IMG/VR virus record: IMGVR_UViG_3300021197_001384 | Length of the DNA: 64,000 nucleotides | Direction: 5' to 3' (one strand) | DNA from: an uncultured virus (IMG/VR IMGVR_UViG_3300021197_001384) | Lineage: Duplodnaviria; Heunggongvirae; Uroviricota; Caudoviricetes | Part shown: one piece after another, positions 1 to 64,000 of the stretch | How positions within the stretch are numbered: the first letter of the stretch is position 1 | Layout: each line of letters starts with the position of its first letter | Position numbers and translations under genes: made by a program | Notes under the pieces: generated by a model | The model's database searches: none | Seen by the model: only the letters and a program-made list of their open reading frames with translations | Told to the model about the DNA's origin: nothing

Positions 1-189
1 AACCGGCTTGGTTTTACACTGCCGAAGCCGCGTTGCGATTTGCGAATCAATGCGGATGGACAACGGGCGAGGATCAGCAGCCGTTGACCATCGACGATAT
101 CGAGACCACCGACGACCCTGACCCTGATGACATCATGGATGAGCCGCTCGAGCTCAATGATCCGGCGAACCCATAAAGAAAGAAAAAAA

Positions 190-438
190 ATGCATATCGA
201 ATACACAGAAGACAGTGCCGCCTTCGACGACTCCCAAAGCGGAACACAGTTTTTATCCAACCTATCCTCATATGCGTTCAACACGGAAACGCTGCCCAGC
301 CATGAGGAGGCGAAGAAGATTCTGGCCTCAGAGAAGATCGATACCTCGAAACTGAAGATTTGGGCGAATGATCAACTGCGAAGCGCGAGAGCCAGGCAGA
401 AGCTAGCAGGGCGACGGAAAGGGACATGGAGCAATTAG
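190..438 (+). CDS. hypothetical phage protein
   Basis: ORF with A-rich leader before ATG 190. Confidence 0.5.
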   Translation: MHIEYTEDSAAFDDSQSGTQFLSNLSSYAFNTETLPSHEEAKKILASEKIDTSKLKIWANDQLRSARARQKLAGRRKGTWSN

Positions 439-465
439 GGACATAAACGGGAACCCCATAGGACA

Positions 466-675
466 ATGGAGCACATACCAATGAAGAAAAGACACAAACA
501 AATTCAAGCCCTTCACGACTCACACGCATTAGAGGCGCAAGCCGCTGCGCAGGAGCTACAAGCAAGGGCTGAGGAAGACCGCAAGTCCGTAATGAATGAA
601 GTATTCCAAGCCCAGCGTGAGGCAATGAGAGAAACAAGCAATGAAACCGCCCTTAGAGGGCAATGGGAGGACTGA
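466..675 (+). CDS. hypothetical coiled-coil protein
   Basis: ORF with E/Q/A-rich helical composition. Confidence 0.55.
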   Translation: MEHIPMKKRHKQIQALHDSHALEAQAAAQELQARAEEDRKSVMNEVFQAQREAMRETSNETALRGQWED

Positions 676-1023
676 TGAAACCGCCACTACCACGCCCCAA
701 GCCCCCAGACACCCGCATTTTAGAGCAAAACATAAGAAAGCCGTGGCAAGACACCCCCAAGCGGGAGAAATGCCCTAGAAATGGCCTTAAATGGTCCTCT
801 CTCTATATGAAAATAGACGGGAAGGAGCTAGGCATCAATGCCAAAGGGTGACTACGTTGCCTTCCTTAACGCTGCCCTTTATGGCCCTTCCCTCGCTCCC
901 GTAGGCGTATCCTCCAGTAACAGGGGAACGCTTGGGGGCAGGGCTAGGCTTAGGCTGGGGCTTTTTAGGGGCGGCCTTAGCGGGCCGCTCTAAATCACCG
1001 AATAAATCAACAGACATAAAACA

Positions 1024-1212
1024 ATGTATACAGACACAGAAACAGAAGCTCAAGAGCAAAACACGCCCGTATATCCGACGGCGGAGGCTAGGCAATGCCT
1101 CTACCTCAGCGGAAGGCTATTTGAGGCCAGACAGGAAATCAAAGCTCTAGAGGCTGACCTTGCCCTAATGGGTGAGGGCTTCCGATGGTTAAAAGAGAGG
1201 ATGGAGAAGTGA
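1024..1212 (+). CDS. hypothetical protein
   Basis: ORF whose stop overlaps the next start (GTGA). Confidence 0.55.
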   Translation: MYTDTETEAQEQNTPVYPTAEARQCLYLSGRLFEARQEIKALEADLALMGEGFRWLKERMEK

Positions 1213-1574
1213 ACTACGCAACATCAACCGACATGGTTTATTCATGCATGAGATACTTGGAGAGCAAGCTAGACGAAGACATAGAATTGGGGCCGAAAGG
1301 GTATCTTGACACCCTTGATGCCGCAAACTGCCTAGAAATGCCCTTGCCCGATGCCTACCGGCCCAACAGGGGACGATGGTTGGGAGAGCATCTTGAAGCA
1401 TTAGTGGAAATGAGAGACTCTGGGCGTTCGTTCGCGGAAATTGCCGCAACACTCAATCGTGAAGAGAACTCATGTAAGTGCAAATATTGGGCACTAAAGA
1501 AAAAGGAGGGGAACATAGCCTTCGGAAGGGTGAAGAAATATGCAGAAAGCCTCTTGACGAGCGAAAGTGTGTGA
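1209..1574 (+). CDS. putative HTH/Myb-like DNA-binding protein
   Basis: C-terminal W..EHLEALVEMRDSGRSFAEIAATLNREENSCKCKY resembles a Myb/GcrA-type HTH. Confidence 0.55.
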   Translation: MNYATSTDMVYSCMRYLESKLDEDIELGPKGYLDTLDAANCLEMPLPDAYRPNRGRWLGEHLEALVEMRDSGRSFAEIAATLNREENSCKCKYWALKKKEGNIAFGRVKKYAESLLTSESV

Positions 1575-1580
1575 TATAAT
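1554..1580 (+). promoter_or_regulatory. sigma70-type promoter with extended -10
   Basis: TTGACG at 1554-1559 and TGaTATAAT at 1572-1580; the 15-bp spacer is short. Confidence 0.55.
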
Positions 1581-1635
1581 GATGTCAACAGTAGCTTAAT
1601 TACTGCACGATTTCACTTTCCCCTCTCATAGGGAT

Positions 1636-1679
1636 AGGCGGTCACTCGGAAATTAAGCTTCCGGTGGCCGTCTTTTTTT
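1636..1679 (+). terminator. intrinsic terminator
   Basis: GGCGGTCAC-TCGGAA/TTCCG-GTGGCCGTC hairpin followed by T7. Confidence 0.7.
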
Positions 1680-2073
1680 GGCCATCCGCACAGCCCGCAC
1701 AGCGTTAACGGGTAGTAGGGCTTCGATAGACAGGCGAAGACAAGGTTACTAGGAGCGGTGCAACCCCGTGCCTGGTGTAAATGGCGCAGGTGTGGGAACC
1801 TGCGGGTCAGTGATTGTTGACGACGGCCAAACTTGGACTTACCAGCCCGAGACGATCACAAACGCACAACCAGCAACTCATCCGCAAATGAGCTGGAAGC
1901 GACTCTCTCTCCTACTTTGGGGTAGGGGGGAGGTCTGCCCGCTTTCCAACAATCTAAACCGAAATGAGCATGAGCGACCAACGGGAGCGGCGAACAAGGA
2001 GTGTTTTCTTCTTGGGCGTTTACGCCCCCTAGTGAAACAAATAAATTAACTAAAAGAATAGACTTATTGAGAC

Positions 2074-2142
2074 AAGTTTATCACTTAAACATAGCAAAGT
2101 TTATCACTTAAACATAGCAAAGTTTATCACTTAAACATAGCA
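2074..2142. repeat. 3 x 23-bp perfect tandem repeat, iteron-like; candidate origin
   Basis: AAGTTTATCACTTAAACATAGCA at 2074, 2097 and 2120 in AT-rich intergenic DNA. Confidence 0.85.
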
Positions 2143-2161
2143 AAATAGGTAATAAACCCCA

Positions 2162-2190
2162 TAGACAGGCTTCAAAGATTAGTGCATGAT
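2162..2190 (+). promoter_or_regulatory. possible promoter for the nuclease/cassette operon
   Basis: TAGACA-17 bp-CATGAT upstream of ATG 2214. Confidence 0.35.
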
Positions 2191-2213
2191 GTAGCCAACA
2201 ACCACAAAAACAT

Positions 2214-2981
2214 ATGAGCCAACATTTCTACGATATTCACGGCAAACCATGCCACACGCAGACGATTAAGAGCGGCCCCAACAAGGGGGAGCCACGCAAC
2301 ACCACCAAGGGCGACGCCAAGCGCAAGAAGCTATTTCCTTCTGTCTCAGCCTATACGGGCATGATGGCTAAAGAATGGCTAATCCCTTGGAGCATTAAGG
2401 GCGTGCTGGGCATTGCCTACGACCAACCCGCTATTGCCGGAGAGGATCAGGACGAATGGCGCAAGTCCATCACCCAGAAATGGGACAAGGTTAAAATGGA
2501 GCCTGCCGAGCGAGGGACAGCCCTTCATGCGGCCATTGAGGAGTATTACACGGCGGAATCCTGGACTGTCTCCGAGGATGATTACCATTTCTGTATGCCC
2601 GTCATTCATAAGCTGGAGGACTTAGGGGTGGAAGTGAAGCACACCGAGAAAGTGGTGGTGAATGCGGCGATGGGATACGCTGGCACCGCCGACATCATTG
2701 AGAAGACGGGGCAGATAGATGACTTCAAGAGCAAGGATTTCAAGGGGAAGGACACGGTGATTCCCTCGTTCGATCATTGTATGCAGCTTGCGGCCTATTT
2801 TGTTGCGGCGAATGGACACAACAACTTCCTTCCTTGCCGTAACATCTATTTCTGCCGTAACGAGCCGGACAAGGTGATGGTGAAGGAATGGACACCGGAC
2901 GAGTTGACAACGGGATGGGAAGCGTTTCAGGCTTGCCTCACGCTTTACCGCCTCACAACAGGATTTGACGCAAGACAATGA
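2214..2981 (+). CDS. PD-(D/E)XK superfamily exonuclease
   Basis: RGTALHAAIEEY, GYAGTADII..IDDFKS and QLAAY motifs. Confidence 0.8.
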   Translation: MSQHFYDIHGKPCHTQTIKSGPNKGEPRNTTKGDAKRKKLFPSVSAYTGMMAKEWLIPWSIKGVLGIAYDQPAIAGEDQDEWRKSITQKWDKVKMEPAERGTALHAAIEEYYTAESWTVSEDDYHFCMPVIHKLEDLGVEVKHTEKVVVNAAMGYAGTADIIEKTGQIDDFKSKDFKGKDTVIPSFDHCMQLAAYFVAANGHNNFLPCRNIYFCRNEPDKVMVKEWTPDELTTGWEAFQACLTLYRLTTGFDARQ

Positions 2982-3193
2982 AAGACATAGGAACCAACAT
3001 ACAATTCGGCCAGCACGTTCGCATCCTAGACGGAGACGTTGAGGGCACCGTCATTGGCATCAATCTGGACGACAACGGGGAAGTGGTGATTACGGTGGAT
3101 TGCGAGTCTGAAGGCATTTACGAACCCATGCATGAGCATGAGGTGAAATCTAAGTCGAACACTAGTGCTGATTCGCGCCGTCTTCGGCGTTGA
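2978..3193 (+). CDS. hypothetical protein ending inside attC-like site 1
   Basis: ATGA overlap with the nuclease stop. Confidence 0.6.
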   Translation: MKDIGTNIQFGQHVRILDGDVEGTVIGINLDDNGEVVITVDCESEGIYEPMHEHEVKSKSNTSADSRRLRR

Positions 3194-3212
3194 ATCTAGC
3201 ACATGGTTCTAA
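3154..3212 (-). repeat. attC-like site 1 (59 bp)
   Basis: + strand GTCGAAC-6-GCTGATT-hairpin-AATC(T)AGC-5-GTTCTAA; canonical R''-5-L''(8, bulged 4th base)..L'(7)-6-R' on the - strand. Confidence 0.75.
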
Positions 3213-3244
3213 ATCAACGAAGCTAAAAATAACACTATAAACTA

Positions 3245-3454
3245 ATGGATACGATAAACATACACGAAACAAATCAGACACTAGGCGAATTGATCGCCCT
3301 AGCACACCGAAAGCATGGGGGGAACTGCGACTATGATGATATAGTAGTGGAGACTACTCGGGACTGCGGATTTAAAGAATGGTGGAACCTTCACGGGTCA
3401 GGCATAGTGCCACTGAAGACTCACGACATGGAGGAGACACGCAGAAATGGATGA
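3245..3454 (+). CDS. cassette-like orphan ORF
   Basis: Lies between attC-like sites 1 and 2; stop inside site 2. Confidence 0.6.
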   Translation: MDTINIHETNQTLGELIALAHRKHGGNCDYDDIVVETTRDCGFKEWWNLHGSGIVPLKTHDMEETRRNG

Positions 3455-3505
3455 ATCGAAAAACACGACGGTGCAACCTGCGTTGTCTCGCTCGTCTAGT
3501 TATAC
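3418..3505 (-). repeat. attC-like site 2
   Basis: GACTCAC-6-GAGGAGA-cacgcag..ctgcg(t)tg-TCTC(G)CTC-5-GTTATAC; left core has CAC instead of AAC. Confidence 0.7.
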
Positions 3506-3719
3506 ATTAATGTCGTATTCCGTGAGCCCTGACGGGCTCAAGAATCACATCAAGTCTCCGATACTATGGGGAAACTTCATCAAGGACGACCGCTCAGCGG
3601 TGTGCCTGCCGCTCGCATATCTCCGAAAGCCAAAATGGATGAGTGACGAGGACTGGGGCAAGGTGGTTTCTGGGGTAAATCTACACATGCCCCATGAGGC
3701 TAAGTCCTTCACTGTATAA
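3447..3719 (+). CDS. cassette-like orphan ORF
   Basis: Starts inside site 2; body flanked by complementary GTTATAC and GTATAAC. Confidence 0.65.
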   Translation: MDESKNTTVQPALSRSSSYTLMSYSVSPDGLKNHIKSPILWGNFIKDDRSAVCLPLAYLRKPKWMSDEDWGKVVSGVNLHMPHEAKSFTV

Positions 3720-3773
3720 CTGCTCCGATCAGACGCGGGGCGAAGCCCCGTTGTCTGGGGCTGATGGTTAGCA
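3714..3773 (-). repeat. attC-like site 3 (60 bp)
   Basis: GTATAAC-6-GATCAGA-cgcggggcgaagccccgttg-TCTGGGGC-5-GTTAGCA. Confidence 0.7.
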
Positions 3774-3835
3774 ATTTATCACAATGAGACAATCCTACTG
3801 CATATTCCTAAGCCTACAACGCGGGCAACGATGGC

Positions 3836-3855
3836 GACTTAGCGACTGGTTAGAA
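3836..3855 (-). repeat. attC-like half site (right half only)
   Basis: GACTTAGC-gactg-GTTAGAA; core is complementary to TTCTAAC at 4124. Confidence 0.5.
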
Positions 3856-3869
3856 CCTTTTAAAATACC

Positions 3870-4142
3870 ATGAACGAAAATCAAAAATACTGCATCGAAA
3901 TGTTAGAAGAGTGGGTGTTCGGAGCCCACCATCTCCCGAAGGTGAAAGAATGGGGTCGCGGCGTTTGCGTGAACTATCGCGGTGACCTTTCGACCTTCGA
4001 CGGTGACCGGCTAACGAGGCTTGTGATCCTCGCGCACCGTCGGAAACCACCGAGGGAAGGGCTGCGAATGCACGAATACCACCCGACGCTTTCCGACCTA
4101 ACGAAGTCAATCGAAGCGCAAATTTCTAACACCAAGGACTAG
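3870..4142 (+). CDS. cassette-like orphan ORF
   Basis: Flanked by GTTAGAA and TTCTAAC; stop inside site 4. Confidence 0.65.
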   Translation: MNENQKYCIEMLEEWVFGAHHLPKVKEWGRGVCVNYRGDLSTFDGDRLTRLVILAHRRKPPREGLRMHEYHPTLSDLTKSIEAQISNTKD

Positions 4143-4197
4143 CATGAATGAAGTGAAGAATGAACGTAATGAATTGTCTAGCTCCGACTTGTTATCT
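4124..4197 (-). repeat. attC-like site 4
   Basis: TTCTAAC-5-GGACTAG..CTAG(C)TCC-5-GTTATCT; left spacer one base short. Confidence 0.65.
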
Positions 4198-4500
4198 CTG
4201 ATACAGTCGGAACCTGACGCAGACGCACACATCCACTACGACCAAGGAGAATGGTGGGTTACAAGCGAATGGCTTTGCGGTGGATTTGCTGGCAGGGCTT
4301 TTACGGGGAAGACCCAAGAGGAAGCCGCCGACAAGTTAATCGAATATCTGAATGCACACATTGGGCATGATAGCTGGGTAGGGCAAGACGTAACGAAAAG
4401 CGGCTGGCCTAACCTCAAGGCGGTCAAAAGCTACCTAGTGTCTATGCGCGAAGAGGATTCCATTGAAGATAACACCCCTAGTGAGCAATCCCGACCCTAG
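4144..4500 (+). CDS. cassette-like orphan ORF
   Basis: Starts in site 4, stops in site 5; body flanked by GTTATCT and AGATAAC. Confidence 0.7.
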   Translation: MNEVKNERNELSSSDLLSLIQSEPDADAHIHYDQGEWWVTSEWLCGGFAGRAFTGKTQEEAADKLIEYLNAHIGHDSWVGQDVTKSGWPNLKAVKSYLVSMREEDSIEDNTPSEQSRP

Positions 4501-4598
4501 AATATTATGAGCAGTAGCAACGAAACGAATACAGCAACGCCACCCGCCAGCCCCTCGAATGGTGCACGGTCGGGATTGGCTCCAATAGATGGTTCGGT
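4467..4598 (-). repeat. attC-like site 5 (132 bp)
   Basis: AGATAAC-6-AGTGAGC-aatcccgacc..ggtcgggatt(g)-GCTC(C)AAT-5-GTTCGGT. Confidence 0.75.
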
Positions 4599-4764
4599 AA
4601 TTCCAGTCACCAAGGTGGAGGCCATTCTCAAGCGGGTATGGAATCACACAATAACTGTTGCGGGTGCAAATGACTACCTAATCTACGAGTGCGATGAGAT
4701 TATCTGCCTCGAACCCGAGAAAACAAAACCGAACAAGGCAGTTAGCCAATCCGGCCGAAAATAA
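4507..4764 (+). CDS. cassette-like orphan ORF
   Basis: Starts in site 5; body flanked by GTTCGGT and ACCGAAC. Confidence 0.6.
   Translation: MSSSNETNTATPPASPSNGARSGLAPIDGSVIPVTKVEAILKRVWNHTITVAGANDYLIYECDEIICLEPEKTKPNKAVSQSGRK
4728..4757 (-). repeat. terminal half site (truncated attC or attI-like)
   Basis: ACCGAAC-6-GTTAGCC-aatccggccg with no matching right half. Confidence 0.5.
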
Positions 4765-5044
4765 AAGACGCTAATATGGAAGCCCCCTTCTTTTCCTAAT
4801 GCAACTATCACTGGCTGACAATGACGAAAAAGCGTCTGAGAAATGCCAGCGGAGGGCAACGGGGGCCAACGGTGCCCCTTACCAGATGAGAGGCACCCCA
4901 TTAGGAACTCTTTAATATGGATCTTAAGTGTTGCCTAAAGGGGCGGGATGGCCTCCGCTGAATAAGGCTAGTAGCACAGGGGGGCGACATCCCCCTAGGG
5001 GCAGTGAAAGACTGTCGGGGTCCACCAATTCAACATAAATAGAC

Positions 5045-5287
5045 ATGATACAAGAAACAAAAGAATCCATTCCCTCCCAATTAGACCTCCTTAAAGGCTC
5101 TATTGTATTCGTAGATGGTGCGCTCCTCGGCTTAGAGAAGAGCATGGACGTGCTAGAAGGAGACACGCTGGCATTCAGCTCGCGCCTTCAGCAGCTAGAC
5201 GCCATTCATCAAGTGCTGCATGACCTTCGTGAGGACATGGCAGCACAGGCACGCCTTAGCGAAGAAGCATCTGTAACGGAGAAATGA
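5045..5287 (+). CDS. hypothetical protein
   Basis: ORF coupled to the helicase by ATGA overlap. Confidence 0.6.
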   Translation: MIQETKESIPSQLDLLKGSIVFVDGALLGLEKSMDVLEGDTLAFSSRLQQLDAIHQVLHDLREDMAAQARLSEEASVTEK

Positions 5288-6636
5288 TTGAGCCCCCCCA
5301 TTCAGAGGAAGCAGAGCGTTTCCTCCTCTCTATGATATTCACCCGCGATGAATACCTTGCTGAATCCATTGACCTCGGGCTTCGCCCCAAGCACTTCTAC
5401 ACCAAAGAGAACGCTGCCCTGTTCGATGCCGCCGTTGAGGCATTCGCTACAAGCGGGGGCATTGTCCTAGAGGAATTTATTTCCGACATCACGAAGAACG
5501 GGAAGCTGGAGGCGGTCGGCGGCATGGCCAATTACGTTGACATCACCAAGGAGCTGTTCTCCTCGCGATCCGTTAAGTATTGGGCGGGAGAGATTAAGAA
5601 CAGATTCTACCGCCGCAGGGCATTGGAAATGTGTCAGAACGCTTCCGTTGCGGCAGCAGACTTAGGGACGGACATTCACACCGTCCTAGCCAGCATCAGC
5701 AATCGCTCCCTAGACATCATTAATGAGCAGGAGAAGCCGGTGACGCTGGCTAATGCGGCGGATGATGCCCTTTCCCTCATTGAGCGCATTGAGTCGGGAG
5801 ACATTATTCAGGGCGAGCTAGGAGTGCCCACTCCCATTGAGTCCATCAACAAGTTCCTTGGAGCCCCCAGACCAGGCGAGCTGATTACGATTGCTGCCCG
5901 TCCTGGTGGGGGTAAAAGTTCGCTTATGCGTGGGCTGGTGCGGCACATCAGCGAACATTTTGGCCGCACTCTCTTATTCTCACGGGAAATGCCAATGAAT
6001 GAGCTTGTGACGATATTCGCGCAAGAAGCCTCAGCCGTGTCGTGGCGTGAAATACGAGACGGAACGTGCCTGCATGAACAAGTGGCAAAATTCAAGAAAG
6101 GGCTGGCTCGTGTTAAGGGACTAGGGCCGCGCCTAATGATTAACGACAGGGACAGGACGGTGGACCAGCTAATTGCCCGTATTGCCGCCGCATCACGCTC
6201 TGAGAACCCCCTGAAGGCCGTAGCCGTTGACTACCTCCAACGCTATGACCCACAGCAAGAGCGAGGAGAGACAAGGGACATGGCTATTGGACGCTTCACA
6301 ATGTCCCTCAAGGATGCGGCGATGCAGCACAATGTCCCTGTGTTCCTTGGGGCGCAGATTGGACGAGGATCAGAAAGAGAGACACGCGCCCCACGTTTGT
6401 CCGACCTACGGGAGAGCGGCAATATTGAGCAAGACTCGGATCGCGTTTGGTTCATGCACATTCCAGAGCAGACGCCAGAAGGTGCGCCACAGGATGCTAA
6501 CGACCAAGGGCTCCCCGTCATTTACGTTCAACTCCTACAGGCCAAGGGGCGTGGGGATGGACTGGGCAAGATCGACTTGGCGTTCCACCGCCGCATTACA
6601 ACGTTTACTGAGTGGAGGGATTTTACCAAGCAGTAA
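5284..6636 (+). CDS. dnaB: replicative DnaB-like helicase
   Basis: PPHSEEAE N-terminus, Walker A ARPGGGKS, VAVDYLQ, AQIGR, LSDLRESGNIEQDSD. Confidence 0.95.
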   Translation: MIEPPHSEEAERFLLSMIFTRDEYLAESIDLGLRPKHFYTKENAALFDAAVEAFATSGGIVLEEFISDITKNGKLEAVGGMANYVDITKELFSSRSVKYWAGEIKNRFYRRRALEMCQNASVAAADLGTDIHTVLASISNRSLDIINEQEKPVTLANAADDALSLIERIESGDIIQGELGVPTPIESINKFLGAPRPGELITIAARPGGGKSSLMRGLVRHISEHFGRTLLFSREMPMNELVTIFAQEASAVSWREIRDGTCLHEQVAKFKKGLARVKGLGPRLMINDRDRTVDQLIARIAAASRSENPLKAVAVDYLQRYDPQQERGETRDMAIGRFTMSLKDAAMQHNVPVFLGAQIGRGSERETRAPRLSDLRESGNIEQDSDRVWFMHIPEQTPEGAPQDANDQGLPVIYVQLLQAKGRGDGLGKIDLAFHRRITTFTEWRDFTKQ

Positions 6637-6646
6637 GAAAGGGGAT

Positions 6647-6889
6647 ATGAATACAAAACGAATGAAGGACGATGACGGGGAGTGGGTGAAGGACGGCGAC
6701 ATGATTGTGTTTGCCTACGGGATTCCGCCCGTCTATGTTTACGCCCCCGTAGTCGCTCGGGGAGGCTCGCTTTTCGCACTCACCCCCGACCACACCCCAA
6801 GGGAATGCAACCTCCGGTCACTCAGAACCTATGTTGGTTCTTGGTATAAATCCACCAAACACTTGACAACCATCACCAACCCCCTATAA
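6647..6889 (+). CDS. hypothetical protein
   Basis: ATG after AAGGGG just downstream of dnaB. Confidence 0.55.
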   Translation: MNTKRMKDDDGEWVKDGDMIVFAYGIPPVYVYAPVVARGGSLFALTPDHTPRECNLRSLRTYVGSWYKSTKHLTTITNPL

Positions 6890-6890
6890 A
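6863..6890 (+). promoter_or_regulatory. possible sigma70 promoter
   Basis: TTGACA-16 bp-TATAAA. Confidence 0.4.
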
Positions 6891-6913
6891 CCATCATCAA
6901 CAACACACAACTA

Positions 6914-7168
6914 ATGACACACCAACAAGCATTACGGGAGGACACCTGCACGTTCCCCTCTTATTCCATTTCCCTGAATAAGCGTTGTGCGGCACACATT
7001 GACAAGCTGGAGGCAGACGTAAACGACCTCGCGGAGGTTGTGGCGGTATTGCAGGCTGAAAACCAGCAGTCACATGACATTATTCAATCTCTTCTAAGGC
7101 TGATTCCGAATAACGCTGAAGCCTTGGAAATCATCAAAGACACATTCCACTCAACCGAAGGAAATTAA
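6914..7168 (+). CDS. hypothetical coiled-coil protein
   Basis: ORF in tightly packed operon. Confidence 0.55.
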   Translation: MTHQQALREDTCTFPSYSISLNKRCAAHIDKLEADVNDLAEVVAVLQAENQQSHDIIQSLLRLIPNNAEALEIIKDTFHSTEGN

Positions 7169-7169
7169 T

Positions 7170-7901
7170 ATGAGCCGCACACTGCAAGAAGACGACCGCC
7201 CCATAAATCCCTGTAAGAAGTTCCTACGCTGGGCTTCTGGTGACAAATGCTGGCGTTACTGGGACAAGGAATCCGAGAAGATGGAGCTTGTTCCACACAA
7301 GACCCCTTTCATTGTCCTGGATCAGCTTTCCACCTGCTCTGGCTTTAATGACCGTAAGAACTGCGGCGTCTGGTCTAACGAGGTTCGCAACCTTAAGCTC
7401 CCCATGCGAGTGCAGGACAAGGACGGCGAGGTGTTCTCTGGCCCTTGGCGCGAAGTGAAGGAGAAGGTGCATTACGCCAAGTTCTGTGCCTCTGTTTACG
7501 CCGTTGCCAAGCTGGGAGACGACTACGAGATTGTGAACTTCCAATTGTCCGGTGCCGCATTGAGCGGCTGGATTGACTTTGTTAAGGAACTTGGAGGCTC
7601 CAAGGCCGTCTATGGTGACGTTGTTGTTAGCGTCCCGTCCGTTGGCGAAGGCAAGAAAGGATCGGTGAACTACTCATTCCCAGAATTTAAGGTGGTGAGT
7701 AACACCCTCTCGGACGATGCCAAGGCTAAGGCAGACGAGGCCGACAGCACCCTCCAGTCCTACCTCACAGCCTATTTCGCCGCATCCCCCGAAGGGAAGG
7801 CCGCAAAGGTGCATAGTGAGAACGTGCAAGCTTACGAAGCCCCCGCCCCTTCTGCGGAGCCCACGCTCCCAGACGAAGAAGACGACGAAATGCCCTTTTA
7901 A
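7170..7901 (+). CDS. putative ssDNA-binding protein
   Basis: Beta-rich core and SSB-type acidic tail EEDDEMPF. Confidence 0.6.
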   Translation: MSRTLQEDDRPINPCKKFLRWASGDKCWRYWDKESEKMELVPHKTPFIVLDQLSTCSGFNDRKNCGVWSNEVRNLKLPMRVQDKDGEVFSGPWREVKEKVHYAKFCASVYAVAKLGDDYEIVNFQLSGAALSGWIDFVKELGGSKAVYGDVVVSVPSVGEGKKGSVNYSFPEFKVVSNTLSDDAKAKADEADSTLQSYLTAYFAASPEGKAAKVHSENVQAYEAPAPSAEPTLPDEEDDEMPF

Positions 7902-7969
7902 TTTTCGGTTAGTGTGTTCGTTCATAACAGCCCTTGCTCCGTGGGGTTAATCACGGAGCACCAATTTTA

Positions 7970-8344
7970 ATGGCAAGAGTAGCCAGAACACGCAACGGAG
8001 GCAAATGGACGGAAAGCCAATACTGGTCAGCCATTCGTTCCGCCCTCCGTTCTAAGTTCCGCTACTGGACCCCCGCCACACAAGCCCTGAAAGCCGCCGA
8101 ACGACCCTCTAAATCCAAGAACAAACGTCTCAAATATGAATATCAATGCGCTAAATGCAAGAAGTGGTTCAAGCGTGCCGATGTGCAAATTGACCACATC
8201 ATCCCATGCGGGAGCTTGAAATGCGCAGACGACATTCCAGCTTTCTTAGAGAGACTAACCCCAGAGGATTCGGCGGCTTTTCAGGTGCTCTGCTCCAAGG
8301 ACCACAAGATTAAAACCCAAGCAGAAAGAAAGAAGCGTAAATGA
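7970..8344 (+). CDS. HNH endonuclease
   Basis: CAKC..VQIDHIIPCG..FQVLCSKDHKIKT. Confidence 0.85.
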   Translation: MARVARTRNGGKWTESQYWSAIRSALRSKFRYWTPATQALKAAERPSKSKNKRLKYEYQCAKCKKWFKRADVQIDHIIPCGSLKCADDIPAFLERLTPEDSAAFQVLCSKDHKIKTQAERKKRK

Positions 8345-8607
8345 AACGCTCCCCCCTTCGCCGCATCAGCAAGAAGCAACAGGAACGACTACGCACCTAC
8401 TACCCCCTCCGCAAGCAATACCTCAAAGACCAGCCCACCTGCGACCTGTGCGACAACGCCGCCACCGACATTCATCACACTAAGAAACCAAGAGCCACCT
8501 ACCTAAACGCCGTAGAGACATGGATGGGACTGTGCCGCATTTGCCATTCGCGAATAGAGAACGACAAGGCATGGGCCAGAGAGAACGGCTACCTGGAAAA
8601 CATATAA
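8341..8607 (+). CDS. HNH-like zinc-binding nuclease
   Basis: CDLC..ATDIHH..LCRICH. Confidence 0.75.
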   Translation: MKRSPLRRISKKQQERLRTYYPLRKQYLKDQPTCDLCDNAATDIHHTKKPRATYLNAVETWMGLCRICHSRIENDKAWARENGYLENI

Positions 8608-8608
8608 C

Positions 8609-8803
8609 ATGACACAAGAAAGCATCGCACAACTAAAGAATGTTCAGGAATATCTGATTGAGGATATGTATTCCTGCTACTGCGACGTCATCAACGGCGA
8701 GCCACAGGCGGAAGTGGACCTGTTCCAATCCCTGCAACGCCTCAAGACATTTGCAGACGCCGTGCAAGGACTGGAGGCCGTAGATGGATTGCAATACACC
8801 TGA
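8609..8803 (+). CDS. hypothetical protein
   Basis: ORF in tightly packed operon. Confidence 0.5.
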   Translation: MTQESIAQLKNVQEYLIEDMYSCYCDVINGEPQAEVDLFQSLQRLKTFADAVQGLEAVDGLQYT

Positions 8804-9065
8804 GCCTCCCCCGCCTAAGTGCTACCAACGACAGGGCGGCAATGGATACGAATACATTTGCGAGTCCTATGGTAGCTCCAGAGACTCAGACGAGGAATAC
8901 ATCATTGACCTACACCCCGATCATTTCGGATGCTCCTGTAAGCACGACTATTACAAATTGCGGGAAAAATACACGAATGGGGTTGACACTTCCAACATCT
9001 GCAAGCATACAGCCTTGGCAATGCAGCAGTTCTACGTAGACCACATCATTAACAGAAATAAATAG
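8784..9065 (+). CDS. SWIM zinc-finger protein
   Basis: CSC..CKH motif; same family as 56974-57246. Confidence 0.7.
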   Translation: MDCNTPEPPPPKCYQRQGGNGYEYICESYGSSRDSDEEYIIDLHPDHFGCSCKHDYYKLREKYTNGVDTSNICKHTALAMQQFYVDHIINRNK

Positions 9066-9066
9066 A

Positions 9067-9801
9067 ATGACAATGACAGACGAACAAATTGCGGGGAAAA
9101 TGCCCGCTGGGTATTACCGAGTGGATGATGGCAAATACCGGAAAGGCGATCTGATGATGGGCGTTTCGTTTCCAAAGGACATTTTTGAGCCTTGTGAACT
9201 ATTTGGCCTTGTTGGCAGTTACATTCATTTCTGTGACGTAGTAGCTCGTCCCATGAAGGGCTACAAGCCAGAACCCACCACCGTCAAGGAATGGCTAGAA
9301 ACACTCCCTGACGGCTATCGCGAACGTGCGATCAGTCAGGGTGATAAAAATTGGCTGAATGATGGGTGCGGGGATCTTTGGAACGCCATTCATCATTTCA
9401 AAGAATGGGACATCACAGATGAGGGTATCGATTTCTGGAAGCAGATGTCTGAATGGTCTATCGATTGCGATGGCCTGCCCCCGCTACCGGAACAAGAACC
9501 GCTGAACCCCGCAAGCGACACGTCGCCCCCCCTGTTCCCCACGGGCGCAGAAGCCCGCAAGGAATACCCCGTAGGCACGTTCATTCGTGACTATTTCCCC
9601 CACGCTATTGCGGCCCTAGCCCACCACAGCTACAAGGCGCAGCAACAGCATGGACCAGCCACCAATGAAGCCCCTATGGAATGGCTGAAGGAGAAGAGTG
9701 TGGGCGATGGCAATCAAATGACGCGCCATTTCATGGAGGGCGACAACGTAGCTACGGCTTGGCGAGCATTAGAAATCCTTGAACGGGAGCTGACGAAATG
9801 A
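9067..9801 (+). CDS. protein with C-terminal dATP/dGTP diphosphohydrolase-like (DUF5664-like) domain
   Basis: RKEYPV..DYFPHAIAALAHHS..QQH..W..EKS..RH..AWRAL pattern recalled from this family. Confidence 0.5.
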   Translation: MTMTDEQIAGKMPAGYYRVDDGKYRKGDLMMGVSFPKDIFEPCELFGLVGSYIHFCDVVARPMKGYKPEPTTVKEWLETLPDGYRERAISQGDKNWLNDGCGDLWNAIHHFKEWDITDEGIDFWKQMSEWSIDCDGLPPLPEQEPLNPASDTSPPLFPTGAEARKEYPVGTFIRDYFPHAIAALAHHSYKAQQQHGPATNEAPMEWLKEKSVGDGNQMTRHFMEGDNVATAWRALEILERELTK

Positions 9802-9983
9802 AAATCACTATTGAATCAACCAAGCGGCACACGGCTTTCAGTAGAACCGCCTCTGTTTCTACTGACCACGACGACGTATTAGCAGAGGATCTAGTTTTGC
9901 TTCTCCGACAAGTTTGCCTTGGTTATGGGTATGAACCCTTCACCGTAAACGGAATGTTCTTTGATGAAACCGACAACGAGTAA
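9798..9983 (+). CDS. hypothetical protein
   Basis: ATGA-coupled ORF. Confidence 0.5.
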   Translation: MKITIESTKRHTAFSRTASVSTDHDDVLAEDLVLLLRQVCLGYGYEPFTVNGMFFDETDNE

Positions 9984-10122
9984 TACATTCTCCGTAGCAA
10001 CGGCCATCCTCCTACTTCTGTCCCTCGTTCTCATAATGGTGCAGCGTTCCGAAGAGGGGCTATTTCTGCTTGGGGGTGGCATTCTGTGTGCTGCGTTTGC
10101 GGCCATCACCCAACACCAATGA
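9964..10122 (+). CDS. small two-TM membrane protein (52 aa, not in ORF track)
   Basis: MKPTTSNTFSVATAILLLLSLVLIMV..GLFLLGGGILCAAFAAI; fills the gap, ATGA-coupled to next ORF. Confidence 0.5.
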   Translation: MKPTTSNTFSVATAILLLLSLVLIMVQRSEEGLFLLGGGILCAAFAAITQHQ

Positions 10123-10325
10123 CACATAACGTTCCACGAACATACGAAGCCCTTGAGCAACTGGCTAAGACCAAGAGCACGCAAGGCATGAGGATTCGTA
10201 TGTTTGAAGAAGGGGAATACTGGCACTGGCAATGGTGCATAAACGGCATTCCTGGCATTATTGATTCTGGCAGCGTAAATGCGCCCAAGCCTATAGCCTT
10301 TGCTATGGCTGTGCGCTTCATCTAA
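10119..10325 (+). CDS. hypothetical protein
   Basis: ATGA-coupled ORF. Confidence 0.5.
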   Translation: MTHNVPRTYEALEQLAKTKSTQGMRIRMFEEGEYWHWQWCINGIPGIIDSGSVNAPKPIAFAMAVRFI

Positions 10326-10337
10326 ACAACAAGCAAT

Positions 10338-11114
10338 ATGAACAGATTATTCGCAGACATTGAAACCAGCCCCAACATTGGATTGTTCTGGAGGTCGGGA
10401 TACAAGCAGAACATCTCCTACGACAACATCATCCAAGAGCGAGGCATCATTTGCATTGGCTACAAATGGGAGAACGCCAAGCGTCCCGAATGTCTTACAT
10501 GGGACGAGAACCAAGACGACCGTGAGATGCTGGAAAAGTTCACTAACATCTTGGCTGAAGCCGACGAGGTGGTGTTCCACAACGGGGACCGCTTTGATCT
10601 TCCTTGGATTAGGTCTCGCGCCCTCATGCACGAGATTCCTGCATGGCCTGAGCCCAAGAGCCTTGACACCCTTCAGTGGGCTCGCCGTCGCTTCTATTTC
10701 AACTCCAACCGCCTCGACTATCTGGGAGAAATCCTAACGGGGACAGGCAAGCTGAAAACGGAATACGGAATGTGGAAAGACATCCTCCTTAAGCAGTGCC
10801 CAAGTGCTATGGCAAAGATGGTGCGGTATTGCAAGCGCGACGTTGTGAAGCTCCAAGAAGTTTATGAACGCCTCGCCGCATACTCTCCCGCAAAAACCCA
10901 CGCTTCCGTCCTCAACGGTGGAGAAAAGTGGATGAGCCCACACGTTGCCGGATCAACGGACGTTTACCACAACAAGGCTTATGTCACGGCGGCTGGCACG
11001 CCCAAGCACTATATGCGCTGCAACGTCTCCAACCGCAGCTACACCATCTCTGACACCGCATACAAGCACTACTGCGAGTGGCGGCGGGACAACCCCAGAA
11101 AGGATGGGAGATGA
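10338..11114 (+). CDS. DEDD/RNase H-like 3'-5' exonuclease
   Basis: FADIETSP (ExoI), HNGDRFDLP (ExoII), YCKRDV (ExoIII). Confidence 0.85.
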   Translation: MNRLFADIETSPNIGLFWRSGYKQNISYDNIIQERGIICIGYKWENAKRPECLTWDENQDDREMLEKFTNILAEADEVVFHNGDRFDLPWIRSRALMHEIPAWPEPKSLDTLQWARRRFYFNSNRLDYLGEILTGTGKLKTEYGMWKDILLKQCPSAMAKMVRYCKRDVVKLQEVYERLAAYSPAKTHASVLNGGEKWMSPHVAGSTDVYHNKAYVTAAGTPKHYMRCNVSNRSYTISDTAYKHYCEWRRDNPRKDGR

Positions 11115-11656
11115 GAGATAAGAACTACAAATCATACGAAGAAGTGGAGAAAGAATCTATATACGTTGGTCCTCTACAACCCCACGCAGACGGATGGGTG
11201 AACTGGAGCGACACCATGAAAACCTTCAAGTGTAACGACACAGTTTTCCATGGGGCCATAATTAACGGTGGCGAGGAGGACGTGCTGGATGTGGGCACAC
11301 ACACCAATAACTGCGTCTTCCAGGACTTTGACGTGTTTGGGGATACTTCCCGCTACATCATCACCCTCAAGAGCCACAGCGAAGGGAACGTGTTTGAACG
11401 CTGGCGTGTCCATGAGCACGCTATGCGCTGCGATATTCAGCAGGGCAATTGGAGTGATTCAGACAACGGCACCAACCGCCGCAATCTCTACCGCGAATGG
11501 GTGAGTGAGGAAGGAAAGCCCTTCACCTATTCCTATCGCTTCTTCAGTGGCAGCAAGCCCAAGTTCGAGGACATGGAGGTGAAGCACCTCTGGTGGCTCT
11601 CTGCGGCCATTACAGCCTACTTCTGGGGCAAGTGGGTGTGGGTTAAGGTGTTTTAG
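11111..11656 (+). CDS. short beta-helix-like protein with hydrophobic C-terminus
   Basis: Periodic NCVF/GNVF motifs, GGEEDVLDV, Trp-rich tail. Confidence 0.45.
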   Translation: MRDKNYKSYEEVEKESIYVGPLQPHADGWVNWSDTMKTFKCNDTVFHGAIINGGEEDVLDVGTHTNNCVFQDFDVFGDTSRYIITLKSHSEGNVFERWRVHEHAMRCDIQQGNWSDSDNGTNRRNLYREWVSEEGKPFTYSYRFFSGSKPKFEDMEVKHLWWLSAAITAYFWGKWVWVKVF

Positions 11657-11681
11657 TATAACAAGACGCACACCCTTGTTG

Positions 11682-14600
11682 CTACTGCGCTACTAAATAT
11701 GCCTTCACCTGCTCGTAAACAAGCGGCGTTAGCAGCCTCTTGCCCTTCAGCTCGTTAATGTAAGCCTGCTGCTCTTGCTCGGTGCCAAGCTTAGCAAGAT
11801 GCTGGCTAATATACTTAGCTCGCGTTCCGTCATTGGCGTCAAGAGCACCAATAAGCCGGTCGATTTCATTAACGCCAAGCGCAAGGTCACGCATCTGAGA
11901 CTTAACTCTATTCGCAACGCTACTTGCAATTTTTGGTTGCTCACGGGCAATCTTTGAAATGGCAGACCCACGCCGGAATGCTGGCAGATTCATAACCTCG
12001 TCAGCGAGCAATTCTGCCGACCTGTCTTTTTCAACAGGTGGCAACAGGTAGGTATCCGTAATTGCACCAAGGATCGTCTGCGAGTCTATGCGTCCGTCTT
12101 TTAGCGTAAGCGCAATCTCTTCGTCGGTGAGGCCAAGCGTCCTAGAGTCATTAACGATTTTCTTTACCTTGTCAAAAACGTTCCTGTGTAGCTGAACGTA
12201 TTGCTGATATGCTTCCTGTTTTCCTGCATCGTCGAGCGCGCGCCTTCTGTCGGACGCATAAGAAATTCTGTCATCCGACATTGTTTTGCTTAAACCAAAG
12301 GCATCAGTCTTAAGCCTAGAATAGGGGTCAAAGGTCTTTTTTCTGATTCCAGCAAAGTTTTCAGCAATCAGATCGTTCATTGTGTAAACCTGACCTCCCG
12401 AAGTTTCGACCTTAAAGTCTTTTGACTTAAGCGTCTTGAAGAACTTATTAGTTTCCCTAACAACAAGTGGGTTCAGGGTGTTATCCAAAAAGTAACTAGA
12501 CTTGTCTATAAACTGTTTGTAAATTGGCGCGTTTTCGCTGGTGATTGGAGTGCCATACCTAGTCTTTCCTGACACCACCTCGGACACAGGGGCCAACAAG
12601 AGATTAGCACCAAACAATTGCTTGCCTAATGACACAGACAAAGCAGAAAATGCTTCTTCTGGCGTTGCTTGACGGGCCGCAAGGGATGCGGCTTCAATAA
12701 CGGTGGCATGGGGAAAAGTGTAGTTGAGATTGATATACGAGTAAGTCCCGTCGTCATTCTTGCTAATATCAACAAGGCTATCTCGGTCCCAGCTAGGCAT
12801 ACGATTTCTTACTGCTTGTTGTTCCTCGTCACTCATCCCAAAATTAGAGCCAACGTATCCCACACCGCCTAAAATGGTAGACATAGAAGCAATGCGGCTA
12901 GCCCCCCGCTTTCTAAGAACGGCATTGCCACTAGCCATTTCCTGAAGACCTAATTTGTAAGTATTAAACACAACACGGAATCGGTCGGCTGTGTAAGAAA
13001 CAAACGGATCAAGAAATCCAACGGATGAAAAGTTTCTTATAAATTTTGGCAGCGAATCGTAATCCTGGGTGGTAAGCCTTACTTTTTCGGCGGCTCTTTT
13101 CATCAAGCTTTCCATTTTTTCATTAGGAAACGCCTTCTTAAGTGCAGCTAGTTCGCCATAAAAATTAAATACTTTAGCGGCTGTTTCTGGGGCGGAGTAA
13201 AGCTTGCCTACCGTTTCAATGCTACCCTTGAGTTTTTGTTTTGCTTTAGTGGGTAGCTTATTAAGCAAGCTTTTGTCGGACTCAAGTAGACCCCGCTTAA
13301 AGTCGTTAAACTGCACGTTTCCACGAACCAATCCCTCACGTTTAAAAAACTTAAACAAGTCAAGCGTTTCTTTTGTTCTTAACGTTCCATCTGGTTTTCC
13401 AATTCCCAGGTTAAGAAAGAAATTATTGCGAGCCGTAGTGTAGTTCTTTCCTCGCAACAGCTCCAGTCCGTGCCCTTGTCCAATTGTGTCCATTGCACCA
13501 CCCCACACGTTGGACGCCCAACCTTTTAATGAACCAAGGGTTTTAGGCAATTTTGCAGCAGAAGAAACTGAAGCAATAAGCCCAAAGTTCTTCAAAATTG
13601 GATCAAGGTCTGTTGTGGTGTAAGCATTAAATGCTTCACGAATTTCCGGCGTGGTGTATAAACCAGCAAGCGGATTAAGCAGTTTGTCTTCAGACTGAAC
13701 AACTAAAACATCACCAAGTTCTGAATTGTTTCTAAATAAACGATTAGCAATTCCAATATCACGAACCTCTTGCATAACCTTAAACTTGGCCTCGGATGCA
13801 GTCATTTTTCCAAGGGTTTCAGAAGCAAGGTAAACAGGGTCGTGAATTTCGCCAAGTAGTTGCCTTGTAAGCAAATCTATATCTTTCTTCCGTCGGTAAA
13901 CACCGCTCCTTGCGTTAAGCCTACCGGTTGTCGCAAACTGCATTGCGCCCTCGCGATCAACTAATTGATTAGCAATGTCAGTATATTCTTGCCGAAACTT
14001 ATTAGCACGACTTAACACATCCTTCCTTACTTCAGTAAGAGGCTTAATTAAGCTCCAGGATTCGTTTGGCTTTATCTTGCGCTCTTTGTCTTTAATGCCC
14101 ATATTTTGTAGCACTTGGACGCGATGCATGCGTGCTCTAATTGCTCTTTGGGTAAGCTTCTCAATACGATCTGCTACATTGCCTTCAACCCATCGCTCCA
14201 TTGTTGGAGTATCTGGACGCCACCCGTTAAATACTTTATACGAGCGATTAAGGTATGACCCAAGATTATCAACCATAGCATTTTCAAGGGCATCTTTGCC
14301 GTCAACAAGGCCAAGTTGAATGCTTCTTTCCGTTGCATCGTCAATTACTTTTCTAACAAGTCTTGCCGAGGGTGCTACCAACTCTGGAACATTTGCCAAA
14401 TTTGTCTGGCCGCGAAGATACTGAACAGTCAAGTCTGCTGCCTCTTCACGCTGAGCCTTATCTTTAATTGATCGCAATGCCTTGTCCATGTCCCTTAAGG
14501 CAAACTCGCCATCAACAGCAAGCTGGCTTTTCTCGCCTTCAATCTTTCTAAGCGTCGGAACGAGTGTCTTAATCGCGCCATATTCTTTAATGCCCGAAAT

Positions 14601-15197
14601 CGCTTTTGATCCATACTTGGACACTGCCGTTTCTACGCCGCCAAGTGCTCCACCAGTTAACGTTCCAAACGCAAGGGCAGTAGTAAATTCTTCTGCTGTT
14701 GGTGCGCGGCCTTCGTCAATTAAAGTCTTGCCTAGTTCTGAACCAGCAGAAATACCAGCACCCTGGATAGATCTTTTGGCTATGGTTTTACCAAGCGTTG
14801 CCCCGCCCTTAACTGCTTTGCCCCCAGGTATTGCGCTTAGTCCAGTAGCAACGGCAAGTTCACCAAAGGAAAAGTCCTCACGTTCTCCACGGGCAATTTG
14901 CCCTTTTTGCACAGCAATATTGGCAGCAGCACCACCAATAGCACCACCAACAGGTATAGACGCTCCAAACGTAAACGGTGCAAGCGGAGCACCGGCAAGC
15001 TGACCAGCAATAGCACCGCCAACCTCAATGCCCGTATCGGCAGCCATACGGCCAATAGACGGGCCTTGCTCCTGTGGCTGACCTTGTTCTTCTGCTATCG
15101 CCTCTTTGTAAGCAGCGGCGACGGTTTCAAAATCAGGAGTGCCTTTTTTGTCCCTATTAGCAACAATCCACTCTGCGTATGCATTGGCATTTGCCAT
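11682..15197 (-). CDS. large internal virion (ejection) protein, phage A
   Basis: 1171 aa, Gly/Ala-rich hydrophobic N-terminal region, last gene of the virion operon. Confidence 0.7.
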   Translation of the reverse strand: MANANAYAEWIVANRDKKGTPDFETVAAAYKEAIAEEQGQPQEQGPSIGRMAADTGIEVGGAIAGQLAGAPLAPFTFGASIPVGGAIGGAAANIAVQKGQIARGEREDFSFGELAVATGLSAIPGGKAVKGGATLGKTIAKRSIQGAGISAGSELGKTLIDEGRAPTAEEFTTALAFGTLTGGALGGVETAVSKYGSKAISGIKEYGAIKTLVPTLRKIEGEKSQLAVDGEFALRDMDKALRSIKDKAQREEAADLTVQYLRGQTNLANVPELVAPSARLVRKVIDDATERSIQLGLVDGKDALENAMVDNLGSYLNRSYKVFNGWRPDTPTMERWVEGNVADRIEKLTQRAIRARMHRVQVLQNMGIKDKERKIKPNESWSLIKPLTEVRKDVLSRANKFRQEYTDIANQLVDREGAMQFATTGRLNARSGVYRRKKDIDLLTRQLLGEIHDPVYLASETLGKMTASEAKFKVMQEVRDIGIANRLFRNNSELGDVLVVQSEDKLLNPLAGLYTTPEIREAFNAYTTTDLDPILKNFGLIASVSSAAKLPKTLGSLKGWASNVWGGAMDTIGQGHGLELLRGKNYTTARNNFFLNLGIGKPDGTLRTKETLDLFKFFKREGLVRGNVQFNDFKRGLLESDKSLLNKLPTKAKQKLKGSIETVGKLYSAPETAAKVFNFYGELAALKKAFPNEKMESLMKRAAEKVRLTTQDYDSLPKFIRNFSSVGFLDPFVSYTADRFRVVFNTYKLGLQEMASGNAVLRKRGASRIASMSTILGGVGYVGSNFGMSDEEQQAVRNRMPSWDRDSLVDISKNDDGTYSYINLNYTFPHATVIEAASLAARQATPEEAFSALSVSLGKQLFGANLLLAPVSEVVSGKTRYGTPITSENAPIYKQFIDKSSYFLDNTLNPLVVRETNKFFKTLKSKDFKVETSGGQVYTMNDLIAENFAGIRKKTFDPYSRLKTDAFGLSKTMSDDRISYASDRRRALDDAGKQEAYQQYVQLHRNVFDKVKKIVNDSRTLGLTDEEIALTLKDGRIDSQTILGAITDTYLLPPVEKDRSAELLADEVMNLPAFRRGSAISKIAREQPKIASSVANRVKSQMRDLALGVNEIDRLIGALDANDGTRAKYISQHLAKLGTEQEQQAYINELKGKRLLTPLVYEQVKAYLVAQ

Positions 15198-15205
15198 AGT
15201 GTTGT

Positions 15206-16831
15206 TTATTGAATTCCAAGAATAGCATCAGCAGCCTGCCTCATTCCACCAGGAGAACCCGGGGCAACAGAATTAGATGCTGATAATTCCGAAAGTGAAG
15301 AAACAGCATCGGCAAGGGATATTACCATTCCAGTAACTTGATTGGTGTTGCCAAAACTAAGATGTAGTTTTTGCAACTCTTCAAACGCTTGAGGGTGGAG
15401 ATTTTTTAGCTGCTCTAAACCTATTTTAGATGCGTTAATTAAAAGATCATTGTAAAACAATTCTCTGTTCTGTTTTTGTTGGGCAACAGACAATGGTTTA
15501 TCTTGATCACTTCTAATCAAAAAGCTTTGATTATTAGCTGTAACAAGTTGATTGCCGCCACCAAGGTCTGTAATTACAGGAGCCGTATCAAACACTTGTT
15601 TCATTTTAAAATAAACGCCAGGGTCAATAGGAGCAATTTGGCTGTAAGCCTTAACAAAAGCCGCAATCTTTTCGCCGTCAGTAGCCTTGCGCGGAACCTC
15701 CTTAAGGACAGTCTTCATTTGAAGCCATTGATTCTTATCAACGGGATCTAGGTTAACTTCCTCGGCAAAGCTAATAGAGCGATCAATTACTTCAGATGCT
15801 TGTTCTTCGAAGCTAGGTTGCTCTTCTGGTTTATTTACAAAATTAGCAGCGGACTGACGAGCATTTTCAAGCTCAATTAGTTTCTCTTTTAGCGGTGCCT
15901 GTTGCCTCTCAATCTCATCCAGACGCTGATTATAAGTTTCAACAGTATCCCCTCCTAATTCTTGGTAACCTACTATGGGTTGAAAAGCTCTCGTCATTCC
16001 AGTTACGGTTTCTTCTTTCTCCGTTTTAAGCGAAGAATTAATACGTGCTTTTTCCTGCTCTAATTCTTGGAATGTTTTCGCAGTCTCCTGTGCATCCACT
16101 TGTAGCTTCCTTGTTGGGACAAGCTTCCCCGTTTGCGGATTAAGAGAAAAATAAGGTGCAATATTATCCGGAACGGGTTGAACTGTTTTTGGCTCTGCTT
16201 CAGAAATAGAAACCTGTGGCGCAACTTCTCCTTTTGGCATAAGTCCCTCAACAGGTTGATCGGGTGCTGACAAAAATGGCGAAAGTCTGCCTTCCGGCAT
16301 AAGCCCCTCAACCGATTGTTCAGGTGTTGATTGGAGTGGCGAAATATTATTAAAGGACTCTATGTTTCCAGCGACAAACTCAGGAACCGTAGCCTCCTGC
16401 ATTTTAATTGTTTCTGTAACCATATCAGGAACAGCATTAATACCTTCCTGAAATGCAGCAAAACCTTGAGCCTGCCTAGCAAATTCAAGCGCAGCGGGTG
16501 CTCCAAATATTTTTACTTGTTTTTTTACAGCCGCCGAAACATCTTCATCTGTTGCATTTTCAGGAATGCCAAATTGCGAACGAGCAACAGAATTACTCAA
16601 TAGTGGAGTAATAATATCTGTAGCTTCTTGTAGGGCAATTTTTTCCTGTTTATTTTTCATAAACTTTTGCACACCAACACCAATACCAGCCAGCGCATTC
16701 TGCACTCCCGCAGCCATAGCAGCTCCGCCCTGAGCCTGCATTTGGGCACCGGAAAGCGCACCACGAAGGTAGTTAGAATAGTCTGTTGCGCCAAGTTCTG
16801 CTCGAACGCCTGATCCAAATCCGTAAGCCAT
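15206..16831 (-). CDS. internal virion protein
   Basis: 541 aa with G/A/Q-rich N-terminus; position after nozzle genes. Confidence 0.6.
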   Translation of the reverse strand: MAYGFGSGVRAELGATDYSNYLRGALSGAQMQAQGGAAMAAGVQNALAGIGVGVQKFMKNKQEKIALQEATDIITPLLSNSVARSQFGIPENATDEDVSAAVKKQVKIFGAPAALEFARQAQGFAAFQEGINAVPDMVTETIKMQEATVPEFVAGNIESFNNISPLQSTPEQSVEGLMPEGRLSPFLSAPDQPVEGLMPKGEVAPQVSISEAEPKTVQPVPDNIAPYFSLNPQTGKLVPTRKLQVDAQETAKTFQELEQEKARINSSLKTEKEETVTGMTRAFQPIVGYQELGGDTVETYNQRLDEIERQQAPLKEKLIELENARQSAANFVNKPEEQPSFEEQASEVIDRSISFAEEVNLDPVDKNQWLQMKTVLKEVPRKATDGEKIAAFVKAYSQIAPIDPGVYFKMKQVFDTAPVITDLGGGNQLVTANNQSFLIRSDQDKPLSVAQQKQNRELFYNDLLINASKIGLEQLKNLHPQAFEELQKLHLSFGNTNQVTGMVISLADAVSSLSELSASNSVAPGSPGGMRQAADAILGIQ

Positions 16832-18660
16832 TAGATAAAAGTGGGGTTAGGGGTAAACTTGCGCTCAACAATACTTGTCATCCATTTGCGGATAACTCGT
16901 TTAATAAGCGGCTTGTCCGATATAAACTTAGCAAACTTTTCTCCATGTTTAATATAAAGATTAAAAAACCACTTAGGTGAGTCATTGTCTAGCCACTGAC
17001 GGAACAAAACCCACATTGGGTTTTCATTGCCAAAGACCTCGCGAGCCACCCAGCACCTAGAAGCAAATCCGCCACCAAGAGCACCAAGACCACTTGCTAG
17101 TCCTCCAATCATAGCACCTCTAGCTTGAGCTTGAGCACCAGCAAATCCAGCCTGTGCGCCGTAAATGCTGCTTTGATAATTTGCCAAGTTAGCCTGATTC
17201 TGGAGACCAAGGTTAATGCCTGCGTTAGGATCAAACAGATTGGGCCCAAGCTGTTGACCAGCCAACCCAGCCGCAAACTGTGAGGACGCCATGCCCATGC
17301 CTGGGGCTTGCGAGGGACGTCCCAAGATAGCTTGAAACGGGTCAGAAGACGTAGATTGACGCGCCCCCACCAGTCCCAAGGCATAGGCTCGATCAGCCTG
17401 CTCCCGAGACTGTTGAAGCCGCCCAAGATTTAGCATGCTTTCAAGGTTCATACCGCGACCACTCATTTCTGCCTGCTGGTTAGCAAGCGCAGTTTGTTGT
17501 CGCATAGCAGCATTAGACTGAGCCGCACTTAAATCTTGACCGTAAATATTGCCAGCCGTATTAAAACGCTGTTGACCCATGCCAAATCCTTGACCCAAAA
17601 GTTGAGCCCCTGTTCCAGCACGTTGTTGGCCCATGCCAAACTCTTGACCCAAAAGCCGAGAACCCGTTCCGACACGGTCTTGTCCCATACCAAATTTTTG
17701 GCCAAGAAGATTTGCCCCCGTACCAACGCGCTGTTGGCCCATGCCAAATCCTTGATTAAGAAGTCGTGAACCAATGTCTACATTTTGACGCTCAACGTTC
17801 ATTTCTTCGGCAAGACGCGCTGCCGTTTCGTTTGCAATTCCGCTTTGGTCTCCTACGCGCCCACGGGCTTGAGAAGCTACGCGTGACTGTTGAATAACAT
17901 TGCGAAGTTGGGTTGGTGAAAGGTCTCCGCCGCGAGAAAGAAAATCAAGGCCAGCTTGAGTAAGTTGCTGTTCACCGGCACCTTCTTGGAATTGACCCAT
18001 AGCAGCCTTACCAAGCTGCGCTTCTGCTTCAGTAGTTTCAAACTGCTCTGCGCCAGCTTTGGCTAGCTGCATTTCTCTATCAGTAGTTTTAAACTGATCC
18101 ATGCCAGCTTGACGAAGTTGTGCTTCTGCTTCTGTACCACGAAGCTGATCTAGCCCAACCTTTTGCAAGCCACTACTAAGTTTTGACCGTGCAATTTGGT
18201 TTGCCTCTGCCTCTGGAACGCCTTGTGACACAAGATCCCGAACACTTTTATCTACAGACGTTTCGCTGTCGCGCAGAGATTCTGCGGCAAGTAAGGATTC
18301 TTGAAGCTGCGGGTTGGCATCAAGAAAAGCAACAGAAGCTTTCCGGCCTAACCGCTGAACGTCTTCAATATCCGCTAAACGTTGTGCACTAGCTGCTTCT
18401 CTTGCAATGCCTTGCGCCGATTCGCTTGCAATCCTGTTAAGGTCAAGTAATCCGGACTGGTTTTCGGTGCCTTGCAGAACCGTATTAATGTCCGCAAGTT
18501 CTAACTCCGTATATTCGGGACGATAAGTTTGCTCGGCTCGCAGGAGTTGGTTTTGCAACCGAGGGTCGGCCATTGCCCTAATAAAATCTATTGACGACTG
18601 GCCAGGATCAACTGGACGCGGGGCCGGTGGCGCGGCAGGCATTGTTACTCTAGAACCCAT
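16831..18660 (-). CDS. internal virion/pilot protein with internal repeats and C-terminal CWVAREVFG domain
   Basis: Q/G/A-rich, FGMGQQR-type repeats, GAMIGGLASGLGALGGG segment. Confidence 0.65.
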   Translation of the reverse strand: MGSRVTMPAAPPAPRPVDPGQSSIDFIRAMADPRLQNQLLRAEQTYRPEYTELELADINTVLQGTENQSGLLDLNRIASESAQGIAREAASAQRLADIEDVQRLGRKASVAFLDANPQLQESLLAAESLRDSETSVDKSVRDLVSQGVPEAEANQIARSKLSSGLQKVGLDQLRGTEAEAQLRQAGMDQFKTTDREMQLAKAGAEQFETTEAEAQLGKAAMGQFQEGAGEQQLTQAGLDFLSRGGDLSPTQLRNVIQQSRVASQARGRVGDQSGIANETAARLAEEMNVERQNVDIGSRLLNQGFGMGQQRVGTGANLLGQKFGMGQDRVGTGSRLLGQEFGMGQQRAGTGAQLLGQGFGMGQQRFNTAGNIYGQDLSAAQSNAAMRQQTALANQQAEMSGRGMNLESMLNLGRLQQSREQADRAYALGLVGARQSTSSDPFQAILGRPSQAPGMGMASSQFAAGLAGQQLGPNLFDPNAGINLGLQNQANLANYQSSIYGAQAGFAGAQAQARGAMIGGLASGLGALGGGFASRCWVAREVFGNENPMWVLFRQWLDNDSPKWFFNLYIKHGEKFAKFISDKPLIKRVIRKWMTSIVERKFTPNPTFI

Positions 18661-18663
18661 AAC

Positions 18664-18996
18664 TTAATAATTGTTAATGACTGTTTTTACTTTGTTAAAA
18701 TTGTAAAATCGTGGTGATGGTTTGCCTTTTAACTCTCGTGCCCAGCCAATTTTGGGAAGAGGAAACGGAATATGGGAGTACAACGTAGCCAAGCCAAGGG
18801 GGCCAACAACCAACTCAACCCACCAAGCATCGGCTTCTTCAAGACCAGTCCATCTTTTGTAATCAGATTGGACGCAGGGTCGGGCCAATGCAAGAACGGT
18901 TGGTTCTGAATAACAATACCCATGCTCCAAATAAAGCCCATGAACTTTAGGGAAATCAGGGCCATAACATTCGATTGCTTTGGCTATAGCGGACAT
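18664..18996 (-). CDS. small virion-module protein, possibly acetyltransferase-like
   Basis: Position near nozzle; resembles 43770-44126. Confidence 0.5.
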   Translation of the reverse strand: MSAIAKAIECYGPDFPKVHGLYLEHGYCYSEPTVLALARPCVQSDYKRWTGLEEADAWWVELVVGPLGLATLYSHIPFPLPKIGWARELKGKPSPRFYNFNKVKTVINNY

Positions 18997-19036
18997 TTGT
19001 TAACGTGTAATTAAATAGCATATAAATTCAACCATA

Positions 19037-19810
19037 TTAATTTGTTAATCTGATCGCTTGAATAAATCCAGATGGTCCGCTAGGAGTAGAGCTTCCTACG
19101 TCTAAAGTAGATGCGTTGGTACGGAAAACCTTAAAGTAAATTACTTTGCTTGCAGTAACAGTCGTTACTCCTACGCATCCAAGATCTGTCCGAGGAAGAT
19201 CTGTTTCAACAAACTGAGCTGCACCTCCACCAAAGGCAGCAGAATCAGTATTGTTCCAAAACTGTGCGCTAATAGCGTCCGCAACATCACTGGTTCGGGC
19301 AGCAACTGAGCCAATAAGCAACCATGTACCGGAGGTCAAAGTAACCGTAGGAGCATTAGATGTATCAAACACAAGGTCAGAACCAGATGATCCGGTCTGG
19401 GTTACCCCCGCACTTGCAGACAGGTTGCTATTAAGGTTACTGCCTAAAATGCCTAAGCTTGTCCGTGCAGCAGAGGCTGTAGTTGCAGCAGTACCGCCAT
19501 TAGCAATAGCTACGGTACCGGTAACGTTGGTGGAGGTTCCGTTAACATTACCCGTAACATCGCCCGTTAAAGGACCACTGAAAGCCGTAGCCGTTACAGT
19601 GCCACCGCTATTCCAAGAAGGACCACCTGCGCTTATTTTTGCTGGAGAGACTCCACCGTCTTTTACAATAATAGAACCGCTTGATATTTGCGTAGAAACA
19701 TTATCAACCGCACCAGATGCAAAAGTTGCATTGTTAACAGATTCGTTAAGATTAGTTGACGTAACCTGATCGTTTGCGGTGTATGTGTTGCCTGTAACAA
19801 GAATTGACAT
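19037..19810 (-). CDS. minor tail/structural protein
   Basis: S/T/G-rich; AIANGGTAATTASAARTSLG fibre motif. Confidence 0.6.
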   Translation of the reverse strand: MSILVTGNTYTANDQVTSTNLNESVNNATFASGAVDNVSTQISSGSIIVKDGGVSPAKISAGGPSWNSGGTVTATAFSGPLTGDVTGNVNGTSTNVTGTVAIANGGTAATTASAARTSLGILGSNLNSNLSASAGVTQTGSSGSDLVFDTSNAPTVTLTSGTWLLIGSVAARTSDVADAISAQFWNNTDSAAFGGGAAQFVETDLPRTDLGCVGVTTVTASKVIYFKVFRTNASTLDVGSSTPSGPSGFIQAIRLTN

Positions 19811-19828
19811 TGTTATATTTTACCACGT

Positions 19829-22003
19829 TTACTGCTTAGAACTAATTGTAAGATCGGTAAGCTGAGATGTTGATTTAATTGCGCGAATTTTAGGCCTTCC
19901 CTGGGTAGGGGAAATGGTAAATTGTGCACCATATCCGCGCACGTTGTTGCACCGTCCACGTACCGATGCGTCTTCTGAAATGGCTAGCTTCTCACCAAGA
20001 AGGTCGCTAACAGAGTCAAGAGCTTCAACAGAATCCGGATTTTCTGTTTCAAGACTAATGGTAGCATCAGATTCGTTGCTTTCAGAGCTTTCAATCTGAA
20101 GCTCAAAAGAATTATAGCGTTTGCGATCCATTGTCCCGGCAGTGTATTGCCGAGTAGTAATGTAAGAAGCAATTCCGTAAGGAGTGGCCGGATAGCTTAT
20201 TTGATTGATAATCAAGTCGTTGTCGTCATTTCGATCATCAATAATGTGAATCCCACCAAAAGAGTTTACTGCATACAGCTTATTAAGAGAACCCGATCCG
20301 GCACGAATTAAGTTTCTAACATTCCAGTTTGGCGCATCAACCGTATCAACGGACTCCCACCCTTGAGTAAGAAAGTTATAAACAATAATAGCATTATTTT
20401 CCGTAGAAGACCCAATTGGAACAGAAAGATAATACCGATTGTCGTGGTAAATAGCTACGGCATTTTTAGCGTACTCGGTGTTAATCTGTTTAATAATTGG
20501 GTTAATTGATTCGGACAAAGGAACTGATGCACCACGCAGATTGTATAAGTCTTCAAATGTCATGGCGTAAACGCCATTGTCAGAAAGAAAAAGAATCTGA
20601 TTGCCTACCTGCACAACTGACTTTCTAGCCAAACAACCCACTTCACGGGTAATTTCTTGCACTATAGTTGAGGCTACATCCCCACTAACGCCACGCACAA
20701 GATGTATGGTGTTCCTATTAAAAATAACAAGGTTGTCCTCGGTAAAAGGCTGGATAGCTACCACAAAGTCTGCTCCGCCTGACGCGATGCGATAGTTGGC
20801 GTAAATTTGATCGTAGGTATTAGGGTCTAAAATATCGGACGCAATAATCTCGTCTGTAATTCCACGAGATGTAATTGTTGGAGACCCAGAGCTTCCGGCC
20901 ATAGTGTACAGGTACGGCATCCACAAACGACGCTGGTGGTAAATAGCAAATGGCGGGGCGGGCATGTGGGTAAATCCTGTACCCGTAGGAATCCTGCGGC
21001 TATAAATTACCGTATGTGAGTTAAGATCAGGAACGGCAGCAAAAAAAGTAAAGCTGTCTTGGTCCGGAACCGTAGCAACAATATATCCATCGGATTTTTC
21101 TTCCAAAGAAGAAGACCCTTTGTCAATTACGTAAACACGATCTCCAACAGTGACTCCATGATTTGTTTCACTAATGGTTACAACACCGTTTAAAATAACA
21201 GTGTTTTGGTTTGCACTAAAATATACGGGTTGTGAATATTGACCGTTTTCAACTAAATCAAAAGCAGGACTTCCGGTAAGGTCTCCGTTCCATTGCAAAG
21301 CAGTTAAACCATTGCGGAAAATAAAAACCTGATTAAACGCTTGTAGCATTTCAACATTGGCTGAAATGCTTACGTCAGACGGATAATCAATTTGTATAGA
21401 CGTTCCGTCAGACAGGTTAATTGCATAAGCAAACTCAGTTGTTGCAATTACAATGTATTCTGTGTTGTTTGTGTCCGGATTGGAAAAAAGGCATGAGCCA
21501 TAAACAGAGTTTACGGCATTATCCTCAAGGCGGGGAGCACCAACAACAGCATTTCCTGCAATGCTGCCAGAAAGACCTACAACAGTAATTTCAATTGTAG
21601 TTGAATCAATTACCGTAATAAGCCTATTTCCGTTGGGGTCAGGCGTAAGTCCGGTAATCCCCGAAATATTGGCTAAAGTAGTTGTTACAAAAGGGTGCGC
21701 GGTAGCAAAAACAATAGTAATTTTATCGCCAACCTGGCTAATAGAGCTAGCCGTTGTGTTGGGATAAAGGTAAAACGGCAAACGCAAAGCAGCCGTATTA
21801 GTTGTAATTGGAGTGTCAAAATTGGTGATACCTTTGCGCGGTTGCCATGCCCCGCCAATATCCATGCGGCCATTAGATGAGTAAGCTATTTCCCCAGGCT
21901 GCAACTGGTCTGGGCGAAGCCGTGCATTTACGCGACTAAACGCGACATCCCCCTCGTCAACCATAGCGTTGTCAAGGGAACCATAATTGCTATACCTTGG
22001 CAT
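19829..22003 (-). CDS. tail nozzle / head stabilization protein (P22 gp10 or T7 gp12-like)
   Basis: 724 aa beta-rich; EVGCLARKSVVQVGNQILFLSDNGVY motif. Confidence 0.75.
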   Translation of the reverse strand: MPRYSNYGSLDNAMVDEGDVAFSRVNARLRPDQLQPGEIAYSSNGRMDIGGAWQPRKGITNFDTPITTNTAALRLPFYLYPNTTASSISQVGDKITIVFATAHPFVTTTLANISGITGLTPDPNGNRLITVIDSTTIEITVVGLSGSIAGNAVVGAPRLEDNAVNSVYGSCLFSNPDTNNTEYIVIATTEFAYAINLSDGTSIQIDYPSDVSISANVEMLQAFNQVFIFRNGLTALQWNGDLTGSPAFDLVENGQYSQPVYFSANQNTVILNGVVTISETNHGVTVGDRVYVIDKGSSSLEEKSDGYIVATVPDQDSFTFFAAVPDLNSHTVIYSRRIPTGTGFTHMPAPPFAIYHQRRLWMPYLYTMAGSSGSPTITSRGITDEIIASDILDPNTYDQIYANYRIASGGADFVVAIQPFTEDNLVIFNRNTIHLVRGVSGDVASTIVQEITREVGCLARKSVVQVGNQILFLSDNGVYAMTFEDLYNLRGASVPLSESINPIIKQINTEYAKNAVAIYHDNRYYLSVPIGSSTENNAIIVYNFLTQGWESVDTVDAPNWNVRNLIRAGSGSLNKLYAVNSFGGIHIIDDRNDDNDLIINQISYPATPYGIASYITTRQYTAGTMDRKRYNSFELQIESSESNESDATISLETENPDSVEALDSVSDLLGEKLAISEDASVRGRCNNVRGYGAQFTISPTQGRPKIRAIKSTSQLTDLTISSKQ

Positions 22004-22090
22004 GTTTTTAGTATACCTTAATAATTAACTTCAATATGGTCAACTACCTGTACCTAGCCATTTTCTTGGAAATAGGCGCAGGCATTTTCA

Positions 22091-22339
22091 TTAACAGTTC
22101 CAAGCGCGCCGACTCCAATAGTTGGCAGACAGCTTGTTGCTTTTGCCCTTAATGCCGCCGGATCGGGCACAATAGCTCTTTTTTCGGGCTGGCTGGCTTT
22201 TCTTAATGGTCATATTGGCATCTCCAAAACGCACCACTTTCTCTTTCCCGCCCTGACAGGCTTTGACGACAAACTTCTTACCGCCCTTAACCTCCCGTTT
22301 AGGGCGATTACAGGGCAAATCTCTAGGGTTCTTGGGCAT
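22091..22339 (-). CDS. small basic conserved phage protein
   Basis: KKFVVKA..VRFGDANM..ARKKSYCARS..SANYWS motif common in environmental phages. Confidence 0.7.
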   Translation of the reverse strand: MPKNPRDLPCNRPKREVKGGKKFVVKACQGGKEKVVRFGDANMTIKKSQPARKKSYCARSGGIKGKSNKLSANYWSRRAWNC

Positions 22340-22376
22340 TGGTATAGGTTTTCTTAGAAATCGCCTTAAAATGGCT

Positions 22377-22592
22377 TTATTTGGCCTTATTGGCGTTCTT
22401 CTCCTTGTTAAGTCTATCAAGGTTTTGAGACTGCTTCATAATCCAACGGACAGAAAATATACTAACCGTAACCGATCCAAGCAACGCAGCCACTTGCAAA
22501 AGGTCAGCAGCCAGTTGAAGGACCGCAAGGGTTGATGTCCAACTAAGAGCGTTTAGCAAGCCAATCCTGATAGTATCAAATATCTGAATCAC
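22377..22592 (-). CDS. small membrane protein (lysis module)
   Basis: Hydrophobic helices and basic tail; GTG overlapping holin stop. Confidence 0.5.
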   Translation of the reverse strand: MIQIFDTIRIGLLNALSWTSTLAVLQLAADLLQVAALLGSVTVSIFSVRWIMKQSQNLDRLNKEKNANKAK

Positions 22593-23032
22593 TTGGCGGT
22601 CCTTTGCAATGGACGTGATCCAAACCACCACATTACTGCTGTTGATGTAGCAAATACAAAGTCACCCAGAATTAAAGCAACTGCGGCCTCCCCTACAAAT
22701 CCTGCGGCAATAAAGAGAATCAGGGAAATAACCATAGCCCATGTCAACCCTGGGCGCGTAAACGTCCTAAAGGCATCCACCATTACACGCGTAGAAATCA
22801 CCCACAAAGGGGTGTTTTCCGGTATAGCCACAGAGCCATTGTCGCTTTTCAGACTAGAGTCGAAACTCTTAAACTCTGCCTCAATGACTTTGAGGCGAGA
22901 AATGGATTCCATCTTTTTAATCTCAAGCTCAGTTTCCCAAGCCTTAGACTTTGCATCTACTACCCTTTGAACGATTGAGAGAAGGCCGCCTAAAATAGAC
23001 CCACCAGCCGCACTAGAAAGAAATGTAAACAT
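22589..23032 (-). CDS. holin-like 3-TM protein
   Basis: N-terminal amphipathic helix, RPGLTW and WWFGSR motifs. Confidence 0.65.
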   Translation of the reverse strand: MFTFLSSAAGGSILGGLLSIVQRVVDAKSKAWETELEIKKMESISRLKVIEAEFKSFDSSLKSDNGSVAIPENTPLWVISTRVMVDAFRTFTRPGLTWAMVISLILFIAAGFVGEAAVALILGDFVFATSTAVMWWFGSRPLQRTAK

Positions 23033-23077
23033 GAGTTATTTTAACACATGCTTACATTTGCTTTCAAACTAATTGCA

Positions 23078-23239
23078 TTATTCCAGGGAGGGTTCTTGAG
23101 GCTCCTCTGGATCTTGTGCAGGCTGAAGAGCCTCCATGATTTCTTTAGCATATTGCGCCAAGGCATTATGCTGATCTGCATTAAGATTGGCAGAACGAGC
23201 GGCCAAATATAGTTGATTGAGCTTTTCTTTAATAGTCAT
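23078..23239 (-). CDS. small tail-fibre-associated protein
   Basis: Follows the fibre; similar to 58281-58448. Confidence 0.55.
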   Translation of the reverse strand: MTIKEKLNQLYLAARSANLNADQHNALAQYAKEIMEALQPAQDPEEPQEPSLE

Positions 23240-23277
23240 ACAAACAATATGTAAAACCACTTAATAGTGGTTGTCAA

Positions 23278-23661
23278 TTAGTTATTTTCCAATGCCTCAA
23301 GACGGGCAGTGAGTTCCTGCACCGCACCGACGAGCAGCGGAACCAGTTTAGATTGATCAATGCCTTGGTATTCTGGAACCGACCTAGTGCCCATGACGGC
23401 AGGAGTGACTTCGTTTCCATCGTCATCTAGGACGGCTGGAGTGACCTCGTATTCCTCGTCACGCATTGCGTCCTTCTCGCCGGAGATGGCTTCTGGAACG
23501 ACCTCTTCCACCTCATGAGCGATGAATCCATCTACCACAACCGAGTCATCCGCGATGAAGTTGAAGCGGCTGGGTTTGAGGTTTCCAATGCGTTGCAGCG
23601 AATCCGACATTGGCACCACGTTCTCCTTCAAACGATAGTCCGAAGAGGTGTTGTATGCCGT
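23278..23661. repeat. shared fibre block 1, diverged copy of 59544-59927
   Basis: Colinear at offset 36266 with scattered, mostly synonymous changes. Confidence 0.9.
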
Positions 23662-26175
23662 TGCACTGCCGCTGGTGCTAATAGACCCAACTTCCCCGTT
23701 GGGATTGTAAAACCTCATTTGGGACGCTGCGCCAGTGGTAGAGCGTCCGATTCTTGCAAATGAGTTTGCTCGATCATAGCCAAATGCGTCATTGGTTCCG
23801 TCAGGCAGTGACATTGCGCCGATGATGACGTCGCCGCCAGATTTAAGCATCATTCTCTCGGTTCGAGTGCCTGCTGAGTTCTCTACAAAGGTTAAGTTAT
23901 TTTGTGCTCCTCCTCCACTTGGGTCTTGGAGCGAGGTCTCCCACCAATAACTTGGGTTAGTGGTGTAAAGACTTATGAAGTTCCGATAGTTCTGAGAACC
24001 GCTTCCTCCTTGGAATCGGGCCAATTCGGTAGCACCAGATACAGACCCTTTAAATACGTGTAGGGGTGCCGCTGGTGCCGCCGTCCCCACGCCGACGTTG
24101 CCGCTGGAGTCGATCCGCATTGTTTCAGCTCCCCCATCGCGAGAAAATCTCACGTAATCTGAAGAGGGGTTTATTTCCAGTGGATAATAAAGCGTCCCAG
24201 CCGTGTTCGTGACCCCAAAACGAAGGGGTTGATCGATATACCTGTGTCGAACGTAGCCCGCACCATTACGATTAAGGTTGATAGAGTCATCATTCCACAA
24301 AGCCCCAGTGCTTCTAAAAGTGCCATTTACATCTAGCTTGTAGGAAGGCGTCGTATCGTTGATGCCGACGTTGCCGCTTTGGCTGATTCGCATGGCTTCA
24401 CTGTCAAGTGAGCCGCCGCCTCCACCTGTGCGAAACGATATGGACCCAGTCCCAGCCGTTGCGCCCCATGAACGAATCCGGAAGTCGTTATTATTAAAAT
24501 CGAGACCGCCCGCACTTGTTTGATTAAGAGAAACTCCTCCCCGTGCAAGGACAGGACCATTTACATCGAGAGTTGACTTCCCCGTTCCGGCTGGGGCAGG
24601 TGCCGTCAATCCGATGCCGAGGCCAGTGGAGGTGAATGTAGCGACATCGCCAGTTCCGACGACTCCAACCTTGGTGCTACTCTGCGTGAGATTGAGTATG
24701 CGACCTGTGCCGACGTGGTCGTAAATCGAAAGACCAGCCGACCCAGCGTAAAGGCGGGTTTCGTTTGAAACGTCTAGACCAAAAAGACGCCCGAAAAAAT
24801 CAACTTGTGTGCTTGCACTCAGACTCGTCGCCGCCACCGTGCTCGGCGTCGTCGCCCCAATCGTCGTGCCGTCAATCGTCCCGCCGTTGATGTCCGCCGT
24901 CCCGATGCCGACGCTGCCATTCTCGATAGTCATGCTTTCGGTGGACAGCAGGCCGGAGTAGAACCTAAGGATATTCCCGACGATGGAACCATCGATGTAT
25001 TGACTCGTGCCACGATTGAAGAACTCGACGGCTCCAACGCCTGCTTGGGCACCAGCGTTCATCTCGATGCCCTCGTTGCCAGTGTTGGACACCACCAGCC
25101 GTGACATGGGATTCACACTGCCAATGCCAACGTTGCCTGCGGTAGTGATCCGCATGCGCTCATTCACTCCGTCGTTGGCCTTGAAGGTCAGGTCGGCTCC
25201 ACCCTCGATGGTGAAGATGTCGCTGACTCCATGCTTCAGGCGGATGCGTGGCTCAAAGCCAGCGCCCGCATCCTTGGACTCGATGCCAAGCGAACCACGG
25301 TTGGTGTCCACCACGCCAAACGTGTTGGCGGGAAAGATGGTGGTGCCCACGCCGACGGAACCAAACTCACCACCAAGGAGCAGGTTCGTGACTTCGTCCT
25401 GAGTGTAGTCGTAGGCAAAGATCCGGCCGATGCCTGCATTAAGGTCAGGATTGGCAATGACCACGGAGCTGCGGTTGGGGCCGGTGTTATTCGCTGCCTC
25501 GATCTCGGTGAACCACCCGACGTCCGACACGGCCGTGCCGATGGGGCCGGGATCCGTCAGGTCCAATGAGCCAGCCAAGGCTGTATTGATTCCCTGAAGA
25601 TGGTCGACCAGCAGGTTGCCGCTGGCCACGTAGTTGGTTGGCGAATATCCGATGGTGACGTTCTGGTCAGTCGGCAGGTTGAGTGGCTCCCACCTGATGT
25701 CACCATTGGCATCGAACCCGAGCACGTTGTTTGATCGATCATTGACCGAGAGCGGGTTGATCCCTTGGTCGGCGATGGGCAACCGGAGAGCACGCTCGAC
25801 ACGGTCTTCCACCTTTTGCAACTGCATCACGATCTTGTCGTAGCTGGCCTCGACGGTCTGCGACGGCAGCTGGCCATTGTAGGGGAAGGTGGATTCCTGA
25901 ATGACCGGAATGCCACGGGAGATCACCACGGTGTCACCAGCAATCCAGCCTGAACCTGCGACCTCAATGATGCCGTCGAACTGGCCTGCGGTGCAGCCGC
26001 CTGAGGAGGAGTTGACGGTGTAATCAACATTGATGAGCAGATCGGTGTCCACTCCAGCACGGCGACGGGTTACTCGAACCTCGGTGTCGTGGAAGTAGCA
26101 AAACGGAATCGTCAGCGGGCTAGCTGGATTCGCGATGAGGAAGGATTGCCATGAGGCTTCAGATACAACGGACAT
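23278..26175 (-). CDS. tail fibre: T7 gp17-like N-terminal anchor, GNVGIG modules, C-terminal peptidase S74 chaperone
   Basis: TIPFCYF..VDYTV..VVISR..E.SYDKIVM anchor; TSSDYRLKENV..GFIAHEV..LVPLLVGAVQEL chaperone. Confidence 0.85.
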   Translation of the reverse strand: MSVVSEASWQSFLIANPASPLTIPFCYFHDTEVRVTRRRAGVDTDLLINVDYTVNSSSGGCTAGQFDGIIEVAGSGWIAGDTVVISRGIPVIQESTFPYNGQLPSQTVEASYDKIVMQLQKVEDRVERALRLPIADQGINPLSVNDRSNNVLGFDANGDIRWEPLNLPTDQNVTIGYSPTNYVASGNLLVDHLQGINTALAGSLDLTDPGPIGTAVSDVGWFTEIEAANNTGPNRSSVVIANPDLNAGIGRIFAYDYTQDEVTNLLLGGEFGSVGVGTTIFPANTFGVVDTNRGSLGIESKDAGAGFEPRIRLKHGVSDIFTIEGGADLTFKANDGVNERMRITTAGNVGIGSVNPMSRLVVSNTGNEGIEMNAGAQAGVGAVEFFNRGTSQYIDGSIVGNILRFYSGLLSTESMTIENGSVGIGTADINGGTIDGTTIGATTPSTVAATSLSASTQVDFFGRLFGLDVSNETRLYAGSAGLSIYDHVGTGRILNLTQSSTKVGVVGTGDVATFTSTGLGIGLTAPAPAGTGKSTLDVNGPVLARGGVSLNQTSAGGLDFNNNDFRIRSWGATAGTGSISFRTGGGGGSLDSEAMRISQSGNVGINDTTPSYKLDVNGTFRSTGALWNDDSINLNRNGAGYVRHRYIDQPLRFGVTNTAGTLYYPLEINPSSDYVRFSRDGGAETMRIDSSGNVGVGTAAPAAPLHVFKGSVSGATELARFQGGSGSQNYRNFISLYTTNPSYWWETSLQDPSGGGAQNNLTFVENSAGTRTERMMLKSGGDVIIGAMSLPDGTNDAFGYDRANSFARIGRSTTGAASQMRFYNPNGEVGSISTSGSATAYNTSSDYRLKENVVPMSDSLQRIGNLKPSRFNFIADDSVVVDGFIAHEVEEVVPEAISGEKDAMRDEEYEVTPAVLDDDGNEVTPAVMGTRSVPEYQGIDQSKLVPLLVGAVQELTARLEALENN
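23829..24080. repeat. shared fibre block 2, copy of 60095-60346
   Basis: 252 bp with few substitutions, offset 36266. Confidence 0.9.
24384..24888. repeat. shared fibre block 3, copy of 60788-61292
   Basis: 505 bp with one mismatch seen (GSISF versus GSMSF), offset 36404. Confidence 0.95.
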
Positions 26176-26187
26176 GATTTATTGGGA

Positions 26188-29100
26188 TTAGAGTCTGATT
26201 GTTGGTGATGATTTTTGAGATTCTTGGCGACGACGTTCTGCGCCTCCACCGAAGTGGCCATACCAGAAGCCACCGACCACGGGAACGGTGCGCCACAGGC
26301 TGAGATTTCCGGGCTTGAACTCCTCGCCGCTAGTTGCGGCCTTCGCCATCTCGGAAACTCCCTTGGCGGGCTCGGTAAACCACGGCACGGGGGGGGCCAG
26401 ATAAAGGGCTATGAACTTGGAGGGATCATTCAGTCGATCCATCTGCTGGATGTGGTAGTTGGAGAGGCCACCGAGCTTGTAGATGTTATCGACAGCGGTC
26501 TCGGACAGATTCATCTCCCGGCCCATGAGCCAGTCCTTGAGCATGTCCACTGGGACTCCGATCAACCAGAAGAGGGCAGCGAGACGGAGCACATTGCCCA
26601 TGCCCTGAGCCCGTTCTGCTGGGGTCTTACCGAAGACCACCTTATTCATTCCTTCACGCCAGAAGGCGTTGAGCTGTTTGACCGTAAAGGTCTTCAGCAT
26701 GTAGACGATCCGGCCGTTGGGATTGCGTAAGTATGCCTCAGGAAACTCGGAAAGATTGATGGGCTGGTAGTCAGCCAAGGTGGAGTAGGCGAGGAACTGA
26801 ACGTCCTCGGTGAGGTTGCCCGCCTTGAGGTCTTCCATCACCTGAGCTGCCTGCTCTGGAGTGAACGATGCATCGAGCGTGGCTTGGGACTTGGTGTCCA
26901 GAGTGCCAGTTCGGGCCAGCTTCTCCAGCATGTTGATCTTCCCGTTCATCAGCGTCTCCTTGCCGATGCGGTCCATCCACTTCAGGCCAGTCAACGTGAA
27001 GACTTGATCGAGCACCTTGTGGGTGGAGTCCATCGATGCGAACTCAGCCGAATGGGTCTCGATGTTGAACTGGTCACGGGTGACCCGGGCATTGCCACCG
27101 ATCACATCTGCAGCGGTGGAAACGGTGTTGAAGAATCCGTTCTCGTAGATGCTAAACGCGAAGTCACCGAGCTGGGTGAGCGTGCTGGTCAACTGGCCCA
27201 TCGTGGTGATGTAGCCAATCGTCTTAGCCCACCGGACCATTTGTTCCATGACGCCTTGGTTGAACCGAGCCTCCAGCATGGCACGAACTTCTTCGGCTTG
27301 CCCGGGAGGGGCGTCTGCCAGCTCCTCTGCCACGTAGGCGCCGATGGACTGGTTGATGTCGGTGGTGGTGCCGAACGTCTCTGACGCATCGGTGATGTTG
27401 TCCAGAGTCACGTTGTGCTTCCCGAAGAACTGGGCACGACCCACGGCATCTGCCGACTTGTTGATGTGGCTGATAAGGGCAGTGAGACTGTCCTCGTAGA
27501 ACTCGGCTGCAGCTGGGGTGACGATCCCAGTGGTGCGCTGCTTGGTGGCCGAAGGACCGGAGGTGCGGATGGTCTTCTTGGAAGCAAGAAACTCGTTGAG
27601 GACTTCCTGCTTCTCCAGCTCTCCGAAGGTGCGGCCGTCTTCCTGCATGCGCTTCTGCGTCTTGCGTATTAGGGCATCCAGTTCGCCACCATACTCGGAC
27701 CCGTAGTAGTGATTCCAGAGGGCATCGAGATCCTTCACCTTTCGGGGGAAGTAGTTGGCGATGAAGCCGATCTCGTAACCTGAGTCGATCATGCGCTGCT
27801 TGATGTCAGCGAGCAGGGATTCGACTGGCTCGATGGTCAGGTTGAACTGGGCGAGGATAGCATCACGGGTCTCGGTATCGCCATTCATGAGGGCAAGGTT
27901 GAGCCGTTCGTAGACGGCCTTGTCCTTCTTGATGCCCTCAAGGCCATCAATAAAGGGCTTTACCCGATTCAGATCACTGTGCTGGTTGATGCCGATTCCC
28001 ATCTCCATGCGACGGAGCAGCTGGGCAATACGGGGACTGATCTTGAAAAGGCGTTCCGAGATGGGGACCGCGAGTTGAGCACCAACCCGGGCAAAGCCCA
28101 TGTTGGTGGTGGCCATGATCCGTTGCTGCGGAGTCATTGCAGCCTGTTGCTTCTGGATAACCGTGTCGTCGGTCAGGTTGCCGTGGGCCTTGAGTGCCTC
28201 CAGCTGGAACGTGATCTCCTGCTCTGCGTTCAGGGGAACGCCGGAGAGCTGGAAAGTCTGGTCTACGCTTGGGCTGAATGCTCCATCTGAGCTGCTGGAT
28301 CGAAGAGTAGGTCGTAAAGCTCCAAATCCGAAAGCTTCGTATCCAGCATCTTTTCGTAAGCTGGCCGAGCTGCTTTCAGTCTGTTCACGATCTCGGGATC
28401 GAGCCCACTCGGGAGCTGCGATTCCATCGCTGAGGATTTGTTTTCTAGCTTGGCTGGCATTGGAGGAACTGTTCCAAATTTGCGCATACTTGTCAACGAA
28501 CGCCTCGTCCCGCTTGGCCGCATCAGGAAAGAGCATTCTGACAGCCTCCCATGTGATCGACTGCATCTGGCGAGGGAGTAGTCCGCGCTTGGCTGCAGCA
28601 CGCTTGTATGCCTCAAGGTGAAGCCAGTAGGTGCCTGAGTTGTGGGGGCCACCAACGCCAGCTTTACCAAAGTTGAGATCCACCTGATAACCGCTTCCAC
28701 CCATCGGGAACAGTAGGTCTGCATTCACTGCGTGGGTGTCCATGGTCGCATCCCCGAACAGCGTGTTGGGTGCGATGATGTTGTTGTAGAAGTTGCGGAT
28801 CTTGTGCTCCAACCCGAGCTGGGTGGAGATGTTTGCAAGGCTTCCATCGGTGGCCACCTTGAGCGCCTTCACGATGGCTGAAGTATCCTGCCACACCATT
28901 TGCTTGATGCCTCCGTCGTTGTTGGTGCGGACCCCCATCGCAAACCCCTCAGGTGCCAGAACGTCGTGCATCAGCCCATGCTTCTGAGTGGACACAATAC
29001 GAGTCGCCCATGCCGCCAGCTCTTGGTTCCCTTCATCCCAGAGTTGCTGGATGGACTTACCACCAATTCCCTTGAGCAGTTTGGCTCGATTCTGCTTGTC

Positions 29101-32100
29101 CTTCTTATTTTTCGGAATGTTGGCAATCTGATCGATGGCTTTTTTGAAGTCCTTGCGGGTAACGGGAGTGTTCCGCTCGTTCGCGTAGACGTCGGCAAAG
29201 TTCATCGCCATCTGCACGTTCTGGAACCAGTCCTTCATCGGGCTGAATGCAGCAATGATCGCGCCCGACTGCTCCGGGGTCATTCCAAACTTGGATGACA
29301 TATCGTCCGCGATGATACGGGCACCGTCATACCAGTGTGTCGCACGGGACCGGAACTCCTCCGGGAACGCATCGTGCAACGCGAGCAGGTTATCCACCAT
29401 CATTCGGAGCAAGGCATTTTTGCGCTTCACTGGATCCGTGTGCTTCGTGATGAACGAAGGCATCTCATAGTCCACACCGACCATTTTATACACGCCCTTC
29501 TTCTTCTTCCGCTCTTGCTTCGTAAAGTGGGTCATCATCGCCATCTGCTTCTCCAGTGCTTGGGGAGTGACGTAGTCGATGCTGGTGTTGGTGGTCTGAG
29601 TGCGAGGGTTTGTCTTCGTGTCGGTTCCAGTGCCAACCCGTGAGGCATCGTATTCGTCGCTGGGCTTGGATACCTCCTCCATGCTGAAGGTAATGACTGA
29701 AGGCTTCACCGTCTTTTCCGAATCCTCGGCTACCTTGGCCTTGGCCTCGGCTACCTTGGCCTTGGCCTCGGCCTGAACTGCTGCTGCCGCCTCGTATTCT
29801 GACGCTTCGAAAGTCGGCGGCTTAGTTCCCTTGAGCACGCCTTCGGTGTCACGAACCATGAACACTACGTCAGGCTCGCCCATGGTGTCGTAGTTCCAGC
29901 CGTCTGGAGCGTATTCCCGAGAGAACTTAACCCGGGCGACCGACACGAACTTGAACTGTCCGTAGAGGTTCGGGAGGAAGCCGCCGATGTCGAATGCGTC
30001 CAGCGTTGCTGCATACTCGGATGCCTCTGCGAGCACTGCCTTCATCTTGGCGGTCGAGCCGGGCACCTTGTGGACGCTTTGCAGGTCACCGTAGCTGGTG
30101 ACCATCACCCCCCCGAGCTGATCCTCGGACTGGAAGAGCAGGTTTTCTGGGTCGAGGTAAGTCTTGAGATCGTAGACCGCTACCGCTGCGCCTTGCGGGT
30201 GCTCTTTGCGGGTCCGCTCGAGGGCTGCGTGGAAGCTACGTCCTCGGGCTTCAGGACTAACCCTGAACCGGCTGCGGCCATCCGCTCCCGAAGTGTCCTT
30301 TGGGGCATCGGGATCCGAAACAGTTGAGCTTTTTGCCGTGGCGTTAGCATCTGTCGATTGAGCAGGGATACTGCCTGCACTTGCAAGGCTAAAAGTGATG
30401 TTGGCCTTGGTCGGGTCAAACGTGCCACGGTTGCCGATGGCCGACTTGATCTGCGAAGGCTTGCTGATTGCGATCCAGAGATCGTCATTGAACTTGATGC
30501 CATCATGGCCTGCTCGCTTGGCCTTCCCGATCAGCTCACGGTTGGCCTTGTTGTAGTTCATGGCAGATGACCATTCCTTCTTATCGGCATCGGTCATCAC
30601 GTAGGGGTTCTCGATCTTGGCGTAGACGGGGAGCACCCGTGATGCCGTGTTCTTCGCCACCATGTCCCACGGGCCTGCTCCAACCCGCTCGTCACGGACC
30701 ATCCTCATGCTGTCGTTGTCGGTGGCGTATCCTGAAGCGACGACTGGATCACTGGTCAGCCAGACTCCCGTGTTCATCTTGAAGGACTTGAAGTCAGCGT
30801 CCTTCGAAGTGCCGTGATACATGACCTTCGGTTGGCCTCCCTCGTTGACCACAACGGAGTCTCCGAACCAGTTCTTGAAGGCATCGGTCTGGGTAGGCGG
30901 TGCAAGCTGGAAGGAATGACCAAGGCGAGAACTGTCGGTCCATCCTTCCTCCTCCATCATGCGTTGGGCTTGGACATCGAGCTGGGCATCGATCCGAGCT
31001 TTGGCTGTTGCAACCTGTTCGGCTTCCTTGAGGGCAACGGCATTGGCTTCGCGTTCCATCTGCGACTGCACTGCCATCTGCACCTGAGCTGCCTTGGCAT
31101 CGAGTGCCACCTGTTCAGCGAGGGCATCTGGATCTCCCAGTGCCTGACGCATCCAGCTCTCCAGCTTCGGATCCAGCTTCCCATCCCGCATGAGCTTCTT
31201 CATCTTGGCCGTTCCCTTGAGCATGGACCGCAGTGAGTCTCCAAGGCTCTTGAGCCACCTGCCAACCTTGGATGCAACGTCCACCCCAAGGATGGTCTTG
31301 CGCTTTGATAGGGCGTAGTCGACCAGAGTGGCCGAGAACCACTCAGTATTGGCCCGTGCTACGTTTTTTTGGTCCGCATTGGGGTCAGCCTCCCCCTTGG
31401 CCTGATAGAAGGCTCTACGGGCTTTTGTGACCTCATCCTGAGAAAACTGTTTAAGCTCGATTCCCTGCTTCAACCAGCCCTCGCCCACTTCTTCGATGAC
31501 GGTGGTGGGATTGGAATTGCTGGCCAAGCGCACTGCGATCTGCAGCAGGTCGTTCTTGCCCATGACTACTTGGTTGGAGCCTTTGATCGTGACCTTGGCG
31601 GGGTCCATGCCTTCAGCCAGCTGGCCAAGGTTGGTGGCGACCTCAATCGCATTGTCCATCTCAGCCTGCGTGATCTCTCCAGCCGCAACCATGTCAACCA
31701 GTCGGGCATTCTGGGCCTGCTCCACAGTGAGGTTCTCACCATACCGGCCTTGCAGCTCACGCAGCACTGACCCAACGGCATCTCCCTCGGCCTGTTTGTT
31801 CTTGGCCGCACGCTTCTCCCGGGAAACCCAGTTGGAGTATCGCCTCCACAGGTCAGCCTGACCCGGGTCAGCCATGTTGAAGATGATCGGTTTGCCATCC
31901 TCGGTGATAATTGCCGGAGCCCCATTGACCTCACCGATCTTGCGACCAGCGGAGTCGGAGGGACCAAGCTCCTCAAAGAGAGCCTTGGCCGTATCCTCTT
32001 GGTAACGGGCGTAAGCGTCACGATCACCATTTGCTGCATCCAGCACTGTTTGGCCCATGCTTGGATCGGGGGATCCAGCTAAGATCTCTTCGTCGGTGTA

Positions 32101-33342
32101 GACCGACCGCATGATCTCAAAGTCTTTCGGGGTGAGCAGGCCACCCTGACGGGTCAGCAGGTAGTTCTGGCCACTCTTGCGCTGACTGTTGCGTTGGATG
32201 TCTGTGTCGACGGACAGGGCCGTTCCGAACATGAAGCCAGCGGTGGCACCCAGTGCCGCCTCAACGCCCCGTGACTTGAACGCTTCCATCGTCACCAGCT
32301 CCATCTGCTCGTCGTAGGTGAGCTTGGATGCAACGTCGTCCCAGAAGCCCTGCAGAGGCTCAGCAATGCCTTCTTCCAGCGAGGACCGCAGACCACGTCG
32401 ACCCATGTTCTTCAGGCCGTCACCGAGACGGACCTTGTCGCCCATCTTGGGGGTGACTTTCCATGCCCGATTAAAGAGGCGTTCCACACCCACTGCTCGC
32501 TCGATGAGCACTTGCGGTGCAGCGGAAAACAGGTTCTCGAAAGCGGTCTTGACATTGGCCTGATACTCAGGGTCCAAACCCATGCGCTCCTGCTCTTTCT
32601 GGCCGAAGAACATGCCAGCCATGGCTACAATACCGGGAATCCCCGACATGGCCATCACCACGGTAGCAGGGATTGATCCCACTACGGCAGTGATCTGGCC
32701 GATAGCGCTGTCACGGAACTCAGGACTGGTGTTGAGCAGGTCGTGCATCACCTGATCGGTCTGGTAGTGCAGGGCTGCTATCTCTCGGTATTCCTCGGAC
32801 TTCATCTGCATGGCCATGCCTGCAGCCTGCCAGAACCTGTCGATGTTACCCGTGGCTCCATCAGCATCCACGCGGGGATCTACGAATCCGGCCATCTCCT
32901 GAAGCGCTGTGGCGCTCAATGAGTATCCAGCACCAATGGTATCACCAAGGACGCCAACAAGCTCGCTGCTGGCCGTTGCCAGCCCGTTCCAGACGATATT
33001 GGTGGAAGCAGGTGCAGTCTCCACATCCGCCTCATACTGACGCACTGCGTTCACGTATGGATCGGTCAGCTTGTAGCCCTCGGCAATCTGGTTGACGGCA
33101 TCACCGGGGTTATCGGTGTTGAAGAACTTGCGGGTCAACCCGGGTAAGGAGGCGCGGACCTTGTCGGCCGGGATGCCAGTGCGATGCGACATCCACAGGG
33201 TGAGCTGTTCTCGGTTCCTGAAGTGCGGATCTGATACGGTTCTGGCCTGCTCCTCGATGCGGTCAAAGTGACCACGCAGGGGCTCAGGCATCGCATCCTT
33301 CGCGGGCTTTTGGTCAGAAAAAAGTGGTCGCAGGTAATCCAT
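26188..33342 (-). CDS. giant polyvalent internal virion protein with ART-like, GNAT-like and helical glycosylase-like domains
   Basis: 2384 aa; FKNWFGDS..PKVMYHGT..GVWLT..QIKSAIGNRGTF; LDAFD..LPNLY..YAPDGW; WY..AAFSP..HKIRNFYNNI..TMDTHA..MQSITW. Confidence 0.75.
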   Translation of the reverse strand: MDYLRPLFSDQKPAKDAMPEPLRGHFDRIEEQARTVSDPHFRNREQLTLWMSHRTGIPADKVRASLPGLTRKFFNTDNPGDAVNQIAEGYKLTDPYVNAVRQYEADVETAPASTNIVWNGLATASSELVGVLGDTIGAGYSLSATALQEMAGFVDPRVDADGATGNIDRFWQAAGMAMQMKSEEYREIAALHYQTDQVMHDLLNTSPEFRDSAIGQITAVVGSIPATVVMAMSGIPGIVAMAGMFFGQKEQERMGLDPEYQANVKTAFENLFSAAPQVLIERAVGVERLFNRAWKVTPKMGDKVRLGDGLKNMGRRGLRSSLEEGIAEPLQGFWDDVASKLTYDEQMELVTMEAFKSRGVEAALGATAGFMFGTALSVDTDIQRNSQRKSGQNYLLTRQGGLLTPKDFEIMRSVYTDEEILAGSPDPSMGQTVLDAANGDRDAYARYQEDTAKALFEELGPSDSAGRKIGEVNGAPAIITEDGKPIIFNMADPGQADLWRRYSNWVSREKRAAKNKQAEGDAVGSVLRELQGRYGENLTVEQAQNARLVDMVAAGEITQAEMDNAIEVATNLGQLAEGMDPAKVTIKGSNQVVMGKNDLLQIAVRLASNSNPTTVIEEVGEGWLKQGIELKQFSQDEVTKARRAFYQAKGEADPNADQKNVARANTEWFSATLVDYALSKRKTILGVDVASKVGRWLKSLGDSLRSMLKGTAKMKKLMRDGKLDPKLESWMRQALGDPDALAEQVALDAKAAQVQMAVQSQMEREANAVALKEAEQVATAKARIDAQLDVQAQRMMEEEGWTDSSRLGHSFQLAPPTQTDAFKNWFGDSVVVNEGGQPKVMYHGTSKDADFKSFKMNTGVWLTSDPVVASGYATDNDSMRMVRDERVGAGPWDMVAKNTASRVLPVYAKIENPYVMTDADKKEWSSAMNYNKANRELIGKAKRAGHDGIKFNDDLWIAISKPSQIKSAIGNRGTFDPTKANITFSLASAGSIPAQSTDANATAKSSTVSDPDAPKDTSGADGRSRFRVSPEARGRSFHAALERTRKEHPQGAAVAVYDLKTYLDPENLLFQSEDQLGGVMVTSYGDLQSVHKVPGSTAKMKAVLAEASEYAATLDAFDIGGFLPNLYGQFKFVSVARVKFSREYAPDGWNYDTMGEPDVVFMVRDTEGVLKGTKPPTFEASEYEAAAAVQAEAKAKVAEAKAKVAEDSEKTVKPSVITFSMEEVSKPSDEYDASRVGTGTDTKTNPRTQTTNTSIDYVTPQALEKQMAMMTHFTKQERKKKKGVYKMVGVDYEMPSFITKHTDPVKRKNALLRMMVDNLLALHDAFPEEFRSRATHWYDGARIIADDMSSKFGMTPEQSGAIIAAFSPMKDWFQNVQMAMNFADVYANERNTPVTRKDFKKAIDQIANIPKNKKDKQNRAKLLKGIGGKSIQQLWDEGNQELAAWATRIVSTQKHGLMHDVLAPEGFAMGVRTNNDGGIKQMVWQDTSAIVKALKVATDGSLANISTQLGLEHKIRNFYNNIIAPNTLFGDATMDTHAVNADLLFPMGGSGYQVDLNFGKAGVGGPHNSGTYWLHLEAYKRAAAKRGLLPRQMQSITWEAVRMLFPDAAKRDEAFVDKYAQIWNSSSNASQARKQILSDGIAAPEWARSRDREQTESSSASLRKDAGYEAFGFGALRPTLRSSSSDGAFSPSVDQTFQLSGVPLNAEQEITFQLEALKAHGNLTDDTVIQKQQAAMTPQQRIMATTNMGFARVGAQLAVPISERLFKISPRIAQLLRRMEMGIGINQHSDLNRVKPFIDGLEGIKKDKAVYERLNLALMNGDTETRDAILAQFNLTIEPVESLLADIKQRMIDSGYEIGFIANYFPRKVKDLDALWNHYYGSEYGGELDALIRKTQKRMQEDGRTFGELEKQEVLNEFLASKKTIRTSGPSATKQRTTGIVTPAAAEFYEDSLTALISHINKSADAVGRAQFFGKHNVTLDNITDASETFGTTTDINQSIGAYVAEELADAPPGQAEEVRAMLEARFNQGVMEQMVRWAKTIGYITTMGQLTSTLTQLGDFAFSIYENGFFNTVSTAADVIGGNARVTRDQFNIETHSAEFASMDSTHKVLDQVFTLTGLKWMDRIGKETLMNGKINMLEKLARTGTLDTKSQATLDASFTPEQAAQVMEDLKAGNLTEDVQFLAYSTLADYQPINLSEFPEAYLRNPNGRIVYMLKTFTVKQLNAFWREGMNKVVFGKTPAERAQGMGNVLRLAALFWLIGVPVDMLKDWLMGREMNLSETAVDNIYKLGGLSNYHIQQMDRLNDPSKFIALYLAPPVPWFTEPAKGVSEMAKAATSGEEFKPGNLSLWRTVPVVGGFWYGHFGGGAERRRQESQKSSPTIRL

Positions 33343-35006
33343 TACTTAGTGGTGTTCATGAGCGCATCAACCTCGGCTCCGAATGCAGTGTGGAAAAGAT
33401 TGTCTCGGAACCGCTTGAACGTCTCGTCGCTAGGGTCGGGGTTCTCGTCGAAAAAGATGCGGATCTGGGTGAGTTGCTCGACCCACATATTGCCCACGGT
33501 GGGTGGGTTTATGCTCCGCCCAGCCGTCTTCCATACGGTCTTCAGATCACGGTGAAGCTCCTGCTCGGTGTCGGTGACCGTCCGGTCGAACGGGGTCCAG
33601 TTCATGTCCTCGTCGCCATTGGAGACATCGAGGGAGTGGGAAACCATCAGGTCATGAATAAGCTCACGCTGAACCTCGGGGTTGAGCCCCGACATGGTGA
33701 TCTTGTCGACCATCTTACGGTAGGTCGCATCGGTGTTACCGATCATGCCCGGATACAGAATGAGCCCGTAATTAGCGCCCAGCATGCGCCAGCCAGCCCA
33801 GCCCACGGACTCCTTCAGGTCAGTGTAAGTATCGCTCTGCCGTTGCAGGTTGGAAGCGACATCGTAAGAACGGTGGAGGTCGATGCCGTCTGCCGGGGAA
33901 AGCCCATCAAGCAACACCTGCTTATCGATCTGGGCACGGGTCAGATCATTGTTGGCAAGCTTCTTGCGCATGGACTCCCGGTTGGAGACTTGGGTTCTGC
34001 GACTGGAGAGCAGGGCAGCAGCGTCCTTGGCCTCCGCTTCCTGCTTCTTCCTTAAGCGCTCAGCCTTGTAGACATCGCCTTCTTCTTCGGCCCCAAGGAA
34101 GAGTGGCATCATGTCCGTGACCTTCTCAAGCGATATGCTTCCCGCATCCACGGCACTCTGGATGATATTCAAGGGCTCCCCCTTGGCCATTCGCTCCATG
34201 AGTTTCACGCCCGTTGTGTTCATGGCTTGGTCGGCCTGCGCCCTTGCCTTGCGCACGTTGTCCAACTGGAGCAAGCGCTCTTGCTGCGACAGGCCGTATC
34301 CCCCACTGCGATACGATCCCTTGGTGAGCAGATCGTCCTCGATGTCGGACAGCGCCTTTGCCGCATCCGCTGGGGGCGAATTAAGCGTAGCGGAGATCTC
34401 ACGTTGGAGCACCCGAGCAGTTCCCGCTTCGGCCAACTTCTTCTTCAACGCCTCCTTATCGGAGGGTGCAGCAACCATCTTGTCGACCTCAGCTATCGCA
34501 TCATCGAACTTCCAGTCCTCAAACAGGCGCTGGGCGTTCTGGGCCACCAGAGCATTGGACTCTGCGATCTCTATCTTGGTGGCCACGTTCTCGGTCTGGA
34601 TCTGGGAAGCCTTCTTCCAGTAGTCCAATTCGATCTTGTCGGAGTCGACGGCCATGTTGCTCCAACCTTGGTCGGACTTTCGGGTGCTAAACTCCTTCTC
34701 GTATTCGGTGATACGCTGGGCCGAATACTCGCGCATTGCCTTGGCGTCACCCGGGTTGTTCTCTGCGAAATTTTTGATGTCCGCATCGATGCCTGCACGG
34801 ATGATTTTTTCACCAGCGATCTGGCCGTCAGCGATGGCCTTGGCCTTCTTCATGCCAAGCTGTTGGATTACCTTGCCGACATCATCGAGTCCTTTGCCGA
34901 ACTGCTTCATGCCCGCACCTTCAGCGGAAAGCAGGTTCGTATCTGCGCGGACTCCTGTCTGTGGAGTGCCCTTCGGGGTGAATTGAGCGAGTTGAATCTT
35001 AGCCAT
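33342..35006 (-). CDS. internal virion protein
   Basis: Helical 554 aa protein in the T7 gp15-equivalent position. Confidence 0.65.
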   Translation of the reverse strand: MAKIQLAQFTPKGTPQTGVRADTNLLSAEGAGMKQFGKGLDDVGKVIQQLGMKKAKAIADGQIAGEKIIRAGIDADIKNFAENNPGDAKAMREYSAQRITEYEKEFSTRKSDQGWSNMAVDSDKIELDYWKKASQIQTENVATKIEIAESNALVAQNAQRLFEDWKFDDAIAEVDKMVAAPSDKEALKKKLAEAGTARVLQREISATLNSPPADAAKALSDIEDDLLTKGSYRSGGYGLSQQERLLQLDNVRKARAQADQAMNTTGVKLMERMAKGEPLNIIQSAVDAGSISLEKVTDMMPLFLGAEEEGDVYKAERLRKKQEAEAKDAAALLSSRRTQVSNRESMRKKLANNDLTRAQIDKQVLLDGLSPADGIDLHRSYDVASNLQRQSDTYTDLKESVGWAGWRMLGANYGLILYPGMIGNTDATYRKMVDKITMSGLNPEVQRELIHDLMVSHSLDVSNGDEDMNWTPFDRTVTDTEQELHRDLKTVWKTAGRSINPPTVGNMWVEQLTQIRIFFDENPDPSDETFKRFRDNLFHTAFGAEVDALMNTTK

Positions 35007-35024
35007 GGGTAATTATCCGGTCGG

Positions 35025-35537
35025 TCATTGGGGCTTCTTGGCCTCGTTTTGGGGCTTCTTGGCCTCGTTGTAGGCGGCGATGCCGGTAGCAACATCAGCA
35101 GCACCTGAGAGAAGTGTTCCACCTGCAGACCAGAGCCCACTTTTGTAAGCGGCATTACCACCTGCTCGGTCCAGTTTGGCCTGCTGCTTGAGGTTGTAGC
35201 TTTGGATCCCTGCCCTGCGCTCGGTCTCCAGTGCATCCAACTCCAGTTGCATGGTCTGGTCAGCAGCAACGATCAGTGAGGTGCCTGCTCCAGTCACACC
35301 GGACTTGGCCGACCTCGCCCGTTGGCTGGCGAGGATCCGCTCATTGCGCCTGCGCTGGGCATTGGCGATCTCGCGGCCGTCGCGCTCTGCCACCTTGGCA
35401 TTGGCCTCTGCCACCTTGGCGTTGTATTCGGCCATCTTCCGCTGGGCCTTGCCCTGCTGGTATGATCCGTATGCAGAGACACCAGCTCCAGCTGCTGATG
35501 CTACGGTTCCAATGATAAGTGCAGTTTCGAGTCCCAT
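35025..35537 (-). CDS. internal virion protein (T7 gp14-like)
   Basis: Ala/Gly-rich N-terminus, coiled coil, SGVTGAGTS; ends with duplicated NEAKKPQ. Confidence 0.75.
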   Translation of the reverse strand: MGLETALIIGTVASAAGAGVSAYGSYQQGKAQRKMAEYNAKVAEANAKVAERDGREIANAQRRRNERILASQRARSAKSGVTGAGTSLIVAADQTMQLELDALETERRAGIQSYNLKQQAKLDRAGGNAAYKSGLWSAGGTLLSGAADVATGIAAYNEAKKPQNEAKKPQ

Positions 35538-35538
35538 G

Positions 35539-35949
35539 TCAGGTGAGGTTTTTGAAGAGTTGAGTCATGCCGGAATGGTTTTCGATAAAGCCCCGTTTCT
35601 TGAACCAGCTTTGGAGGCCACGGCCTTCGGCCATAGTAAAGAGTAGTTTGTAGTCCAACTCGTAGGCTACGGCCTCAATGGCTCCGAGCAGGTAGTTCAA
35701 GACCTTGACCGATTCCTTGGCTTTTAAGCGTGGTCTGGTCGTCAGCCATGCCACCCATGCGGCACCAATCGAATTGTCCATGTAGAGCCACGCAACGGCC
35801 ACCGGAGCACCGTTCTGTTCGACCATCACGCCACACTTGGGGAGGCAGGCCAAGGGAACGGGGGGCATGTTGTGTCCAACCCACCAGTTATCGAAGACGG
35901 TCATAAGATTCCCGTGCTCCTCTCTGACGTTAATGACTTTGGATTCCAT
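35539..35949 (-). CDS. GNAT-fold virion assembly protein (gp13-like)
   Basis: Position after nozzle; FKKRGF motif. Confidence 0.6.
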   Translation of the reverse strand: MESKVINVREEHGNLMTVFDNWWVGHNMPPVPLACLPKCGVMVEQNGAPVAVAWLYMDNSIGAAWVAWLTTRPRLKAKESVKVLNYLLGAIEAVAYELDYKLLFTMAEGRGLQSWFKKRGFIENHSGMTQLFKNLT

Positions 35950-38279
35950 TACTGATTGAATACATCGAATTTGATAGCCAAGCCAAGCACTACGCAGGGG
36001 TAGGGCTCGTCCTGAACGATAAACACATCGGCACTGCGGTCACTGCCACCTTGCCAACGCAGGATCTGGTCGCCCGTAAAGAGCGGAGGACTCTCGTCCA
36101 TCAAGTCGGTGGACTGGCGGAAGATCACCGGATCGAGGTTGTTCCGGCTCTTGCCGAACTTGCACCCGAGCGAATCCTTGAAGCGGATCACAATCTCGGA
36201 AATGCGACGACGCTTGCCTTGGGTCGGACCCAATTGGCTGACCACATCGAGCTTCATCGGATTAATCACGCCCTCGTAGCGCAAACCGATTGTAGCCGTG
36301 CCATTGGTGCCAAACGGAATGGCATTGGGCACGGTGATCTGGCCGCCAGAGACCACGAAGTCTCCAAGGTCACTGCCAAGCACCACTGCGGCCACCGTCT
36401 TGCCTTCAAGGTGGCCCAGTCCAGTGATAACGGTGTTGTTGTTACCAGAGCCTAAGTAGGGCACCACCACCGAAGCGTCCAAATGATTCATGGTCTCCTT
36501 GTCCAAGCTCTCCACCGCCATCCGCTCCACTTGACGCGAAGGAGCCTGATCGGTGCCACGGTTTACCACCAGCCAGATCTCGTCGTTCGGGTATCCGTAG
36601 ACGGCCGTCACCGACTCGACCTTGCCCTGAGTCTCCCACGTAGACCAAGCGACCACGTTCTGCTCGCGATCATAAGTCATTACCGCAAGCCGCCCGTCAG
36701 TGAGCACCGAAAGCACCAAGGGATCAGGCTGACGGGCGACTGCGGTCTGGATGACTCCAGATTCTGTGACGTGCTCGGCCAGCTGAGTCAGGTCCGGCGA
36801 GATGTAGCGGTCGCGCTCAAAGTTGTAGCTCATCTCCCGCAGGCGACGGCCCTGCCGTTGCATGAAGAGCAGCGTGTCATTCACCAGCAGCGCATCGATG
36901 GCCTGACTGCCGTAGTTGGACTGAGTCCGGACACTGATGTTCGAAGGGGTCAGCGGTTCCTCTCGGGATCCACTTGCGGCCGTAACCTCGGAACCCTCAG
37001 TTCCAATCTGCAGCACATCCATCGAAGCCATCCACTCGATTGAGTTGGCTTCCGAACTGGCGATCTCAAAGGCCACTGCGTTGGTGTCCAGCACTCCGTA
37101 TTCGAAGTTATCGAAGTCACCAGTGCGTGAACCCCAGAACCGAATCGGGTTGCTCTTGGTGCCCCCGTAGAAGATTCGCTGCTCGTAGAAGGCAATCGCT
37201 CTCGGGTAGCCGCAAACATCACTCCAAGCACCCTCCGACCAAACATCAGTGGCATCGGTCGAACGGGGCTCCTTGATAACTGTGACATCCGCACTGGTAG
37301 GACTGGTCACCGCTGTTACCTTCACCAGCCCCCTGACGTAAGCGTCTTGAGTTTCCAGAACCGCATTCGCCTTGGCGTAGCTGGTGGGTTGTGAACCGAC
37401 CCAGACCGAACCGCTGAAAGGATCACCATTGCTCACGAACCGAAGCCGCATCAGGGCAGGGGTGTCCAAAATGCCCGATGCCGTAACATTCCGGTCGGTC
37501 GCACTCTTAAAGGTCCGGATCACCGTCCACGTGGTGCCGCCATCATCGGAACGCTCCACGAACAACTGGCCGTTCCAGTAGTTGGTGGTGGTCACCTGCC
37601 ACTCGGCCTCAACGGACAGCGGAGTAGCCATCGTGCTGTTCGTGTTGCCCAGAGCAATCGACTCACTTACCGCATCCACCAAGTGACGCAGCTCCCAGTA
37701 GGAGCCAACATGGCCAGCCTGAAACGTAGCGGCCGTTGCCGTCATCACCCGTGGGCTGCTGCCCACCGCATTCAACGACAACTTGGTGCCTGAGACGTTC
37801 TCGTCACGCATTGGTGGATACGTCCAATCCACCGGCAAAAACTCCCATGTCGGCGCAGCGGTCAACCGCTTCAACTTGTAGGGCGGATGATTCGGATGCA
37901 CAAAGTAGACAATGTCATTTAGCTGCCGGATCTGGATCTCAAACAACTCCGACTCCAAGTAGGGGCTCGCCACAAAGGTCGGGACAAACAGGGACGGTGC
38001 CGTGGTGGCCGCATCGTAGAACGTGATGATGTTCTCGGTCAGCGCCATGATGTAGCGCACATCCACCGAGAACTGAAACGGGAGCAACCGGCACAAATCA
38101 TCGTTCGGAGCATAGTCCACATGGGCGAACCCAGTGCGGAATCGAACACCACCGTGGGCCATCACCCTGAAGTTCTCCAGATTGCGACAGGCGCTGTCAT
38201 ACTTGGCCAGATCGCTCCGACCATCGAGCAGCGGGGTGAACTCCCCGCCAGTAAAGTTATTTATGAATTTGGATGCCAT
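35949..38279 (-). CDS. tail tubular protein B (nozzle)
   Basis: NNFTGGEFTPLLDGRSDLAKY..N and YPRAIAFYEQRI motifs. Confidence 0.9.
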   Translation of the reverse strand: MASKFINNFTGGEFTPLLDGRSDLAKYDSACRNLENFRVMAHGGVRFRTGFAHVDYAPNDDLCRLLPFQFSVDVRYIMALTENIITFYDAATTAPSLFVPTFVASPYLESELFEIQIRQLNDIVYFVHPNHPPYKLKRLTAAPTWEFLPVDWTYPPMRDENVSGTKLSLNAVGSSPRVMTATAATFQAGHVGSYWELRHLVDAVSESIALGNTNSTMATPLSVEAEWQVTTTNYWNGQLFVERSDDGGTTWTVIRTFKSATDRNVTASGILDTPALMRLRFVSNGDPFSGSVWVGSQPTSYAKANAVLETQDAYVRGLVKVTAVTSPTSADVTVIKEPRSTDATDVWSEGAWSDVCGYPRAIAFYEQRIFYGGTKSNPIRFWGSRTGDFDNFEYGVLDTNAVAFEIASSEANSIEWMASMDVLQIGTEGSEVTAASGSREEPLTPSNISVRTQSNYGSQAIDALLVNDTLLFMQRQGRRLREMSYNFERDRYISPDLTQLAEHVTESGVIQTAVARQPDPLVLSVLTDGRLAVMTYDREQNVVAWSTWETQGKVESVTAVYGYPNDEIWLVVNRGTDQAPSRQVERMAVESLDKETMNHLDASVVVPYLGSGNNNTVITGLGHLEGKTVAAVVLGSDLGDFVVSGGQITVPNAIPFGTNGTATIGLRYEGVINPMKLDVVSQLGPTQGKRRRISEIVIRFKDSLGCKFGKSRNNLDPVIFRQSTDLMDESPPLFTGDQILRWQGGSDRSADVFIVQDEPYPCVVLGLAIKFDVFNQ

Positions 38280-38280
38280 C

Positions 38281-38898
38281 TTATGCCCCAGTGCCGATGT
38301 ATCGTGCCTTCAGCCAGTCCGACTCATATCCCGAGTCCACTCGCTCCGACCACGCCTGACGGGCATTGCGGCCCTTGGCCCGACGTAGCTCCATTTCGAA
38401 CTGCTGATAAAGCGACTCCTGCTGGGTGCGGTTCTGCTGGATGTGCCATGCCAGCTTCGAAGCAAGCAACGTGTAGATGACCCGCACCTGCAGCGCACCC
38501 AACAAGCCATAGTCTGCATCGCTGTCCGTCTTGGTGACGTCCTGCACGTAGACGATCTTTGCCGTATCCTCGTTGGTCATGAGCACTCGTCCCTCGATCT
38601 CAAAGAGAGGCCGGAGCCGGTAGTCGACCTCGATGTTGTTGAACATCGCAATCGCAGCAAAGTCATTCGGCAGGGCGAACTGACGAGCCCACCCAAACTC
38701 GGGAGGAGTGGAGATCTCAACAAGCGACTTACGCTTGCGGCAGCTACGCCATGGGGCCAGCTCCAGCACTTCACGCACCGTCGGGGCAAGGTGGAGCAGA
38801 CACTTCCGTGCCGTCTCAGAGTTGTCAGTCAATGAGGTGATGGTTTCCTCGGCAATGAGCCCAAGGGCGAAGTTCGCGATGTCAGTTTTGCTCGGCAT
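38281..38898 (-). CDS. tail tubular protein A (adaptor)
   Basis: DIANFALGLI..PW..FALPND..FEIEG. Confidence 0.85.
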   Translation of the reverse strand: MPSKTDIANFALGLIAEETITSLTDNSETARKCLLHLAPTVREVLELAPWRSCRKRKSLVEISTPPEFGWARQFALPNDFAAIAMFNNIEVDYRLRPLFEIEGRVLMTNEDTAKIVYVQDVTKTDSDADYGLLGALQVRVIYTLLASKLAWHIQQNRTQQESLYQQFEMELRRAKGRNARQAWSERVDSGYESDWLKARYIGTGA

Positions 38899-38925
38899 GG
38901 AATAAAAAGTTGGGGGTTAAAAGAA

Positions 38926-38958
38926 AGACCCGCTCCAGCGTAGCCAGAACGGGTCTCC
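38926..38958 (-). terminator. probable terminator after the capsid gene
   Basis: GACCCG/CGGGTC stem followed by TTTCTTTT on the - strand. Confidence 0.5.
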
Positions 38959-38990
38959 CATGAAGAAAGCGGAAGATCCGCGAAACTAGC

Positions 38991-39896
38991 TTAAGGGCTT
39001 TCGTCGCACAAGATTTCCACCACGCACTTTTCCTGCATCCGAGTAGCACCCACGCTCATGTTGCAGTAGACCTGCGTTGCATGGTTCTTGTCGGTGCGCT
39101 CCGCGATACGGGCCTTGAAGTCCTGACCAAGGGACAGGAGGAGGCCGTTGTGCTCGTAAGCGAAGCAGGTGCGGACGTCGGTGCCGCCATCGAGAGCGAG
39201 CAGCTCGGTCTTGATGAACTCAAAGCCCATGAAGTAGGAGACGTCGCCATCGACCAGCGCCTTGACGGCAGCGTAGTCGGAGCTGGAAACCTGATTCACG
39301 TTGATGAGCAGGTCATCGAGCTGCTGTTGCGAATGCACCATGTAGAGCTTGGAACCCTTGGGCACCTCGTTCTTGCCCAAGATGGACTTGGCCTCGATGA
39401 GCTTGGCTAAGGTCAGGCCGGTGTTGGTAGCGGCAACCTCGAAGTCGACGGCAACCTTTTGGCCAGCAGGCAGTGCAGTGGCGCTGGTGCCGTTGGAGCC
39501 AGCGCCGGACTTGTTGGCGAAAGCACTGCCGGTAGCGGCAGTGATCACCTCTTGGTCCTTGACCCGATTGAAGGCCATCGCAGCGGACTGCGCGTAGTTG
39601 GAGGTCGGACTGATGAGCATCTTGTTGTCATCGAGGGTATCGATGAGATCTGCCCAGTCGTAGTCGTTGAGGCGAACCTCACGACGTTCGTGAACGGAAT
39701 CGACCTGAGGAGTGTCGCCATGACGGGCGGAACGCAGGACGGCCGCAGTGGCACCGAGCTGTTCGAAGAACTGGCTCTTACCTTTCTGGGTTTCCTGACG
39801 GACCTTGCCGGTGAAGCGGGAGTCGCCCTGTTGGACGAGATGCTGGACGTTGTTGCGGAACTGATCGACGAATGCGACCGTGATTTGTTGTGACAT
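38991..39896 (-). CDS. major capsid protein, phage B
   Basis: ITVAFVDQF..VQHLVQQ..DWADLID..FMGFEF..GATR; follows scaffold. Confidence 0.9.
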   Translation of the reverse strand: MSQQITVAFVDQFRNNVQHLVQQGDSRFTGKVRQETQKGKSQFFEQLGATAAVLRSARHGDTPQVDSVHERREVRLNDYDWADLIDTLDDNKMLISPTSNYAQSAAMAFNRVKDQEVITAATGSAFANKSGAGSNGTSATALPAGQKVAVDFEVAATNTGLTLAKLIEAKSILGKNEVPKGSKLYMVHSQQQLDDLLINVNQVSSSDYAAVKALVDGDVSYFMGFEFIKTELLALDGGTDVRTCFAYEHNGLLLSLGQDFKARIAERTDKNHATQVYCNMSVGATRMQEKCVVEILCDESP

Positions 39897-40178
39897 GCTA
39901 AGAAAAAATAAGGTTTTAAGGAGTGTGAGATCCTCTCTGGGCCTTAGTTCGTTCCCGATCAGGTGACCGGCGAAACCCTCTGAGGTTTGCGACCGGACGC
40001 TAAGCGTTCCCCGTTCAACAGGTCACAAATGCACCCGTATTTTATCGAGGTCAACTCCCTAAACGCAAACCGCCCCACCCCGAGTAAAGGGTGGAGCGGC
40101 CAAACAACTGATGATAACGGAAGATCAAAAGACCTACAGAAGTATCAGGGGGTATTAAGCTGCCCCAGCAGGTATGCG

Positions 40179-41069
40179 TCAATCACGTTCTGGATTCACA
40201 ATGGCGTGGAGCTTGGCCATCTCATCGACGGCACTCTGCTTGCCAGCATGGTAAGGATGCGACTTGTCGTTGTAGATCCGATCAATCTCAGCCTGAGCTG
40301 CCGCAGGGGTGTTGATGCTGAGGTGACCGGCATTGGTGCGGATCTGCACGGTCGGTTTTTCTTTGATCTGAGCACCAAAGTAGGCCATGGCTTTGATGAA
40401 GTGAGGATTGTTGCTCATCTCCGGAGTGCCCTTCAGCACCTCAGGGGACAAGCCAGCCGCAGCAGCGCCCTTCTCAGCGTCATTGAGCTTGGAGTCATAC
40501 TCAGCCCCCCATTCCTCCTTCAAGGCCGCTGAGGCCTGATCTCGGGACTTCAGGACGTCAGTTTTTACGGTTTCGAAAGCAGACGACTGACGGGTGGCTT
40601 CCCACTCTGCGAGCTTCTGCGCCTGATTCGGACTCAGGGCCAGATCATGGGCCAGCTTCGTGAACTCTCCAAGGCTTTCAGGATCCCAGATCTCATCGGG
40701 AATACCCTCAGGCTTGGCCAGCTCGTAGCCGGACGGGTCTTCCGGAATGCCCATCTTGCTGCGGAACAGTGCCACCTCCTCAGGGGAGGAGTCCTCGCTC
40801 AGCACAGGGATCTTGTCCCCCTTGCCGAGCATGCTCTCAAGGTTCACGTAGGACTTGGCCAGTCCTTCGAAGCTCTGGAACTTCTTCAGCGAAGGCGGAA
40901 GGTCGGGGATGGTCTCATGCCAGCCGTCCTTGAGGGTGCCATCGGGCTGCATGAACTGCAGGATGTTGTTTGAAGCCGGTGTAGGCTCAGGGGCCGGTGT
41001 AGGCTCAGGTGCTGGTGCTGGTGTGGGTTCCGGCTCTGGGGCCGGTGTCGGTGTTGGTTCGTCAGACAT
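40179..41069 (-). CDS. capsid scaffolding protein
   Basis: PEPTPA repeats, LAKSYVNLE, PEDPSGYEL, LKEEWGAEYD, HPYH. Confidence 0.85.
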   Translation of the reverse strand: MSDEPTPTPAPEPEPTPAPAPEPTPAPEPTPASNNILQFMQPDGTLKDGWHETIPDLPPSLKKFQSFEGLAKSYVNLESMLGKGDKIPVLSEDSSPEEVALFRSKMGIPEDPSGYELAKPEGIPDEIWDPESLGEFTKLAHDLALSPNQAQKLAEWEATRQSSAFETVKTDVLKSRDQASAALKEEWGAEYDSKLNDAEKGAAAAGLSPEVLKGTPEMSNNPHFIKAMAYFGAQIKEKPTVQIRTNAGHLSINTPAAAQAEIDRIYNDKSHPYHAGKQSAVDEMAKLHAIVNPERD

Positions 41070-41076
41070 GGTGCTT

Positions 41077-41520
41077 TTATTCGGTTGGGATGATCCGGCC
41101 GTGGTAACGCTTCGCAGCTAGGTCGGGATAATTGGTTTTGAGGTAGCGGACAAAGTCGGGGTGCTTGTCGCCACCCTCCAGTCTGAGAAGCTCCTCAGGA
41201 AAGTCATCTGGCAGTGAATGCTTCTTCGGAGTCGTTAACCGGCTAAACAAGGGGGGGCGGACATCCGTGGGGGTAGGCTCCTCCTCCTTCTGCTCGTCCA
41301 TGGCGTCAGTGACCAAGGAATCACCTGCAGGGATGGGATCTGGGGTGGCGTTCATCTGCTCCTTGTAGTAGCGAGTGGCCCGATGTTGGAACCGCTCCAT
41401 CCCCAGAGCAGGGACGACCCCCGTAGAGTTGACGATGGCAACCTCTACACCATCTCGGAAGATGACGGTTTCCCCATTGTGCTTCGGGGAGTTGGTTATC
41501 ATGGAGTAGACGACGCTCAT
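41077..41520 (-). CDS. hypothetical protein
   Basis: ORF in the head operon. Confidence 0.6.
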   Translation of the reverse strand: MSVVYSMITNSPKHNGETVIFRDGVEVAIVNSTGVVPALGMERFQHRATRYYKEQMNATPDPIPAGDSLVTDAMDEQKEEEPTPTDVRPPLFSRLTTPKKHSLPDDFPEELLRLEGGDKHPDFVRYLKTNYPDLAAKRYHGRIIPTE

Positions 41521-41810
41521 TCTGGTTTCTTTTCGGCTGGTTTGTAGAAGTCGAGTTTGGCTCCGAGCATGCGGAAGATGTATAAAATCCCCTGCTTCGC
41601 TGCATCCCGAGCGATGACGTCATTGGCCGACATCTGGGGCTGGTAGCTCTTTAGCTCGATCCCATCACGGAAACCGAACTGAGCTTGGAGATCATCGAGG
41701 ACATCCTGCCCTTCGATGCTGCCGAAGACTCGGGAATACTTCGCCTTCAATTCATCGAGGGCCAACTTGCGGTCCTCGGGTGGGGGTGGTGGTGCTTTGG
41801 GTTTGGGCAT
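41517..41810 (-). CDS. Bbp19-like small head-module protein
   Basis: YSRVFGSIEGQDVLDDL motif after the portal. Confidence 0.65.
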   Translation of the reverse strand: MPKPKAPPPPPEDRKLALDELKAKYSRVFGSIEGQDVLDDLQAQFGFRDGIELKSYQPQMSANDVIARDAAKQGILYIFRMLGAKLDFYKPAEKKPE

Positions 41811-41818
41811 AAAGTGGG

Positions 41819-43468
41819 TTATCCACCAGTTGCTACTTCGGTAGCAGCCTCTTGAGCGGCCGGTCCAAGCTTCTGGGCTGCACTTGCCATCTTCTCCGCT
41901 TGTTCGGGAGCCTCCTGAGCTGCTTGAGCTTCGGCAATCTGCTGCATGATCTCGTCAACCTGCTCGTCATTGCGAGTGAGGTCGGTGGGGAATCCTTGGT
42001 TGGAGAGGAAGGAGCGCACCGCGTCACGCCAGTTGACCACATGCACCACCGACGGATCGAACTGCGAAGCCATCTGCACCAACTGGATGATGGTGCCAAT
42101 CGAATTGGTCAGAGCAGCACGGATGGCCAGAGCGATCTTCGAAGTATATTCGATGTCATACTCCAAGGCGCCACCGGCATCGATGACCGACTGCGGAGGA
42201 GGCGGGAACAGGCCTGCACGAAGGCAGATGCCAAACACCCGCTCCATGAACGGATTCAGCTTCTCCTCCACGGTGCGAGCAAAGATGGGCGAAAACATCA
42301 GCAGCTTCTCCTGCACCATTTGGGCGACCTCAAAAGCCGTCTTCTGGCGCTGCTGTTCCTGCATGTTGGTGAGCATCTGGAACATTGGCACATGGAAGGC
42401 CGTGTTGATGCGTTGCCGCTTCTGATCAGCCTTCTGCTCACCGATGTCCACCCGATTGTTTAGCTGGATCTGCTCCGGCTTCGACTGCGGGTTCATCGCA
42501 TCGTAGTAAGTCACGCCACCAGCACGGTTGTCCGGCTCGTAGGAAGCGTCGTCCGGCATGATCCACTGAGGATTCACCAGCTTCTCGTTGGCGATGAGCA
42601 AATCACGCTCCATCCGGTTGAGAGTTTTGACCTCAGGAAGCACCTGTATTCCCGGCCCCCGACCGTGAACTTCGCCATTGCTTTTGAGCAATCGACCACC
42701 GTGGAACGGCATCTCGTAATAGCCACCTTCCTCAACGAGATGGCAACCCTGCTCGATTACGTAGAGAGACTCCCAAGGCCGAAGCTCAGGCACCACCATG
42801 CCCTCCATGGCATCCTTACGTGGCTGCACTTGGTGGAGCACCTTGAACATCTGCTGAGAATTGCTCTCAGCCCCACTACCGAGGCACTTCCGCATCTCCT
42901 CCGGCAAGTTGTCATAGCCCCACTTTTGCTCGCACTGACGGGCAGTCCACTCGAACCAACGGATGACCGTGTCAATCTCGCCACGGTGGTTCTCCTCCCA
43001 CACAAAGCAACCCACCGGAATGTTGGTCACGTTGATGGTGTCCTTGTCGTCAGCGTCAGTGAACATCAGCGAGGAACCGAAGATTCCCGCATCCAAGCTG
43101 TCCTCATGGAAGCCCAAGTAGAAGTTGGAGCTGTGAATTACTCCCATCGCGATCTGGGTGCATTTGTCCAGCCACGCCTTCTCGTCCTCAGGCGCATCCG
43201 TGGGAGCAGTGTAGCGTGCCCAGATCTCACCAGCCGGAGTCAGCTGCGAGATCATACCCGCAGCGAACACGTTGGACGCTTCGTTGGCCGTGGTGTCGAA
43301 GACCTGCAGCGTCTGCTCCTCACCAGATGAACGCACCTCCTCGATGTTGCCCTTGCGGGGCGAGATATACGAGGACGCATCCTGCCACAGATCCCGCCAG
43401 TTACCTTGTCGGCCTAACAGGCGCTCATGGCGTTGAACTACTTCCCGTGCTCGTTCCTTGTCATTCAT
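41819..43468 (-). CDS. portal (head-tail connector)
   Basis: FDTTA..AAGM, SSNFY, GEVHGRGPG, KTAFEV motifs. Confidence 0.92.
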   Translation of the reverse strand: MNDKERAREVVQRHERLLGRQGNWRDLWQDASSYISPRKGNIEEVRSSGEEQTLQVFDTTANEASNVFAAGMISQLTPAGEIWARYTAPTDAPEDEKAWLDKCTQIAMGVIHSSNFYLGFHEDSLDAGIFGSSLMFTDADDKDTINVTNIPVGCFVWEENHRGEIDTVIRWFEWTARQCEQKWGYDNLPEEMRKCLGSGAESNSQQMFKVLHQVQPRKDAMEGMVVPELRPWESLYVIEQGCHLVEEGGYYEMPFHGGRLLKSNGEVHGRGPGIQVLPEVKTLNRMERDLLIANEKLVNPQWIMPDDASYEPDNRAGGVTYYDAMNPQSKPEQIQLNNRVDIGEQKADQKRQRINTAFHVPMFQMLTNMQEQQRQKTAFEVAQMVQEKLLMFSPIFARTVEEKLNPFMERVFGICLRAGLFPPPPQSVIDAGGALEYDIEYTSKIALAIRAALTNSIGTIIQLVQMASQFDPSVVHVVNWRDAVRSFLSNQGFPTDLTRNDEQVDEIMQQIAEAQAAQEAPEQAEKMASAAQKLGPAAQEAATEVATGG

Positions 43469-43718
43469 ACCCACCTCCAAGCAGCACGTTCTTATCAGGC
43501 TCCATGCCACCGCCCAGCTGCTCACGCCCAGCGATAATGGTGCTCTGGAGTCCCCTGCGCTTCTTCTGCTTCTTCAGCTCCTCCCGACGCTTTTGCTGGA
43601 CGTCCACATTTGCAGTGGTCGGAGCAGGGGCAGGCATGCTGGGTGCCTGATCGAGTTGGGGTCCGGAGCTTCCTCCCTTGAACAGGAAGGAATGACGGGG
43701 AAAAAATGGATTTCGCAT
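43461..43718 (-). CDS. small virion protein preceding the portal
   Basis: FKGG..PAPAP..RRGLQSTII..LLGG pattern. Confidence 0.65.
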   Translation of the reverse strand: MRNPFFPRHSFLFKGGSSGPQLDQAPSMPAPAPTTANVDVQQKRREELKKQKKRRGLQSTIIAGREQLGGGMEPDKNVLLGGGYE

Positions 43719-43769
43719 GACGGGGAGAATTGATGGAAAGCTCACTCATGCTCACAATTTGCTCTTAGC

Positions 43770-44126
43770 TCAAGCCGGAACGTGACTGAAAACTTTGCCA
43801 AGAACCCTAACCCGGGCAAGCCGATGAAATCGGAGGACATTCTTACGCTCGTAGCTGATCCACTTCACTTCCTTGGGCAGGATAGCCCACGCAGATGCCT
43901 GAGAACCGGCCATTAAGGCCACGTGGAGGCAATTTCCCGACCCAAAGGGGTGGAGACCTACAATCTGGTCATGAGGGGCGTCTACGGGCACGTATCGGCC
44001 TACGACCAGAAAGTCCTTACCGGAGAAGATATGGCCGTGCTTCCAATGGAACAGCAGGCACTCCTCGAAAGTGTAGGCGCAGGGCTCGGTTTCGAAGACC
44101 TGCTTGGCTAATGCAAATGGACTCAT
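43770..44126 (-). CDS. hypothetical protein similar to 18664-18996
   Basis: Shared HG..S, L..G, LP..I..R..RF spacing. Confidence 0.55.
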   Translation of the reverse strand: MSPFALAKQVFETEPCAYTFEECLLFHWKHGHIFSGKDFLVVGRYVPVDAPHDQIVGLHPFGSGNCLHVALMAGSQASAWAILPKEVKWISYERKNVLRFHRLARVRVLGKVFSHVPA

Positions 44127-44128
44127 AA

Positions 44129-45730
44129 CTACAAACGATAGCTCATTTTAGCCCGACCTTTGCGACGGTTCATCCGGCTCTCGCGAATGGTGTCGATGTC
44201 CACCACCTGCCCCCTGCGGACCTCCATCGGCATGTCCCGCATCCGACGGCCAGCCATCGTCTGCACCTTGCCCAAGACCAGAGCCTCAGCCGCAGTCCGG
44301 AATGCATCAGCCATGTGCGATGAATGGTCATGCACCGGCTCACGCGACGTCACGCCACCAGCACTGATTGGCTTCGTATGATACTGCTCCAGCTTTTCGA
44401 TGCCACCAGCAGTATCCGTCCGATGAAACCAGCTCCGACTGATCAGCTCCCGCATCGCATTAATCCCTGCCCACCTGTCCTTCGGTCGGGGTAGAGCGAC
44501 GACATTGGTGGCACCAGCCAGTTCCAACTGCTTCCTGTAGGTCACCCCATTCGACCCAGCCGTAGCACTGTCGCCATCGTGAGGAATAAAGATGCCAGCC
44601 ACCTTGTGCTCGGTCTTTACCAACTCATCCATAAAGTCCGCTGCAGTCCGGTGCATTGCTTCGTAAGTCCACAACCAGTTGATCTCCCGACCAGACAGTT
44701 GGAAGAGCACCGCCGTGGTCGTGTCATTCCACCCAATGTCCATGCCCACAAAGCACGGCTGGCCCCTGTCTGGGAGGAAATCCTTAATCTGGCCATTCGC
44801 CCGAATGCTCGCCAACAGGTCAGCATAGATCGCCCCCTCCACCGGAGCACTGAATGCCTCCTCAATCGTGCTCGGGTATTCCCGGGTCATGAAGATCCCC
44901 TGCTCCTGCTCCGTCACATGATACCAGAGCCGCTGACCATCGGTGAACTTGATGCCCAGCTTCAGCTCCAGCTCGTCTAGATACCGCTTCGACCTCGGAC
45001 TGATCGCATCCATGTTCCCATCCAACGTCAGCGTAGCATCTTGCCACCACGGGAAGAACAGCAACTTGTAGTCCTTCGCCGTCATGTGCTCCTCAGGCGT
45101 CTCCATCGCCGTCTTGATCATCTGGTAGAACACCCCGCCCTTGCCTCCTTTGAACGTGCTCTCGATGAAGATGTCCCCTTCGTCAGCCGATGGCAAAGCA
45201 CCCGTCTTCACCTCCTCCGCTCGCTTTGGATCAATATGGGCAATCGGACCCAGCTCAGACACGTGCAGCAACTGGTTGGTGCCACCACGGGCATTCTTTC
45301 CGGCATTGATCGTGCTCCCATTGCCAAACTCAATCGAGTGCTCGTTGTCCGTCTTCAGCTTCTCCTGCAGCTGCTGAGGCAGGTTCTCATACGCGACCCT
45401 GATCTTCGTCTTTAACTTCTCGGAAGCATCCCCCTGCGTCAGATCCACAATCGATGCCTGCAGGTTCCGTCCCCAATAGCACTTATCGAACAAGATGATG
45501 TCGATTAACGTGCTGAACCCCAGCCGCCGTGCTTTCAAAATGATGAACCGCTTCCGGCCCTTCTCGTAATACTCCTCGATCAACACCTCCTGCTGCGGTG
45601 TCGGCCGGAACGGGATCTCATTCCCCTTCTTGTCGATGATGATATACAGGTTCCGGATCCGCCACAGGGGGTCACTCAGCTTCTCCGAAAGCTCCTGCAG
45701 CTCCTCGTCACTCAGTTCAGTCTGGCTCAT
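44129..45730 (-). CDS. terL: terminase large subunit
   Basis: ILKARRLGFST, LHVSELG, IEST, GMDIGWND, SHMADAFR. Confidence 0.93.
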   Translation of the reverse strand: MSQTELSDEELQELSEKLSDPLWRIRNLYIIIDKKGNEIPFRPTPQQEVLIEEYYEKGRKRFIILKARRLGFSTLIDIILFDKCYWGRNLQASIVDLTQGDASEKLKTKIRVAYENLPQQLQEKLKTDNEHSIEFGNGSTINAGKNARGGTNQLLHVSELGPIAHIDPKRAEEVKTGALPSADEGDIFIESTFKGGKGGVFYQMIKTAMETPEEHMTAKDYKLLFFPWWQDATLTLDGNMDAISPRSKRYLDELELKLGIKFTDGQRLWYHVTEQEQGIFMTREYPSTIEEAFSAPVEGAIYADLLASIRANGQIKDFLPDRGQPCFVGMDIGWNDTTTAVLFQLSGREINWLWTYEAMHRTAADFMDELVKTEHKVAGIFIPHDGDSATAGSNGVTYRKQLELAGATNVVALPRPKDRWAGINAMRELISRSWFHRTDTAGGIEKLEQYHTKPISAGGVTSREPVHDHSSHMADAFRTAAEALVLGKVQTMAGRRMRDMPMEVRRGQVVDIDTIRESRMNRRKGRAKMSYRL

Positions 45731-46158
45731 GGCTGCAACTCCCCCACCGGCATGCTGTCGGTGATGTTCTTCTCGTCCCTCGATCTGTCACGGACCAAGG
45801 CCAGCAGGTCTCCCATCCCGAAGATCTCGATCTTCTCAGGCTCGAGGTGGCCAGCCATCTTATTGTCGATTTCAATGGCCATCATCCGGTCCCTCGGTGG
45901 TAACTTCGGGTTCCTTGCCATCCGAGCCAAGAGCTTCCGCTTCTCCACTCGCTCCATCATCCCAGAGTTCGGCTTGTCATCCACCAGCTTCAATCGCCTG
46001 TCGATCTCGACCTGTATGTCGGCGTTCTGCGACAAATCCCTCCGAGAAGTCGGCGAATACCCAGCTTCCCTGAGGGCCACCATCACCGGGGCTCCACGCA
46101 CTCTGGCGTTGATGAAGCGCAGTTGCTTCTCCGTGAATGTCTGTCTCTTCTGAGTCAT
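45727..46158 (-). CDS. terS: terminase small subunit
   Basis: FTEKQLRF..AL.EAGYS HTH directly upstream of terL. Confidence 0.8.
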   Translation of the reverse strand: MTQKRQTFTEKQLRFINARVRGAPVMVALREAGYSPTSRRDLSQNADIQVEIDRRLKLVDDKPNSGMMERVEKRKLLARMARNPKLPPRDRMMAIEIDNKMAGHLEPEKIEIFGMGDLLALVRDRSRDEKNITDSMPVGELQP

Positions 46159-46201
46159 TGTGTTGGTGCTTTGACTAATCATGAAAATTGCTACCTCACC
46201 A

Positions 46202-46693
46202 TCACTTCCGACCTCCTGACGGGATGAAAAAGTAACTCAACACCCCTGACAGCATCCCGAGGGCTGTAATTCCAACGTGCCCGAGGGTAATCTCATGAGC
46301 AGAGTCCCCATGTTGGGGGAACTTGAAGAGACCCCACAACATAGACACGTGCTCGCGCTCGTCGGGATGCAGGATAGTGAGCAACGAGACCTCTGGATTT
46401 TTGATGGAGTGCCATCCAATCGCAGCGATCCCGACGATTGACACGATGGCGACCAAAGACTGAGCAAAATCACGCATCCAAGTAGAGTGAGTCTCACCCA
46501 TGAGCGTCCTGACCAAGTCCTTGTCGACGTCCTTCCAAGTGTCACCCTGCTTAATTACCATGACCAACTTCTCCCGGGCAGTAAGACTGCGTGAATCCAT
46601 CCACCCTGAAATTAGATTGCCCACAATCTTCAGGAACGCCCCAAAGGTGGCCCCACCAAGGCTCGAGATGATCGCTGCCACTAAGGAGAACAT
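46202..46693 (-). CDS. holin-like membrane protein
   Basis: Three hydrophobic segments; layout like 22589-23032. Confidence 0.55.
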   Translation of the reverse strand: MFSLVAAIISSLGGATFGAFLKIVGNLISGWMDSRSLTAREKLVMVIKQGDTWKDVDKDLVRTLMGETHSTWMRDFAQSLVAIVSIVGIAAIGWHSIKNPEVSLLTILHPDEREHVSMLWGLFKFPQHGDSAHEITLGHVGITALGMLSGVLSYFFIPSGGRK

Positions 46694-48801
46694 CAGCTTC
46701 CCACCGTTACGTTGGTGTTGCCACCACCATTGAAAAACAACGTCTTGCCCTGAATCGTTTGCGCATTGACCAGCACATCAGTCGACCCAGTCACCCGCAC
46801 CAGATGCGAATCCGAAATGGCACTAAACGCCAACGCTGATGCACTCAACCGGTTCACATTCGTGATCACAAATCCATAGCGGTTCAAGATCTGGTTCCGG
46901 TAGCCCACCCCATTGCCGCCCACCCTGCTCATAGTCACCCCTGACACCACCACATCGTCCACGTTGTGGATCTCCATGCCGTAGCCCCCCACCGAATCAA
47001 TTACCGCATTGGTAATCGAGACGTTTTTGACATATTGAACATCGATGCCCCTCCAGCTGTTGTTCCTCACCAGCACATTGGTGATCACGATCCCGTAGGT
47101 GTAGTTGAACGGCCACCCACCAATGTCAGGACTTGTCGCAATCCCGTCATCGCTCAACTCCAGCAACTGCACGTTGTCGATTGTTACACCAGCCACACCA
47201 TAACCAATGTGGATGCCATCAGCCCCACCCTCGACCACCGCACAATTGCTCATGCTTATCGGTCCGGCATACAGGTAAGGCGCATCAGTCTCACTGGTAG
47301 CCTGCTCAGGCCCCACCAAGTGGAAACCAAACTGGGCAATGTTCTTCGCCTCACAGCGTTCCAAGTGAACATACCTCCCCTTGATCCCATACCCAAACTG
47401 CGTGCCTCGACGGTTCGGGTTTAGGTTGGCATCATCCTCAGTCGGCACCTCACTCACCGTATTGATGTGATGCCCCTGCACCGTTAACCCCTTCAGGTCC
47501 ACATGAATGCACTCAGGCCCCAAGAAGAAGCCGTTGTTGTCCTTGCTCCCAGAGATGTCGATCACCGCCCCCTCGCACTCCAACGTCACGTTGTGCAGCG
47601 TGTTCAGATCACAGCCTCCCGATACATACCGACCAGCAGGTATCCGAGCAATCCTGCCCACACCAACCACCCCCACCAGCAACGCCGAAAACGTTGGATT
47701 CTGCCCCTGATCCGTCACCGTGATCACCGGTTTGCCGAAATAGACGAACTGGTAGCCAGTCGTGAACGAAGCCGTCGATGACACCTGCACCTGCGCTGGA
47801 ATGTTGTTGCCGTAGTCCCCTGCTGTCAGGGCCACCACCGTCGTCCCCACTGGAAAGGCGGGATGGTCTACGCTCATCCCAATCGTGATGTTGTAGAGCG
47901 GCCCGTTGGCGTAGCCGCCGTTGATCTTAATGATGTCACTGCCAGACACGATCCCATCGCCCAATGAGCCTCCAGAGCACTGCCGTGTCACAATCCGCCA
48001 GCCACTGCCTGCACTGGTGATCATCACCGAGTGAATCACCCCATACTGACCCGGAACAAATGACCCCACGACAGCATACCCCGTAGGGTTCACCGCTCCC
48101 GCCCCTCCACCAGTCACCGTGATCTGAGGATGCACCTGCGCCACTGCTGACGCTCCAGTGCCCCCCCCGCCAAGGTAGGTGTAGCCCTGCCCACCATAAG
48201 CCACGATGACCGAATGCACCCCGCCATTGGGCTGGAGAGCATCCTCCACCGTTCGCCAGTGGAGGAAGTTATCGCCACCAGTGTCGTCCAGATATTGGCC
48301 CAGATCCACCTCATGGGTCATGCCATCAGCACCATCAGCACCATCAGCACCATCGGTGCCATCGGTGCCCCTTTCGAAGTCCCGGGCCGGAGTGCTCCAT
48401 GCACCAGTAGGTGCCCACACCGTGCCGTTGTCGGCAAAGTAGACCAGCGACACCCACCGGAGCAGACCCGCAGCAGGATCTGCCGGATAGTGCACCCAAC
48501 CAGTCGGAGGCGTAAACGTGGTGCCATCGTATGAGCCCCCAGTGGGCGTGGGGGGCTGGGTTGTCGCGTTGCGATAGATCAGCGCAGGATAGCTGCCATC
48601 GAGACCAGCAGGCCCTTGAGGCCCTTGAGGCCCTTGAGGTCCATTGCCACCACCACCACCAGTAGACACCGCTGGCGTGCCAAGCTCCTGCTCGGTTGCC
48701 TGAGTCCCGCCAGCCAACTCCACGACGTCACGCTTGGTGGCCAGTTGTATGCTGCCCACTTCGGGGGTTCCCTTACGACGATATGCGGGGTTATTAGCCA
48801 T
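46693..48801 (-). CDS. tail spike/depolymerase-like protein with collagen-like repeats and C-terminal beta-helix
   Basis: GPQGPQGPQ and GADGADG repeats; GADGIHI..SDDGIA pectin-lyase-like coils. Confidence 0.7.
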   Translation of the reverse strand: MANNPAYRRKGTPEVGSIQLATKRDVVELAGGTQATEQELGTPAVSTGGGGGNGPQGPQGPQGPAGLDGSYPALIYRNATTQPPTPTGGSYDGTTFTPPTGWVHYPADPAAGLLRWVSLVYFADNGTVWAPTGAWSTPARDFERGTDGTDGADGADGADGMTHEVDLGQYLDDTGGDNFLHWRTVEDALQPNGGVHSVIVAYGGQGYTYLGGGGTGASAVAQVHPQITVTGGGAGAVNPTGYAVVGSFVPGQYGVIHSVMITSAGSGWRIVTRQCSGGSLGDGIVSGSDIIKINGGYANGPLYNITIGMSVDHPAFPVGTTVVALTAGDYGNNIPAQVQVSSTASFTTGYQFVYFGKPVITVTDQGQNPTFSALLVGVVGVGRIARIPAGRYVSGGCDLNTLHNVTLECEGAVIDISGSKDNNGFFLGPECIHVDLKGLTVQGHHINTVSEVPTEDDANLNPNRRGTQFGYGIKGRYVHLERCEAKNIAQFGFHLVGPEQATSETDAPYLYAGPISMSNCAVVEGGADGIHIGYGVAGVTIDNVQLLELSDDGIATSPDIGGWPFNYTYGIVITNVLVRNNSWRGIDVQYVKNVSITNAVIDSVGGYGMEIHNVDDVVVSGVTMSRVGGNGVGYRNQILNRYGFVITNVNRLSASALAFSAISDSHLVRVTGSTDVLVNAQTIQGKTLFFNGGGNTNVTVGS

Positions 48802-48820
48802 GGTGGGGTCTCGGTATAGG

Positions 48821-49291
48821 TTAAGATGAGGATGGGCCGGAAATGGCCGGAGCTGGCTGGCTCTGGGGCTTTGTAGCCTCTTCGGCCGTTGCCATCAGAT
48901 GGCTTACCAGATCACCAGCCTGCTTGCTCTGGTCATGGGCTTCCTGCACTTTAGCTCTGATGGCCTCAAAGCCATGCTCCCGAGCACTGTCGATCAGCGA
49001 ATCGTTAAATCCACCGAATGCCTCGATGACCGTGTCAGAGCACCACTTGATCGCATCGACCTGCAATGGCTCCCCACCGTCCTGCCGCAGCGTCACCGAG
49101 TGCACGATGTAGAGATTCTCCCACTGGTCGGCCAAGATCCTCTCCATGCACTGGAAGCCGGTTTTAGGGTCGGTGATAACCCGGGTTTCGATGACTCGGT
49201 GGATCGCTTGTTGGCCTCCTACATGGCCCTGAAGGGCTAGAGATGGGTCATCGCCAGCAAGTTGATCTGGGTCGAATGCGTCTTCAATCAT
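48821..49291 (-). CDS. hypothetical protein, first late gene
   Basis: 156-aa ORF. Confidence 0.6.
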   Translation of the reverse strand: MIEDAFDPDQLAGDDPSLALQGHVGGQQAIHRVIETRVITDPKTGFQCMERILADQWENLYIVHSVTLRQDGGEPLQVDAIKWCSDTVIEAFGGFNDSLIDSAREHGFEAIRAKVQEAHDQSKQAGDLVSHLMATAEEATKPQSQPAPAISGPSSS

Positions 49292-49327
49292 GGCTCACAG
49301 ATGAGGGTGTTGAGGCGTTTGGTCAAG

Positions 49328-49360
49328 GTTGTGCAGTCTCGTTGTGCAGTCTCGTTGTGC
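49328..49360. repeat. 2.5 x 13-bp tandem repeat
   Basis: GTTGTGCAGTCTC twice plus GTTGTGC. Confidence 0.8.
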
Positions 49361-49988
49361 CCCTGTGGGCGAAGAGTGGGTGGTCACTTATATATTTTAT
49401 AGGGGCTTGGGGTCGGAAGACAGCCCCCCCCTCCCCCCGCTCGGTGAAGAGTGGAGGAAGGGGAAGCTGCCCTCACTGGGTGGTCACTTATTTTACAGTG
49501 CGCCGGAGCCGTGAGTTGTGCCAATCGACGCTCGGTGAGTCCCCCTGTTATGACGTCGGTTCTGATGATGGCACGGCAGTCAGGGAGTAAACTTTCGGCC
49601 GTCCCTGAATTTTGAGCTGTGTAGGGCGCATCTTTGACGTCCAGTAACAGCAACCGATGGTGGAATGAACAGAGCCTCTTGGTGCCGTCGGTCGATGATC
49701 GCGGGGCAAAAAGAAACCCGAGGGCGTGCTGGCACCTCGGGCTTCAAATTGGTCTCGGGAGACCGGAAAAGGGATCGGAGAGTCAGCACGAACCTCGATT
49801 AGGAGCGTCCTCACATGCGCGGGGGGATCAATAATAAAATGCGGGTTGAGGCACCTTTTCTTGAATCCTCATATAATTAGGGCATAAAATAAATGCTTGA
49901 CCTTGTTTTGGGCTGCGGCTTTAGTGGCATTCCCTTCGGGGAAAAACAACAACTGAAACGGCCAAGAGGCCACCAACAAGAAAGTATC

Positions 49989-50384
49989 ATGAGCAATATC
50001 ACTGAAGTAAACACCACCCAACTGAAGCATCTGGTTGGAGCCTTGGGCCTGACGCAGGCCGAGGAGTATGAGATGTCGAATGAGAAGTTCCTGTATGCCT
50101 TCGAGCAGCTGGGAGGGGAGTTCTACTCCATCGATTCCACTGGGGCGAAGGAGTGGGTTGAGCTGGTCGAGCGTAAGCTGGAGCGGCTCTTGAAGGAGCG
50201 TGATGAGCGCAAGCAGGAGGTGATCGAGTTTGCACCCACATGGGAATATGCTGCGACGATCCACATGATGGTCCTACGCAATCCAGATGCCGATGCCCGT
50301 GCGGTGAGCAATGCCGAGGCTGAGATCAAGCGGATGGCGAAGATGGCCGATGCTTACTCCAAGCTTGTAAAGGAGGGCAAATAA
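49989..50384 (+). CDS. hypothetical early protein
   Basis: ATG after GAAAGTATC leader. Confidence 0.7.
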   Translation: MSNITEVNTTQLKHLVGALGLTQAEEYEMSNEKFLYAFEQLGGEFYSIDSTGAKEWVELVERKLERLLKERDERKQEVIEFAPTWEYAATIHMMVLRNPDADARAVSNAEAEIKRMAKMADAYSKLVKEGK

Positions 50385-50385
50385 G

Positions 50386-50544
50386 ATGCCTGAGAACAAC
50401 CGCACCCTGACCTTTGAACTGACCGACTGTGATCACTGCAAAGCCTACGCTGAACTGGTCCGCAGCTGCACCGACGCTGGCCTGCCGTTCAAGATCTGGA
50501 ACGTTGGCACGGCGGCCATCATCAAAATCGGGGAGGGCTACTAA
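50386..50544 (+). CDS. small early protein with CxxC (52 aa, not in ORF track)
   Basis: MPENNRTLTFELTDCDHCKAY..; GGAGG upstream; fills the gap exactly. Confidence 0.6.
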   Translation: MPENNRTLTFELTDCDHCKAYAELVRSCTDAGLPFKIWNVGTAAIIKIGEGY

Positions 50545-50545
50545 G

Positions 50546-50788
50546 ATGATCAGAACGATTGACGTATTGGTTCCGAACCCCACCAACCCAGACGGTGATG
50601 ACATCGTGCTGATGGCTGACGTAGAAGTGATTCGTGAGCGTGTTACGGCCCCCTGCCATACAAGCTGGGTGGAGGGTCATGTGGAGATCCTGAGCGTGCT
50701 CGACCACGCTGAGGACGATGTGACCAAGTGGGCCATCGAGCAACACGCAGACGACATCGTCCACGCAGCATTGGAGGCCGGACTATGA
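50546..50788 (+). CDS. hypothetical early protein
   Basis: GGAGG upstream; tightly packed. Confidence 0.6.
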   Translation: MIRTIDVLVPNPTNPDGDDIVLMADVEVIRERVTAPCHTSWVEGHVEILSVLDHAEDDVTKWAIEQHADDIVHAALEAGL

Positions 50789-51006
50789 ACTGGGGCACCG
50801 AATATCTGCTCCACCATCTGGGCAAGGCTACGGCCACCCTGCGTGACGTCCCTCGGGGCACTCCGAGGCATCGCAAGAGCATGTTCCTGCAGGCGATGGT
50901 CTCCCACTCCATGTGGCTGCAGGAGTCCACTGGATCTGGCAATCGGGCCAAGCGCAGGCTGCAGCATGACCGCTGGCTGATGATGAACCGCGAGCTGTAT
51001 GGCTGA
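50785..51006 (+). CDS. hypothetical early protein
   Basis: ATGA-coupled with GGAGG upstream. Confidence 0.55.
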   Translation: MNWGTEYLLHHLGKATATLRDVPRGTPRHRKSMFLQAMVSHSMWLQESTGSGNRAKRRLQHDRWLMMNRELYG

Positions 51007-51010
51007 GATC

Positions 51011-51093
51011 CTCACCGAGCTGACCTTCGGGTCGGCTCCATGAGCACCTCTGCTCGAAACCAAAACAACTGTAAATCGAAAGTATCAAAAATG
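51011..51093 (+). ncRNA. structured leader element, copy 1 (unknown class)
   Basis: CTCA-CC-GAGCTGACC-TTCG-GGTCGGCTC-CA-TGAG hairpin plus 52-bp repeat 51042-51093 ending at ATG. Confidence 0.6.
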
Positions 51094-51351
51094 TCAGAAG
51101 AATCGAAATTCCTGTTCCTCGTTGCCACCGCAGATCAATGCTGGGGTCGGGGCACCACACCGAAGGAAGCGGCAGGGAAGGCCATCGAGGCCGGTGCTCG
51201 CAAGGCGTCAGCGGCGTGCTGCTACGTCATCGTTGGGGCGAAAGATCCCGAAGAGGTCTGCGTAAACGATGACGGCTGGGTCTGCTGGCCCACTGGGACC
51301 GATGACCACATGTTCCGCGTCAAGCGGGTCAGTGCGCTGCTGGGTTGGTGA
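51091..51351 (+). CDS. hypothetical early protein
   Basis: ORF between the two leader repeats. Confidence 0.7.
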   Translation: MSEESKFLFLVATADQCWGRGTTPKEAAGKAIEAGARKASAACCYVIVGAKDPEEVCVNDDGWVCWPTGTDDHMFRVKRVSALLGW

Positions 51352-51435
51352 TGCTCTCCGAGCCCAGTGACAGTGGGCTCCAAGAGCACCTCCGCTCGAA
51401 ACCAAAACAACTGTAAATCGAAAGTATCAAAAATG
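51352..51435 (+). ncRNA. structured leader element, copy 2 (unknown class)
   Basis: TGCTCT-CC-GAGCCCA-gtgacag-TGGGCTC-CA-AGAGCA hairpin plus 52-bp repeat 51384-51435, one mismatch to copy 1. Confidence 0.6.
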
Positions 51436-52266
51436 ATTAATAACTTAGAATCCTACGCACCTGCAGCCATGACCACTTTTGCCGCTCCTGAGCGCAGTGA
51501 TCGGTATGCCCATCTGACCACCAGTGACGTGGTCGATGTGCTCGCGGCTGATGGGTGGGCATTGAACCGAGCTACCCAGACCAGTGCTCGGAGTGATCGT
51601 GGCAAGCTGCATGGCAAGCATGTGTTGGACTTCCACCATCCTGAGCTGCCAGCGGTCAATGAGGAGTATCGGCCCCGTCTGGTGCTCCAGAACGCCTCGG
51701 ATGGCACCAGTGCGGTTCGGATGTTCGCGGGGTTCTTCCGGTTCGTCTGTGCCAACGGAATGGTCAGTGGAGACGCTGCCATGAGCATGGTGGCACGCCA
51801 TACTGGCAAGGGGCTGCAGGAGGCGGTCGTGACTGGAGCGGCTGAGATCCGTGGCCGGATGGACATGATGCAAGACCGTATCAGCCGCTGGGGCGCCACC
51901 GAGATCAACGCCATCGATGGCATCGAGTTCGCCAAAGCGGCCTGCAAGGTGCGGTGGCCTAAGGCTGAGATGGTTGTCGGTCGTGAGGGCCTCTACGACT
52001 TCCAAGACCACTCCGGTCGCGCCATCGATGTTGTTGGTGCCCTCCGCACCCGTCGTCGCGCTGACGACTCCCACGACCTCTGGTCCGTATTTAACCGGAT
52101 CCAAGAGGCAGTCACCAAGGGATTCGTCAATCAAGCCACCATCCGAGATGGCTACCGCGACATCCGGTCTACCCGTCGCGTCAGCAGCGCGATCCAAGAT
52201 CTCAAGATCAACCGCGAGCTGTGGAACGTAGCCGAAGAAGTGGCCGTGGCCTACGGTGTGAACTGA
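51433..52266 (+). CDS. DUF932/DUF945-family protein
   Basis: RSDRY..T, KH, NASDGTS..AGFFRFVCANG, RRRADD..DLWSVFNRIQE, INRELW. Confidence 0.85.
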   Translation: MINNLESYAPAAMTTFAAPERSDRYAHLTTSDVVDVLAADGWALNRATQTSARSDRGKLHGKHVLDFHHPELPAVNEEYRPRLVLQNASDGTSAVRMFAGFFRFVCANGMVSGDAAMSMVARHTGKGLQEAVVTGAAEIRGRMDMMQDRISRWGATEINAIDGIEFAKAACKVRWPKAEMVVGREGLYDFQDHSGRAIDVVGALRTRRRADDSHDLWSVFNRIQEAVTKGFVNQATIRDGYRDIRSTRRVSSAIQDLKINRELWNVAEEVAVAYGVN

Positions 52267-52326
52267 GTCGAAACACCCTGCGGGGTGTCTGCGGAAACTG
52301 ACCAACCCGCACTGATGAGACGGTCG
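52267..52326 (+). ncRNA. type II hammerhead ribozyme with pseudoknot
   Basis: GUC-GAAA-CACCC ugcg GGGUG-UC/UGCGG..CCGCA-CUGAUGA-GAC; loop I UGACC pairs with 3' GGUCG; predicted cleavage after C52289. Confidence 0.9.
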
Positions 52327-52348
52327 TAACAACAACTGTAATCCAAAA

Positions 52349-52816
52349 ATGAAAATTAATAAGTCCCTTAATAAAACCGAACAACGTCTTCTCGACTTCG
52401 TGACAACGGCAATATCAACGCATCGCCAGCGCCCAGCCTTCCCGCTTAGCGACTTGGTCGCCTCATTCAAGGTCGACAATCGCCTTCCGACGCAGTGCCA
52501 AGATCTCGGCCTCGTGGAAAGGGTTCGCGGTATTGGCTATGTTTGGCGAACCGACGATCCAGTGAAGGCGTTCAACGCGATTTGCGAGCTTCGTAAAAAG
52601 GAGGCGCGACAAAAGCGAGCGCCGGATCAACAGACGCAAACGGTCTTTACGGAAGCGACGACGACCGCTGACGCTGACGCTGATCAGCAAGGGCCGGATC
52701 TTCGCACGCTTGAGACTCAAATCATGGCCATACATGAGCGAATCAGCGACCTCGAAAACACGCTGCTCGACGCTGTTGTCGAGCTCACGAACCAAGTCAT
52801 CGAGATCAAAAAATGA
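52349..52816 (+). CDS. hypothetical protein with C-terminal coiled coil
   Basis: ORF directly after the hammerhead. Confidence 0.65.
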   Translation: MKINKSLNKTEQRLLDFVTTAISTHRQRPAFPLSDLVASFKVDNRLPTQCQDLGLVERVRGIGYVWRTDDPVKAFNAICELRKKEARQKRAPDQQTQTVFTEATTTADADADQQGPDLRTLETQIMAIHERISDLENTLLDAVVELTNQVIEIKK

Positions 52817-52992
52817 AAACCTACTTCCATCAAGCCCACTACGCGCTCAGAAGCGCCCTTTGCAGCGCATTCTACGCCCTTTCCATGTGGTCGGGGCGTC
52901 AGGCTGCCAAAAACTGGCGCAAGGCCGAGAAAGCAGCTTTGGCTGAGACCAATGCCTACCGTCAGCACAAGGAGGTCAGTCGTCATGAGTGA
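52813..52992 (+). CDS. small hypothetical protein (59 aa, not in ORF track)
   Basis: ATGA-coupled, MKTYFHQAHYALRS.. Confidence 0.5.
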   Translation: MKTYFHQAHYALRSALCSAFYALSMWSGRQAAKNWRKAEKAALAETNAYRQHKEVSRHE

Positions 52993-53173
52993 CGTCACGA
53001 ATTATGATGTCATCGTAGCGATGGACAAGTTTGGTGGGGGCTTCGTGAAAGCCTTGGCCGGAGCTGCCCTACGTGCAGACAGTCGCAACCTCGGCCGGAT
53101 CAAGCGAGCGTTCCCCGATTATTGGGAGCAATACACCATCTTAGCCGGTCTGGACAAGGAGGTCTGGCGATGA
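52985..53173 (+). CDS. conserved small phage protein
   Basis: M..FGGGFVKALA.A..RAD..N..RIK.AFP.YW.QY motif; AGGAGG upstream. Confidence 0.7.
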   Translation: MSDVTNYDVIVAMDKFGGGFVKALAGAALRADSRNLGRIKRAFPDYWEQYTILAGLDKEVWR

Positions 53174-53550
53174 GTGCCTTGAAGCCCCGCAAGCGTGGCC
53201 GTCCCTTTGGGACATCCAAGCCCGAGCAACGCAAGACGCTCAGGCGGATGTGGCTTTCCCCCCGGGCTGAGGCTGCAGTGTCCGTCCAGCAGGAAATGCT
53301 GCGTGCCAGCCTGCGGGTGAGGGCGAGCTTCGGTCAGGCTTTTGAGCTGATCGCCATCGCGCAAAGCGAAGGGACCACTCCGCTGGATGTGATGCGCGGT
53401 TTGATAAAGAAGTATGGCCGAAAGCAGATGACTGTGCTGAAATATCTAAATCGACTCAACGATGACTTAGTGGAGCCCGAGGAAGATTCCGATGAGGCGC
53501 CGCTGACGAGTGAAGAGAAAATCAATTTCGAGGATAACGGGTCACTCTGA
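53170..53550 (+). CDS. putative DNA-binding regulator
   Basis: AT-hook-like RKRGRP N-terminus. Confidence 0.55.
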   Translation: MSALKPRKRGRPFGTSKPEQRKTLRRMWLSPRAEAAVSVQQEMLRASLRVRASFGQAFELIAIAQSEGTTPLDVMRGLIKKYGRKQMTVLKYLNRLNDDLVEPEEDSDEAPLTSEEKINFEDNGSL

Positions 53551-53590
53551 TTCGCCCTCAAAACCAAAGACCAAAAAGAAAGATAAAAAA

Positions 53591-54283
53591 ATGAGCTTAA
53601 TCGCTAAAGAATCCGGAGGTTCCGCCTCCTTTGATCCAGTTGCCGCAGGAATGCACCCAGCCCGATGCGTCGGTGTGGTGGATCTGGGCACTCAAGAAAG
53701 TTACGACAAGGCATTTGCGCCGAAGCGCCAAGTGTTGATCACATGGGAGATCCCATCAGAGCGCATCGACATCGATGAGGACGGCAAGACCGTGTCCAAA
53801 CCGAGGTTCATCTCCAACACCTACACGCTGTCGCTGAACGGAATGTCGAACCTGCGCAAGACGCTCGATAGCTGGCGTGGTCGGGCGTTCACGGCCGAGG
53901 AGTTGGAAGGCTGGGATCTGTTCAACATCCTTTCGGCGCCCTGCCTGTTGAACGTGACGCACAAGTCGAGCAAAGATGGGCAGAAGACCTACGCCAACGT
54001 GACCTCGGTGAACCCGTTGCCGAAGGGCATGGACTGCGGCCAGCAGGAATCGGATACGATGAGTTGGTCGATTGATGACCAGCCTGACTGGAAGAGCACT
54101 GCGCTGGAACTGCCGACGAACGTGCCTGAGTGGGTCAGTAAGAAGATCGCGCAGAGCGAGGAATACGTGCAAAGCCATCTGCCGACCGAAGCTCGCAAGA
54201 AGGAGCCCAATCACCTGCAGGACGCCAAGCCTGCCTTCGATGTGAGCACCGGAAGCGACGACGAGGACGAGCCGCCCTTCTGA
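53591..54283 (+). CDS. putative ssDNA-binding protein
   Basis: GMHPARCVGVVDLGTQ..SNLRK.L.SWRG..YANV and acidic tail DDEDEPPF. Confidence 0.65.
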   Translation: MSLIAKESGGSASFDPVAAGMHPARCVGVVDLGTQESYDKAFAPKRQVLITWEIPSERIDIDEDGKTVSKPRFISNTYTLSLNGMSNLRKTLDSWRGRAFTAEELEGWDLFNILSAPCLLNVTHKSSKDGQKTYANVTSVNPLPKGMDCGQQESDTMSWSIDDQPDWKSTALELPTNVPEWVSKKIAQSEEYVQSHLPTEARKKEPNHLQDAKPAFDVSTGSDDEDEPPF

Positions 54284-54307
54284 TCTCGTCTGATCCCTGA
54301 ACCAACA

Positions 54308-54338
54308 GCCCCGCCTCCTTGGATGGAAGCGGGGTTTT
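54308..54338 (+). terminator. probable intrinsic terminator
   Basis: CCCCGC/GCGGGG stem followed by TTTT. Confidence 0.5.
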
Positions 54339-54356
54339 CGGGTGATGAATAACAAT

Positions 54357-54896
54357 ATGAAATCAGAAAACGAAGAAGTCTTCCGGCCCATTGCTGGCTA
54401 TGAAGATCTCTACCTAATCTCCTGCTCCGGTCGAGTTCAATCGTTACCGAGATGGGTCGTCTGCAATGGCGTTATGGCCCTCAGGGATGGACGGATCTTG
54501 AAGGGAAGCTCACATCCTGATCGATACAGGATAGTCGGCCTCTGGCGTGACGGAGTTAGGTGGACAAGTTACATTCACCGACTGGTGGCCCAAGCGTTCC
54601 TGAGTAATCCCGATGGCAAGCCGCAAGTGAACCACATCGATGGAGACAAGGCCAATAACCGGATGGAAAATCTGGAGTGGGTCACTGACCTTGAGAATAA
54701 GCGACATGCCATGGAGACTGGGCTGACAATAAAGGGCGAGGACCACGGTAACTCCAAGCTCACGGAGGAGGAGGTCCTTTACATTCGGAGCAATCCCGAC
54801 GGGCTCACTCAGCGTGAGCTGGCCACCAAGCTGGAAGTCTCCCAATCCGTGATCTGCAACATCCAGCTCGGCAAGACATGGGGGCACGTTCAATGA
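54357..54896 (+). CDS. NUMOD4-HNH homing endonuclease
   Basis: PIAGYEDLY.IS..GRV.S; HRLVAQAF..QVNHIDGDKANN..NLEWVT; C-terminal HTH. Confidence 0.9.
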   Translation: MKSENEEVFRPIAGYEDLYLISCSGRVQSLPRWVVCNGVMALRDGRILKGSSHPDRYRIVGLWRDGVRWTSYIHRLVAQAFLSNPDGKPQVNHIDGDKANNRMENLEWVTDLENKRHAMETGLTIKGEDHGNSKLTEEEVLYIRSNPDGLTQRELATKLEVSQSVICNIQLGKTWGHVQ

Positions 54897-55117
54897 GCCG
54901 AGCGCATCTCGCCGCCGTCACCCTGACCGTCACTTTCTGTGGCATCGTGCCGAAGGGAGTCACGGCAGGTGGTCCCAAGGCTTGGCTCAAGCAGCGGGTC
55001 CGGCACATGAATTTGGAGATCGAAGGCTTCGTCCAAGTGGACCGAGTAGCCGAGATCTCCGTCAACCCAGAGCCGGTCGAACTGCCACCAGCTCATCAAC
55101 TCAACCCAGAAAAATAA
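54893..55117 (+). CDS. hypothetical protein
   Basis: ATGA-coupled ORF. Confidence 0.5.
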   Translation: MSRAHLAAVTLTVTFCGIVPKGVTAGGPKAWLKQRVRHMNLEIEGFVQVDRVAEISVNPEPVELPPAHQLNPEK

Positions 55118-55122
55118 GCACC

Positions 55123-55632
55123 ATGCACATCATCAAAGTCAGTCATTCCCGAAAGAGCATCTCCGTCACCTTCACCGTCGAAGACGAGAAGCGAGTCATC
55201 GTCAGTCACGACAACCCATTGCCGTCCTTCGCGAAGGCGTTCCACCCATTGCCCAAGGTAGCCTGTGGGCTGCTGGAGCTTCCGGATTCCTACGCCGATG
55301 GCATGAAGATCACTGGCATCCAGATCCAGACCAAGGGTGGGAATGAGCACGTCATCCTGACTGGCACCAAGGATCTCCCTGATTCCAGTCAGCTCTTCAG
55401 GTTCTCAACTCCTCCCCGCTTGCTTGAGCAGCCGGTGGAGGAGGGGAAATACTCTCCCCCGATCAGCGACAAGCAGGCTGACCTGATTGCCGATGCGCTC
55501 CATGAGGTGGCCAAGTATGCTCGCGGCGAGCGAGCGCAGGGCCAACTGGATCTGGAGGACGACGACGACAAGTCGGAGGCCACCAAGGCTGCTGCTGATT
55601 CCGAAGGCCAAGAGGTCATGGCAGGAGTCTGA
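55123..55632 (+). CDS. hypothetical protein
   Basis: 169-aa ORF with YARGERAQGQL tail. Confidence 0.65.
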   Translation: MHIIKVSHSRKSISVTFTVEDEKRVIVSHDNPLPSFAKAFHPLPKVACGLLELPDSYADGMKITGIQIQTKGGNEHVILTGTKDLPDSSQLFRFSTPPRLLEQPVEEGKYSPPISDKQADLIADALHEVAKYARGERAQGQLDLEDDDDKSEATKAAADSEGQEVMAGV

Positions 55633-55698
55633 GTTCAGTGCCTGCCGGTGGGCCTAAGCACCGGCACCAATTTCACCCAAACAACTGAAAGGAAAATC

Positions 55699-56166
55699 AT
55701 GAAGACAACGATAGGAGAACATATGGCCAAGGCCGTGGTCGCAGACTACGCCAAGGGCAAGCGATACAACGAGGCGCAGCTGGCCAAGAGACTGGACGAG
55801 CTGGTCATGCAATACCGAGCGGTGGAGGAGGCCCCCAAGGTAAAGAGCATCTGGGACGTGAGCTCTCTCGACATCTACAACGCCTACCCTCGCAGGGTAG
55901 CGAAGACGGCCGCACTGAAGGCGATTGGCAAGGCGATGATGGGCTGGCCTCATGATATGCTGCTGGAGCGCACTGAGGCGTTCAAGGAAGCCACGGACAA
56001 GTGGCCTGAGGGGGACCGCAAGTTCATCCCGCACCCGAGCACGTGGTTCAACAACGAGGGGTTCGACGAGGATCCCAAGGAGTGGGTCCGCAAGAGCGAC
56101 GAGCAACTGAAGCAGGAGCGCCGTGAGGCCAAGGCGAGTGAACCCACCAACTACGAGGTCTTCTGA
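55699..56166 (+). CDS. replisome organizer/initiator-like protein
   Basis: YNAYPRRVAK..A.KA..FIPHPSTWFN..F.D motif directly before a DnaC-like ATPase. Confidence 0.7.
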   Translation: MKTTIGEHMAKAVVADYAKGKRYNEAQLAKRLDELVMQYRAVEEAPKVKSIWDVSSLDIYNAYPRRVAKTAALKAIGKAMMGWPHDMLLERTEAFKEATDKWPEGDRKFIPHPSTWFNNEGFDEDPKEWVRKSDEQLKQERREAKASEPTNYEVF

Positions 56167-56972
56167 TGAATATCCCTGACAACGTGATTCCCTTTGCTGA
56201 CATTGGATTGGATGAGTTCGGGGGCATGAGCCCCCAGCAGATCGGAACGATCCCAGCCGATGAGAACTGGTCCCCCCTGAAGGAGGAGATCGAGGTGACC
56301 TGCCGAGTCTGCGAGCGGGAGAAGTTCCGAGCGGTTCGATTTCTTGCCGGTAAGATGGCCTGCCCTAGCTGCTGCGATGCCCATGAGCTGGAGGATTTGA
56401 AGAACCAGTGCAGGGTGGCGTGGGAGCGGCTTGCTCCGTCCATGTTTCGGGAGACCGATGTGAAGCATCCTGACTTCCCGAAGGGGATCTGGAAGGAGCT
56501 GAAGGCCAGTTGGGATCTCAACGAGAGTTTGGTGCTCTACGGCCCGACTGGTGCAGCGAAGACCCGGGTGGCCATGCTGCTGCTGCAGTGGGCAATGTTC
56601 AAAGGAAAGACCGTGGACGCGATCTGGCCGGAAGAACTGGTGGAGTTTGCCAAGGGCCGTGATCGTCTGAAGAAGATCCAGAGCCTTGGTTCCAACAACG
56701 TGCTGCTGCTCGATGATGCTCTGCTGACTGGTGCGGCCGATGAACGGGTGGCCAGCTTCTGTAAGGACATTATAGATTTTTCCCAGCGCCATGGGAACTC
56801 CATCATCATCACCACGCAGGTGGGTGGCGAAGCCTACAAGCAAGCTAGTGACAAGTGGGAGAACGCCACGAAGGCCGACAGGGAGCGCATTGAGGCCCTG
56901 CTCAGGCGCATTCGGCAGGTGGGCAGAGTGATCCCCTTCGTGCAGCCTGACAAAGACGAGGAGAGCTTCTAA
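56166..56972 (+). CDS. DnaC/IstB-like AAA+ helicase loader
   Basis: Two CxxC motifs, Walker A GPTGAAKT, Walker B LLLDD, IITTQ. Confidence 0.8.
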   Translation: MNIPDNVIPFADIGLDEFGGMSPQQIGTIPADENWSPLKEEIEVTCRVCEREKFRAVRFLAGKMACPSCCDAHELEDLKNQCRVAWERLAPSMFRETDVKHPDFPKGIWKELKASWDLNESLVLYGPTGAAKTRVAMLLLQWAMFKGKTVDAIWPEELVEFAKGRDRLKKIQSLGSNNVLLLDDALLTGAADERVASFCKDIIDFSQRHGNSIIITTQVGGEAYKQASDKWENATKADRERIEALLRRIRQVGRVIPFVQPDKDEESF

Positions 56973-56973
56973 T

Positions 56974-57246
56974 ATGAAAATAAAGGAGATTCAGCATGAA
57001 CCTCTGCGCTACTGGGCATCGAGCAGCACCCGCAACATGACCTACGTGGTCGATCTTTCGGAGAACGAGGGCAATGGGTCTTGCTCCTGCGCTGACTTCA
57101 TCACCCGAAGGAACCAAGCCATCCAGCAGGGGGAGGAGTTGTTCACCCGCAAGACCAGCTGCAAGCACCTGCTTGCGGTGCGCAAGCACTTCCTGAAGAC
57201 CACCCTGCGCGAGATGGCGAGGATCATCAACAAGGGAGGACGGTGA
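56974..57246 (+). CDS. SWIM zinc-finger protein
   Basis: YVVDL..CSCADF..CKHL. Confidence 0.75.
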   Translation: MKIKEIQHEPLRYWASSSTRNMTYVVDLSENEGNGSCSCADFITRRNQAIQQGEELFTRKTSCKHLLAVRKHFLKTTLREMARIINKGGR

Positions 57247-57599
57247 CCTACGATCACGATGGGAAGCTGATCCGGTTTGACCTGAACGGGAAGCGGGTGA
57301 GCGGCACGGTGGTGAAAACCCATGACCGTCGCCATGTCACCGTCCGTGGCAGGTCAGGCAAGACCGTGAAGGTGGACATGCTCGACCAGCATGGCGTGGT
57401 TGCCTTGCCCAGTGGGTTGGAGGTCACCACCATTTGGAATGAGGATCACCCACCGAATGGAGTGCCTGCTGATCGGGCTGAGTTTCATCGTGCTGTCGAT
57501 GATCCTCCTGCGCCTGCTGTGGCTCCTGCTCCAACTCTAAAGCCTGCGCGTCCTGCTCAGGCACCAACAACAACAACTGAGCAAATGATATTCTTATGA
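57243..57599 (+). CDS. hypothetical protein
   Basis: GTGA-coupled ORF with SH3-like N-terminus and Pro/Ala tail. Confidence 0.55.
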   Translation: MTYDHDGKLIRFDLNGKRVSGTVVKTHDRRHVTVRGRSGKTVKVDMLDQHGVVALPSGLEVTTIWNEDHPPNGVPADRAEFHRAVDDPPAPAVAPAPTLKPARPAQAPTTTTEQMIFL

Positions 57600-58084
57600 A
57601 TCACACCAACACACAGGCCAAGATCCTGAGCCTCGACTTAGCAACCACCACGGGGTGGGCCTTCATTGCCAACGGTGTCGTGGATCATGGAGCCCAGAGC
57701 TTCAAGCTCGGCACCAAGAAGGCAGACCCGAAGCATGCTGGGCTGCCCTTCGCCCAGTTCGACCACTGGATTGCCAATCGCATCAGGGACTACAAGCCTG
57801 AGCTGATCGTCTACGAGGAAGTCCGCAGGTGGATGAGCAGCAGTGCTGCATGGGCCTTCTGTGGCTTCCGTGCCACGATGCTAATGCATGCTGCTCGAAA
57901 CGGCATCGAGTGCATCGGCTACAGTCCGACCACTATCAAGAAGTTCGCCACTGGTAGCGGTGCTGCGAACAAGAAGAAGATGATCGAGACGGCCAAGATG
58001 CGTTGGCCTGACGAGCAGTTCGCTTCGGACGATGCGGTGGATGCGTTGTTCCTGCTGCATCTCCATCTGGCAGGAGCCCCATAA
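57596..58084 (+). CDS. ruvC: RuvC-like Holliday junction resolvase
   Basis: ILSLDLATTTGWA, IVYEE, PTTIKKFATGSG.A.K..M, DDAVDAL. Confidence 0.88.
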   Translation: MNHTNTQAKILSLDLATTTGWAFIANGVVDHGAQSFKLGTKKADPKHAGLPFAQFDHWIANRIRDYKPELIVYEEVRRWMSSSAAWAFCGFRATMLMHAARNGIECIGYSPTTIKKFATGSGAANKKKMIETAKMRWPDEQFASDDAVDALFLLHLHLAGAP

Positions 58085-58229
58085 GCCGTGGTCCTGTCCA
58101 TTTCTAGGCCATTTCCAGCCCATACTGGGGTCTAGGTATAGGCTGGACACTAGAACCGCCTTAATTTACGTCCGTTACCCAGAGAAGGCTATAGCGAGGA
58201 AACGTCCGAGTAGAATACGACGCTAACGG

Positions 58230-58277
58230 GTTTTCTACCCCCGTCACCTGTTACCGCAGGGGCGGGGGTTTTTCTTT
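58230..58277. terminator. terminator between convergent operons
   Basis: ACCCCCGTC.CCTG/CAGGGGCGGGGGT stem followed by a T-rich tract. Confidence 0.7.
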
Positions 58278-58280
58278 GGA

Positions 58281-58448
58281 TTACTTCGAATCCTTGGGAG
58301 GATTCGGCTCAGGTTGGGGAACTTTGGAATCGGTCACCACATTGGTCAGCACTTCCCGCGCAGCGGAAAAGGCTTGGTGATCTTGGCCGGAACCAACGAA
58401 CTTTATTTGAACTTGAGCGAGGATTTGTAGTGCTTCTTGAGGGCTCAT
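58281..58448 (-). CDS. small protein (55 aa, not in ORF track) similar to 23078-23239
   Basis: MSPQEALQILAQVQIKFVGSGQDHQAFSAAREVL.. Confidence 0.55.
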   Translation of the reverse strand: MSPQEALQILAQVQIKFVGSGQDHQAFSAAREVLTNVVTDSKVPQPEPNPPKDSK

Positions 58449-58493
58449 CCAAAACGTATGAACAATCCCACAGAATTAAGCAACTCGGATCCG

Positions 58494-58586
58494 TTAGGGC
58501 TGAGCTTCAAGCGCAGCGATGGACGTGGAATCGCATTGATCGCCGTGGTTGTCAGATGCGACGACGAATCGGCGTGGGGATTTCAT
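58494..58586 (-). pseudogene. 30-codon remnant starting like a metallophosphoesterase
   Basis: MKSPRRFVVASDNHGDQCD..IAALEAQP. Confidence 0.4.
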
Positions 58587-58598
58587 AAGCGGTGACGG

Positions 58599-58823
58599 TC
58601 AGCCGAGACGCTGCCAGATCCAATGACCGACGACAGTTGCGCAAGCAGCGATCCCAGAAACGACGCCGCGCTGACGCCATTTCTCATTTTCGAGCTTAGT
58701 CACGCGACCGTTAGTGATCTTCGCTTGCTCTTCCGTGCGCTCCGTTGTCGCGCTGATCGTGTCGAGCCTTTGCAAGATGCGAGAGAACATTGCGTCGGTG
58801 CTGTTCGGGTCGTAATCGGACAT
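58599..58823 (-). CDS. coiled-coil plus C-terminal TM protein (lysis-associated)
   Basis: TNGRVTKLE motif followed by a TM helix. Confidence 0.6.
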   Translation of the reverse strand: MSDYDPNSTDAMFSRILQRLDTISATTERTEEQAKITNGRVTKLENEKWRQRGVVSGIAACATVVGHWIWQRLG

Positions 58824-58831
58824 CGTGCGGA

Positions 58832-59107
58832 TCAATCTTTTTTGATGGTTTCAAGCTCCGCACCTTTGTAATTCGCAGTTCGCGAAAAGCCTAAGATGGT
58901 TGTGGTGTGCGTGAGCGAGTCGGCCTTTCGGACTACACTGCCGTCGTCCTGCGTGGTTTTCTCGATCCCGGTTGCGTGGATTTCCGACGAGAAGCCCGGC
59001 GCTGCAATGGTTTGATGCACCTCCTCGGCTGCGTAGCGCGGAACGGCAGAGCATCCGGCGAACGTGATCGCTGAAAGGGTAATGATAATGCTTTGGATTG
59101 CTTTCAT
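58832..59107 (-). CDS. lipoprotein
   Basis: Signal peptide with lipobox FAGC. Confidence 0.65.
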   Translation of the reverse strand: MKAIQSIIITLSAITFAGCSAVPRYAAEEVHQTIAAPGFSSEIHATGIEKTTQDDGSVVRKADSLTHTTTILGFSRTANYKGAELETIKKD

Positions 59108-59114
59108 AATATGA

Positions 59115-59504
59115 TTATTTGTCACCGCGTTTGAATTTCGGACCGCCAACTACAACAGCGGCGACCATTATTTTGCGACGAATGCGCGAGACGCCCAGCG
59201 CTTCCATTGCTTCGCCGAAGATTGATGCAGCTTTCCGATAGTCGGTTGTTTTGGGCGACTCATCGCAAAGCCAGTCGTGCACGATTGCTGCCTTTCCGTG
59301 CCGCCCGACCGGAGAAACGATGCGATGAAAGAAGCGAGGCACGCTCGCAAAGTCGGTTCGATAGCCTGCTGGCACGGTGATGATCCTGCCGCCAGACGAC
59401 TCAAAGCGAATCGCGTGGATCAGCTCGAACGGTCGTTCATCGAGGTCCAAATTGTGGACCTTGAGATTGTAACTTCCAACGAACTTATCCACGCGGTCTT
59501 GCAT
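59115..59504 (-). CDS. DUF1353-family protein
   Basis: VPAGYRTDFASVPR..AAIVHDWL..F.EAM..GV. Confidence 0.85.
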   Translation of the reverse strand: MQDRVDKFVGSYNLKVHNLDLDERPFELIHAIRFESSGGRIITVPAGYRTDFASVPRFFHRIVSPVGRHGKAAIVHDWLCDESPKTTDYRKAASIFGEAMEALGVSRIRRKIMVAAVVVGGPKFKRGDK

Positions 59505-59543
59505 GACTTATTTGGTTTCGGATTTTGGTTTCGGGGTTTGAAA

Positions 59544-61820
59544 TTAGTTATTTTCCAATGCCTCAAGACGGGCCGTCAGTTCCTGTAGTGCACCGACGAG
59601 CAGAGGCACTAGCTTGGATTGGTCGATTCCTTGGTATTCTGGCACCGACCTAGTGCCCATGACGGCAGGAGTGACTTCGTTTCCGTCGTCATCTAATACC
59701 GCTGGAGTGACCTCGTATTCCTCGTCACGCATTGCATTTTTTTCGCCGGATATTGCTTCCGGAACGACCTCTTGAACTTCGTGAGCGATAAATCCATCCA
59801 CGATCCTCTTGTCATCAGAGATGAAGTTGAAGCGGCTGGGCTTGAGCTTGCCGATGCGTTGCAGCGAATCCGACATTGGCACCACGTTTTCCTTCAAACG
59901 ATAGTCCGAAGAGGTGTTGTATGCCGTGGAGGTCTGGTTGGTGGTAATCGTGCCGCAGGTCTGCGTGGCACTTATAAAGATGGCTTGGGTCTGCACCCCA
60001 GCCCCCATCTTCCCGAAGCGGACGTATTTGCTGGCGTTATCCCACGCAAACCCACCGACTCCAACGGTGGGCATTGTCATTCCGCTGAAGATGGCGTCGC
60101 CGCCAGATTTAAGCGTCATTCTCTCGGTTCGAGTGCCTGCTGAGTTCTCTACAAAGGTTAGGTTATTTTGTGATCCTCCTCCACTTGGGTCTTGGAGCGA
60201 GGTCTCCCACCAATAACTTGGGTTAGTGGTGTAAAGACTTATGAAGTTCCGATAGTTCTCAGAACCGCTTCCTCCTTGGAATCGGGCCAATTCGGTAGCA
60301 CCAGATACAGAACCTTTAAATACGTGTAGGGGTGCCGCCGGTGCCGTGATCCCAATGCCGACCTCGCCAGTAGCCAAAACTCGCATTCTCTCGACACCAT
60401 CCTTGTCGTTAAGCTCAAGGATTCGATCACCCGAATTGCTACCAGCACTAATTTCTAATCCGTTGCCGCTGGCTGTTGAGTTTGAAATCAGTCCGACAAA
60501 ATCGGTGGTCGCGCCACTTACGGTGAACAACCGTGAAGGTGTAGACGTCCCCACGCCGACGTTGCCGCTCGTCGCGAGCGTCATTTGCGGAAACGAATTG
60601 TTCGTTCCGAAGATCAGCGGATGGTTAGTGGTAGTCCCGATAGCAAACGAGTTGGTCAGCGTGGTGCTGCCGTAAATGATGCCGTTGACCGTTCCGTCGT
60701 TGACCGCGATGCCGCCATTGGTGGCAGTTTGGACGCTTAGCTTGGTGCTCGGTCCCGTCGTCCCCACGCCGACGTTGCCTGCGGCGGTGATTCGCATGGC
60801 TTCACTGTCAAGTGAGCCGCCGCCTCCACCTGTGCGAAACGACATGGACCCAGTCCCAGCCGTTGCGCCCCATGAACGAATCCGGAAGTCGTTATTATTA
60901 AAATCGAGACCGCCCGCACTTGTTTGATTAAGAGAAACTCCTCCCCGTGCAAGGACAGGACCATTTACATCGAGAGTTGACTTCCCCGTTCCGGCTGGGG
61001 CAGGTGCCGTCAATCCGATGCCGAGGCCAGTGGAGGTGAATGTAGCGACATCGCCAGTTCCGACGACTCCAACCTTGGTGCTACTCTGCGTGAGATTGAG
61101 TATGCGACCTGTGCCGACGTGGTCGTAAATCGAAAGACCAGCCGACCCAGCGTAAAGGCGGGTTTCGTTTGAAACGTCTAGACCAAAAAGACGCCCGAAA
61201 AAATCAACTTGTGTGCTTGCACTCAGACTCGTCGCCGCCACCGTGCTCGGCGTCGTCGCCCCAATCGTCGTGCCGTCAATCGTCCCGCCGTTAATGTCTG
61301 CCGTGTCAGCAACCAGCGAGTCGATGTTCGCCGTGCCGTCGAGGTAGAGGTTGCGCCACTCGTGGCCCGTGCGACCAAGGTCGTAGGTGTTGTCGGTGGC
61401 TGGCGTAAACTCAGATGCAATCCGAGCGTTGAACGTCACCGTGTCACTATTGCTGCTACCGAGAGTCGTGTTGTTGTTAATCGACAATGCATCTGCCGTA
61501 AGCAGGTTGGCATCACTGACTGTAACCCCAGAATTTTGTATGACCTTGCCGGTTGTGCTATCAAAACGAGCAACAGCATTATCCGTAGATGACGCTGGTC
61601 CAACTACATCACCAGCACCATTAGACGTCCATTCCACATCTGTAGCCGTGCCATTCAAAGAAAGCACTTTATTTGCATTTCCCGTATAATCAGGAAGCAA
61701 ATTAACACGGGCATCAGACGCATTGTCAGCCCCTGTTCCACCGTTAACAACGGGCAATACGCCAGAAATATTTTCCAGGGAGTCTGGTGTATCCAGAATC
61801 AGGGTCTTAAAAACGTCCAT
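59544..61820 (-). CDS. tail fibre: phage-A-type N-terminus, GNVGVG modules, peptidase S74 chaperone
   Basis: GDVVGPASSTDNAVARFD, TYDLG..WRNLYLDG, TSSDYRLKENV. Confidence 0.85.
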   Translation of the reverse strand: MDVFKTLILDTPDSLENISGVLPVVNGGTGADNASDARVNLLPDYTGNANKVLSLNGTATDVEWTSNGAGDVVGPASSTDNAVARFDSTTGKVIQNSGVTVSDANLLTADALSINNNTTLGSSNSDTVTFNARIASEFTPATDNTYDLGRTGHEWRNLYLDGTANIDSLVADTADINGGTIDGTTIGATTPSTVAATSLSASTQVDFFGRLFGLDVSNETRLYAGSAGLSIYDHVGTGRILNLTQSSTKVGVVGTGDVATFTSTGLGIGLTAPAPAGTGKSTLDVNGPVLARGGVSLNQTSAGGLDFNNNDFRIRSWGATAGTGSMSFRTGGGGGSLDSEAMRITAAGNVGVGTTGPSTKLSVQTATNGGIAVNDGTVNGIIYGSTTLTNSFAIGTTTNHPLIFGTNNSFPQMTLATSGNVGVGTSTPSRLFTVSGATTDFVGLISNSTASGNGLEISAGSNSGDRILELNDKDGVERMRVLATGEVGIGITAPAAPLHVFKGSVSGATELARFQGGSGSENYRNFISLYTTNPSYWWETSLQDPSGGGSQNNLTFVENSAGTRTERMTLKSGGDAIFSGMTMPTVGVGGFAWDNASKYVRFGKMGAGVQTQAIFISATQTCGTITTNQTSTAYNTSSDYRLKENVVPMSDSLQRIGKLKPSRFNFISDDKRIVDGFIAHEVQEVVPEAISGEKNAMRDEEYEVTPAVLDDDGNEVTPAVMGTRSVPEYQGIDQSKLVPLLVGALQELTARLEALENN

Positions 61821-61821
61821 T

Positions 61822-62148
61822 TTACAAATAGTTCAACTCTTGCATTTCAAGCACAGCATCCGTGCTTGCTTCCCGAATGGCCTTAACCTTGGAAACCATT
61901 TCCCGTGTCCAATAAACAGAGCTTCCTGGCGGCATACGGTAACCCAATGAAGCGGTAGGATCAGTGGTGCCATCCATCGTTACACGAATCGCAGCATCAT
62001 TAACCTGAACAAGCACGTGCGTCGTGCCAGAGTTTAGGGTCCAATCCAAGACCTGCTCCGCCGTAGAACTAATTGTGTTCTGTTGGTGAGTGGTGGTGTT
62101 CTGGGGGATTGCCTGAGAAGGCGTATTAACAATTCTTGCGTTAGGCAT
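61822..62148 (-). CDS. small structural protein, paralog of 62153-62467
   Basis: VLVQV..AAIRVTMDG..P.AS.G. Confidence 0.65.
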   Translation of the reverse strand: MPNARIVNTPSQAIPQNTTTHQQNTISSTAEQVLDWTLNSGTTHVLVQVNDAAIRVTMDGTTDPTASLGYRMPPGSSVYWTREMVSKVKAIREASTDAVLEMQELNYL

Positions 62149-62152
62149 GAGA

Positions 62153-62467
62153 TTAAACAGTAAAGGGTGATGCCTGCACGGCTGCGTCCGTTCCGCCAGC
62201 ACGAATCATAATTGCGCTATCTGCTTGTCGGGCCGACCAGAAGCCTTTCCATCCAGACTCAAACTTGTGTCCGTTTGACGCAGAAGGAACGGAACGATCA
62301 AAGGTAACCATAATATCGGCACCTTGAACATCAACATAAACAAACTTGGTGTTTTCGTCATACCAAGTTGACGTAAACTCAATAGGAACCGTAGAAACCG
62401 TCAAACGCTCATCTGTGCCGCCTTCGGTGGGGACAGGATAAAGATTAACTGAAAAGGTATTAGGCAT
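62153..62467 (-). CDS. small structural protein
   Basis: VYVDV..ADIMVTFD..PSASNG. Confidence 0.65.
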   Translation of the reverse strand: MPNTFSVNLYPVPTEGGTDERLTVSTVPIEFTSTWYDENTKFVYVDVQGADIMVTFDRSVPSASNGHKFESGWKGFWSARQADSAIMIRAGGTDAAVQASPFTV

Positions 62468-62471
62468 AGTA

Positions 62472-63329
62472 TTAACGTGATTGGCGAGAAACGTAAGTTG
62501 AAATTCGACGATATAAAGCGTTATTGTTTCTCTGGGTTTCTGCTTTATCCAATTCTATCAAAAGGTATTGCTGCGCCACATTCTCTTCTGCAATGGCCTT
62601 GTCAATCTGACCGTCCATACGCAAGAAGTCTGCATATGCTGCGTGCGCTATATATTCAAAAAACTCCGACGGGATGTTGGTAGATGAATCCGAATATGGG
62701 CCTTCCCACTTTTTCAAATAACCCACCCAAAAGCCGCCAAGGTCCGTATAGTTATTAATTACATTAGCACCATCACTACCAACCCAAAACTCATACTCAA
62801 TAGCAGAGTTAATGTTTAGTGGATTGCTGCTCCAAATACGATTAAAGCTATCAATCTCAGGAACGCTATTAGCAATCACGCTCCCAGATCCCGTGTAAGT
62901 TTCAACACCAGTTCCCGTTGCAAGATTATATGTAAACGTATCGTTATTGATTGATCCTGTGCTTACTGATACAACCTGATAGCTACCATTTGGATCAACA
63001 GAACCAGTTAATCCAGAAACAGTAACATACATTCCCTCTACAAAATCAACAGACGCGGTGCATCTAATTGTAACTAATTTATCTACACGGGAAGCAGCAG
63101 CAATGTTTTTGGAAGCAGGGGTAAATGTCGTAGAAATAACATTACCAACCGCTGGCCGTGCTTGTGCCCCAACAATATAACGCGGCCAAACTTTGTTCTG
63201 TCGATAAGCCTGATAAGCTCTACGATTAACAAAGTTAAGGATGCTTCCTTTTTCGCTAGGGTTAAAGTTGCTTACCCCAGAAAGCGAGCTAATTAAGGAG
63301 TAGAGATCACTATACGTCCGATTGGTCAT
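62472..63329 (-). CDS. head-tail adaptor-like protein
   Basis: Helical termini (FVNRR..WP; IPSEFFEYIAH..ADFL) around an inserted beta domain. Confidence 0.6.
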   Translation of the reverse strand: MTNRTYSDLYSLISSLSGVSNFNPSEKGSILNFVNRRAYQAYRQNKVWPRYIVGAQARPAVGNVISTTFTPASKNIAAASRVDKLVTIRCTASVDFVEGMYVTVSGLTGSVDPNGSYQVVSVSTGSINNDTFTYNLATGTGVETYTGSGSVIANSVPEIDSFNRIWSSNPLNINSAIEYEFWVGSDGANVINNYTDLGGFWVGYLKKWEGPYSDSSTNIPSEFFEYIAHAAYADFLRMDGQIDKAIAEENVAQQYLLIELDKAETQRNNNALYRRISTYVSRQSR

Positions 63330-63634
63330 ATCTTGTTAGGAGAAAGATGTGGGAACTTCTTTTGGTAATACTTCATAAACTCCTTAGAATGAACCTCTTT
63401 ATGCCCATATTTTTGCTGCATACGGAAAAACTCCCACTCGGGGATCACACCAATACAGCGACCAAGCCCAGGCACTTCCTTTTGATTCACCAAATCCTTT
63501 GCCTGTTCAGCCGCTTGCGCTTCCTTTGACCGTTCAATTTCTTTCTTAAACTCTAGCCCAGTAGTAAGCTCACGCATCAAAGCGCGATTAACTTCTCCGT
63601 CGTGATACTTAGGGAATGACGTAATTAAGTGCAT
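63326..63634 (-). CDS. hypothetical protein after the capsid gene
   Basis: ORF coupled to the adaptor. Confidence 0.6.
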   Translation of the reverse strand: MHLITSFPKYHDGEVNRALMRELTTGLEFKKEIERSKEAQAAEQAKDLVNQKEVPGLGRCIGVIPEWEFFRMQQKYGHKEVHSKEFMKYYQKKFPHLSPNKI

Positions 63635-63640
63635 AATAAT

Positions 63641-63665
63641 AGGGCTACCCCGAAGGATAGCCCCA
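63641..63665 (-). terminator. hairpin/terminator after the capsid gene
   Basis: GGGCTA.CC-TTCG-GG.TAGCCC on the - strand with AT-rich tail. Confidence 0.5.
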
Positions 63666-63693
63666 TTATAACATGTAAGTCTAGTAGTTAGAT

Positions 63694-64000
63694 TTACGCA
63701 ATAGCGGTAATCTTACCGTGAGCACCAGGGTGCTTGACCAACAGGGACAAGGTCGTGTCAACGTAACCACGCTCACCGCCACCTTGATTCGGAAGGCGGG
63801 TCGAACCAAGACCGATCAACTCGGCAACGCCGTAGTAGTCAGGATTAATGAGGTAACCCGTGTCTTTGTTCGTCGTGTCAGGGGAGCAGTCAGGGTTCAT
63901 GTTAACAATGCTCACCATACCGTGATCAGACTCATACATCTCAACAGAGAGTTTGATGGTCTTGGAATCAGCAGATTGGGTAACCTGACGGTAAACCGCG
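63694..64000 (-). CDS. major capsid protein of phage A (SU10/DUF5309-like), C-terminal part
   Basis: Frame stays open to window end; SVEMYESDHG..LPNQGGGERG..L.VK.P.AHGKI. Confidence 0.75.
   Translation of the reverse strand, partial: AVYRQVTQSADSKTIKLSVEMYESDHGMVSIVNMNPDCSPDTTNKDTGYLINPDYYGVAELIGLGSTRLPNQGGGERGYVDTTLSLLVKHPGAHGKITAIA

Follow-up and report, generated by a model that had tools for sequence, protein, structure and literature searches.

Integrons are usually seen as a bacterial device, and homologous or illegitimate recombination is the usual explanation for the turnover of accessory genes in phages. PeSLs (promoter-stem-loop motifs) are promoter/terminator motifs that probably act via homologous recombination, and they are not known to have AAC/GTT boxes, an extrahelical-base geometry or a link to integrases. 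Like the locus reported here, the PeSLs described in T4-type phages are repeated structured motifs around small accessory genes, found in plastic regions with modular shuffling (PMC2839356, PMC4122927). Clusters of attC sites in phages have already been published: phage genomes without intI, that of TJE1 included, were described in 2023 as containing attC arrays between small accessory genes (PMC9892861), and the same report by Qi et al. takes two attC sites as the minimum for a CALIN. The canonical geometry of attC sites is presented in Nivina et al. 2016 (PMC5027507) and Cury et al. 2016 (PMC4889954).

Here, we describe an island within a 64,000-nt stretch of an uncultured Caudoviricetes virus (the window, i.e. 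the whole stretch of DNA analysed). We regard this island as quite likely an integron-type gene cassette array without its own integrase (CALIN), carried by a podovirus-like phage in its replication module. As in chromosomal integrons, its sites combine AAC/GTT triplets, R and L boxes and an unpaired spacer with extrahelical bases 6 bp apart (positions 16/17 and 23/24) on the arm opposite AAC; the cassette ends are complementary, lengths range from 57 to 132 nt and sites are similar in sequence within an array family. The differences from the chromosomal type are an extrahelical base at position 16 that is usually T instead of G, a 3'-arm spacer of 4-5 nt, a phage devoid of attI, Pc and intI, and ORFs on the bottom strand. 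With the TJE1-type CALINs, the locus has in common attC sites between small accessory genes, the absence of intI and, in related arrays, DNA methyltransferase cargo. However, the bottom strand of TJE1 is opposite to the genes, whereas in the window, as in each of the 9 phage-like contigs examined, the bottom strand is the coding one. The window sites also differ from those of TJE1 in holding gene starts together with the last codons of the previous gene, and cassette turnover from phage to phage is seen directly at this locus, which is known from sequence alone. What distinguishes this locus from the published clusters is a coding strand that is also the bottom strand, along with gene starts lying inside the sites.

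A block of small genes missing from close relatives

The island is a 2.2-kb block of small genes (Table 1) within the phage replication module, bordered upstream by a conserved small ORF and downstream by a DnaB helicase gene. Two viral contigs (L001 and L002), which are ~91% identical to the window on both flanks, lack the whole island and, in both of them, an ATGA overlap joins the end of the small ORF to the helicase start. A search of viral contigs with the helicase retrieved the same two close relatives and one cut contig, and viral-contig searches with the ORFs 3870-4142 and 3447-3719 gave no relatives. No match was obtained by blastn of the window against catalogued phages or by an Rfam scan of the whole window, and the 118-aa cassette protein yielded nothing above the reporting bar in Protein Atlas. 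For the last part of the island, which ends near CTGTAAC, no attC-type partner was found.

Table 1. Features of the accessory island and its upstream border (window coordinates)
Feature	Positions	Strand	Remarks
Accessory island (likely cassette array)	3142-5307	+	missing from L001 and L002
Conserved small ORF	2978-3193	+	final codons supplied by the left arm of site 1; L001/L002 homology to 3141, tail differs
Site 1, attC-type hairpin, 59 nt (GTCGAAC ... GTTCTAA)	3154-3212	+	fold, geometry, model R3
Cassette ORF, 69 aa, without family	3245-3454	+	
Site 2, degenerate attC-type site (GACTCAC ... GTTATAC)	3418-3505	+	model R3, geometry
Cassette ORF, 90 aa	3447-3719	+	between GTTATAC 3499 and GTATAAC 3714
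Site 3, short form, attC-type hairpin, 60 nt (GTATAAC ... GTTAGCA)	3714-3773	+	fold, model R3
GTTAGAA box	3849-3855	+	exact complement of TTCTAAC 4124; further copy at 3902
Cassette ORF, 90 aa, phrog_22261 (unknown function)	3870-4142	+	
Site 4 (TTCTAAC ... GTTATCT)	4124-4197	+	encloses one ORF's stop and the following ORF's start
Cassette ORF, 118 aa	4144-4500	+	family seen in many contexts
Site 5 (AGATAAC ... GTTCGGT)	4467-4598	+	inner inverted repeat 14/15 nt
Cassette ORF, 85 aa	4507-4764	+	4471-4734 has other context on both sides in run X1 contigs
ACCGAAC box	4728-4734	+	complement of GTTCGGT 4592; right end of the 85-aa ORF cassette; loose ends behind 4734
Rest of the island (280 non-coding nt, 80-aa ORF)	4765-5287	+	ends near CTGTAAC 5271-5277

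The preliminary description had noted that no integrase was in view. This holds for the 79 ORFs of the window, which stops short of the last 6.25 kb of the contig: none of them is a tyrosine recombinase (PF00589). Likewise, searches of seven related viral contigs, one with terminal repeats and one rated 96% complete, gave no integrase in any of them. The intI gene that stands beside the array in a complete integron is absent from the window ORFs and from these seven contigs. A CALIN consists of at least two clustered attC sites without a neighbouring intI; here, three model-supported sites are clustered within 620 nt, and sites 4 and 5 add to them on breakpoint support.

Geometry, folding and core boxes of the sites

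Five full or near-full sites with attC geometry had been listed in the preliminary description, the first one with a length of 59 bp. They were scored with a geometric rule derived from the layout given in PMC5027507. An initial version of this rule, which asked for three extra base pairs beyond the second extrahelical base, recovered none of the real Vibrio sites and was relaxed after inspecting real sites. The relaxed rule gives 17 matches on the bottom strand of a real Vibrio array and 3 elsewhere in that record, and exactly the 3 published sites without any other match in phage TJE1 (49 kb); two mismatches or fewer are found in 6.1% of 3128 AAC..GTT pairs. Site 1 is indeed a 59-nt strong hairpin without any mismatch to the rule, displaying an extrahelical T at positions 16 and 23. 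Sites 2, 4 and 5 also remain within two mismatches (1, 1 and 2, respectively), that of site 2 being a G at position 16, yet the 5' triplet of site 2 is CAC and not AAC. For site 3, the long form (3714-3855) is a poor match to the attC geometry, with four mismatches. The structured part of this site corresponds to the short form, with two mismatches (G at position 16, T at 23) and a 3' box, GTTAGCA, that is only 6/7 complementary to TTCTAAC. Altogether, the sites match the expected L box and extrahelical bases (around positions 16 and 23/24, separated by a 6-bp stem) with 0-2 mismatches, and AAC/GTT triplets delimit sites of 59, 60, 74 and 132 nt, within the 57-141 nt range of attC sites, site 2 (88 nt) being the one with CAC. 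The plus strand fits the rule better than the minus strand in 15 of 15 sites. A genome-wide pattern scan returned 10 matches versus ~6 expected by chance, and model-confirmed sites are present at 4 loci only.

In folding analyses, site 1 stands out as a strong hairpin (z -4.4 and -5.3), followed by the stretch 3710-3777 (z -2.6 and -2.9). For sites 2, 4 and 5 and for site 3 in its long form, folding stays at background (z -1.4 to +1.8), as it does for four bona fide Vibrio attC sites (z +0.32 to -1.37). Site 1 and the short site 3 are members of a 57-61-nt hairpin family with the canonical attC layout, i.e. R box, unpaired spacer, L box and two extrahelical bases 6 bp apart on the GTT arm. R3, a covariance model derived from this family only, scores these two sites, which are among its seeds, at 57.6 and 52.1 bits, respectively; a single-sequence model (R1) was too specific. 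Site 2, which is not a seed, was recovered over its full length at its exact coordinates, 3418-3505, with 20.4 bits and an E-value of 0.0013 (model E-values being rough by the tool's own statement), and further long sites were also recovered at predicted coordinates. Three of the five sites are thus above background in the covariance-model check that had been proposed, two as seeds and one independently; site 4 is not significant (E 2.4) and the R3 search of the window gives no match at site 5. These last two sites are weak as structures, and they are supported by breakpoints and core pairing.

In the 49 kb of TJE1, the three best matches of the same model are the published attC sites (E 2.6e-5, 1.4e-4 and 0.47) and, in this respect, it also recognises validated attC sites, although Vibrio-type sites are missed by both R2 and R3; record MH445380 (1-50000) contained no integron. 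Every R3 match with an E-value below 0.01 in the window, L009, L010, L012 and L021 is on the coding strand (14/14). The structure alignment, which is model-fitted and as such favours the structure, has 93.4% of its cells paired, and both partners vary in 12 of 18 pairs, a result matched by 0 of 500 shuffles; slid controls reach 27-45%. Compensatory changes of the kind expected for an attC structure are present.

Structured elements at gene junctions could alternatively act at the RNA level in the early operon, as terminators, translational couplers or RNase III-type processing sites, with an incidental complementarity of the cores. The sites are located on the transcribed strand where one gene meets the next, with stop and start codons inside them, and Qi et al. 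(PMC9892861) mention the view that attC sites include weak terminators. However, the 10 terminator-like sites detected in 1-12000 include none within 3100-5300, and the hairpins have no Rfam match. As such signals would leave unexplained the complementary cassette ends 140-280 nt apart, the breakpoints at AAC and the occurrence of the site family beside intI with genes on the other strand, we consider this explanation highly improbable.

All eight core 7-mers of the preliminary description are in place, and its four exact complementary pairs across inter-site segments, corresponding to the cassette-end complementarity of integron gene cassettes, stood up to examination. Between 3100 and 4800, five exact pairs of GTTNNNN and its reverse complement lie 50-500 nt apart, i.e. 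the four already listed and one with the second GTTAGAA at 3902. Dinucleotide shuffles contain 0.44 pairs on average, reach five pairs in 1 of 2000 cases and a chain of four in none (0/2000). AT-rich junction words (TAAC, GTTA) combined with selection by the reader might produce such pairs by chance: these words are common to 3/4 of the window cores, 148 real windows of 1.7 kb (both strands) contain 0.99 pairs on average and up to 6. The whole window contains 51 pairs. The real-sequence background, about twice that of shuffles, counts against the cassette reading, as does the lack of an exact core partner for the first and last cassettes. Nevertheless, the chain of four is unique to the island among the 148 real windows, and independent arrays with different cores form their own chains (four in L010 and three in L009, each in 0/2000 shuffles). 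An exact upstream partner within 1.5 kb is found for 7 of 8 high-confidence sites versus 162 of 1444 AAC boxes in general (11.2%). The family of the 118-aa ORF even displays a compensatory core change, from GTTATCT/AGATAAC in the window to GTTAGCC/GGCTAAC in L009 and L010. Together with covariation, breakpoints and the cross-detection of published attC sites, these independent arrays make a chance origin hardly credible.

Breakpoints and cassette exchange between phages

Comparing relatives at the core boxes, as the preliminary description had proposed, gave 25 homology ends that could be placed. Fourteen of them fall inside a 5' AAC box or no more than 4 nt away from one, and a 3' GTT box is hit less often (2); one end is within the last 7-mer, and the other 8 are at neither kind of box. 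With 16 of 25 ends located at boxes, homology breaks at the cores as in integron gene cassettes. Single modules are common to the window, unrelated phage contigs and contigs of other sequencing runs. At site 1, a contig from another run breaks at 3157, and a contig of run X2 carries 3157-3436 with one difference. Inside site 2, a foreign contig breaks at 3436, not at the box. Foreign contigs break at 4128, 4134 and 4194 in site 4 and at 5144 and 5273 in the last part of the island, and homology to run X1 begins at 4471 in site 5. The unrelated phage L006 shares one module only, for which homology begins at 4127 and stops at 4473, and this module is flanked by a perfect 24-bp direct repeat. In L010, L024, L026 and L027, one and the same site interior (96-99% identical) is preceded by four different cassettes and, in each case, the 5' box complements the GTT box of its own upstream cassette. 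The cargo of related arrays includes DNA methyltransferases (L006, L009, L012) and a Lar-type restriction-alleviation protein. The suggestion that the phage gains or shuffles cassettes is borne out by the island missing in L001/L002, an order that is B-C in L010 but C-x-B in L021, and the single module shared with L006. No excision or circle joints were found in the sequencing-run contigs, which covered only 0.05-0.10 of the stretch, the uncovered parts being uninformative.

This mosaicism might also arise if attC-derived sites were now portable homology patches, shuffled by phage homologous or microhomology recombination or by hairpin template switching rather than by an integron integrase. 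Contigs that are otherwise unrelated have site interiors with 96-100% identity, which is enough for phage recombinases, and a PD-(D/E)XK exonuclease gene (2214-2981) is located directly upstream. In addition, breakpoints are found at both boxes and, for 8 of 25, elsewhere, the L006 module lies between repeat copies, and the phage contigs searched contain no integrase. We consider this scenario unlikely, though, since new junctions fuse unrelated sequence exactly at AAC with only 3-7 nt in common and, at 4127, the site interior belongs to its gene alone. Moreover, extrahelical-base geometry, strand polarity (15/15 sites) and covariation are maintained, which is needless for mere homology.

Strand polarity, integrase source and biological meaning

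Contrary to canonical cassettes, in which the ORF is on the attC top strand with attC downstream, attC stands here at the 5' end of each gene, an orientation that counts against the cassette reading. The AAC that serves as crossover box is carried by the coding strand, which makes this strand the attC bottom strand, opposite to the textbook arrangement, and we infer that it is also the strand that folds. In the integron-type array that we favour, each junction has an attC-type site whose coding strand begins with 5'-NNNNAAC, followed by a short unpaired spacer, the L-box stem and a variable loop that often encloses the stop of the previous gene and the start of the next one. The return arm, with two extrahelical bases 6 bp apart, comes next, and then a spacer and GTTNNNN-3'. 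Folded as single-stranded DNA, the site would be the substrate of an integron integrase, which would cleave A|C of the 5' AAC and exchange strands with a second site. Cleavage and strand exchange at AAC would result in cassettes excised as circles, inserted and reordered.

The enzyme would be a host-encoded IntI acting during infection, and an Opitutia-like host is probably its source. The site family is found beside integron integrase genes in Verrucomicrobial genomes: in one of them, 0.8 kb separates members of the hairpin family from a broken integron integrase, and the genes are on the other strand. Another site-carrying bacterial genome, from Opitutia, encodes an intact IntI scoring 379 bits. 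More tentatively, phages of Verrucomicrobia-like hosts might keep their own pool of mirror-image cassettes, with the gene on the attC bottom strand and the RBS, start and first codons inside the attC loop, which the host IntI would swap between unrelated phages. Under such a scheme, an RBS and start inside the loop would entail expression from phage early transcripts and silence in a bacterial integron, and gene bodies and attC interiors would assort independently because both conserved triplets are used.

To conclude, the sequence record shows that uncultured phages, although unrelated, exchange small early genes one at a time at attC sites. It points to a host enzyme used for quick exchange of early accessory genes, some of them related to restriction-modification. 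As the coding strand is here the bottom strand, the island also offers a natural set of sites suited to testing strand choice. Finally, these sites tie a phage group to hosts with integrons of the same attC type.

Phage setting and the chain of core boxes

The window belongs to a metagenome contig of 70,251 bp, of which it forms the first 64 kb, and displays a phage-like gene content (see table), including a terminase-like protein. No tRNA gene and no match to an Rfam family were found across the window, and no nucleotide match to it was found among catalogued phages. The cassette array sits within a plus-strand replication module. The window is also heterogeneous: its G+C content is ∼0.50–0.53 up to 12 kb, 0.43–0.48 at 12–24 kb and 0.55–0.58 at 24–58 kb, then falls to 0.45. 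Together with a second capsid-type gene fragment and two tail-fibre genes, these blocks could mean that the genome is a mosaic or that two phages were joined during assembly.

Features of the window and their coordinates
Feature	Coordinates	Strand
PD-(D/E)XK exonuclease	2214-2981	+
Small ORF after exonuclease	2978-3193	+
Six more small ORFs and a 280-nt gap, between that ORF and the helicase gene		+
Candidate attC-type site 1	3154-3212	
Candidate site 2	3418-3505	
Candidate site 3-short	3714-3773	
Candidate site 4	4124-4197	
Candidate site 5	4467-4598	
280-nt non-coding stretch with G+C-rich inverted repeats (e.g. 4847-4858 with 4949-4960)	4765-5044	
DnaB helicase	5284-6636	+
Peptidase_S74 tail-fibre gene	23278-26175	
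Polyvalent virion protein, 2384 aa, ADP-ribosyltransferase domain (ART-PolyVal) and DUF7178	26188-33342	-
Capsid protein	38991-39896	
T7-type head-tail connector	41819-43525	
Peptidase_S74 tail-fibre gene	59544-61820	
Second capsid-type gene fragment (SU10_MCP)	63694-63999	

The eight core 7-mers of the preliminary description, ending in AAC (5′ box) or starting with GTT (3′ box), were all recovered at their positions. Between 3100 and 4800, five exact complementary GTTNNNN/NNNNAAC pairs spaced by 50–500 nt are present, compared with a mean of 0.44 in dinucleotide shuffles, of which 1/2000 contained five pairs and 0/2000 a chain of four consecutive pairs. A harsher control with 148 real windows of 1.7 kb gave a mean of 0.99 pairs and a maximum of six, the chain of four being unique to the array region. 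For the ACCGAAC box at 4728, a search for an attC-type partner gave none.

Geometry and conservation of the sites

In Nivina et al. (PMC5027507), the recombinogenic attC bottom strand is given as 5′-RYYYAA|C ... GTTRRRY-3′, with extrahelical bases on the arm opposite AAC at positions 16 and 23/24 separated by a 6-bp stem, spacers of 5–6 nt and a site length of 57–141 bp. A geometric rule was derived from this description and calibrated on known arrays. For a phage record carrying a complete Vibrio integron, 17 bottom-strand matches fell inside the array and 3 outside it; for the 49 kb of phage TJE1, the rule returned exactly the three published CALIN sites (attC cluster without integrase), with no other match. 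Site 1 deviates from the rule at no position, sites 2 and 4 at one, and sites 3-short and 5 at two, against frequencies of 0.22% (no mismatch), 1.25% (≤1) and 6.1% (≤2) among 3128 AAC..GTT pairs of the window. The strict rule also matches six long stretches inside large window ORFs (∼1 per 21 kb of strand). The plus strand fits better than the minus strand for 15/15 sites. Folding of the single-stranded DNA is strong for site 1 (z -4.4/-5.3) and moderate for 3710-3777 (z -2.6/-2.9). It stays at background for sites 2, 4 and 5, which is not counted against them since four real Vibrio attC sites show the same (z +0.32 to -1.37).

Covariance models were built from the short hairpin site family. 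Model R2, based on five well-aligning short sites, matched three phage-like contigs (L024, L026 and L027) and four bacterial loci. In a model-fitted alignment of 14 sites, 93.4% of cells pair and both sides change in 12 of 18 pairs; 0/500 shuffles reach this and slid controls give 27–45%. A further model (R3), built from the same 14 sites, retrieved long-loop sites at coordinates predicted by core pairs in the phage-like contigs L009 (2421-2524, 2797-2918) and L010 (2435-2524, 2190-2280) and at site 2 of the window. Of the sites initially noted in the window, this check supports site 2 (E 0.0013), but site 4 reaches only E 2.4 and the search missed site 5. In TJE1, R3 places the three published attC sites, which lie opposite to the gene strand, at the top of its matches. 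Vibrio-type attC sites are detected by neither model.

Gain, loss and reordering at the boxes

Two viral contigs (L001 and L002) ∼91% identical on both flanks lack window 3142-5307 entirely, which makes the island an indel of 2.17 kb; in both, the small ORF after the exonuclease overlaps the helicase start. Other indels relative to close relatives were seen after the helicase gene, where ∼243 nt (6606-6848) are replaced by ∼26 nt in L001, L002 and L005, and at 8310-8353, where L001 carries ∼1.1 kb extra between two HNH endonuclease genes.

Contigs of three public runs, compared over 3100-5400, turn into unlike sequence at AAC boxes (3157, 4128, 4134, 4471 and 4734) and in a GTT box (4194), with further breaks at 3436, 4176, 5144 and 5273. 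Cassette 4471-4734 thus occurs in another context, and each of its two breaks falls at an AAC box. The expectation that relatives vary at the core boxes mostly holds: a 5′ AAC box contains, or is ≤4 nt from, 14 of the 25 homology ends, 2 are in a 3′ GTT box and 1 is inside the last 7-mer, but 8 fall elsewhere. By arithmetic, the boxes with a margin of 4 nt on either side amount to about 9% of the island. The tally is restricted to ends free of duplicate comparisons (L011, L009/L012, L026/L027), of contig ends and of another six L024/L026 blocks. Because breaks occur at both triplets, site interiors may assort separately from gene bodies (GTTNNNN ... NNNNAAC).

Window 4127-4473 is the only part shared (86.5% identity) with L006, a phage contig that is otherwise unrelated, the homology beginning at TAAC of TTCTAAC and stopping at AAC of AGATAAC between random flanks. 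A 24-bp perfect direct repeat (L006 2969-2992/3310-3333) lies on both sides of this module and spans the AAC box, the last 20 nt of the upstream gene being those of the module. The module encodes a 118-aa protein family found at 15 loci in a metagenome scan, whose close homologues diverge straight after the Asn encoded by AAC of AGATAAC. Distant homologues (L014-L020; 51–52% identity) occur on AT-rich contigs, some large (178–289 kb); these proteins are extended at the N-terminus and end naturally in SEEDSIS, and no AAC/GTT boxes were seen on reading their flanks.

At positions homologous to window GTTATCT/AGATAAC, L009 and L010 carry GTTAGCC/GGCTAAC, i.e. two compensatory changes. They display their own chains of exact pairs (three and four, respectively), each found in 0/2000 shuffles, and such independent arrays exclude chance. 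The L009 array (250-2918) has five model-supported sites flanking an N6/N4 and a Dam methyltransferase, a PAPS-reductase-like protein and the 118-aa protein's homologue; DNA-modification genes abound in it. Two cassettes are ordered B-C in L010 versus C-x-B in L021.

In a pattern scan of viral contigs, the site interior of L010 2797-2854 recurs in L024, L026 and L027 at 96–99% identity with a different upstream gene in each of the four. Phage homologous recombination on such shared interiors could make part of the mosaic, but leaves unexplained the junctions between unrelated sequence at AAC and the maintained polar geometry. Each of the four contigs has, further upstream, a GTT box exactly complementary to its 5′ box (GGCT-, GCCG-, CGCT- or GCCC-AAC). 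A partner box ≤1.5 kb upstream was found for 7/8 high-confidence sites versus 162/1444 AAC boxes in general. Hairpins acting as RNA signals cannot account for breakpoints at the DNA level, and no terminator-like site was found in the island.

Orientation and the putative recombinase

The chain of cores, the geometry, the covariance model and the breakpoints at boxes uphold, by sequence, the reading as an integron-like array; the array of attC-type cassettes in this phage is real, its enzyme and recombination activity being putative. This kind of array is already published: Qi et al. 2023 (PMC9892861) describe 17 phage CALINs and report that 5/6 tested sites were active with IntI1, the tested TJE1 sites being recombined. 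What differs is the coding-strand arrangement. Unlike in textbook cassettes, genes are encoded by the bottom strand in 9/9 phage-like contigs (and for 14/14 R3 matches with E < 0.01), and the site therefore lies at the 5′ end of each gene; its loop contains the start codon and first codons, while its left arm encodes the short tail and stop of the preceding gene. Among the titles and abstracts listed in literature searches, Qi et al. is the one on attC sites in phages and none concerns coding-strand arrays; the supplements of Qi et al. may bear on orientation.

As initially described, no integrase is in view: a search for PF00589 gave nothing in the 79 window ORFs or in 7/7 related viral contigs, one with terminal repeats and one rated 96% complete. 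In two bacterial loci, the sites are opposite to the gene strand, as in the canonical arrangement. A predicted 134-aa ORF with no Pfam family (L030 3986-4390, minus strand), in a bacterial integron remnant, is encoded by the bottom strand and runs through an attC site like the phage arrays. In a Candidatus Synoicihabitans genome (3.5-Mb contig), ∼0.8 kb separate a family site (58 bits) from a broken integron integrase; the two share a strand, which is the canonical integron layout, and more rule-fitting sites adjoin. Two family sites occur in an Opitutia genome whose IntI is intact (379 bits, cut-off 265). It is therefore plausible, by inference, that the phage employs a host IntI.

Follow-up and report, generated by a model that had tools for sequence, protein, structure and literature searches.

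Inverted attC-type sites within the reading frames of small genes in an uncultured tailed phage

Integrons are regarded as bacterial devices, and chromosomal arrays have recently been reported with anti-phage defence genes. Clusters of attC sites without an integrase (CALINs) are already on record for phages, 17 of them having been published (Qi et al., 2023, Front Microbiol, PMC9892861). Similar to these, as far as the available part of that article describes them, the locus analyzed here, which lies in a 64-kb stretch of DNA from an uncultured virus (the window), has several consecutive attC, belongs to a virulent-type phage and shows no adjacent integrase. DNA methyltransferases in the cargo are a further likeness, as N6_N4 and Dam methylases are found behind such sites in the related loci L004 and L007. 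However, the cassettes of two virulent phages in the published set are oriented like typical bacterial arrays, while those studied here are inverted; and the accessible text of that article describes no bottom-strand genes, in-coding sites, entry frame or stop/start modules, while here the site is read as C-terminal tail, stop, start and N-terminal leader. The inverted, in-frame architecture was not found in print.

PeSLs combine an (early) promoter with terminator stem-loop motifs and are thought to act via homologous recombination. The PeSL cassettes of T4-type phages (Arbiol et al., 2010, PMC2839356; Comeau et al., 2014, PMC4122927), compared here by their description in the available text, likewise set small accessory genes, in variable genome regions of lytic phages, between repeated stem-loop motifs, and the motifs were proposed to drive the shuffling of modules. 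In contrast, the motif of the present locus is the integron attC, the cassette borders lie at a fixed triplet, and features of the PeSL type were not in excess in 2800–5400, where promoter-like sequences numbered 1 vs. 2.4 expected and terminator-like ones 0 vs. 2.5 expected. Since recognition of attC depends on structure, a site can also be embedded in foreign sequence, even in a coding region. Synthetic attC sites in arbitrary or coding sequence are, in the accessible part of the report, an engineered design (Nivina et al., 2020, Sci Adv, PMC7439510), unlike the natural and recurrent arrangement in phage genes described below.

attC-type sites of the variable block

In the available part of the source, the attC bottom strand is an imperfect hairpin, 5′-RYYYAAC ... 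GTTRRRY-3′, with AAC/GTT conserved, the AAC on the 5′ arm, extrahelical bases on the opposite (3′) arm, and a conserved T, at position 23 or 24, behind a stem of 6 bp (PMC5027507). An unpaired central spacer of usually 5–6 nt per arm and a total length of 57–141 bp were taken as further attC criteria. A rule-based scan (AAC, spacer, stem, bulge, stem, GTT) returned W5 and one chance match only and was too rigid, so covariance models were used instead. Model R1 was built from 40 bacterial or MAG attC sites only, and model R2 from 56 sites of other phage loci, none from the window; both were oriented as the attC bottom strand. The sites considered were as follows.

3158..3208, +: W1, attC-type site, short form, loop without ATG (R1 16.5 bits, E 0.025; R2 25.8 bits, E 2.4e-5)
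3422..3501, +: W2, attC-type site, core CAC instead of AAC (R1 14.8 bits, E 0.076; R2 22.3 bits, E 2.4e-4)
3718..3769, +: W3, attC-type site, short form (R1 16.7 bits, E 0.021; R2 29.5 bits, E 2.2e-6)
4128..4193, +: W4, degenerate attC corresponding in position to the good site L008:2712-2805, the start AACACCAAG being common to both
4471..4594, +: W5, attC-type site, long form (R2 21.7 bits, E 3.6e-4; 11-nt perfect inverted repeat)
4732..4747, +: W6, possible site remnant with two core boxes only (AAC, 6 nt, GTTAGCC)

The three best R1 matches in the 64 kb were W3, W1, and W2, all on the + strand and full length (E 0.02–0.08). The four best R2 matches on both strands of the 64 kb were W3, W1, W2, and W5 (E 2e-6 to 4e-4), all on + and all within 1.45 kb, while the next-best match had an E of 0.44; W1 scored 25.8 bits on + vs. 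7.1 bits on −. Of the six site cores that an earlier note on this DNA had listed, those of W1, W2, W3, and W5 belong to sites found by model, while W4 proved degenerate and W6 at most a remnant. W4 was missed by both models and folded no better than shuffles (z +2.2). For W6, the R2 match at 4726–4749 was on −, had its interior deleted and was not significant (10.6 bits, E 0.55), and no fold was seen (z about 0). As DNA, W1 and W3 folded better than shuffles (z −3.6 and −2.5), and the W2 fold by itself was not significant (z −1.3).

The geometry of the window sites matches the attC rules given in the accessible part of PMC5027507 in the arm that bears AAC, the extra bases opposite, the conserved T, and the stem, and agrees only in part with the rules for the outer core bases and the spacers. 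In detail, W1 reads AAC, a 4-nt spacer, 5 bp, an extra T, 5 bp, G.T, an extra T, a GC stem, and GTT; W2 has the stem GAGACA/TGTCTC, one extra T, and then ACGCAG/CTGCGT; W3 reads AAC, 9 nt, CAGAC, a GC-rich stem, an extra T, GTCTG, 9 nt, and GTT; and W5 reads AAC, 9 nt, GAGC, an extra G in the 3′ arm, a 10-bp stem, a 71-nt loop, 9 nt, and GTT. AAC and GTT are present in W1, W3, W4, and W5, and CAC replaces AAC in W2. A single unpaired T stands in the 3′ arm behind a 5–6 bp stem in W1, W2, and W3, at position 23 counted from the 3′ end of the 7-nt core; the extra G of W5 lies one or two positions before it, and the extra-T column is likewise unpaired in 40 bacterial sites. Spacers are 9 nt in W2, W3, and W5, as in the bacterial reference sites, and 4/3 nt in W1. 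Lengths from AAC to GTT are 50–124 nt, within 57–141 bp after the outer bases are added. The outer four core bases fit RYYY/RRRY poorly in the window (e.g., GTCGAAC / GTTCTAA), and do fit in related phage loci (GGCTAAC / GTTAGCC) and in bacterial sites (GCCTAAC / GTTAGGC).

Further, in the A4 alignment of phage sites, 89.4% of the cells were paired vs. 70.2% in shuffles (reached by 0 of 500), and 15 of 19 pairs had changes on both sides. Arrays of 3–7 well-scoring sites occur in 14 phage contigs, and their maintenance with such strong pair covariation argues for selection on the fold. A MAFFT alignment of 13 hand-picked sites aligned the right arms and not the left ones and was used only for a right-arm nhmmer profile, all 15 matches of which were on +. 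The motif CGTTGTCT alone was not enriched in the window (4 found vs. 1.95 expected). Hairpins of the IS200/IS605 or REP type were considered and rejected, since the models and the neighboring integron integrases place the sites with attC.

The sites lie among small genes of a variable block, all real ORFs of which are on the + strand:

3142..5307, +: variable block of seven small ORFs and sites, from blastn and sequence reading against L001 and L002
2978..3193, +: ORF1, 71 aa, body conserved in L001 and L002
3245..3454, +: ORF2, 69 aa, tail (His, then DMEETRRNG and stop) within W2
3447..3719, +: ORF3, 90 aa, own TAA at 3717-3719 overlapping the W3 AAC at 3718-3720
3870..4142, +: ORF4, 90 aa, PHROG match phrog_22261
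4144..4500, +: ORF5, 118 aa, conserved protein family, mobile between contexts
4507..4764, +: ORF6, 85 aa, tail Asn, then KAVSQSGRK and stop
4765..5044, no strand: 280-nt stretch of the block without a convincing ORF
5045..5287, +: ORF7, 80 aa, final gene of the block, ending ...GTAAC, 6 nt, ATGA onto dnaB

By blastn, the block 3142–5307 is missing in the close relatives L001 and L002, where ORF1 abuts dnaB, ending ...HEHEITHA with an ATGA overlap onto dnaB. The left border against these relatives is at 3141, 17 nt ahead of the W1 AAC, and the spacing from ORF7 to dnaB equals that of L002 (TAAC, 6 nt, ATGA). The ORF-free stretch 4765–5044 contains an inverted repeat (4847–4858 / 4949–4960) and had no Rfam match; no tRNA was found. 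Positions 2000–9000 had no blastn match among 50,697 phage records, tblastn gave no match for ORF5 and only distant Klebsiella phage proteins for ORF4, and IMG/VR scans yielded no close relatives of ORF2, ORF3, ORF4, or ORF6.

Entry frame and cassette borders

As the earlier note had claimed, the ORFs enter the left core in one frame: AAC is read as Asn at 3158 (ORF1), 4128 (ORF4), 4471 (ORF5), and 4732 (ORF6), CAC is read as His at 3422 (ORF2), and one ORF, ORF3, stops on the core TAA. Tails of 10, 9, 3, 8, and 9 codons follow the Asn or His in ORF1, ORF2, ORF4, ORF5, and ORF6, respectively; that of ORF1 (TSADSRRLRR) and its stop, TGA at 3191–3193, lie inside W1. The next ATG was correctly noted beside the stop at three sites, W2 (ATGGATGA, the loop holding the ORF2 stop and the ORF3 ATG), W4 (TAGcATG), and W5 (TAG, 6 nt, ATG, the 71-nt loop containing both the stop of ORF5 and the ATG of ORF6), while in W1 and W3 it is found 37 and 100 nt past GTT, outside the loop. 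The exit frames do vary, the G of GTT being codon position 2 at 3499, 3 at 4191, and 2 at 4592.

The expected frame bias also appeared across similar sites. Among 45 related phage sites with a + ORF ending inside, AAC is Asn in 29, and the gene's own TAA lies over AAC in 9; another frame-2 stop was counted in 4, and frame 1 in 3 (binomial p 1.9e-5). This and all other p-values are nominal, since the site arrays contain related sites. A stop follows within 14 codons in the Asn frame in 43/59 phage vs. 30/109 bacterial sites, and an ATG lies within −4 to +12 nt of the Asn-frame stop in 39/59 vs. 9/109. In the bacterial consensus, frame 2 has a built-in TGA (107/109 sites), so part of the frame bias follows from stop availability.

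The borders of shared sequence fall on the same triplet. By blastn, window 4127–4473 equals L004 3984–4330, with the left border at W4 and the right at W5; this ORF5 cassette is the only one in the window with direct border evidence. In L008 and L019, two cassettes are found in permuted order, and all three visible breakpoints are at AAC, the fourth running off the L019 contig; those of the L008/L019/L010 comparison fall at AAC as well. Altogether, four independent comparisons put breakpoints on the AAC triplet itself, the sequence to one side of it being unrelated. As the shared blocks begin and end exactly at AAC, the tail, the stop, and the ATG travel with the downstream gene.

The tails agree with this. 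In six contexts, the ORF5 family carries six tails after the Asn: TPSEQSRP in the window, AQDHG in L004, IDMNHVEEGMKNE in P0001, IRRSDTP in L008, KEISDG in L010, and ILDQPAAGLAQPKRST in L007, each followed by a stop. The divergence of C-terminal tails after the Asn, the check by which the claim could have failed, was thus observed. Conversely, unrelated upstream genes share the tail of one downstream cassette, as ...GPN in L008 and ...LAN in L019 are both followed by TKMRDA and a stop. Before the shared ORF5 cassette, the unrelated upstream genes end ...ISN, then TKD (window) and ...QDN, then AKV (L004); the tail TKD of ORF4 belongs to the next cassette.

The idea that each cassette lends a tail and a stop to the gene upstream therefore holds for the borders at AAC, while its companion, the linkage of N-termini to their genes, is only partly borne out. 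L010 carries the leader of L008 site c on an ORF5 body, and P0008, a homologue of ORF3 in which the ...RSFTV end is kept and the leader differs, carries the ORF5 leader MNEVRNERNEL on the ORF3 body. The site-encoded leader is thus exchangeable between gene bodies, and such exchange near GTT requires a second kind of event. In addition, a perfect direct repeat of 24 nt brackets the ORF5 cassette of L004, and a plain exchange between AA and C would not predict it.

Bacterial counterparts and the coding strand

Arrays of the same attC family were found in Horticoccus sp. (loci L045–L050 and L165) and an Opitutaceae MAG (L062 and L166), in two genomes 1–2 kb from proteins scoring 370 and 367 bits on TIGR02249, the integron integrase model (cut-off 265). 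The sites of the phage are members, or close kin, of the attC family found in chromosomal integrons of Opitutaceae (Verrucomicrobiota). The sedentary chromosomal integrons of Opitutaceae have the same layout (AAC, 9 nt, GAGCCA, stem, one extra T, TGGCTC, 9 nt, GTT), with arms near-identical to those of phage site L007:2919-3026. However, they have an adjacent integron integrase and genes on the top strand; their stop falls within ...GCCTAAC, the following ATG is found about 15 nt past GTTAGGC, and the sites are uniform (86–149 nt), while in the phage sites the left spacer is altered and accommodates an Asn-frame stop.

In the Horticoccus array, 22 of 23 ORFs are on the strand opposite to the phage-gene orientation, indicating that the phage genes are on the attC bottom strand, i.e., inverted relative to bacterial integrons with the same attC family. 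The inversion proposed earlier was upheld on this ground, by the bottom-strand models, which hit + only, and by the place of the single extra T in the 3′ arm. Consistently, a GC3 test of the left flank assigned 27 phage sites to + and 6 to − (31 ambiguous), vs. 6 and 28 for bacterial sites (44 ambiguous; nominal p 1.3e-7). A count of ORF ends at the site vs. the GTT side gave 26 bacterial sites with "+ ORF only" vs. 17 with "− ORF only"; it was noisy, with 44/100 uncalled, and was not relied on because GC-rich bacterial DNA has many antisense open frames. That the real coding strand might be − had been named as a possible refutation; the ORF5 substitution pattern, the ORF4 PHROG match, and the ORF5 family place it on +. 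Between ORF5 and its L004 copy, 7/8/29 substitutions fall on codon positions 1/2/3, and only the + frame is free of stops.

Phage ORFs were also compared by tblastn with the sampled bacterial arrays, the queries being ORFs of at least 45 aa from both strands of 18 phage loci together with the + strand ORFs of window 2901–5300. Only L180 gave matches, and the Geminisphaera loci L056 and L058 represent that same element. Overall, the earlier interpretation was largely right.

A putative phage cassette arrangement and the alternatives to it

These results would be explained if the region is a CALIN in an early or replication operon of a lytic-looking tailed phage, with sites that have their recombinogenic bottom strand on the coding side. 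A phage cassette would then run from the C of the split AA/C triplet through its own attC and the gene body to the ...AA of the next site. The upstream gene enters the attC with AAC as Asn, or ends on its own TAA overlapping AAC; in the former case it reads a short tail and meets a stop inside the attC. The ATG of the cassette is next to that stop or within the left arm, with part of the N-terminus encoded by the 3′ arm. As the attC is part of the reading frames, any cassette order would give terminated, closely abutting genes. Taken whole, this explanation, a CALIN with inverted Opitutaceae-type sites built into reading frames, is considered probable. The site family, the strand, the borders at AAC, the frame bias, and the enrichment of stop and ATG over the bacterial sites are observed; shuffling by a host integron integrase during infection and translational coupling through the stop/start arrangement are inferred.

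A wider proposal, a cassette system run by phages of integron-bearing bacteria that uses the host integrase with the attC as adaptor and keeps the gene pools apart, can be put forward tentatively as a possibility. Accessory early genes, counter-restriction methylases among them, would be packaged as inverted cassettes, and the attC in coding sequence would be an adaptor of universal use that supplies the Asn entry frame, the tail, the stop, the ATG, and a leader peptide, so that any shuffle would leave an expressed, tightly abutting operon. Host integron cassettes often carry defence genes, and inverted polarity would separate phage and host gene pools: phage cassettes in a host integron would face the integron promoter backwards, and host cassettes would lie antisense in the phage operon. 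If so, integron recombination would account for some of the mosaicism of phage genomes by a mechanism that has a name and can be tested, and would be a tool common to both sides of the arms race. The arrangement would also be a natural structure-specific recombination site inside protein-coding sequence with an expression-preserving frame convention, relevant to operon tolerance of shuffling and to recombination-site design. Gene callers and integron finders that expect top-strand genes upstream of attC would mis-describe such arrays.

Alternatively, the sites could be real attC that are passive relics of a past capture from a host integron, later shuffling being homologous or illegitimate at conserved short sequences, and the frame and stop/start pattern being whatever genes need to coexist with a terminal hairpin. 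Several observations agree with this: no integrase was found in the window, the L004 cassette lies within its 24-nt direct repeat, leaders were exchanged near GTT and not AAC, the left block border is 3141 and not 3158, and the frame-2 TGA is already built into nearly all bacterial sites. However, breakpoints on AAC itself in the four independent comparisons, the 3–7-site arrays of 14 phage contigs with strong pair covariation, and the absence of the searched phage-locus ORFs from the sampled bacterial arrays, except one shared element, make it unlikely. It is far less probable still that the hairpins are mainly RNA elements (terminator, attenuator, processing or stability signal, or start-codon gate) with a secondary likeness to attC. 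As the coding strand is the hairpin strand, the mRNA would carry the same folds, and the GC-rich stem-loops of W1 and W3, with the z values given above, closely follow or overlap a stop codon; yet 2800–5400 had none of the 2.5 terminator-like sites expected, and Rfam gave one chance-level match only. The extra T, the 9-nt unpaired spacers, and the AAC/GTT are recombination-site features common to bacterial sites, whose transcripts correspond to the opposite strand, and the cassette borders at AAC also argue against an RNA role.

The enzyme is a separate matter. A complete integron was defined by an intI gene, an attI, and a cassette promoter adjoining the array. Pfam gave no PF00589 match for an integron integrase or tyrosine recombinase in the window (72/87 ORFs), and tblastn of two IntI proteins against the 64-kb window, bases 1–64000 of a contig that runs to 70251, gave a best E of 0.26; with no intI found in the window, the cluster is a CALIN and not a complete integron. 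A phage-encoded recombinase could act on the sites instead of the host integron integrase, given the last 6 kb of the contig, beyond the window searched, and the related viral contig L189, where a Xer-like tyrosine recombinase lies directly behind an array (XerC model 47 bits, E 1.7e-12). This is held to be very improbable, as the L189 protein fails the integron-integrase model (33.5 bits, cut-off 265), the window and four related viral records yielded nothing comparable to it, and the sites match those adjoining bacterial integron integrases.

The variable block and the frames at its junctions

The window comprises bases 1–64,000 of a 70,251-base contig (locus L006), and its gene content is that of a phage:

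2214–2981, + strand, PD-(D/E)XK-type exonuclease
Between exonuclease and dnaB, + strand, seven small ORFs (ORF1–ORF7)
5284–6636, + strand, DnaB helicase
+ strand, HNH endonucleases and a polymerase exonuclease subunit
On the - strand, portal, capsid, terminase and tail-fibre genes

ORF4 (3870–4142) matched a PHROG family of unknown function, and the other six small ORFs had no functional match. Two IMG/VR relatives (L001 and L002), with DnaB proteins 92–93% identical to that of the window, were alignable to it through 3141 and again from 5308 with only 43 bases in between, indicating that the array was inserted or deleted as a whole (3142–5307). The left border of this block lies 17 nt away from the AAC of site W1; in the two relatives, ORF1 terminates as ...HEHEITHA-stop, its TGA overlapping the dnaB ATG. 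Within the block, a 280-nt stretch (4765–5044) without a convincing ORF holds a 12-nt inverted repeat (4847–4858 / 4949–4960, 92% complementary) and gave no match in an Rfam search. Elsewhere in the window, a 2384-aa protein (26188–33342, - strand) carrying PF18760, the ADP-ribosyltransferase domain of polyvalent proteins, and DUF7178 probably represents a virion protein that is internal or injected. Three HNH endonuclease genes lie in 7934–8607 and 54342–54896 (7934–8344 adjoins 8341–8607, and the third carries a NUMOD4 motif); since L001 departs from the window right after 8607, this region may be a second variable spot.

When re-read from the sequence and the ORFs, the frame arithmetic of the earlier note was correct throughout. 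AAC is in frame as an Asn codon at 3158, 4128, 4471 and 4732, CAC is in frame as His at 3422 (the core of W2 being CAC in place of AAC), and ORF3 stops on the core TAA (3717–3719), which overlaps AAC 3718–3720. The ORFs end shortly past the core, with tails of 3 to 10 codons after the Asn or His. At junctions 2, 4 and 5 the next ATG lies beside the stop, as had been described, while at junctions 1 and 3 it is located 37 and 100 nt past GTT, and the exit frames at GTT are indeed not uniform.

Membership of the phage sites in the bacterial attC family

The sites share a common plan, namely AAC, about 9 unpaired bases and a 5–6 bp stem, then a second stem whose loop spans 3 to about 75 bases, and a return arm with one extra base (T nearly always), about 9 unpaired bases and GTT. 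A 19-base return-arm pattern scanned against one genome per prokaryote species matched at least 147 stretches, among them tandem arrays of Opitutaceae: a Horticoccus contig carried up to 19 copies over 11 kb on a single strand, and further arrays were present in Geminisphaera and several Opitutaceae MAGs. The full plan was found in 103 of 191 distinct pattern matches, with cores GCCTAAC and GTTAGGC, which fit the classical attC cores RYYYAAC and GTTRRRY. TIGR02249, the integron-integrase model (cut-off 265), gave 370 and 367 bits for proteins adjoining the Horticoccus and Opitutaceae MAG arrays; these arrays belong to complete integrons, whose attC is the motif described here. The attC bottom strand is described as having AAC on the 5′ arm, extra bases on the opposite arm, and a 6-bp stem followed by a conserved T (position 23 or 24; PMC5027507). 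Folding 40 bacterial sites into a consensus reproduced these rules exactly, with compensatory changes in 9 of 19 pairs. The Horticoccus attC (L045–L050; 147–149 nt) have a long loop, the top strand of which holds a conserved ATG and about 20 codons terminating at the TGA of CTTTGACGTT, so that a short conserved reading frame is present in each.

A covariance model built from the 40 bacterial sites only (R1) was then searched, unfiltered, against both strands of the window. The three best matches were W3 (16.7 bits, E 0.021), W1 (16.5 bits, E 0.025) and W2 (14.8 bits, E 0.076), all on +, full length and with the same coordinates as those drawn by eye (3718–3769, 3158–3208 and 3422–3501), and the fourth had an E of 0.65. 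In 35 phage-type loci, R1 gave 77 matches at E ≤ 0.1 (63 without three duplicate loci), forming arrays of 3–7 sites on 14 contigs. The alignment of 56 of these phage sites, window excluded, had 89.4% of cells paired vs. 70.2% in shuffles (0 of 500 reaching 89.4%), both-sided changes in 15 of 19 pairs, and a covariation score of 0.395 vs. ≤0.083 with partners slid, pairing being favoured by its having been fitted to the model. The model from this alignment (R2) placed W3 (29.5 bits, E 2.2e-6), W1 (25.8), W2 (22.3) and W5 (4471–4594; 21.7, E 3.6e-4) as the four best window matches, all on +, the fifth having an E of 0.44.

W4 (4128–4193) was not recovered by the model search of the window, and the sixth site of the earlier note fared no better, giving only a non-significant match to the two cores. 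In DNA folding of the sites one by one, only W1 (z -3.6 and -3.9) and W3 (z -2.5 and -1.75) did better than shuffles, W2 and W5 being marginal; W4 did worse (z +2.2), and the sequence at 4732 gave no fold. W4 and this sixth junction are read as decayed sites. No model match was found in L001–L003, which lack the block, or in the contexts of distant ORF5 homologues, and one (34 bits) was found in L004, a different phage contig.

Clusters of attC in temperate and virulent phages have been published, and recombination of phage attC by IntI1 was shown in an assay (PMC9892861). Methylases were reported among those phage cassettes, and the cargo of the related arrays fits, with units encoding N6_N4 and Dam DNA methylases, a PAPS-reductase-like protein and DUF551. 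That paper's main text is silent on inverted genes, start codons and coding-sequence overlaps, and a full-text literature search, mostly outside subscription journals, found no publication describing phage cassettes that are inverted or translationally coupled.

Inverted polarity and a common entry frame

In the Horticoccus array, orienting the sites as they stand on + in the phage leaves 22 of 23 ORFs (≥50 aa) on the opposite strand, their stops within ...GCCTAAC and the following start after GTTAGGC. The integrase there is oriented divergently to the array, which is the textbook arrangement of integrons. Coding strands were also called in flanks of 240 bases, using open frames and GC content at third codon positions.

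Flank calls (+ / - / ambiguous) at phage and bacterial sites
Sites; left flank; right flank
Phage; 27 / 6 / 31; 20 / 9 / 36
Bacterial; 6 / 28 / 44; 8 / 28 / 72

The phage and bacterial calls differed at nominal p of 1.3e-7 (left) and 3.3e-4 (right), bearing in mind that phage contigs binned into MAGs may be among the "bacterial" loci (L180 and the Geminisphaera loci are one and the same element). The open-frame length test agreed, frames being longer on +, on - and on neither at 9, 2 and 2 phage sites vs. 13, 72 and 6 bacterial ones; counting ORFs that end in or at a site was noisy in the bacterial set and carries no weight. Between the ORF5 copies of the window and L004, substitutions at codon positions 1/2/3 were 7/8/29 and the sole open frame was on +, so + is the coding strand. 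These results bear out the claim that the cassettes are inverted relative to typical ones, the attC bottom strand lying on +.

The shared entry frame proposed from the window extended to similar phage sites. AAC was present at 59 of the 63 sites, and in 45 of these 59 a + ORF (≥40 codons) ended inside. The AAC was read as Asn in 29 of the 45, vs. an expected one third (binomial p 1.9e-5; all p-values are nominal because the sites are related to one another), the gene's own TAA lay over AAC in 9, the stop was the TGA of a conserved GATGAG in 4, and the remaining frame, that of the ATG, was used in 3. An Asn-frame stop within 14 codons was found in 43/59 phage vs. 30/109 bacterial sites, and an ATG at -4 to +12 bases from that stop in 39/59 vs. 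9/109. The spacer GTCAAAGAT of bacterial sites is altered in many phage sites, e.g., to GTTTAAGAT, which puts an Asn-frame stop directly before an ATG already in the bacterial consensus. Part of the frame bias reflects where stops are available, while the rest of it, plus the ATG placement, is phage-specific.

Cassette borders and exchange between phages

L004 has only 4127–4473 in common with the window (86% identity), a block extending from TAAC in the ORF4 tail to TAAC at Asn110 of ORF5 (4144–4500), past which the ORF5 copies diverge. Tail, stop and ATG are homologous although the upstream genes are unrelated (window ...ISN/TKD-stop, c, ATG; L004 ...QDN/AKV-stop, c, ATG). A metagenome scan with the ORF5 alignment yielded 15 loci. 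Two of them, L008 and L019, carry an ORF5 homologue plus one further gene in reversed order, with common blocks 96% and 93% identical, and three of three visible breakpoints fell at an Asn-read AAC, the far end of the ORF5 block lying beyond the L019 contig. As the earlier note had expected, C-terminal tails diverged right after the Asn, six ORF5 homologues having six different tails. Its companion expectation, that N-termini travel with the gene, failed in part: tail, stop and ATG do travel with the downstream gene, but the leader (the site-encoded N-terminus) can be swapped. In detail, the ORF5 body of L010 is joined near GTT to a site and leader resembling another L008 site, and P0008, an ORF3 homologue, retains the ORF3 end but starts with the ORF5 leader MNEVRNERNEL, indicating that the AAC-to-GTT stretch and the gene body also reassort. 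Units are bordered at AAC, the downstream unit donates the tail and stop of the upstream gene, and the start lies within or just behind the site.

We infer that a host integron integrase would fold and recombine the bottom strand in the infected cell, excising or inserting units that begin with the C of one AAC and end with the ...AA of the following one. A secondary site may have been the entry point of the first unit; the L002 junction reads TAAC, 6 nt, ATGA, and insertion outside att sites has been described (bioRxiv 10.1101/2022.09.11.507474). The common entry frame would let every cassette order terminate and restart translation, and on one reading the inverted polarity would keep phage and host cassette pools apart in expression. 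No integrase was found in the 64 of 70 kb of the contig searched. On a 73.8-kb viral contig, an Xer-like tyrosine recombinase (L189:1256–2725, locus - strand) lies directly behind a three-site attC array, with scores of 47 bits for the XerC model and 33.5 bits for that of integron integrases (cut-off 265); it may be a phage-borne recombinase associated with arrays of this kind, or just an integrase for lysogeny.

In L004, a perfect 24-nt direct repeat (3967–3990 and 4311–4334), not predicted by plain AA/C exchange, flanks the ORF5 cassette on both sides. It consists of the last 21 nt preceding the C of AAC plus the 3 nt following, so that a 63-aa upstream ORF shares the terminal ...EDAIQDN with ORF5, and it looks like the leftover of a second ORF5 copy or a homology-driven event. 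In L008, a short, high-scoring attC (4113–4174; 43.8 bits, R1) lies entirely within ORF 3831–4199 and is open throughout, with no stop (...LAN/TAGEPHAKRVGSDGLLDSEPQTPKQ-stop), and 133 nt of L019 bounded by AAC triplets (1963–2095) are also read in frame; both may be fusions from cassette joining. Distant ORF5 homologues (about 51% identity), fused at the N-terminus to an additional domain of some 60 aa, occur on AT-rich contigs of up to 289 kb (L012–L018), where they terminate as ...EEDSIS-stop with no attC-type site near, indicating that the ORF5 gene exists outside cassettes too.

Follow-up and report, generated by a model that had tools for sequence, protein, structure and literature searches.

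The window analysed here, a stretch of 64,000 nucleotides that comprises bases 1-64000 of a metagenome contig of 70,251 bp, reads as one phage written inside another, and the question it raises is whether this arrangement ever existed as a molecule or was composed by an assembler. The first-pass annotation had offered a recombination cointegrate or, at least as likely, a misassembly. The latter half of that statement has gained ground, being favoured by a stand-alone copy of the inner phage, by colinear relatives of the outer phage and by an outer-phage-like repeat in samples with almost none of the inner phage. We therefore regard the nested two-phage arrangement as most probably an assembly (loop) artefact, i.e., an assembler path through a tail-fibre segment common to both phages. 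A cointegrate that truly existed, the product of a single crossover between two unrelated lytic podophages in their common fibre segment at co-infection, appears an unlikely source of the contig. The recent exchange of a distal fibre module between the two unrelated phages is real, and is an event of a known kind.

Two unrelated podophages in one contig

The inner genome (phage B, a complete-looking, HTVC010P-like podophage) is enclosed between two repeat copies, and the unrelated outer genome (phage A, a podophage with an SU10-type capsid and a GC content of 0.45-0.52) flanks these copies on the outside (Table 1). The composition shifts described in the first-pass annotation were recovered, with a GC content of 0.45 in the A late module and 0.46 in A-right vs 0.57 across the whole of B, and tetranucleotide correlations of 0.82 for A late with A-right and 0.94 for B late with B early, as against ~0 for A with B. 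Its two unrelated virion gene sets were equally evident, as a Phage_capsid_2/Head-tail_con/tail tubular set in B and an SU10-type capsid set in A, and it was also right that no integrase is present, as no integrase or recombinase family was detected in 92 ORF translations (44 + 48, Pfam) or with PHROGs. The paired SSB-like and holin-like genes that it listed alongside were not found, as no ORF gave such a match in Pfam or PHROGs at E <= 1e-3.

Table 1 Features of the two phages and of the fibre genes at their joints (window coordinates).
Feature	Position	Strand	Description
Phage A early/replication module	1..11656	+	exonuclease, DnaB-like helicase, HNH endonuclease, PolB-type exonuclease subunit (PHROGs, Pfam)
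Phage A late module, left	11682..23260	-	ORFs of 1171, 541, 609, 110, 257, 724, 109, 84, 147 and 60 aa
Fibre gene 1 as written	23278..26175	-	965 aa
Blocks 1 + 2, fibre-tip homology, copy 1	23276..24096	-	88% / 94% to copy 2
C1 of fibre gene 1	23278-24363	-	GC3 0.52, Peptidase_S74 chaperone
R of fibre gene 1 = repeat copy 1 (block 3)	24364..24900	-	24440-24888 identical to copy 2
N_B of fibre gene 1	24901-26175	-	T7-like N-terminal adaptor, GC3 0.72
Unique part of phage B	24889..60843	.	35,955 bp; with one 449-bp repeat, 36,404-bp unit
Phage B packaging and virion operon	26188..49291	-	PHROGs, Pfam
B internal virion proteins	within 26188..49291	-	170, 554 and 2384 aa
B beta-helix protein; B scaffold-like gene	within 26188..49291	-	702 aa (beta-helix protein)
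B tail tubular B	35949-38279	-	within packaging/virion operon
B tail tubular A	38281-38898	-	within packaging/virion operon
B major capsid protein	38991-39896	-	Phage_capsid_2; within packaging/virion operon
B portal	41819-43525	-	Head-tail_con; within packaging/virion operon
B large terminase	44129-45730	-	within packaging/virion operon
Phage B early/replication operon	51040..58871	+	DUF932, HNH endonuclease, replication initiator-like, DnaC/IstB-like loader, RuvC-like resolvase
B DUF1353 gene	59115..59504	-	directly downstream of fibre tip C2; PHROGs label tail assembly chaperone
Fibre gene 2 as written	59544..61820	-	758 aa
C2 of fibre gene 2	59544-60767	-	GC3 0.60, Peptidase_S74 chaperone
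R of fibre gene 2 = repeat copy 2 (block 3)	60768..61304	-	60844-61292 identical to copy 1
N_A of fibre gene 2	61305-61820	-	GC3 0.49
Phage A late module, right	61822..64000	-	ORFs of 126, 104, 285 and 102 aa and start of SU10-type major capsid protein

Phage B has the T7-like structural gene order and the genome size (~35 kb) of HTVC010P-type/T7-like podophages, and its tail tubular B protein shares 28-38% amino acid identity with podophages of 34-43 kb, the HTVC010P type being the best match. The claim that the inner unit carries a complete gene set is plausible from its size and gene order, while no small terminase or lysis gene was identified in it. Close relatives of B were found neither in IMG/VR (searched with N_B, the C-terminus of the 2384-aa protein and the portal) nor in GTDB genomes (portal), and megablast of 25 kb of B returned no cultured phage.

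In phage A, the SU10-type major capsid protein starts at 63694 and ends past the window; A-right continues to contig base 70,251, where a gene is truncated whose product has 537 aa in most of the full-length relatives. One closed relative of A measures about 38.2 kb, and megablast of A-left gave no cultured-phage match. The change in GC content at 11.66 kb, from 0.515 in A-early to 0.451 in A-late, was considered as a second chimeric joint and rejected; the early/late joint is natural, because the independent IMG/VR contig L083 crosses it at 96-97% nucleotide identity.

For a wider view of the A lineage we used the best 25 of 80 IMG/VR loci, ranked by the number of window genes matched. Seven of these 25 (L001, L006, L007, L011, L012, L013 and L056) carry a single fibre gene and no insert, the fibre gene being flanked by homologues of A-right and A-left at up to 98% amino acid identity, and only about 1.8-3.1 kb separates their homologues of the 126-aa and 147-aa proteins. 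Excision of the inner unit restores a phage A that is colinear with these seven independent loci, and a B-like gene set occurred in none of the 25.

A shared segment in two hybrid fibre genes

The two joints lie in two minus-strand fibre genes that have three direct blocks in common. Blocks 1 (23276-23661 vs 59542-59927) and 2 (23804-24096 vs 60070-60362) are 88% and 94% identical, respectively, and block 3, the best of the three, spans 537 bp at 98.5% identity and contains an exact core of 449 bp, in agreement with the roughly 450 bp of perfect identity first noted at both junctions. Mismatches between the block 3 copies cluster just beyond this exact stretch. The copies are spaced 36,404 bp apart, and one crossover in block 3 does yield, as had been proposed, a circle of that size together with a colinear phage A.

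Both fibre ORFs as written are intact, all four combinations of N- and C-terminal parts are in frame, and PF13884 was detected at both C-termini with 38.0 and 42.6 bits against a gathering cut-off of 22 (Pfam). The true fibre of A would be N_A-R-C1 (712 aa) and that of B N_B-R-C2 (1011 aa). The distal module of the B fibre, i.e., R plus the tip with its S74 chaperone, is closely related to that of A; either the A lineage or a common pool is its probable recent source, a direction of transfer that we infer.

The suggestion that each written fibre joins the N-terminus of one phage to the C-terminus of the other is borne out by independent fibres. Three independent Logan proteins (P0005-P0007) share 98-99% identity with N_A and 97% with R over its residues 1-96, and their C-termini are 87% identical to C1 vs 52% to C2. 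P0004, with a B-like N-terminus (50%), has a C-terminus that is 92% identical to C2 vs 78% to C1. Judged from these protein sequences, independent fibres appear to have the parental pairings only, with C1-type tips on N_A and C2-type tips on B-like N-termini. The two hybrid fibres (P0001 and P0003) are recorded only from NCBI and JGI/IMG, where the longest contig carrying them has 70,251 bp.

Phage B on a contig of its own and the repeat in other samples

Phage B is also present, at 100% identity, on another contig, of 36,209 bp (source ENA), on which P0125 matches the 2384-aa protein of B in 2367/2367 residues. Its length equals 35,955 + 2 x 127, that is, the unique part of B extended on either side by one k-mer (k = 127) of the repeat, and P0002, which is identical to residues 326-758 of fibre 2, begins at the first start codon available within the contig edge. 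From this length and the one truncated gene call, the contig would end in the repeat on both sides. A de Bruijn edge whose two ends lie in the repeat would have this length, which favours misassembly; by itself, the contig shows that one assembly left the repeat unresolved and does not show that B was unlinked. Three possible truncated gene calls for C1, of 371, 443 and 340 aa, had no exact match in the protein collection. A 40-mer from the exact repeat occurred in no IMG/VR contig and, among metagenome records, only in the window's own contig, twice, and it led to no independent joint of the A-A, B-B or A-B kind; an end 127 bp within the repeat would leave the 36,209-bp contig without this 40-mer.

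No sequencing run contained at least half of the sampled words of 19400-29399, the best share being 0.21. Four estuary runs, which are samples other than the source, were inspected as k=31 contigs, which are unable to bridge a 449-bp repeat. A-left and the repeat were covered to about 24900 in all four, and B (25172-34499) was at or near zero apart from weak cover at 28507-30507 and 32509-33842, a scarcity that says nothing about the source sample. Contigs in X4 and X3 depart from the reference at 24900, and their letters match 61305-61334, on the side of the A N-terminus, at 26/30 and 21/30 positions by eye; counted in the same way, the letters of X4 past 24900 match 24901-24930 of B at just 9/30.

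Assembly loop or recombinant molecule

A de Bruijn-type assembler with a loop-walking heuristic is assumed for the 70,251-bp contig. The sample would have held two separate podophages, A from an SU10-capsid lineage with genomes of about 38 kb and B as a 36.4-kb HTVC010P-like phage, whose reads would close into a circle. The identical 449-bp stretch of their fibre genes would form a single de Bruijn edge that A enters and leaves and on which B loops, and an assembler walking this loop once would write A-left, repeat, B, repeat and A-right. That order is the exact path of one loop walk, and the contig matches this prediction to the base (24,439 + 449 + 35,955 + 449 + 8,959 = 70,251); each joint has an identical repeat that exceeds the k-mer in length. 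As the whole genome of B is nested between two repeat copies, the contig resembles an integrated element. Roux et al. 2017 (PMC5610896) document chimeric contigs that arise from shared regions, at <5% of viral contigs of at least 10 kb in simulations, and the COBRA paper (PMC10914622), in which regions shared between genomes were simulated, states that de Bruijn assemblers generally break at multiple graph paths. The anatomy of the contig, the colinear A relatives, the stand-alone B contig and the natural pairings of fibre N- and C-termini together make the artefact our preferred reading. The repeat was nevertheless crossed twice while the contig broke elsewhere in A, and the assembler could have had read-pair support for the joins that it wrote.

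The sequence by itself fits a real cointegrate equally well, in which a crossover in the 449-537 bp of common fibre segment joined a circular or concatemeric B into A within a co-infected cell: the anatomy is of the Campbell type, with an insert of unit length between direct homologous copies at the two joints and with hybrid ORFs that are intact and in frame; a RuvC-like resolvase is among the gene products of B; and the 88-94% identity of the fibre tips otherwise points to an earlier module exchange and probably to a common host. The joint molecule would, however, measure about 75 kb, twice the size of either genome (A relative about 38.2 kb, B relatives 34-43 kb), and should be unpackageable by phages with relatives of these sizes, so a cointegrate would be rare and intracellular and is not expected to dominate an assembly. 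An identical B was moreover assembled separately, broken at the repeat, the hybrid fibre proteins are recorded only from the 70,251-bp record and independent fibres have parental pairings only. Evidence specific to a cointegrate was not found, and a literature search on phage-phage cointegrates gave, judged from its results alone, nothing on a molecule of this kind; we hold this origin to be improbable. The proposal that the fibre alleles were merely similar and were merged into one edge by bubble removal, which would make the 449-bp identity partly artefactual and the join artefactual too, seems very improbable. It accords with the clustering of copy differences just outside the exact stretch, and a contig that crosses one graph edge twice must show identical copies; the length of the 36,209-bp contig, however, fits branch points at the exact ends of the 449-bp stretch, and the 97% identity to R over 96 residues in Logan proteins from other runs indicates that near-identical copies circulate. 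A whole replicon between direct repeats could also suggest that B, as a phage-in-phage mobile element, is temperate or parasitic and uses the fibre gene of A as a target for site-specific integration. Against this stand the full virion module of B's own, the absence of integrase, recombinase and transposase families from the scanned ORFs (Pfam, 92 ORFs; PHROGs) and the lack of an insert in all seven colinear A relatives (0/7, among the best 25 of 80 IMG/VR loci). Nor was a B-like element at this fibre position detected in any of the 80 IMG/VR loci, and the repeat 40-mer was absent from all other metagenome records. The supposed att site consists of 537 bp of coding homology with ~1 kb more at 88-94%, and this fibre-gene homology, in place of short att-type repeats at the ends of B, runs on to the gene ends, so we consider such an element extremely improbable.

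Implications

Taken at face value, the contig would stand in databases as a 'phage' of 70 kb that has two capsids and two hybrid fibres, a record that would mislead taxonomy, host prediction and studies of fibre modules. It is better handled as two genomes, an incomplete phage A of 33.8 kb and a probably complete phage B of 36.4 kb. The nearly identical fibre stretch and the related tips in unrelated, co-occurring aquatic podophages imply that the two have a host in common, or hosts that overlap, and that a module was exchanged recently. A genuine join would give a rare and direct look at the recombination intermediate that underlies fibre-module exchanges, and a true cointegrate would be a caught intermediate of a cross-lineage, host-range (fibre) module exchange with two intact, reciprocal hybrid fibre genes.

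Comparison with known systems

Phage B shares with HTVC010P (NC_020481.1) the gene order large terminase, portal, scaffold, major capsid protein, tail tubular A/B, internal proteins and fibre, and its unit of 36,404 bp is similar in size to HTVC010P and related podophages of 34-36 kb; it differs from them in a tail tubular B protein of only 31-38% amino acid identity and in its GC content of 0.57. In Campbell-type integration, a single homologous crossover leaves direct repeats that flank a unit-length insert, and one further crossover restores both parents. The present contig likewise has direct homologous copies around a unit-length B, and one crossover restores A and B, but the partners here are apparently lytic podophages and the product would be too large to package.

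Distal tail-fibre modules are swapped between unrelated phages, as in the fibres of P2, Mu, P1, lambda and the T-even phages. The same mosaicism is seen in A and B, whose N-terminal anchors are unrelated (a T7-like adaptor in B and a different 172-aa domain in A) and whose closely related distal parts end in a Peptidase_S74 intramolecular chaperone; what sets this pair apart is only the core of 449 bp, identical and very recent, that an SU10-capsid lineage has in common with an HTVC010P-like one. The preferred reading as a loop artefact has its counterpart in the viral-metagenome chimeras of Roux et al. (PMC5610896), in which two genomes are likewise joined in one contig at a highly similar region, and the second assembly of B breaks at the common fibre region in the manner that the COBRA paper (PMC10914622) describes for shared regions. 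Compared with such chimeras, the contig departs in being a full loop, with a whole genome nested between the repeat copies, instead of an end-to-end switch.

Two podophage genomes joined at a shared fibre segment

A 40-mer from the fibre repeat matched a single metagenome record, UEXM01000175.1 (70,251 bp), at two places, and bases 1-64000 of this record are the window (two retrieved stretches were compared and matched exactly). No terminal overlap was found in the 70,251-bp contig, and its right end truncates a gene that encodes 537 aa in most full-length relatives. The first-pass annotation had proposed direct repeats at both junctions of one phage nested in another, and we recovered them as three direct blocks common to the two fibre genes (see table), the copies of block 3 lying 36,404 bp apart and containing an exact identity of 449 bp. 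Homology between the two fibre proteins begins at a common motif and continues through to the C-terminus (417 identical residues over 587 aligned positions); the N-termini are unrelated, and both proteins carry a C-terminal Peptidase_S74 intramolecular chaperone domain. In fibre 2, the 60 residues that lead up to the shared segment (residues 112-172) are 69-88% identical in ~40 IMG/VR contigs, many of which otherwise have only a distant terminase in common with the window; judged by sequence, this stretch looks like a conserved linker where fibre modules may be exchanged.

Coordinates and properties of features in the window (N, R and C: N-terminal, repeat and C-terminal fibre segments; A: outer phage; B: inner phage)
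Feature	Position	Strand	Size or identity	GC3
Fibre gene 1	23278-26175	minus	965 aa
N_B	24901-26175	minus		0.72
C1	23278-24363	minus		0.52
Fibre gene 2	59544-61820	minus	758 aa
N_A	61305-61820	minus		0.49
C2	59544-60767	minus		0.60
R (block 3)	24364-24900; 60768-61304		98.5%	0.54
Block 1	23276-23661; 59542-59927		88%
Block 2	23804-24096; 60070-60362		94%
Exact identity	24440-24888; 60844-61292		449 bp
B structural genes (2384-aa protein, tail tubular B, portal)				0.70-0.71
4 of 5 A genes measured				0.35-0.43
Fibre 2 residues 112-172	61305-61487
54-nt period repeats, 609-aa gene (A)	17512-17772	minus	63-75%
285-aa protein (A)	62472-63329
2384-aa protein (B)	26188-33342	minus	2384 aa
702-aa protein (B)	46693-48801	minus	702 aa
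63-nt direct repeat (B)	51031-51093; 51373-51435		95%

The compositional shift noted earlier is real, the GC content being 0.45 in the late genes of A, 0.46 in its right part and 0.57 throughout the inner block, while tetranucleotide profiles of the late and right parts of A correlate at 0.82, those of the two B halves at 0.94, and A shows ~0 correlation with B. Within A, the early (1-11656, GC 0.515) and late (11682-23260, GC 0.451) genes correlate at only r = 0.30, yet an independent contig with 96-97% nucleotide identity confirms their joint.

Fibre pairings and stand-alone relatives

The claim that the written fibres pair the N-terminus of one phage with the C-terminus of the other is borne out by independent proteins. 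Three 626-aa Logan proteins (P0005-P0007) are 98-99% identical to N_A and 97% identical to the first 96 residues of R, and in the C-terminus they share 87% identity with C1 versus only 52% with C2, whereas P0004 (1183 aa) combines a B-like N-terminus (50%) with a C-terminus 92% identical to C2 versus 78% to C1. In nature, then, N_A is followed by C1 and B-type anchors by C2, the opposite of the contig. The hybrid fibres themselves (P0001 and P0003) are recorded from NCBI and JGI/IMG only, on two contigs each (longest 70,251 bp), which we take to be two filings of one record.

Phage B was also found on its own. A protein search with fibre 2 returned P0002 (433 aa), 100% identical to residues 326-758 and located on a 36,209-bp contig, and a cluster look-up returned P0125, identical to the 2384-aa protein at 2367 of 2367 residues, on a contig also of 36,209 bp (source ENA). 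Among 10 matches in all, only the written 965-aa fibre had both N_B and R at 100% identity, so the fibre is cut on the 36,209-bp contig; the first start codon below 61013 is residue 326 of fibre 2, as expected if the contig edge lies between 60845 and 61012. Since 36,209 equals the 35,955 bp of unique B sequence (24889-60843) plus 2 × 127, this contig would be a de Bruijn edge (k = 127) whose two ends each reach one k-mer into the repeat. Assemblers of the de Bruijn type usually break where several paths through the graph are open, shared regions between genomes being one case simulated in PMC10914622.

For phage A, 80 IMG/VR loci were retrieved and the best 25 by window genes matched were examined. 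Seven (L001, L006, L007, L011, L012, L013 and L056; at most 98% amino acid identity) are colinear, running from A-right genes through one variable fibre gene to A-left genes, with a gap of only ~1.8-3.1 kb between the homologues of the 126-aa and 147-aa proteins. Seven more (L002-L005, L008-L010) stop in or just past the fibre N-terminal region and are uninformative, and the other 11 matched only part of a fibre and, weakly, one or two other genes (terminase at 27-30%, HNH endonuclease, part of the 724-aa protein). A B-like gene set occurred in none of these best 25 of 80 loci.

No sequencing run searched for 19400-29399 contained half of it or more (best share 0.21). We compared contigs of four estuary runs, which represent other samples and relatives rather than the source, with 14500-34499 at 90% likeness. 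A-left and the repeat were covered to ~24900 in all four (word depth <1 to ~106), and B was almost uncovered over 25172-34499, with weak cover at 28507-30507 and 32509-33842. The C1-specific stretch 24091-24343 was matched at ~90-92% by contigs (X1 record 8, X4 record 32). Past 24900, contigs of X4 and X3 match 61305-61334 at 26/30 and 21/30, and X4 matches the B side (24901-24930) at 9/30 (by-eye counts). Repeat-bearing A-type fibres therefore exist, in these other samples and relatives, where B is absent or rare.

Origin of the nested arrangement

Assemblers that use path-extension heuristics may walk a loop once when the shared edge on which it sits has a single entrance and a single exit. 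The present repeat would have this topology and was left unresolved by another assembly, and chimeric contigs caused by shared regions are a documented error, making up <5% of viral contigs of at least 10 kb in the simulations of PMC5610896; the nested arrangement is thus quite probably an assembly artefact. A real cointegrate of A and B would start from the same two parents and yield an identical sequence. The assembler passed the repeat twice yet broke elsewhere in A, which might reflect read-pair support for the written joins, but at ~75 kb a cointegrate would be twice the genome of either lineage and possible only as a rare intracellular form, and we regard it as unlikely. A variant of the artefact, in which allele merging inflated the repeat identity itself, we find very unlikely. 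A site-specific phage-in-phage element is extremely improbable, given that no integrase or recombinase family was detected in 92 ORF translations (Pfam) or in PHROGs scans, in agreement with the first-pass annotation.

If the nested arrangement is such an artefact, two unrelated co-occurring podophages still carry an identical 449-bp stretch of fibre, along with S74-capped tips that are close relatives of each other. Exchange of receptor-binding modules across lineages is well known, and on sequence grounds we interpret the shared segment as a recent exchange of this kind. GC3 drops sharply within the B fibre at 24900 and changes smoothly along that of A, which suggests a better fit of the distal module to the A lineage.

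Gene content and affinities

Phage A encodes an SU10-type major capsid protein, its own structural genes, a DnaB-like helicase and a PolB-type exonuclease. A 38,415-bp contig of a relative closes on itself (195 bp at 98%), so a complete A is ~38 kb, of which 33.8 kb lies in the 70,251-bp contig; the exact major capsid protein of A is recorded from 73 contigs, and the lineage is therefore common. The 609-aa gene holds four copies of an 18-aa repeat, and its homologue in the 38.4-kb relative holds the 195-bp end overlap. A variant of the 285-aa protein occurs on 29 contigs, the longest of which (59,390 bp), well above ~38 kb, may be another joined contig.

The major capsid protein of B is, as proposed, unrelated (Phage_capsid_2 type), while no family match backs the SSB-like and holin-like pairs also proposed. 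B, made up of 24889-60843 and a single copy of the repeat, further encodes a large terminase, a Head-tail_con portal, a scaffold-like gene, tail tubular A and B, internal virion proteins of 170, 554 and 2384 aa, a fibre with a T7-like N-terminus, a DUF1353 gene and a plus-strand replication operon. An ART-PolyVal ADP-ribosyltransferase domain (59.7 bits) occupies residues 834-975 of the 2384-aa protein and DUF7178 residues 1306-1404; the protein, in whose gene weak cover by other runs falls (near 29174-29840), looks like a polyvalent protein ejected with DNA. Upstream of the terminase and apart from the fibre gene, the 702-aa protein has a right-handed beta-helix (Pfam Beta_helix) and a weak tail spike PHROG match, and may be a second receptor-binding protein or depolymerase. 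At the start of the early operon, each copy of the 63-nt repeat ends in ATG and precedes one of two consecutive plus-strand genes; the repeat may be a duplicated leader or promoter region. In tail tubular B, identity to podophages of 34-43 kb is 28-38%, the best match being of the Pelagibacter HTVC010P type, and the gene order of B is that of HTVC010P.
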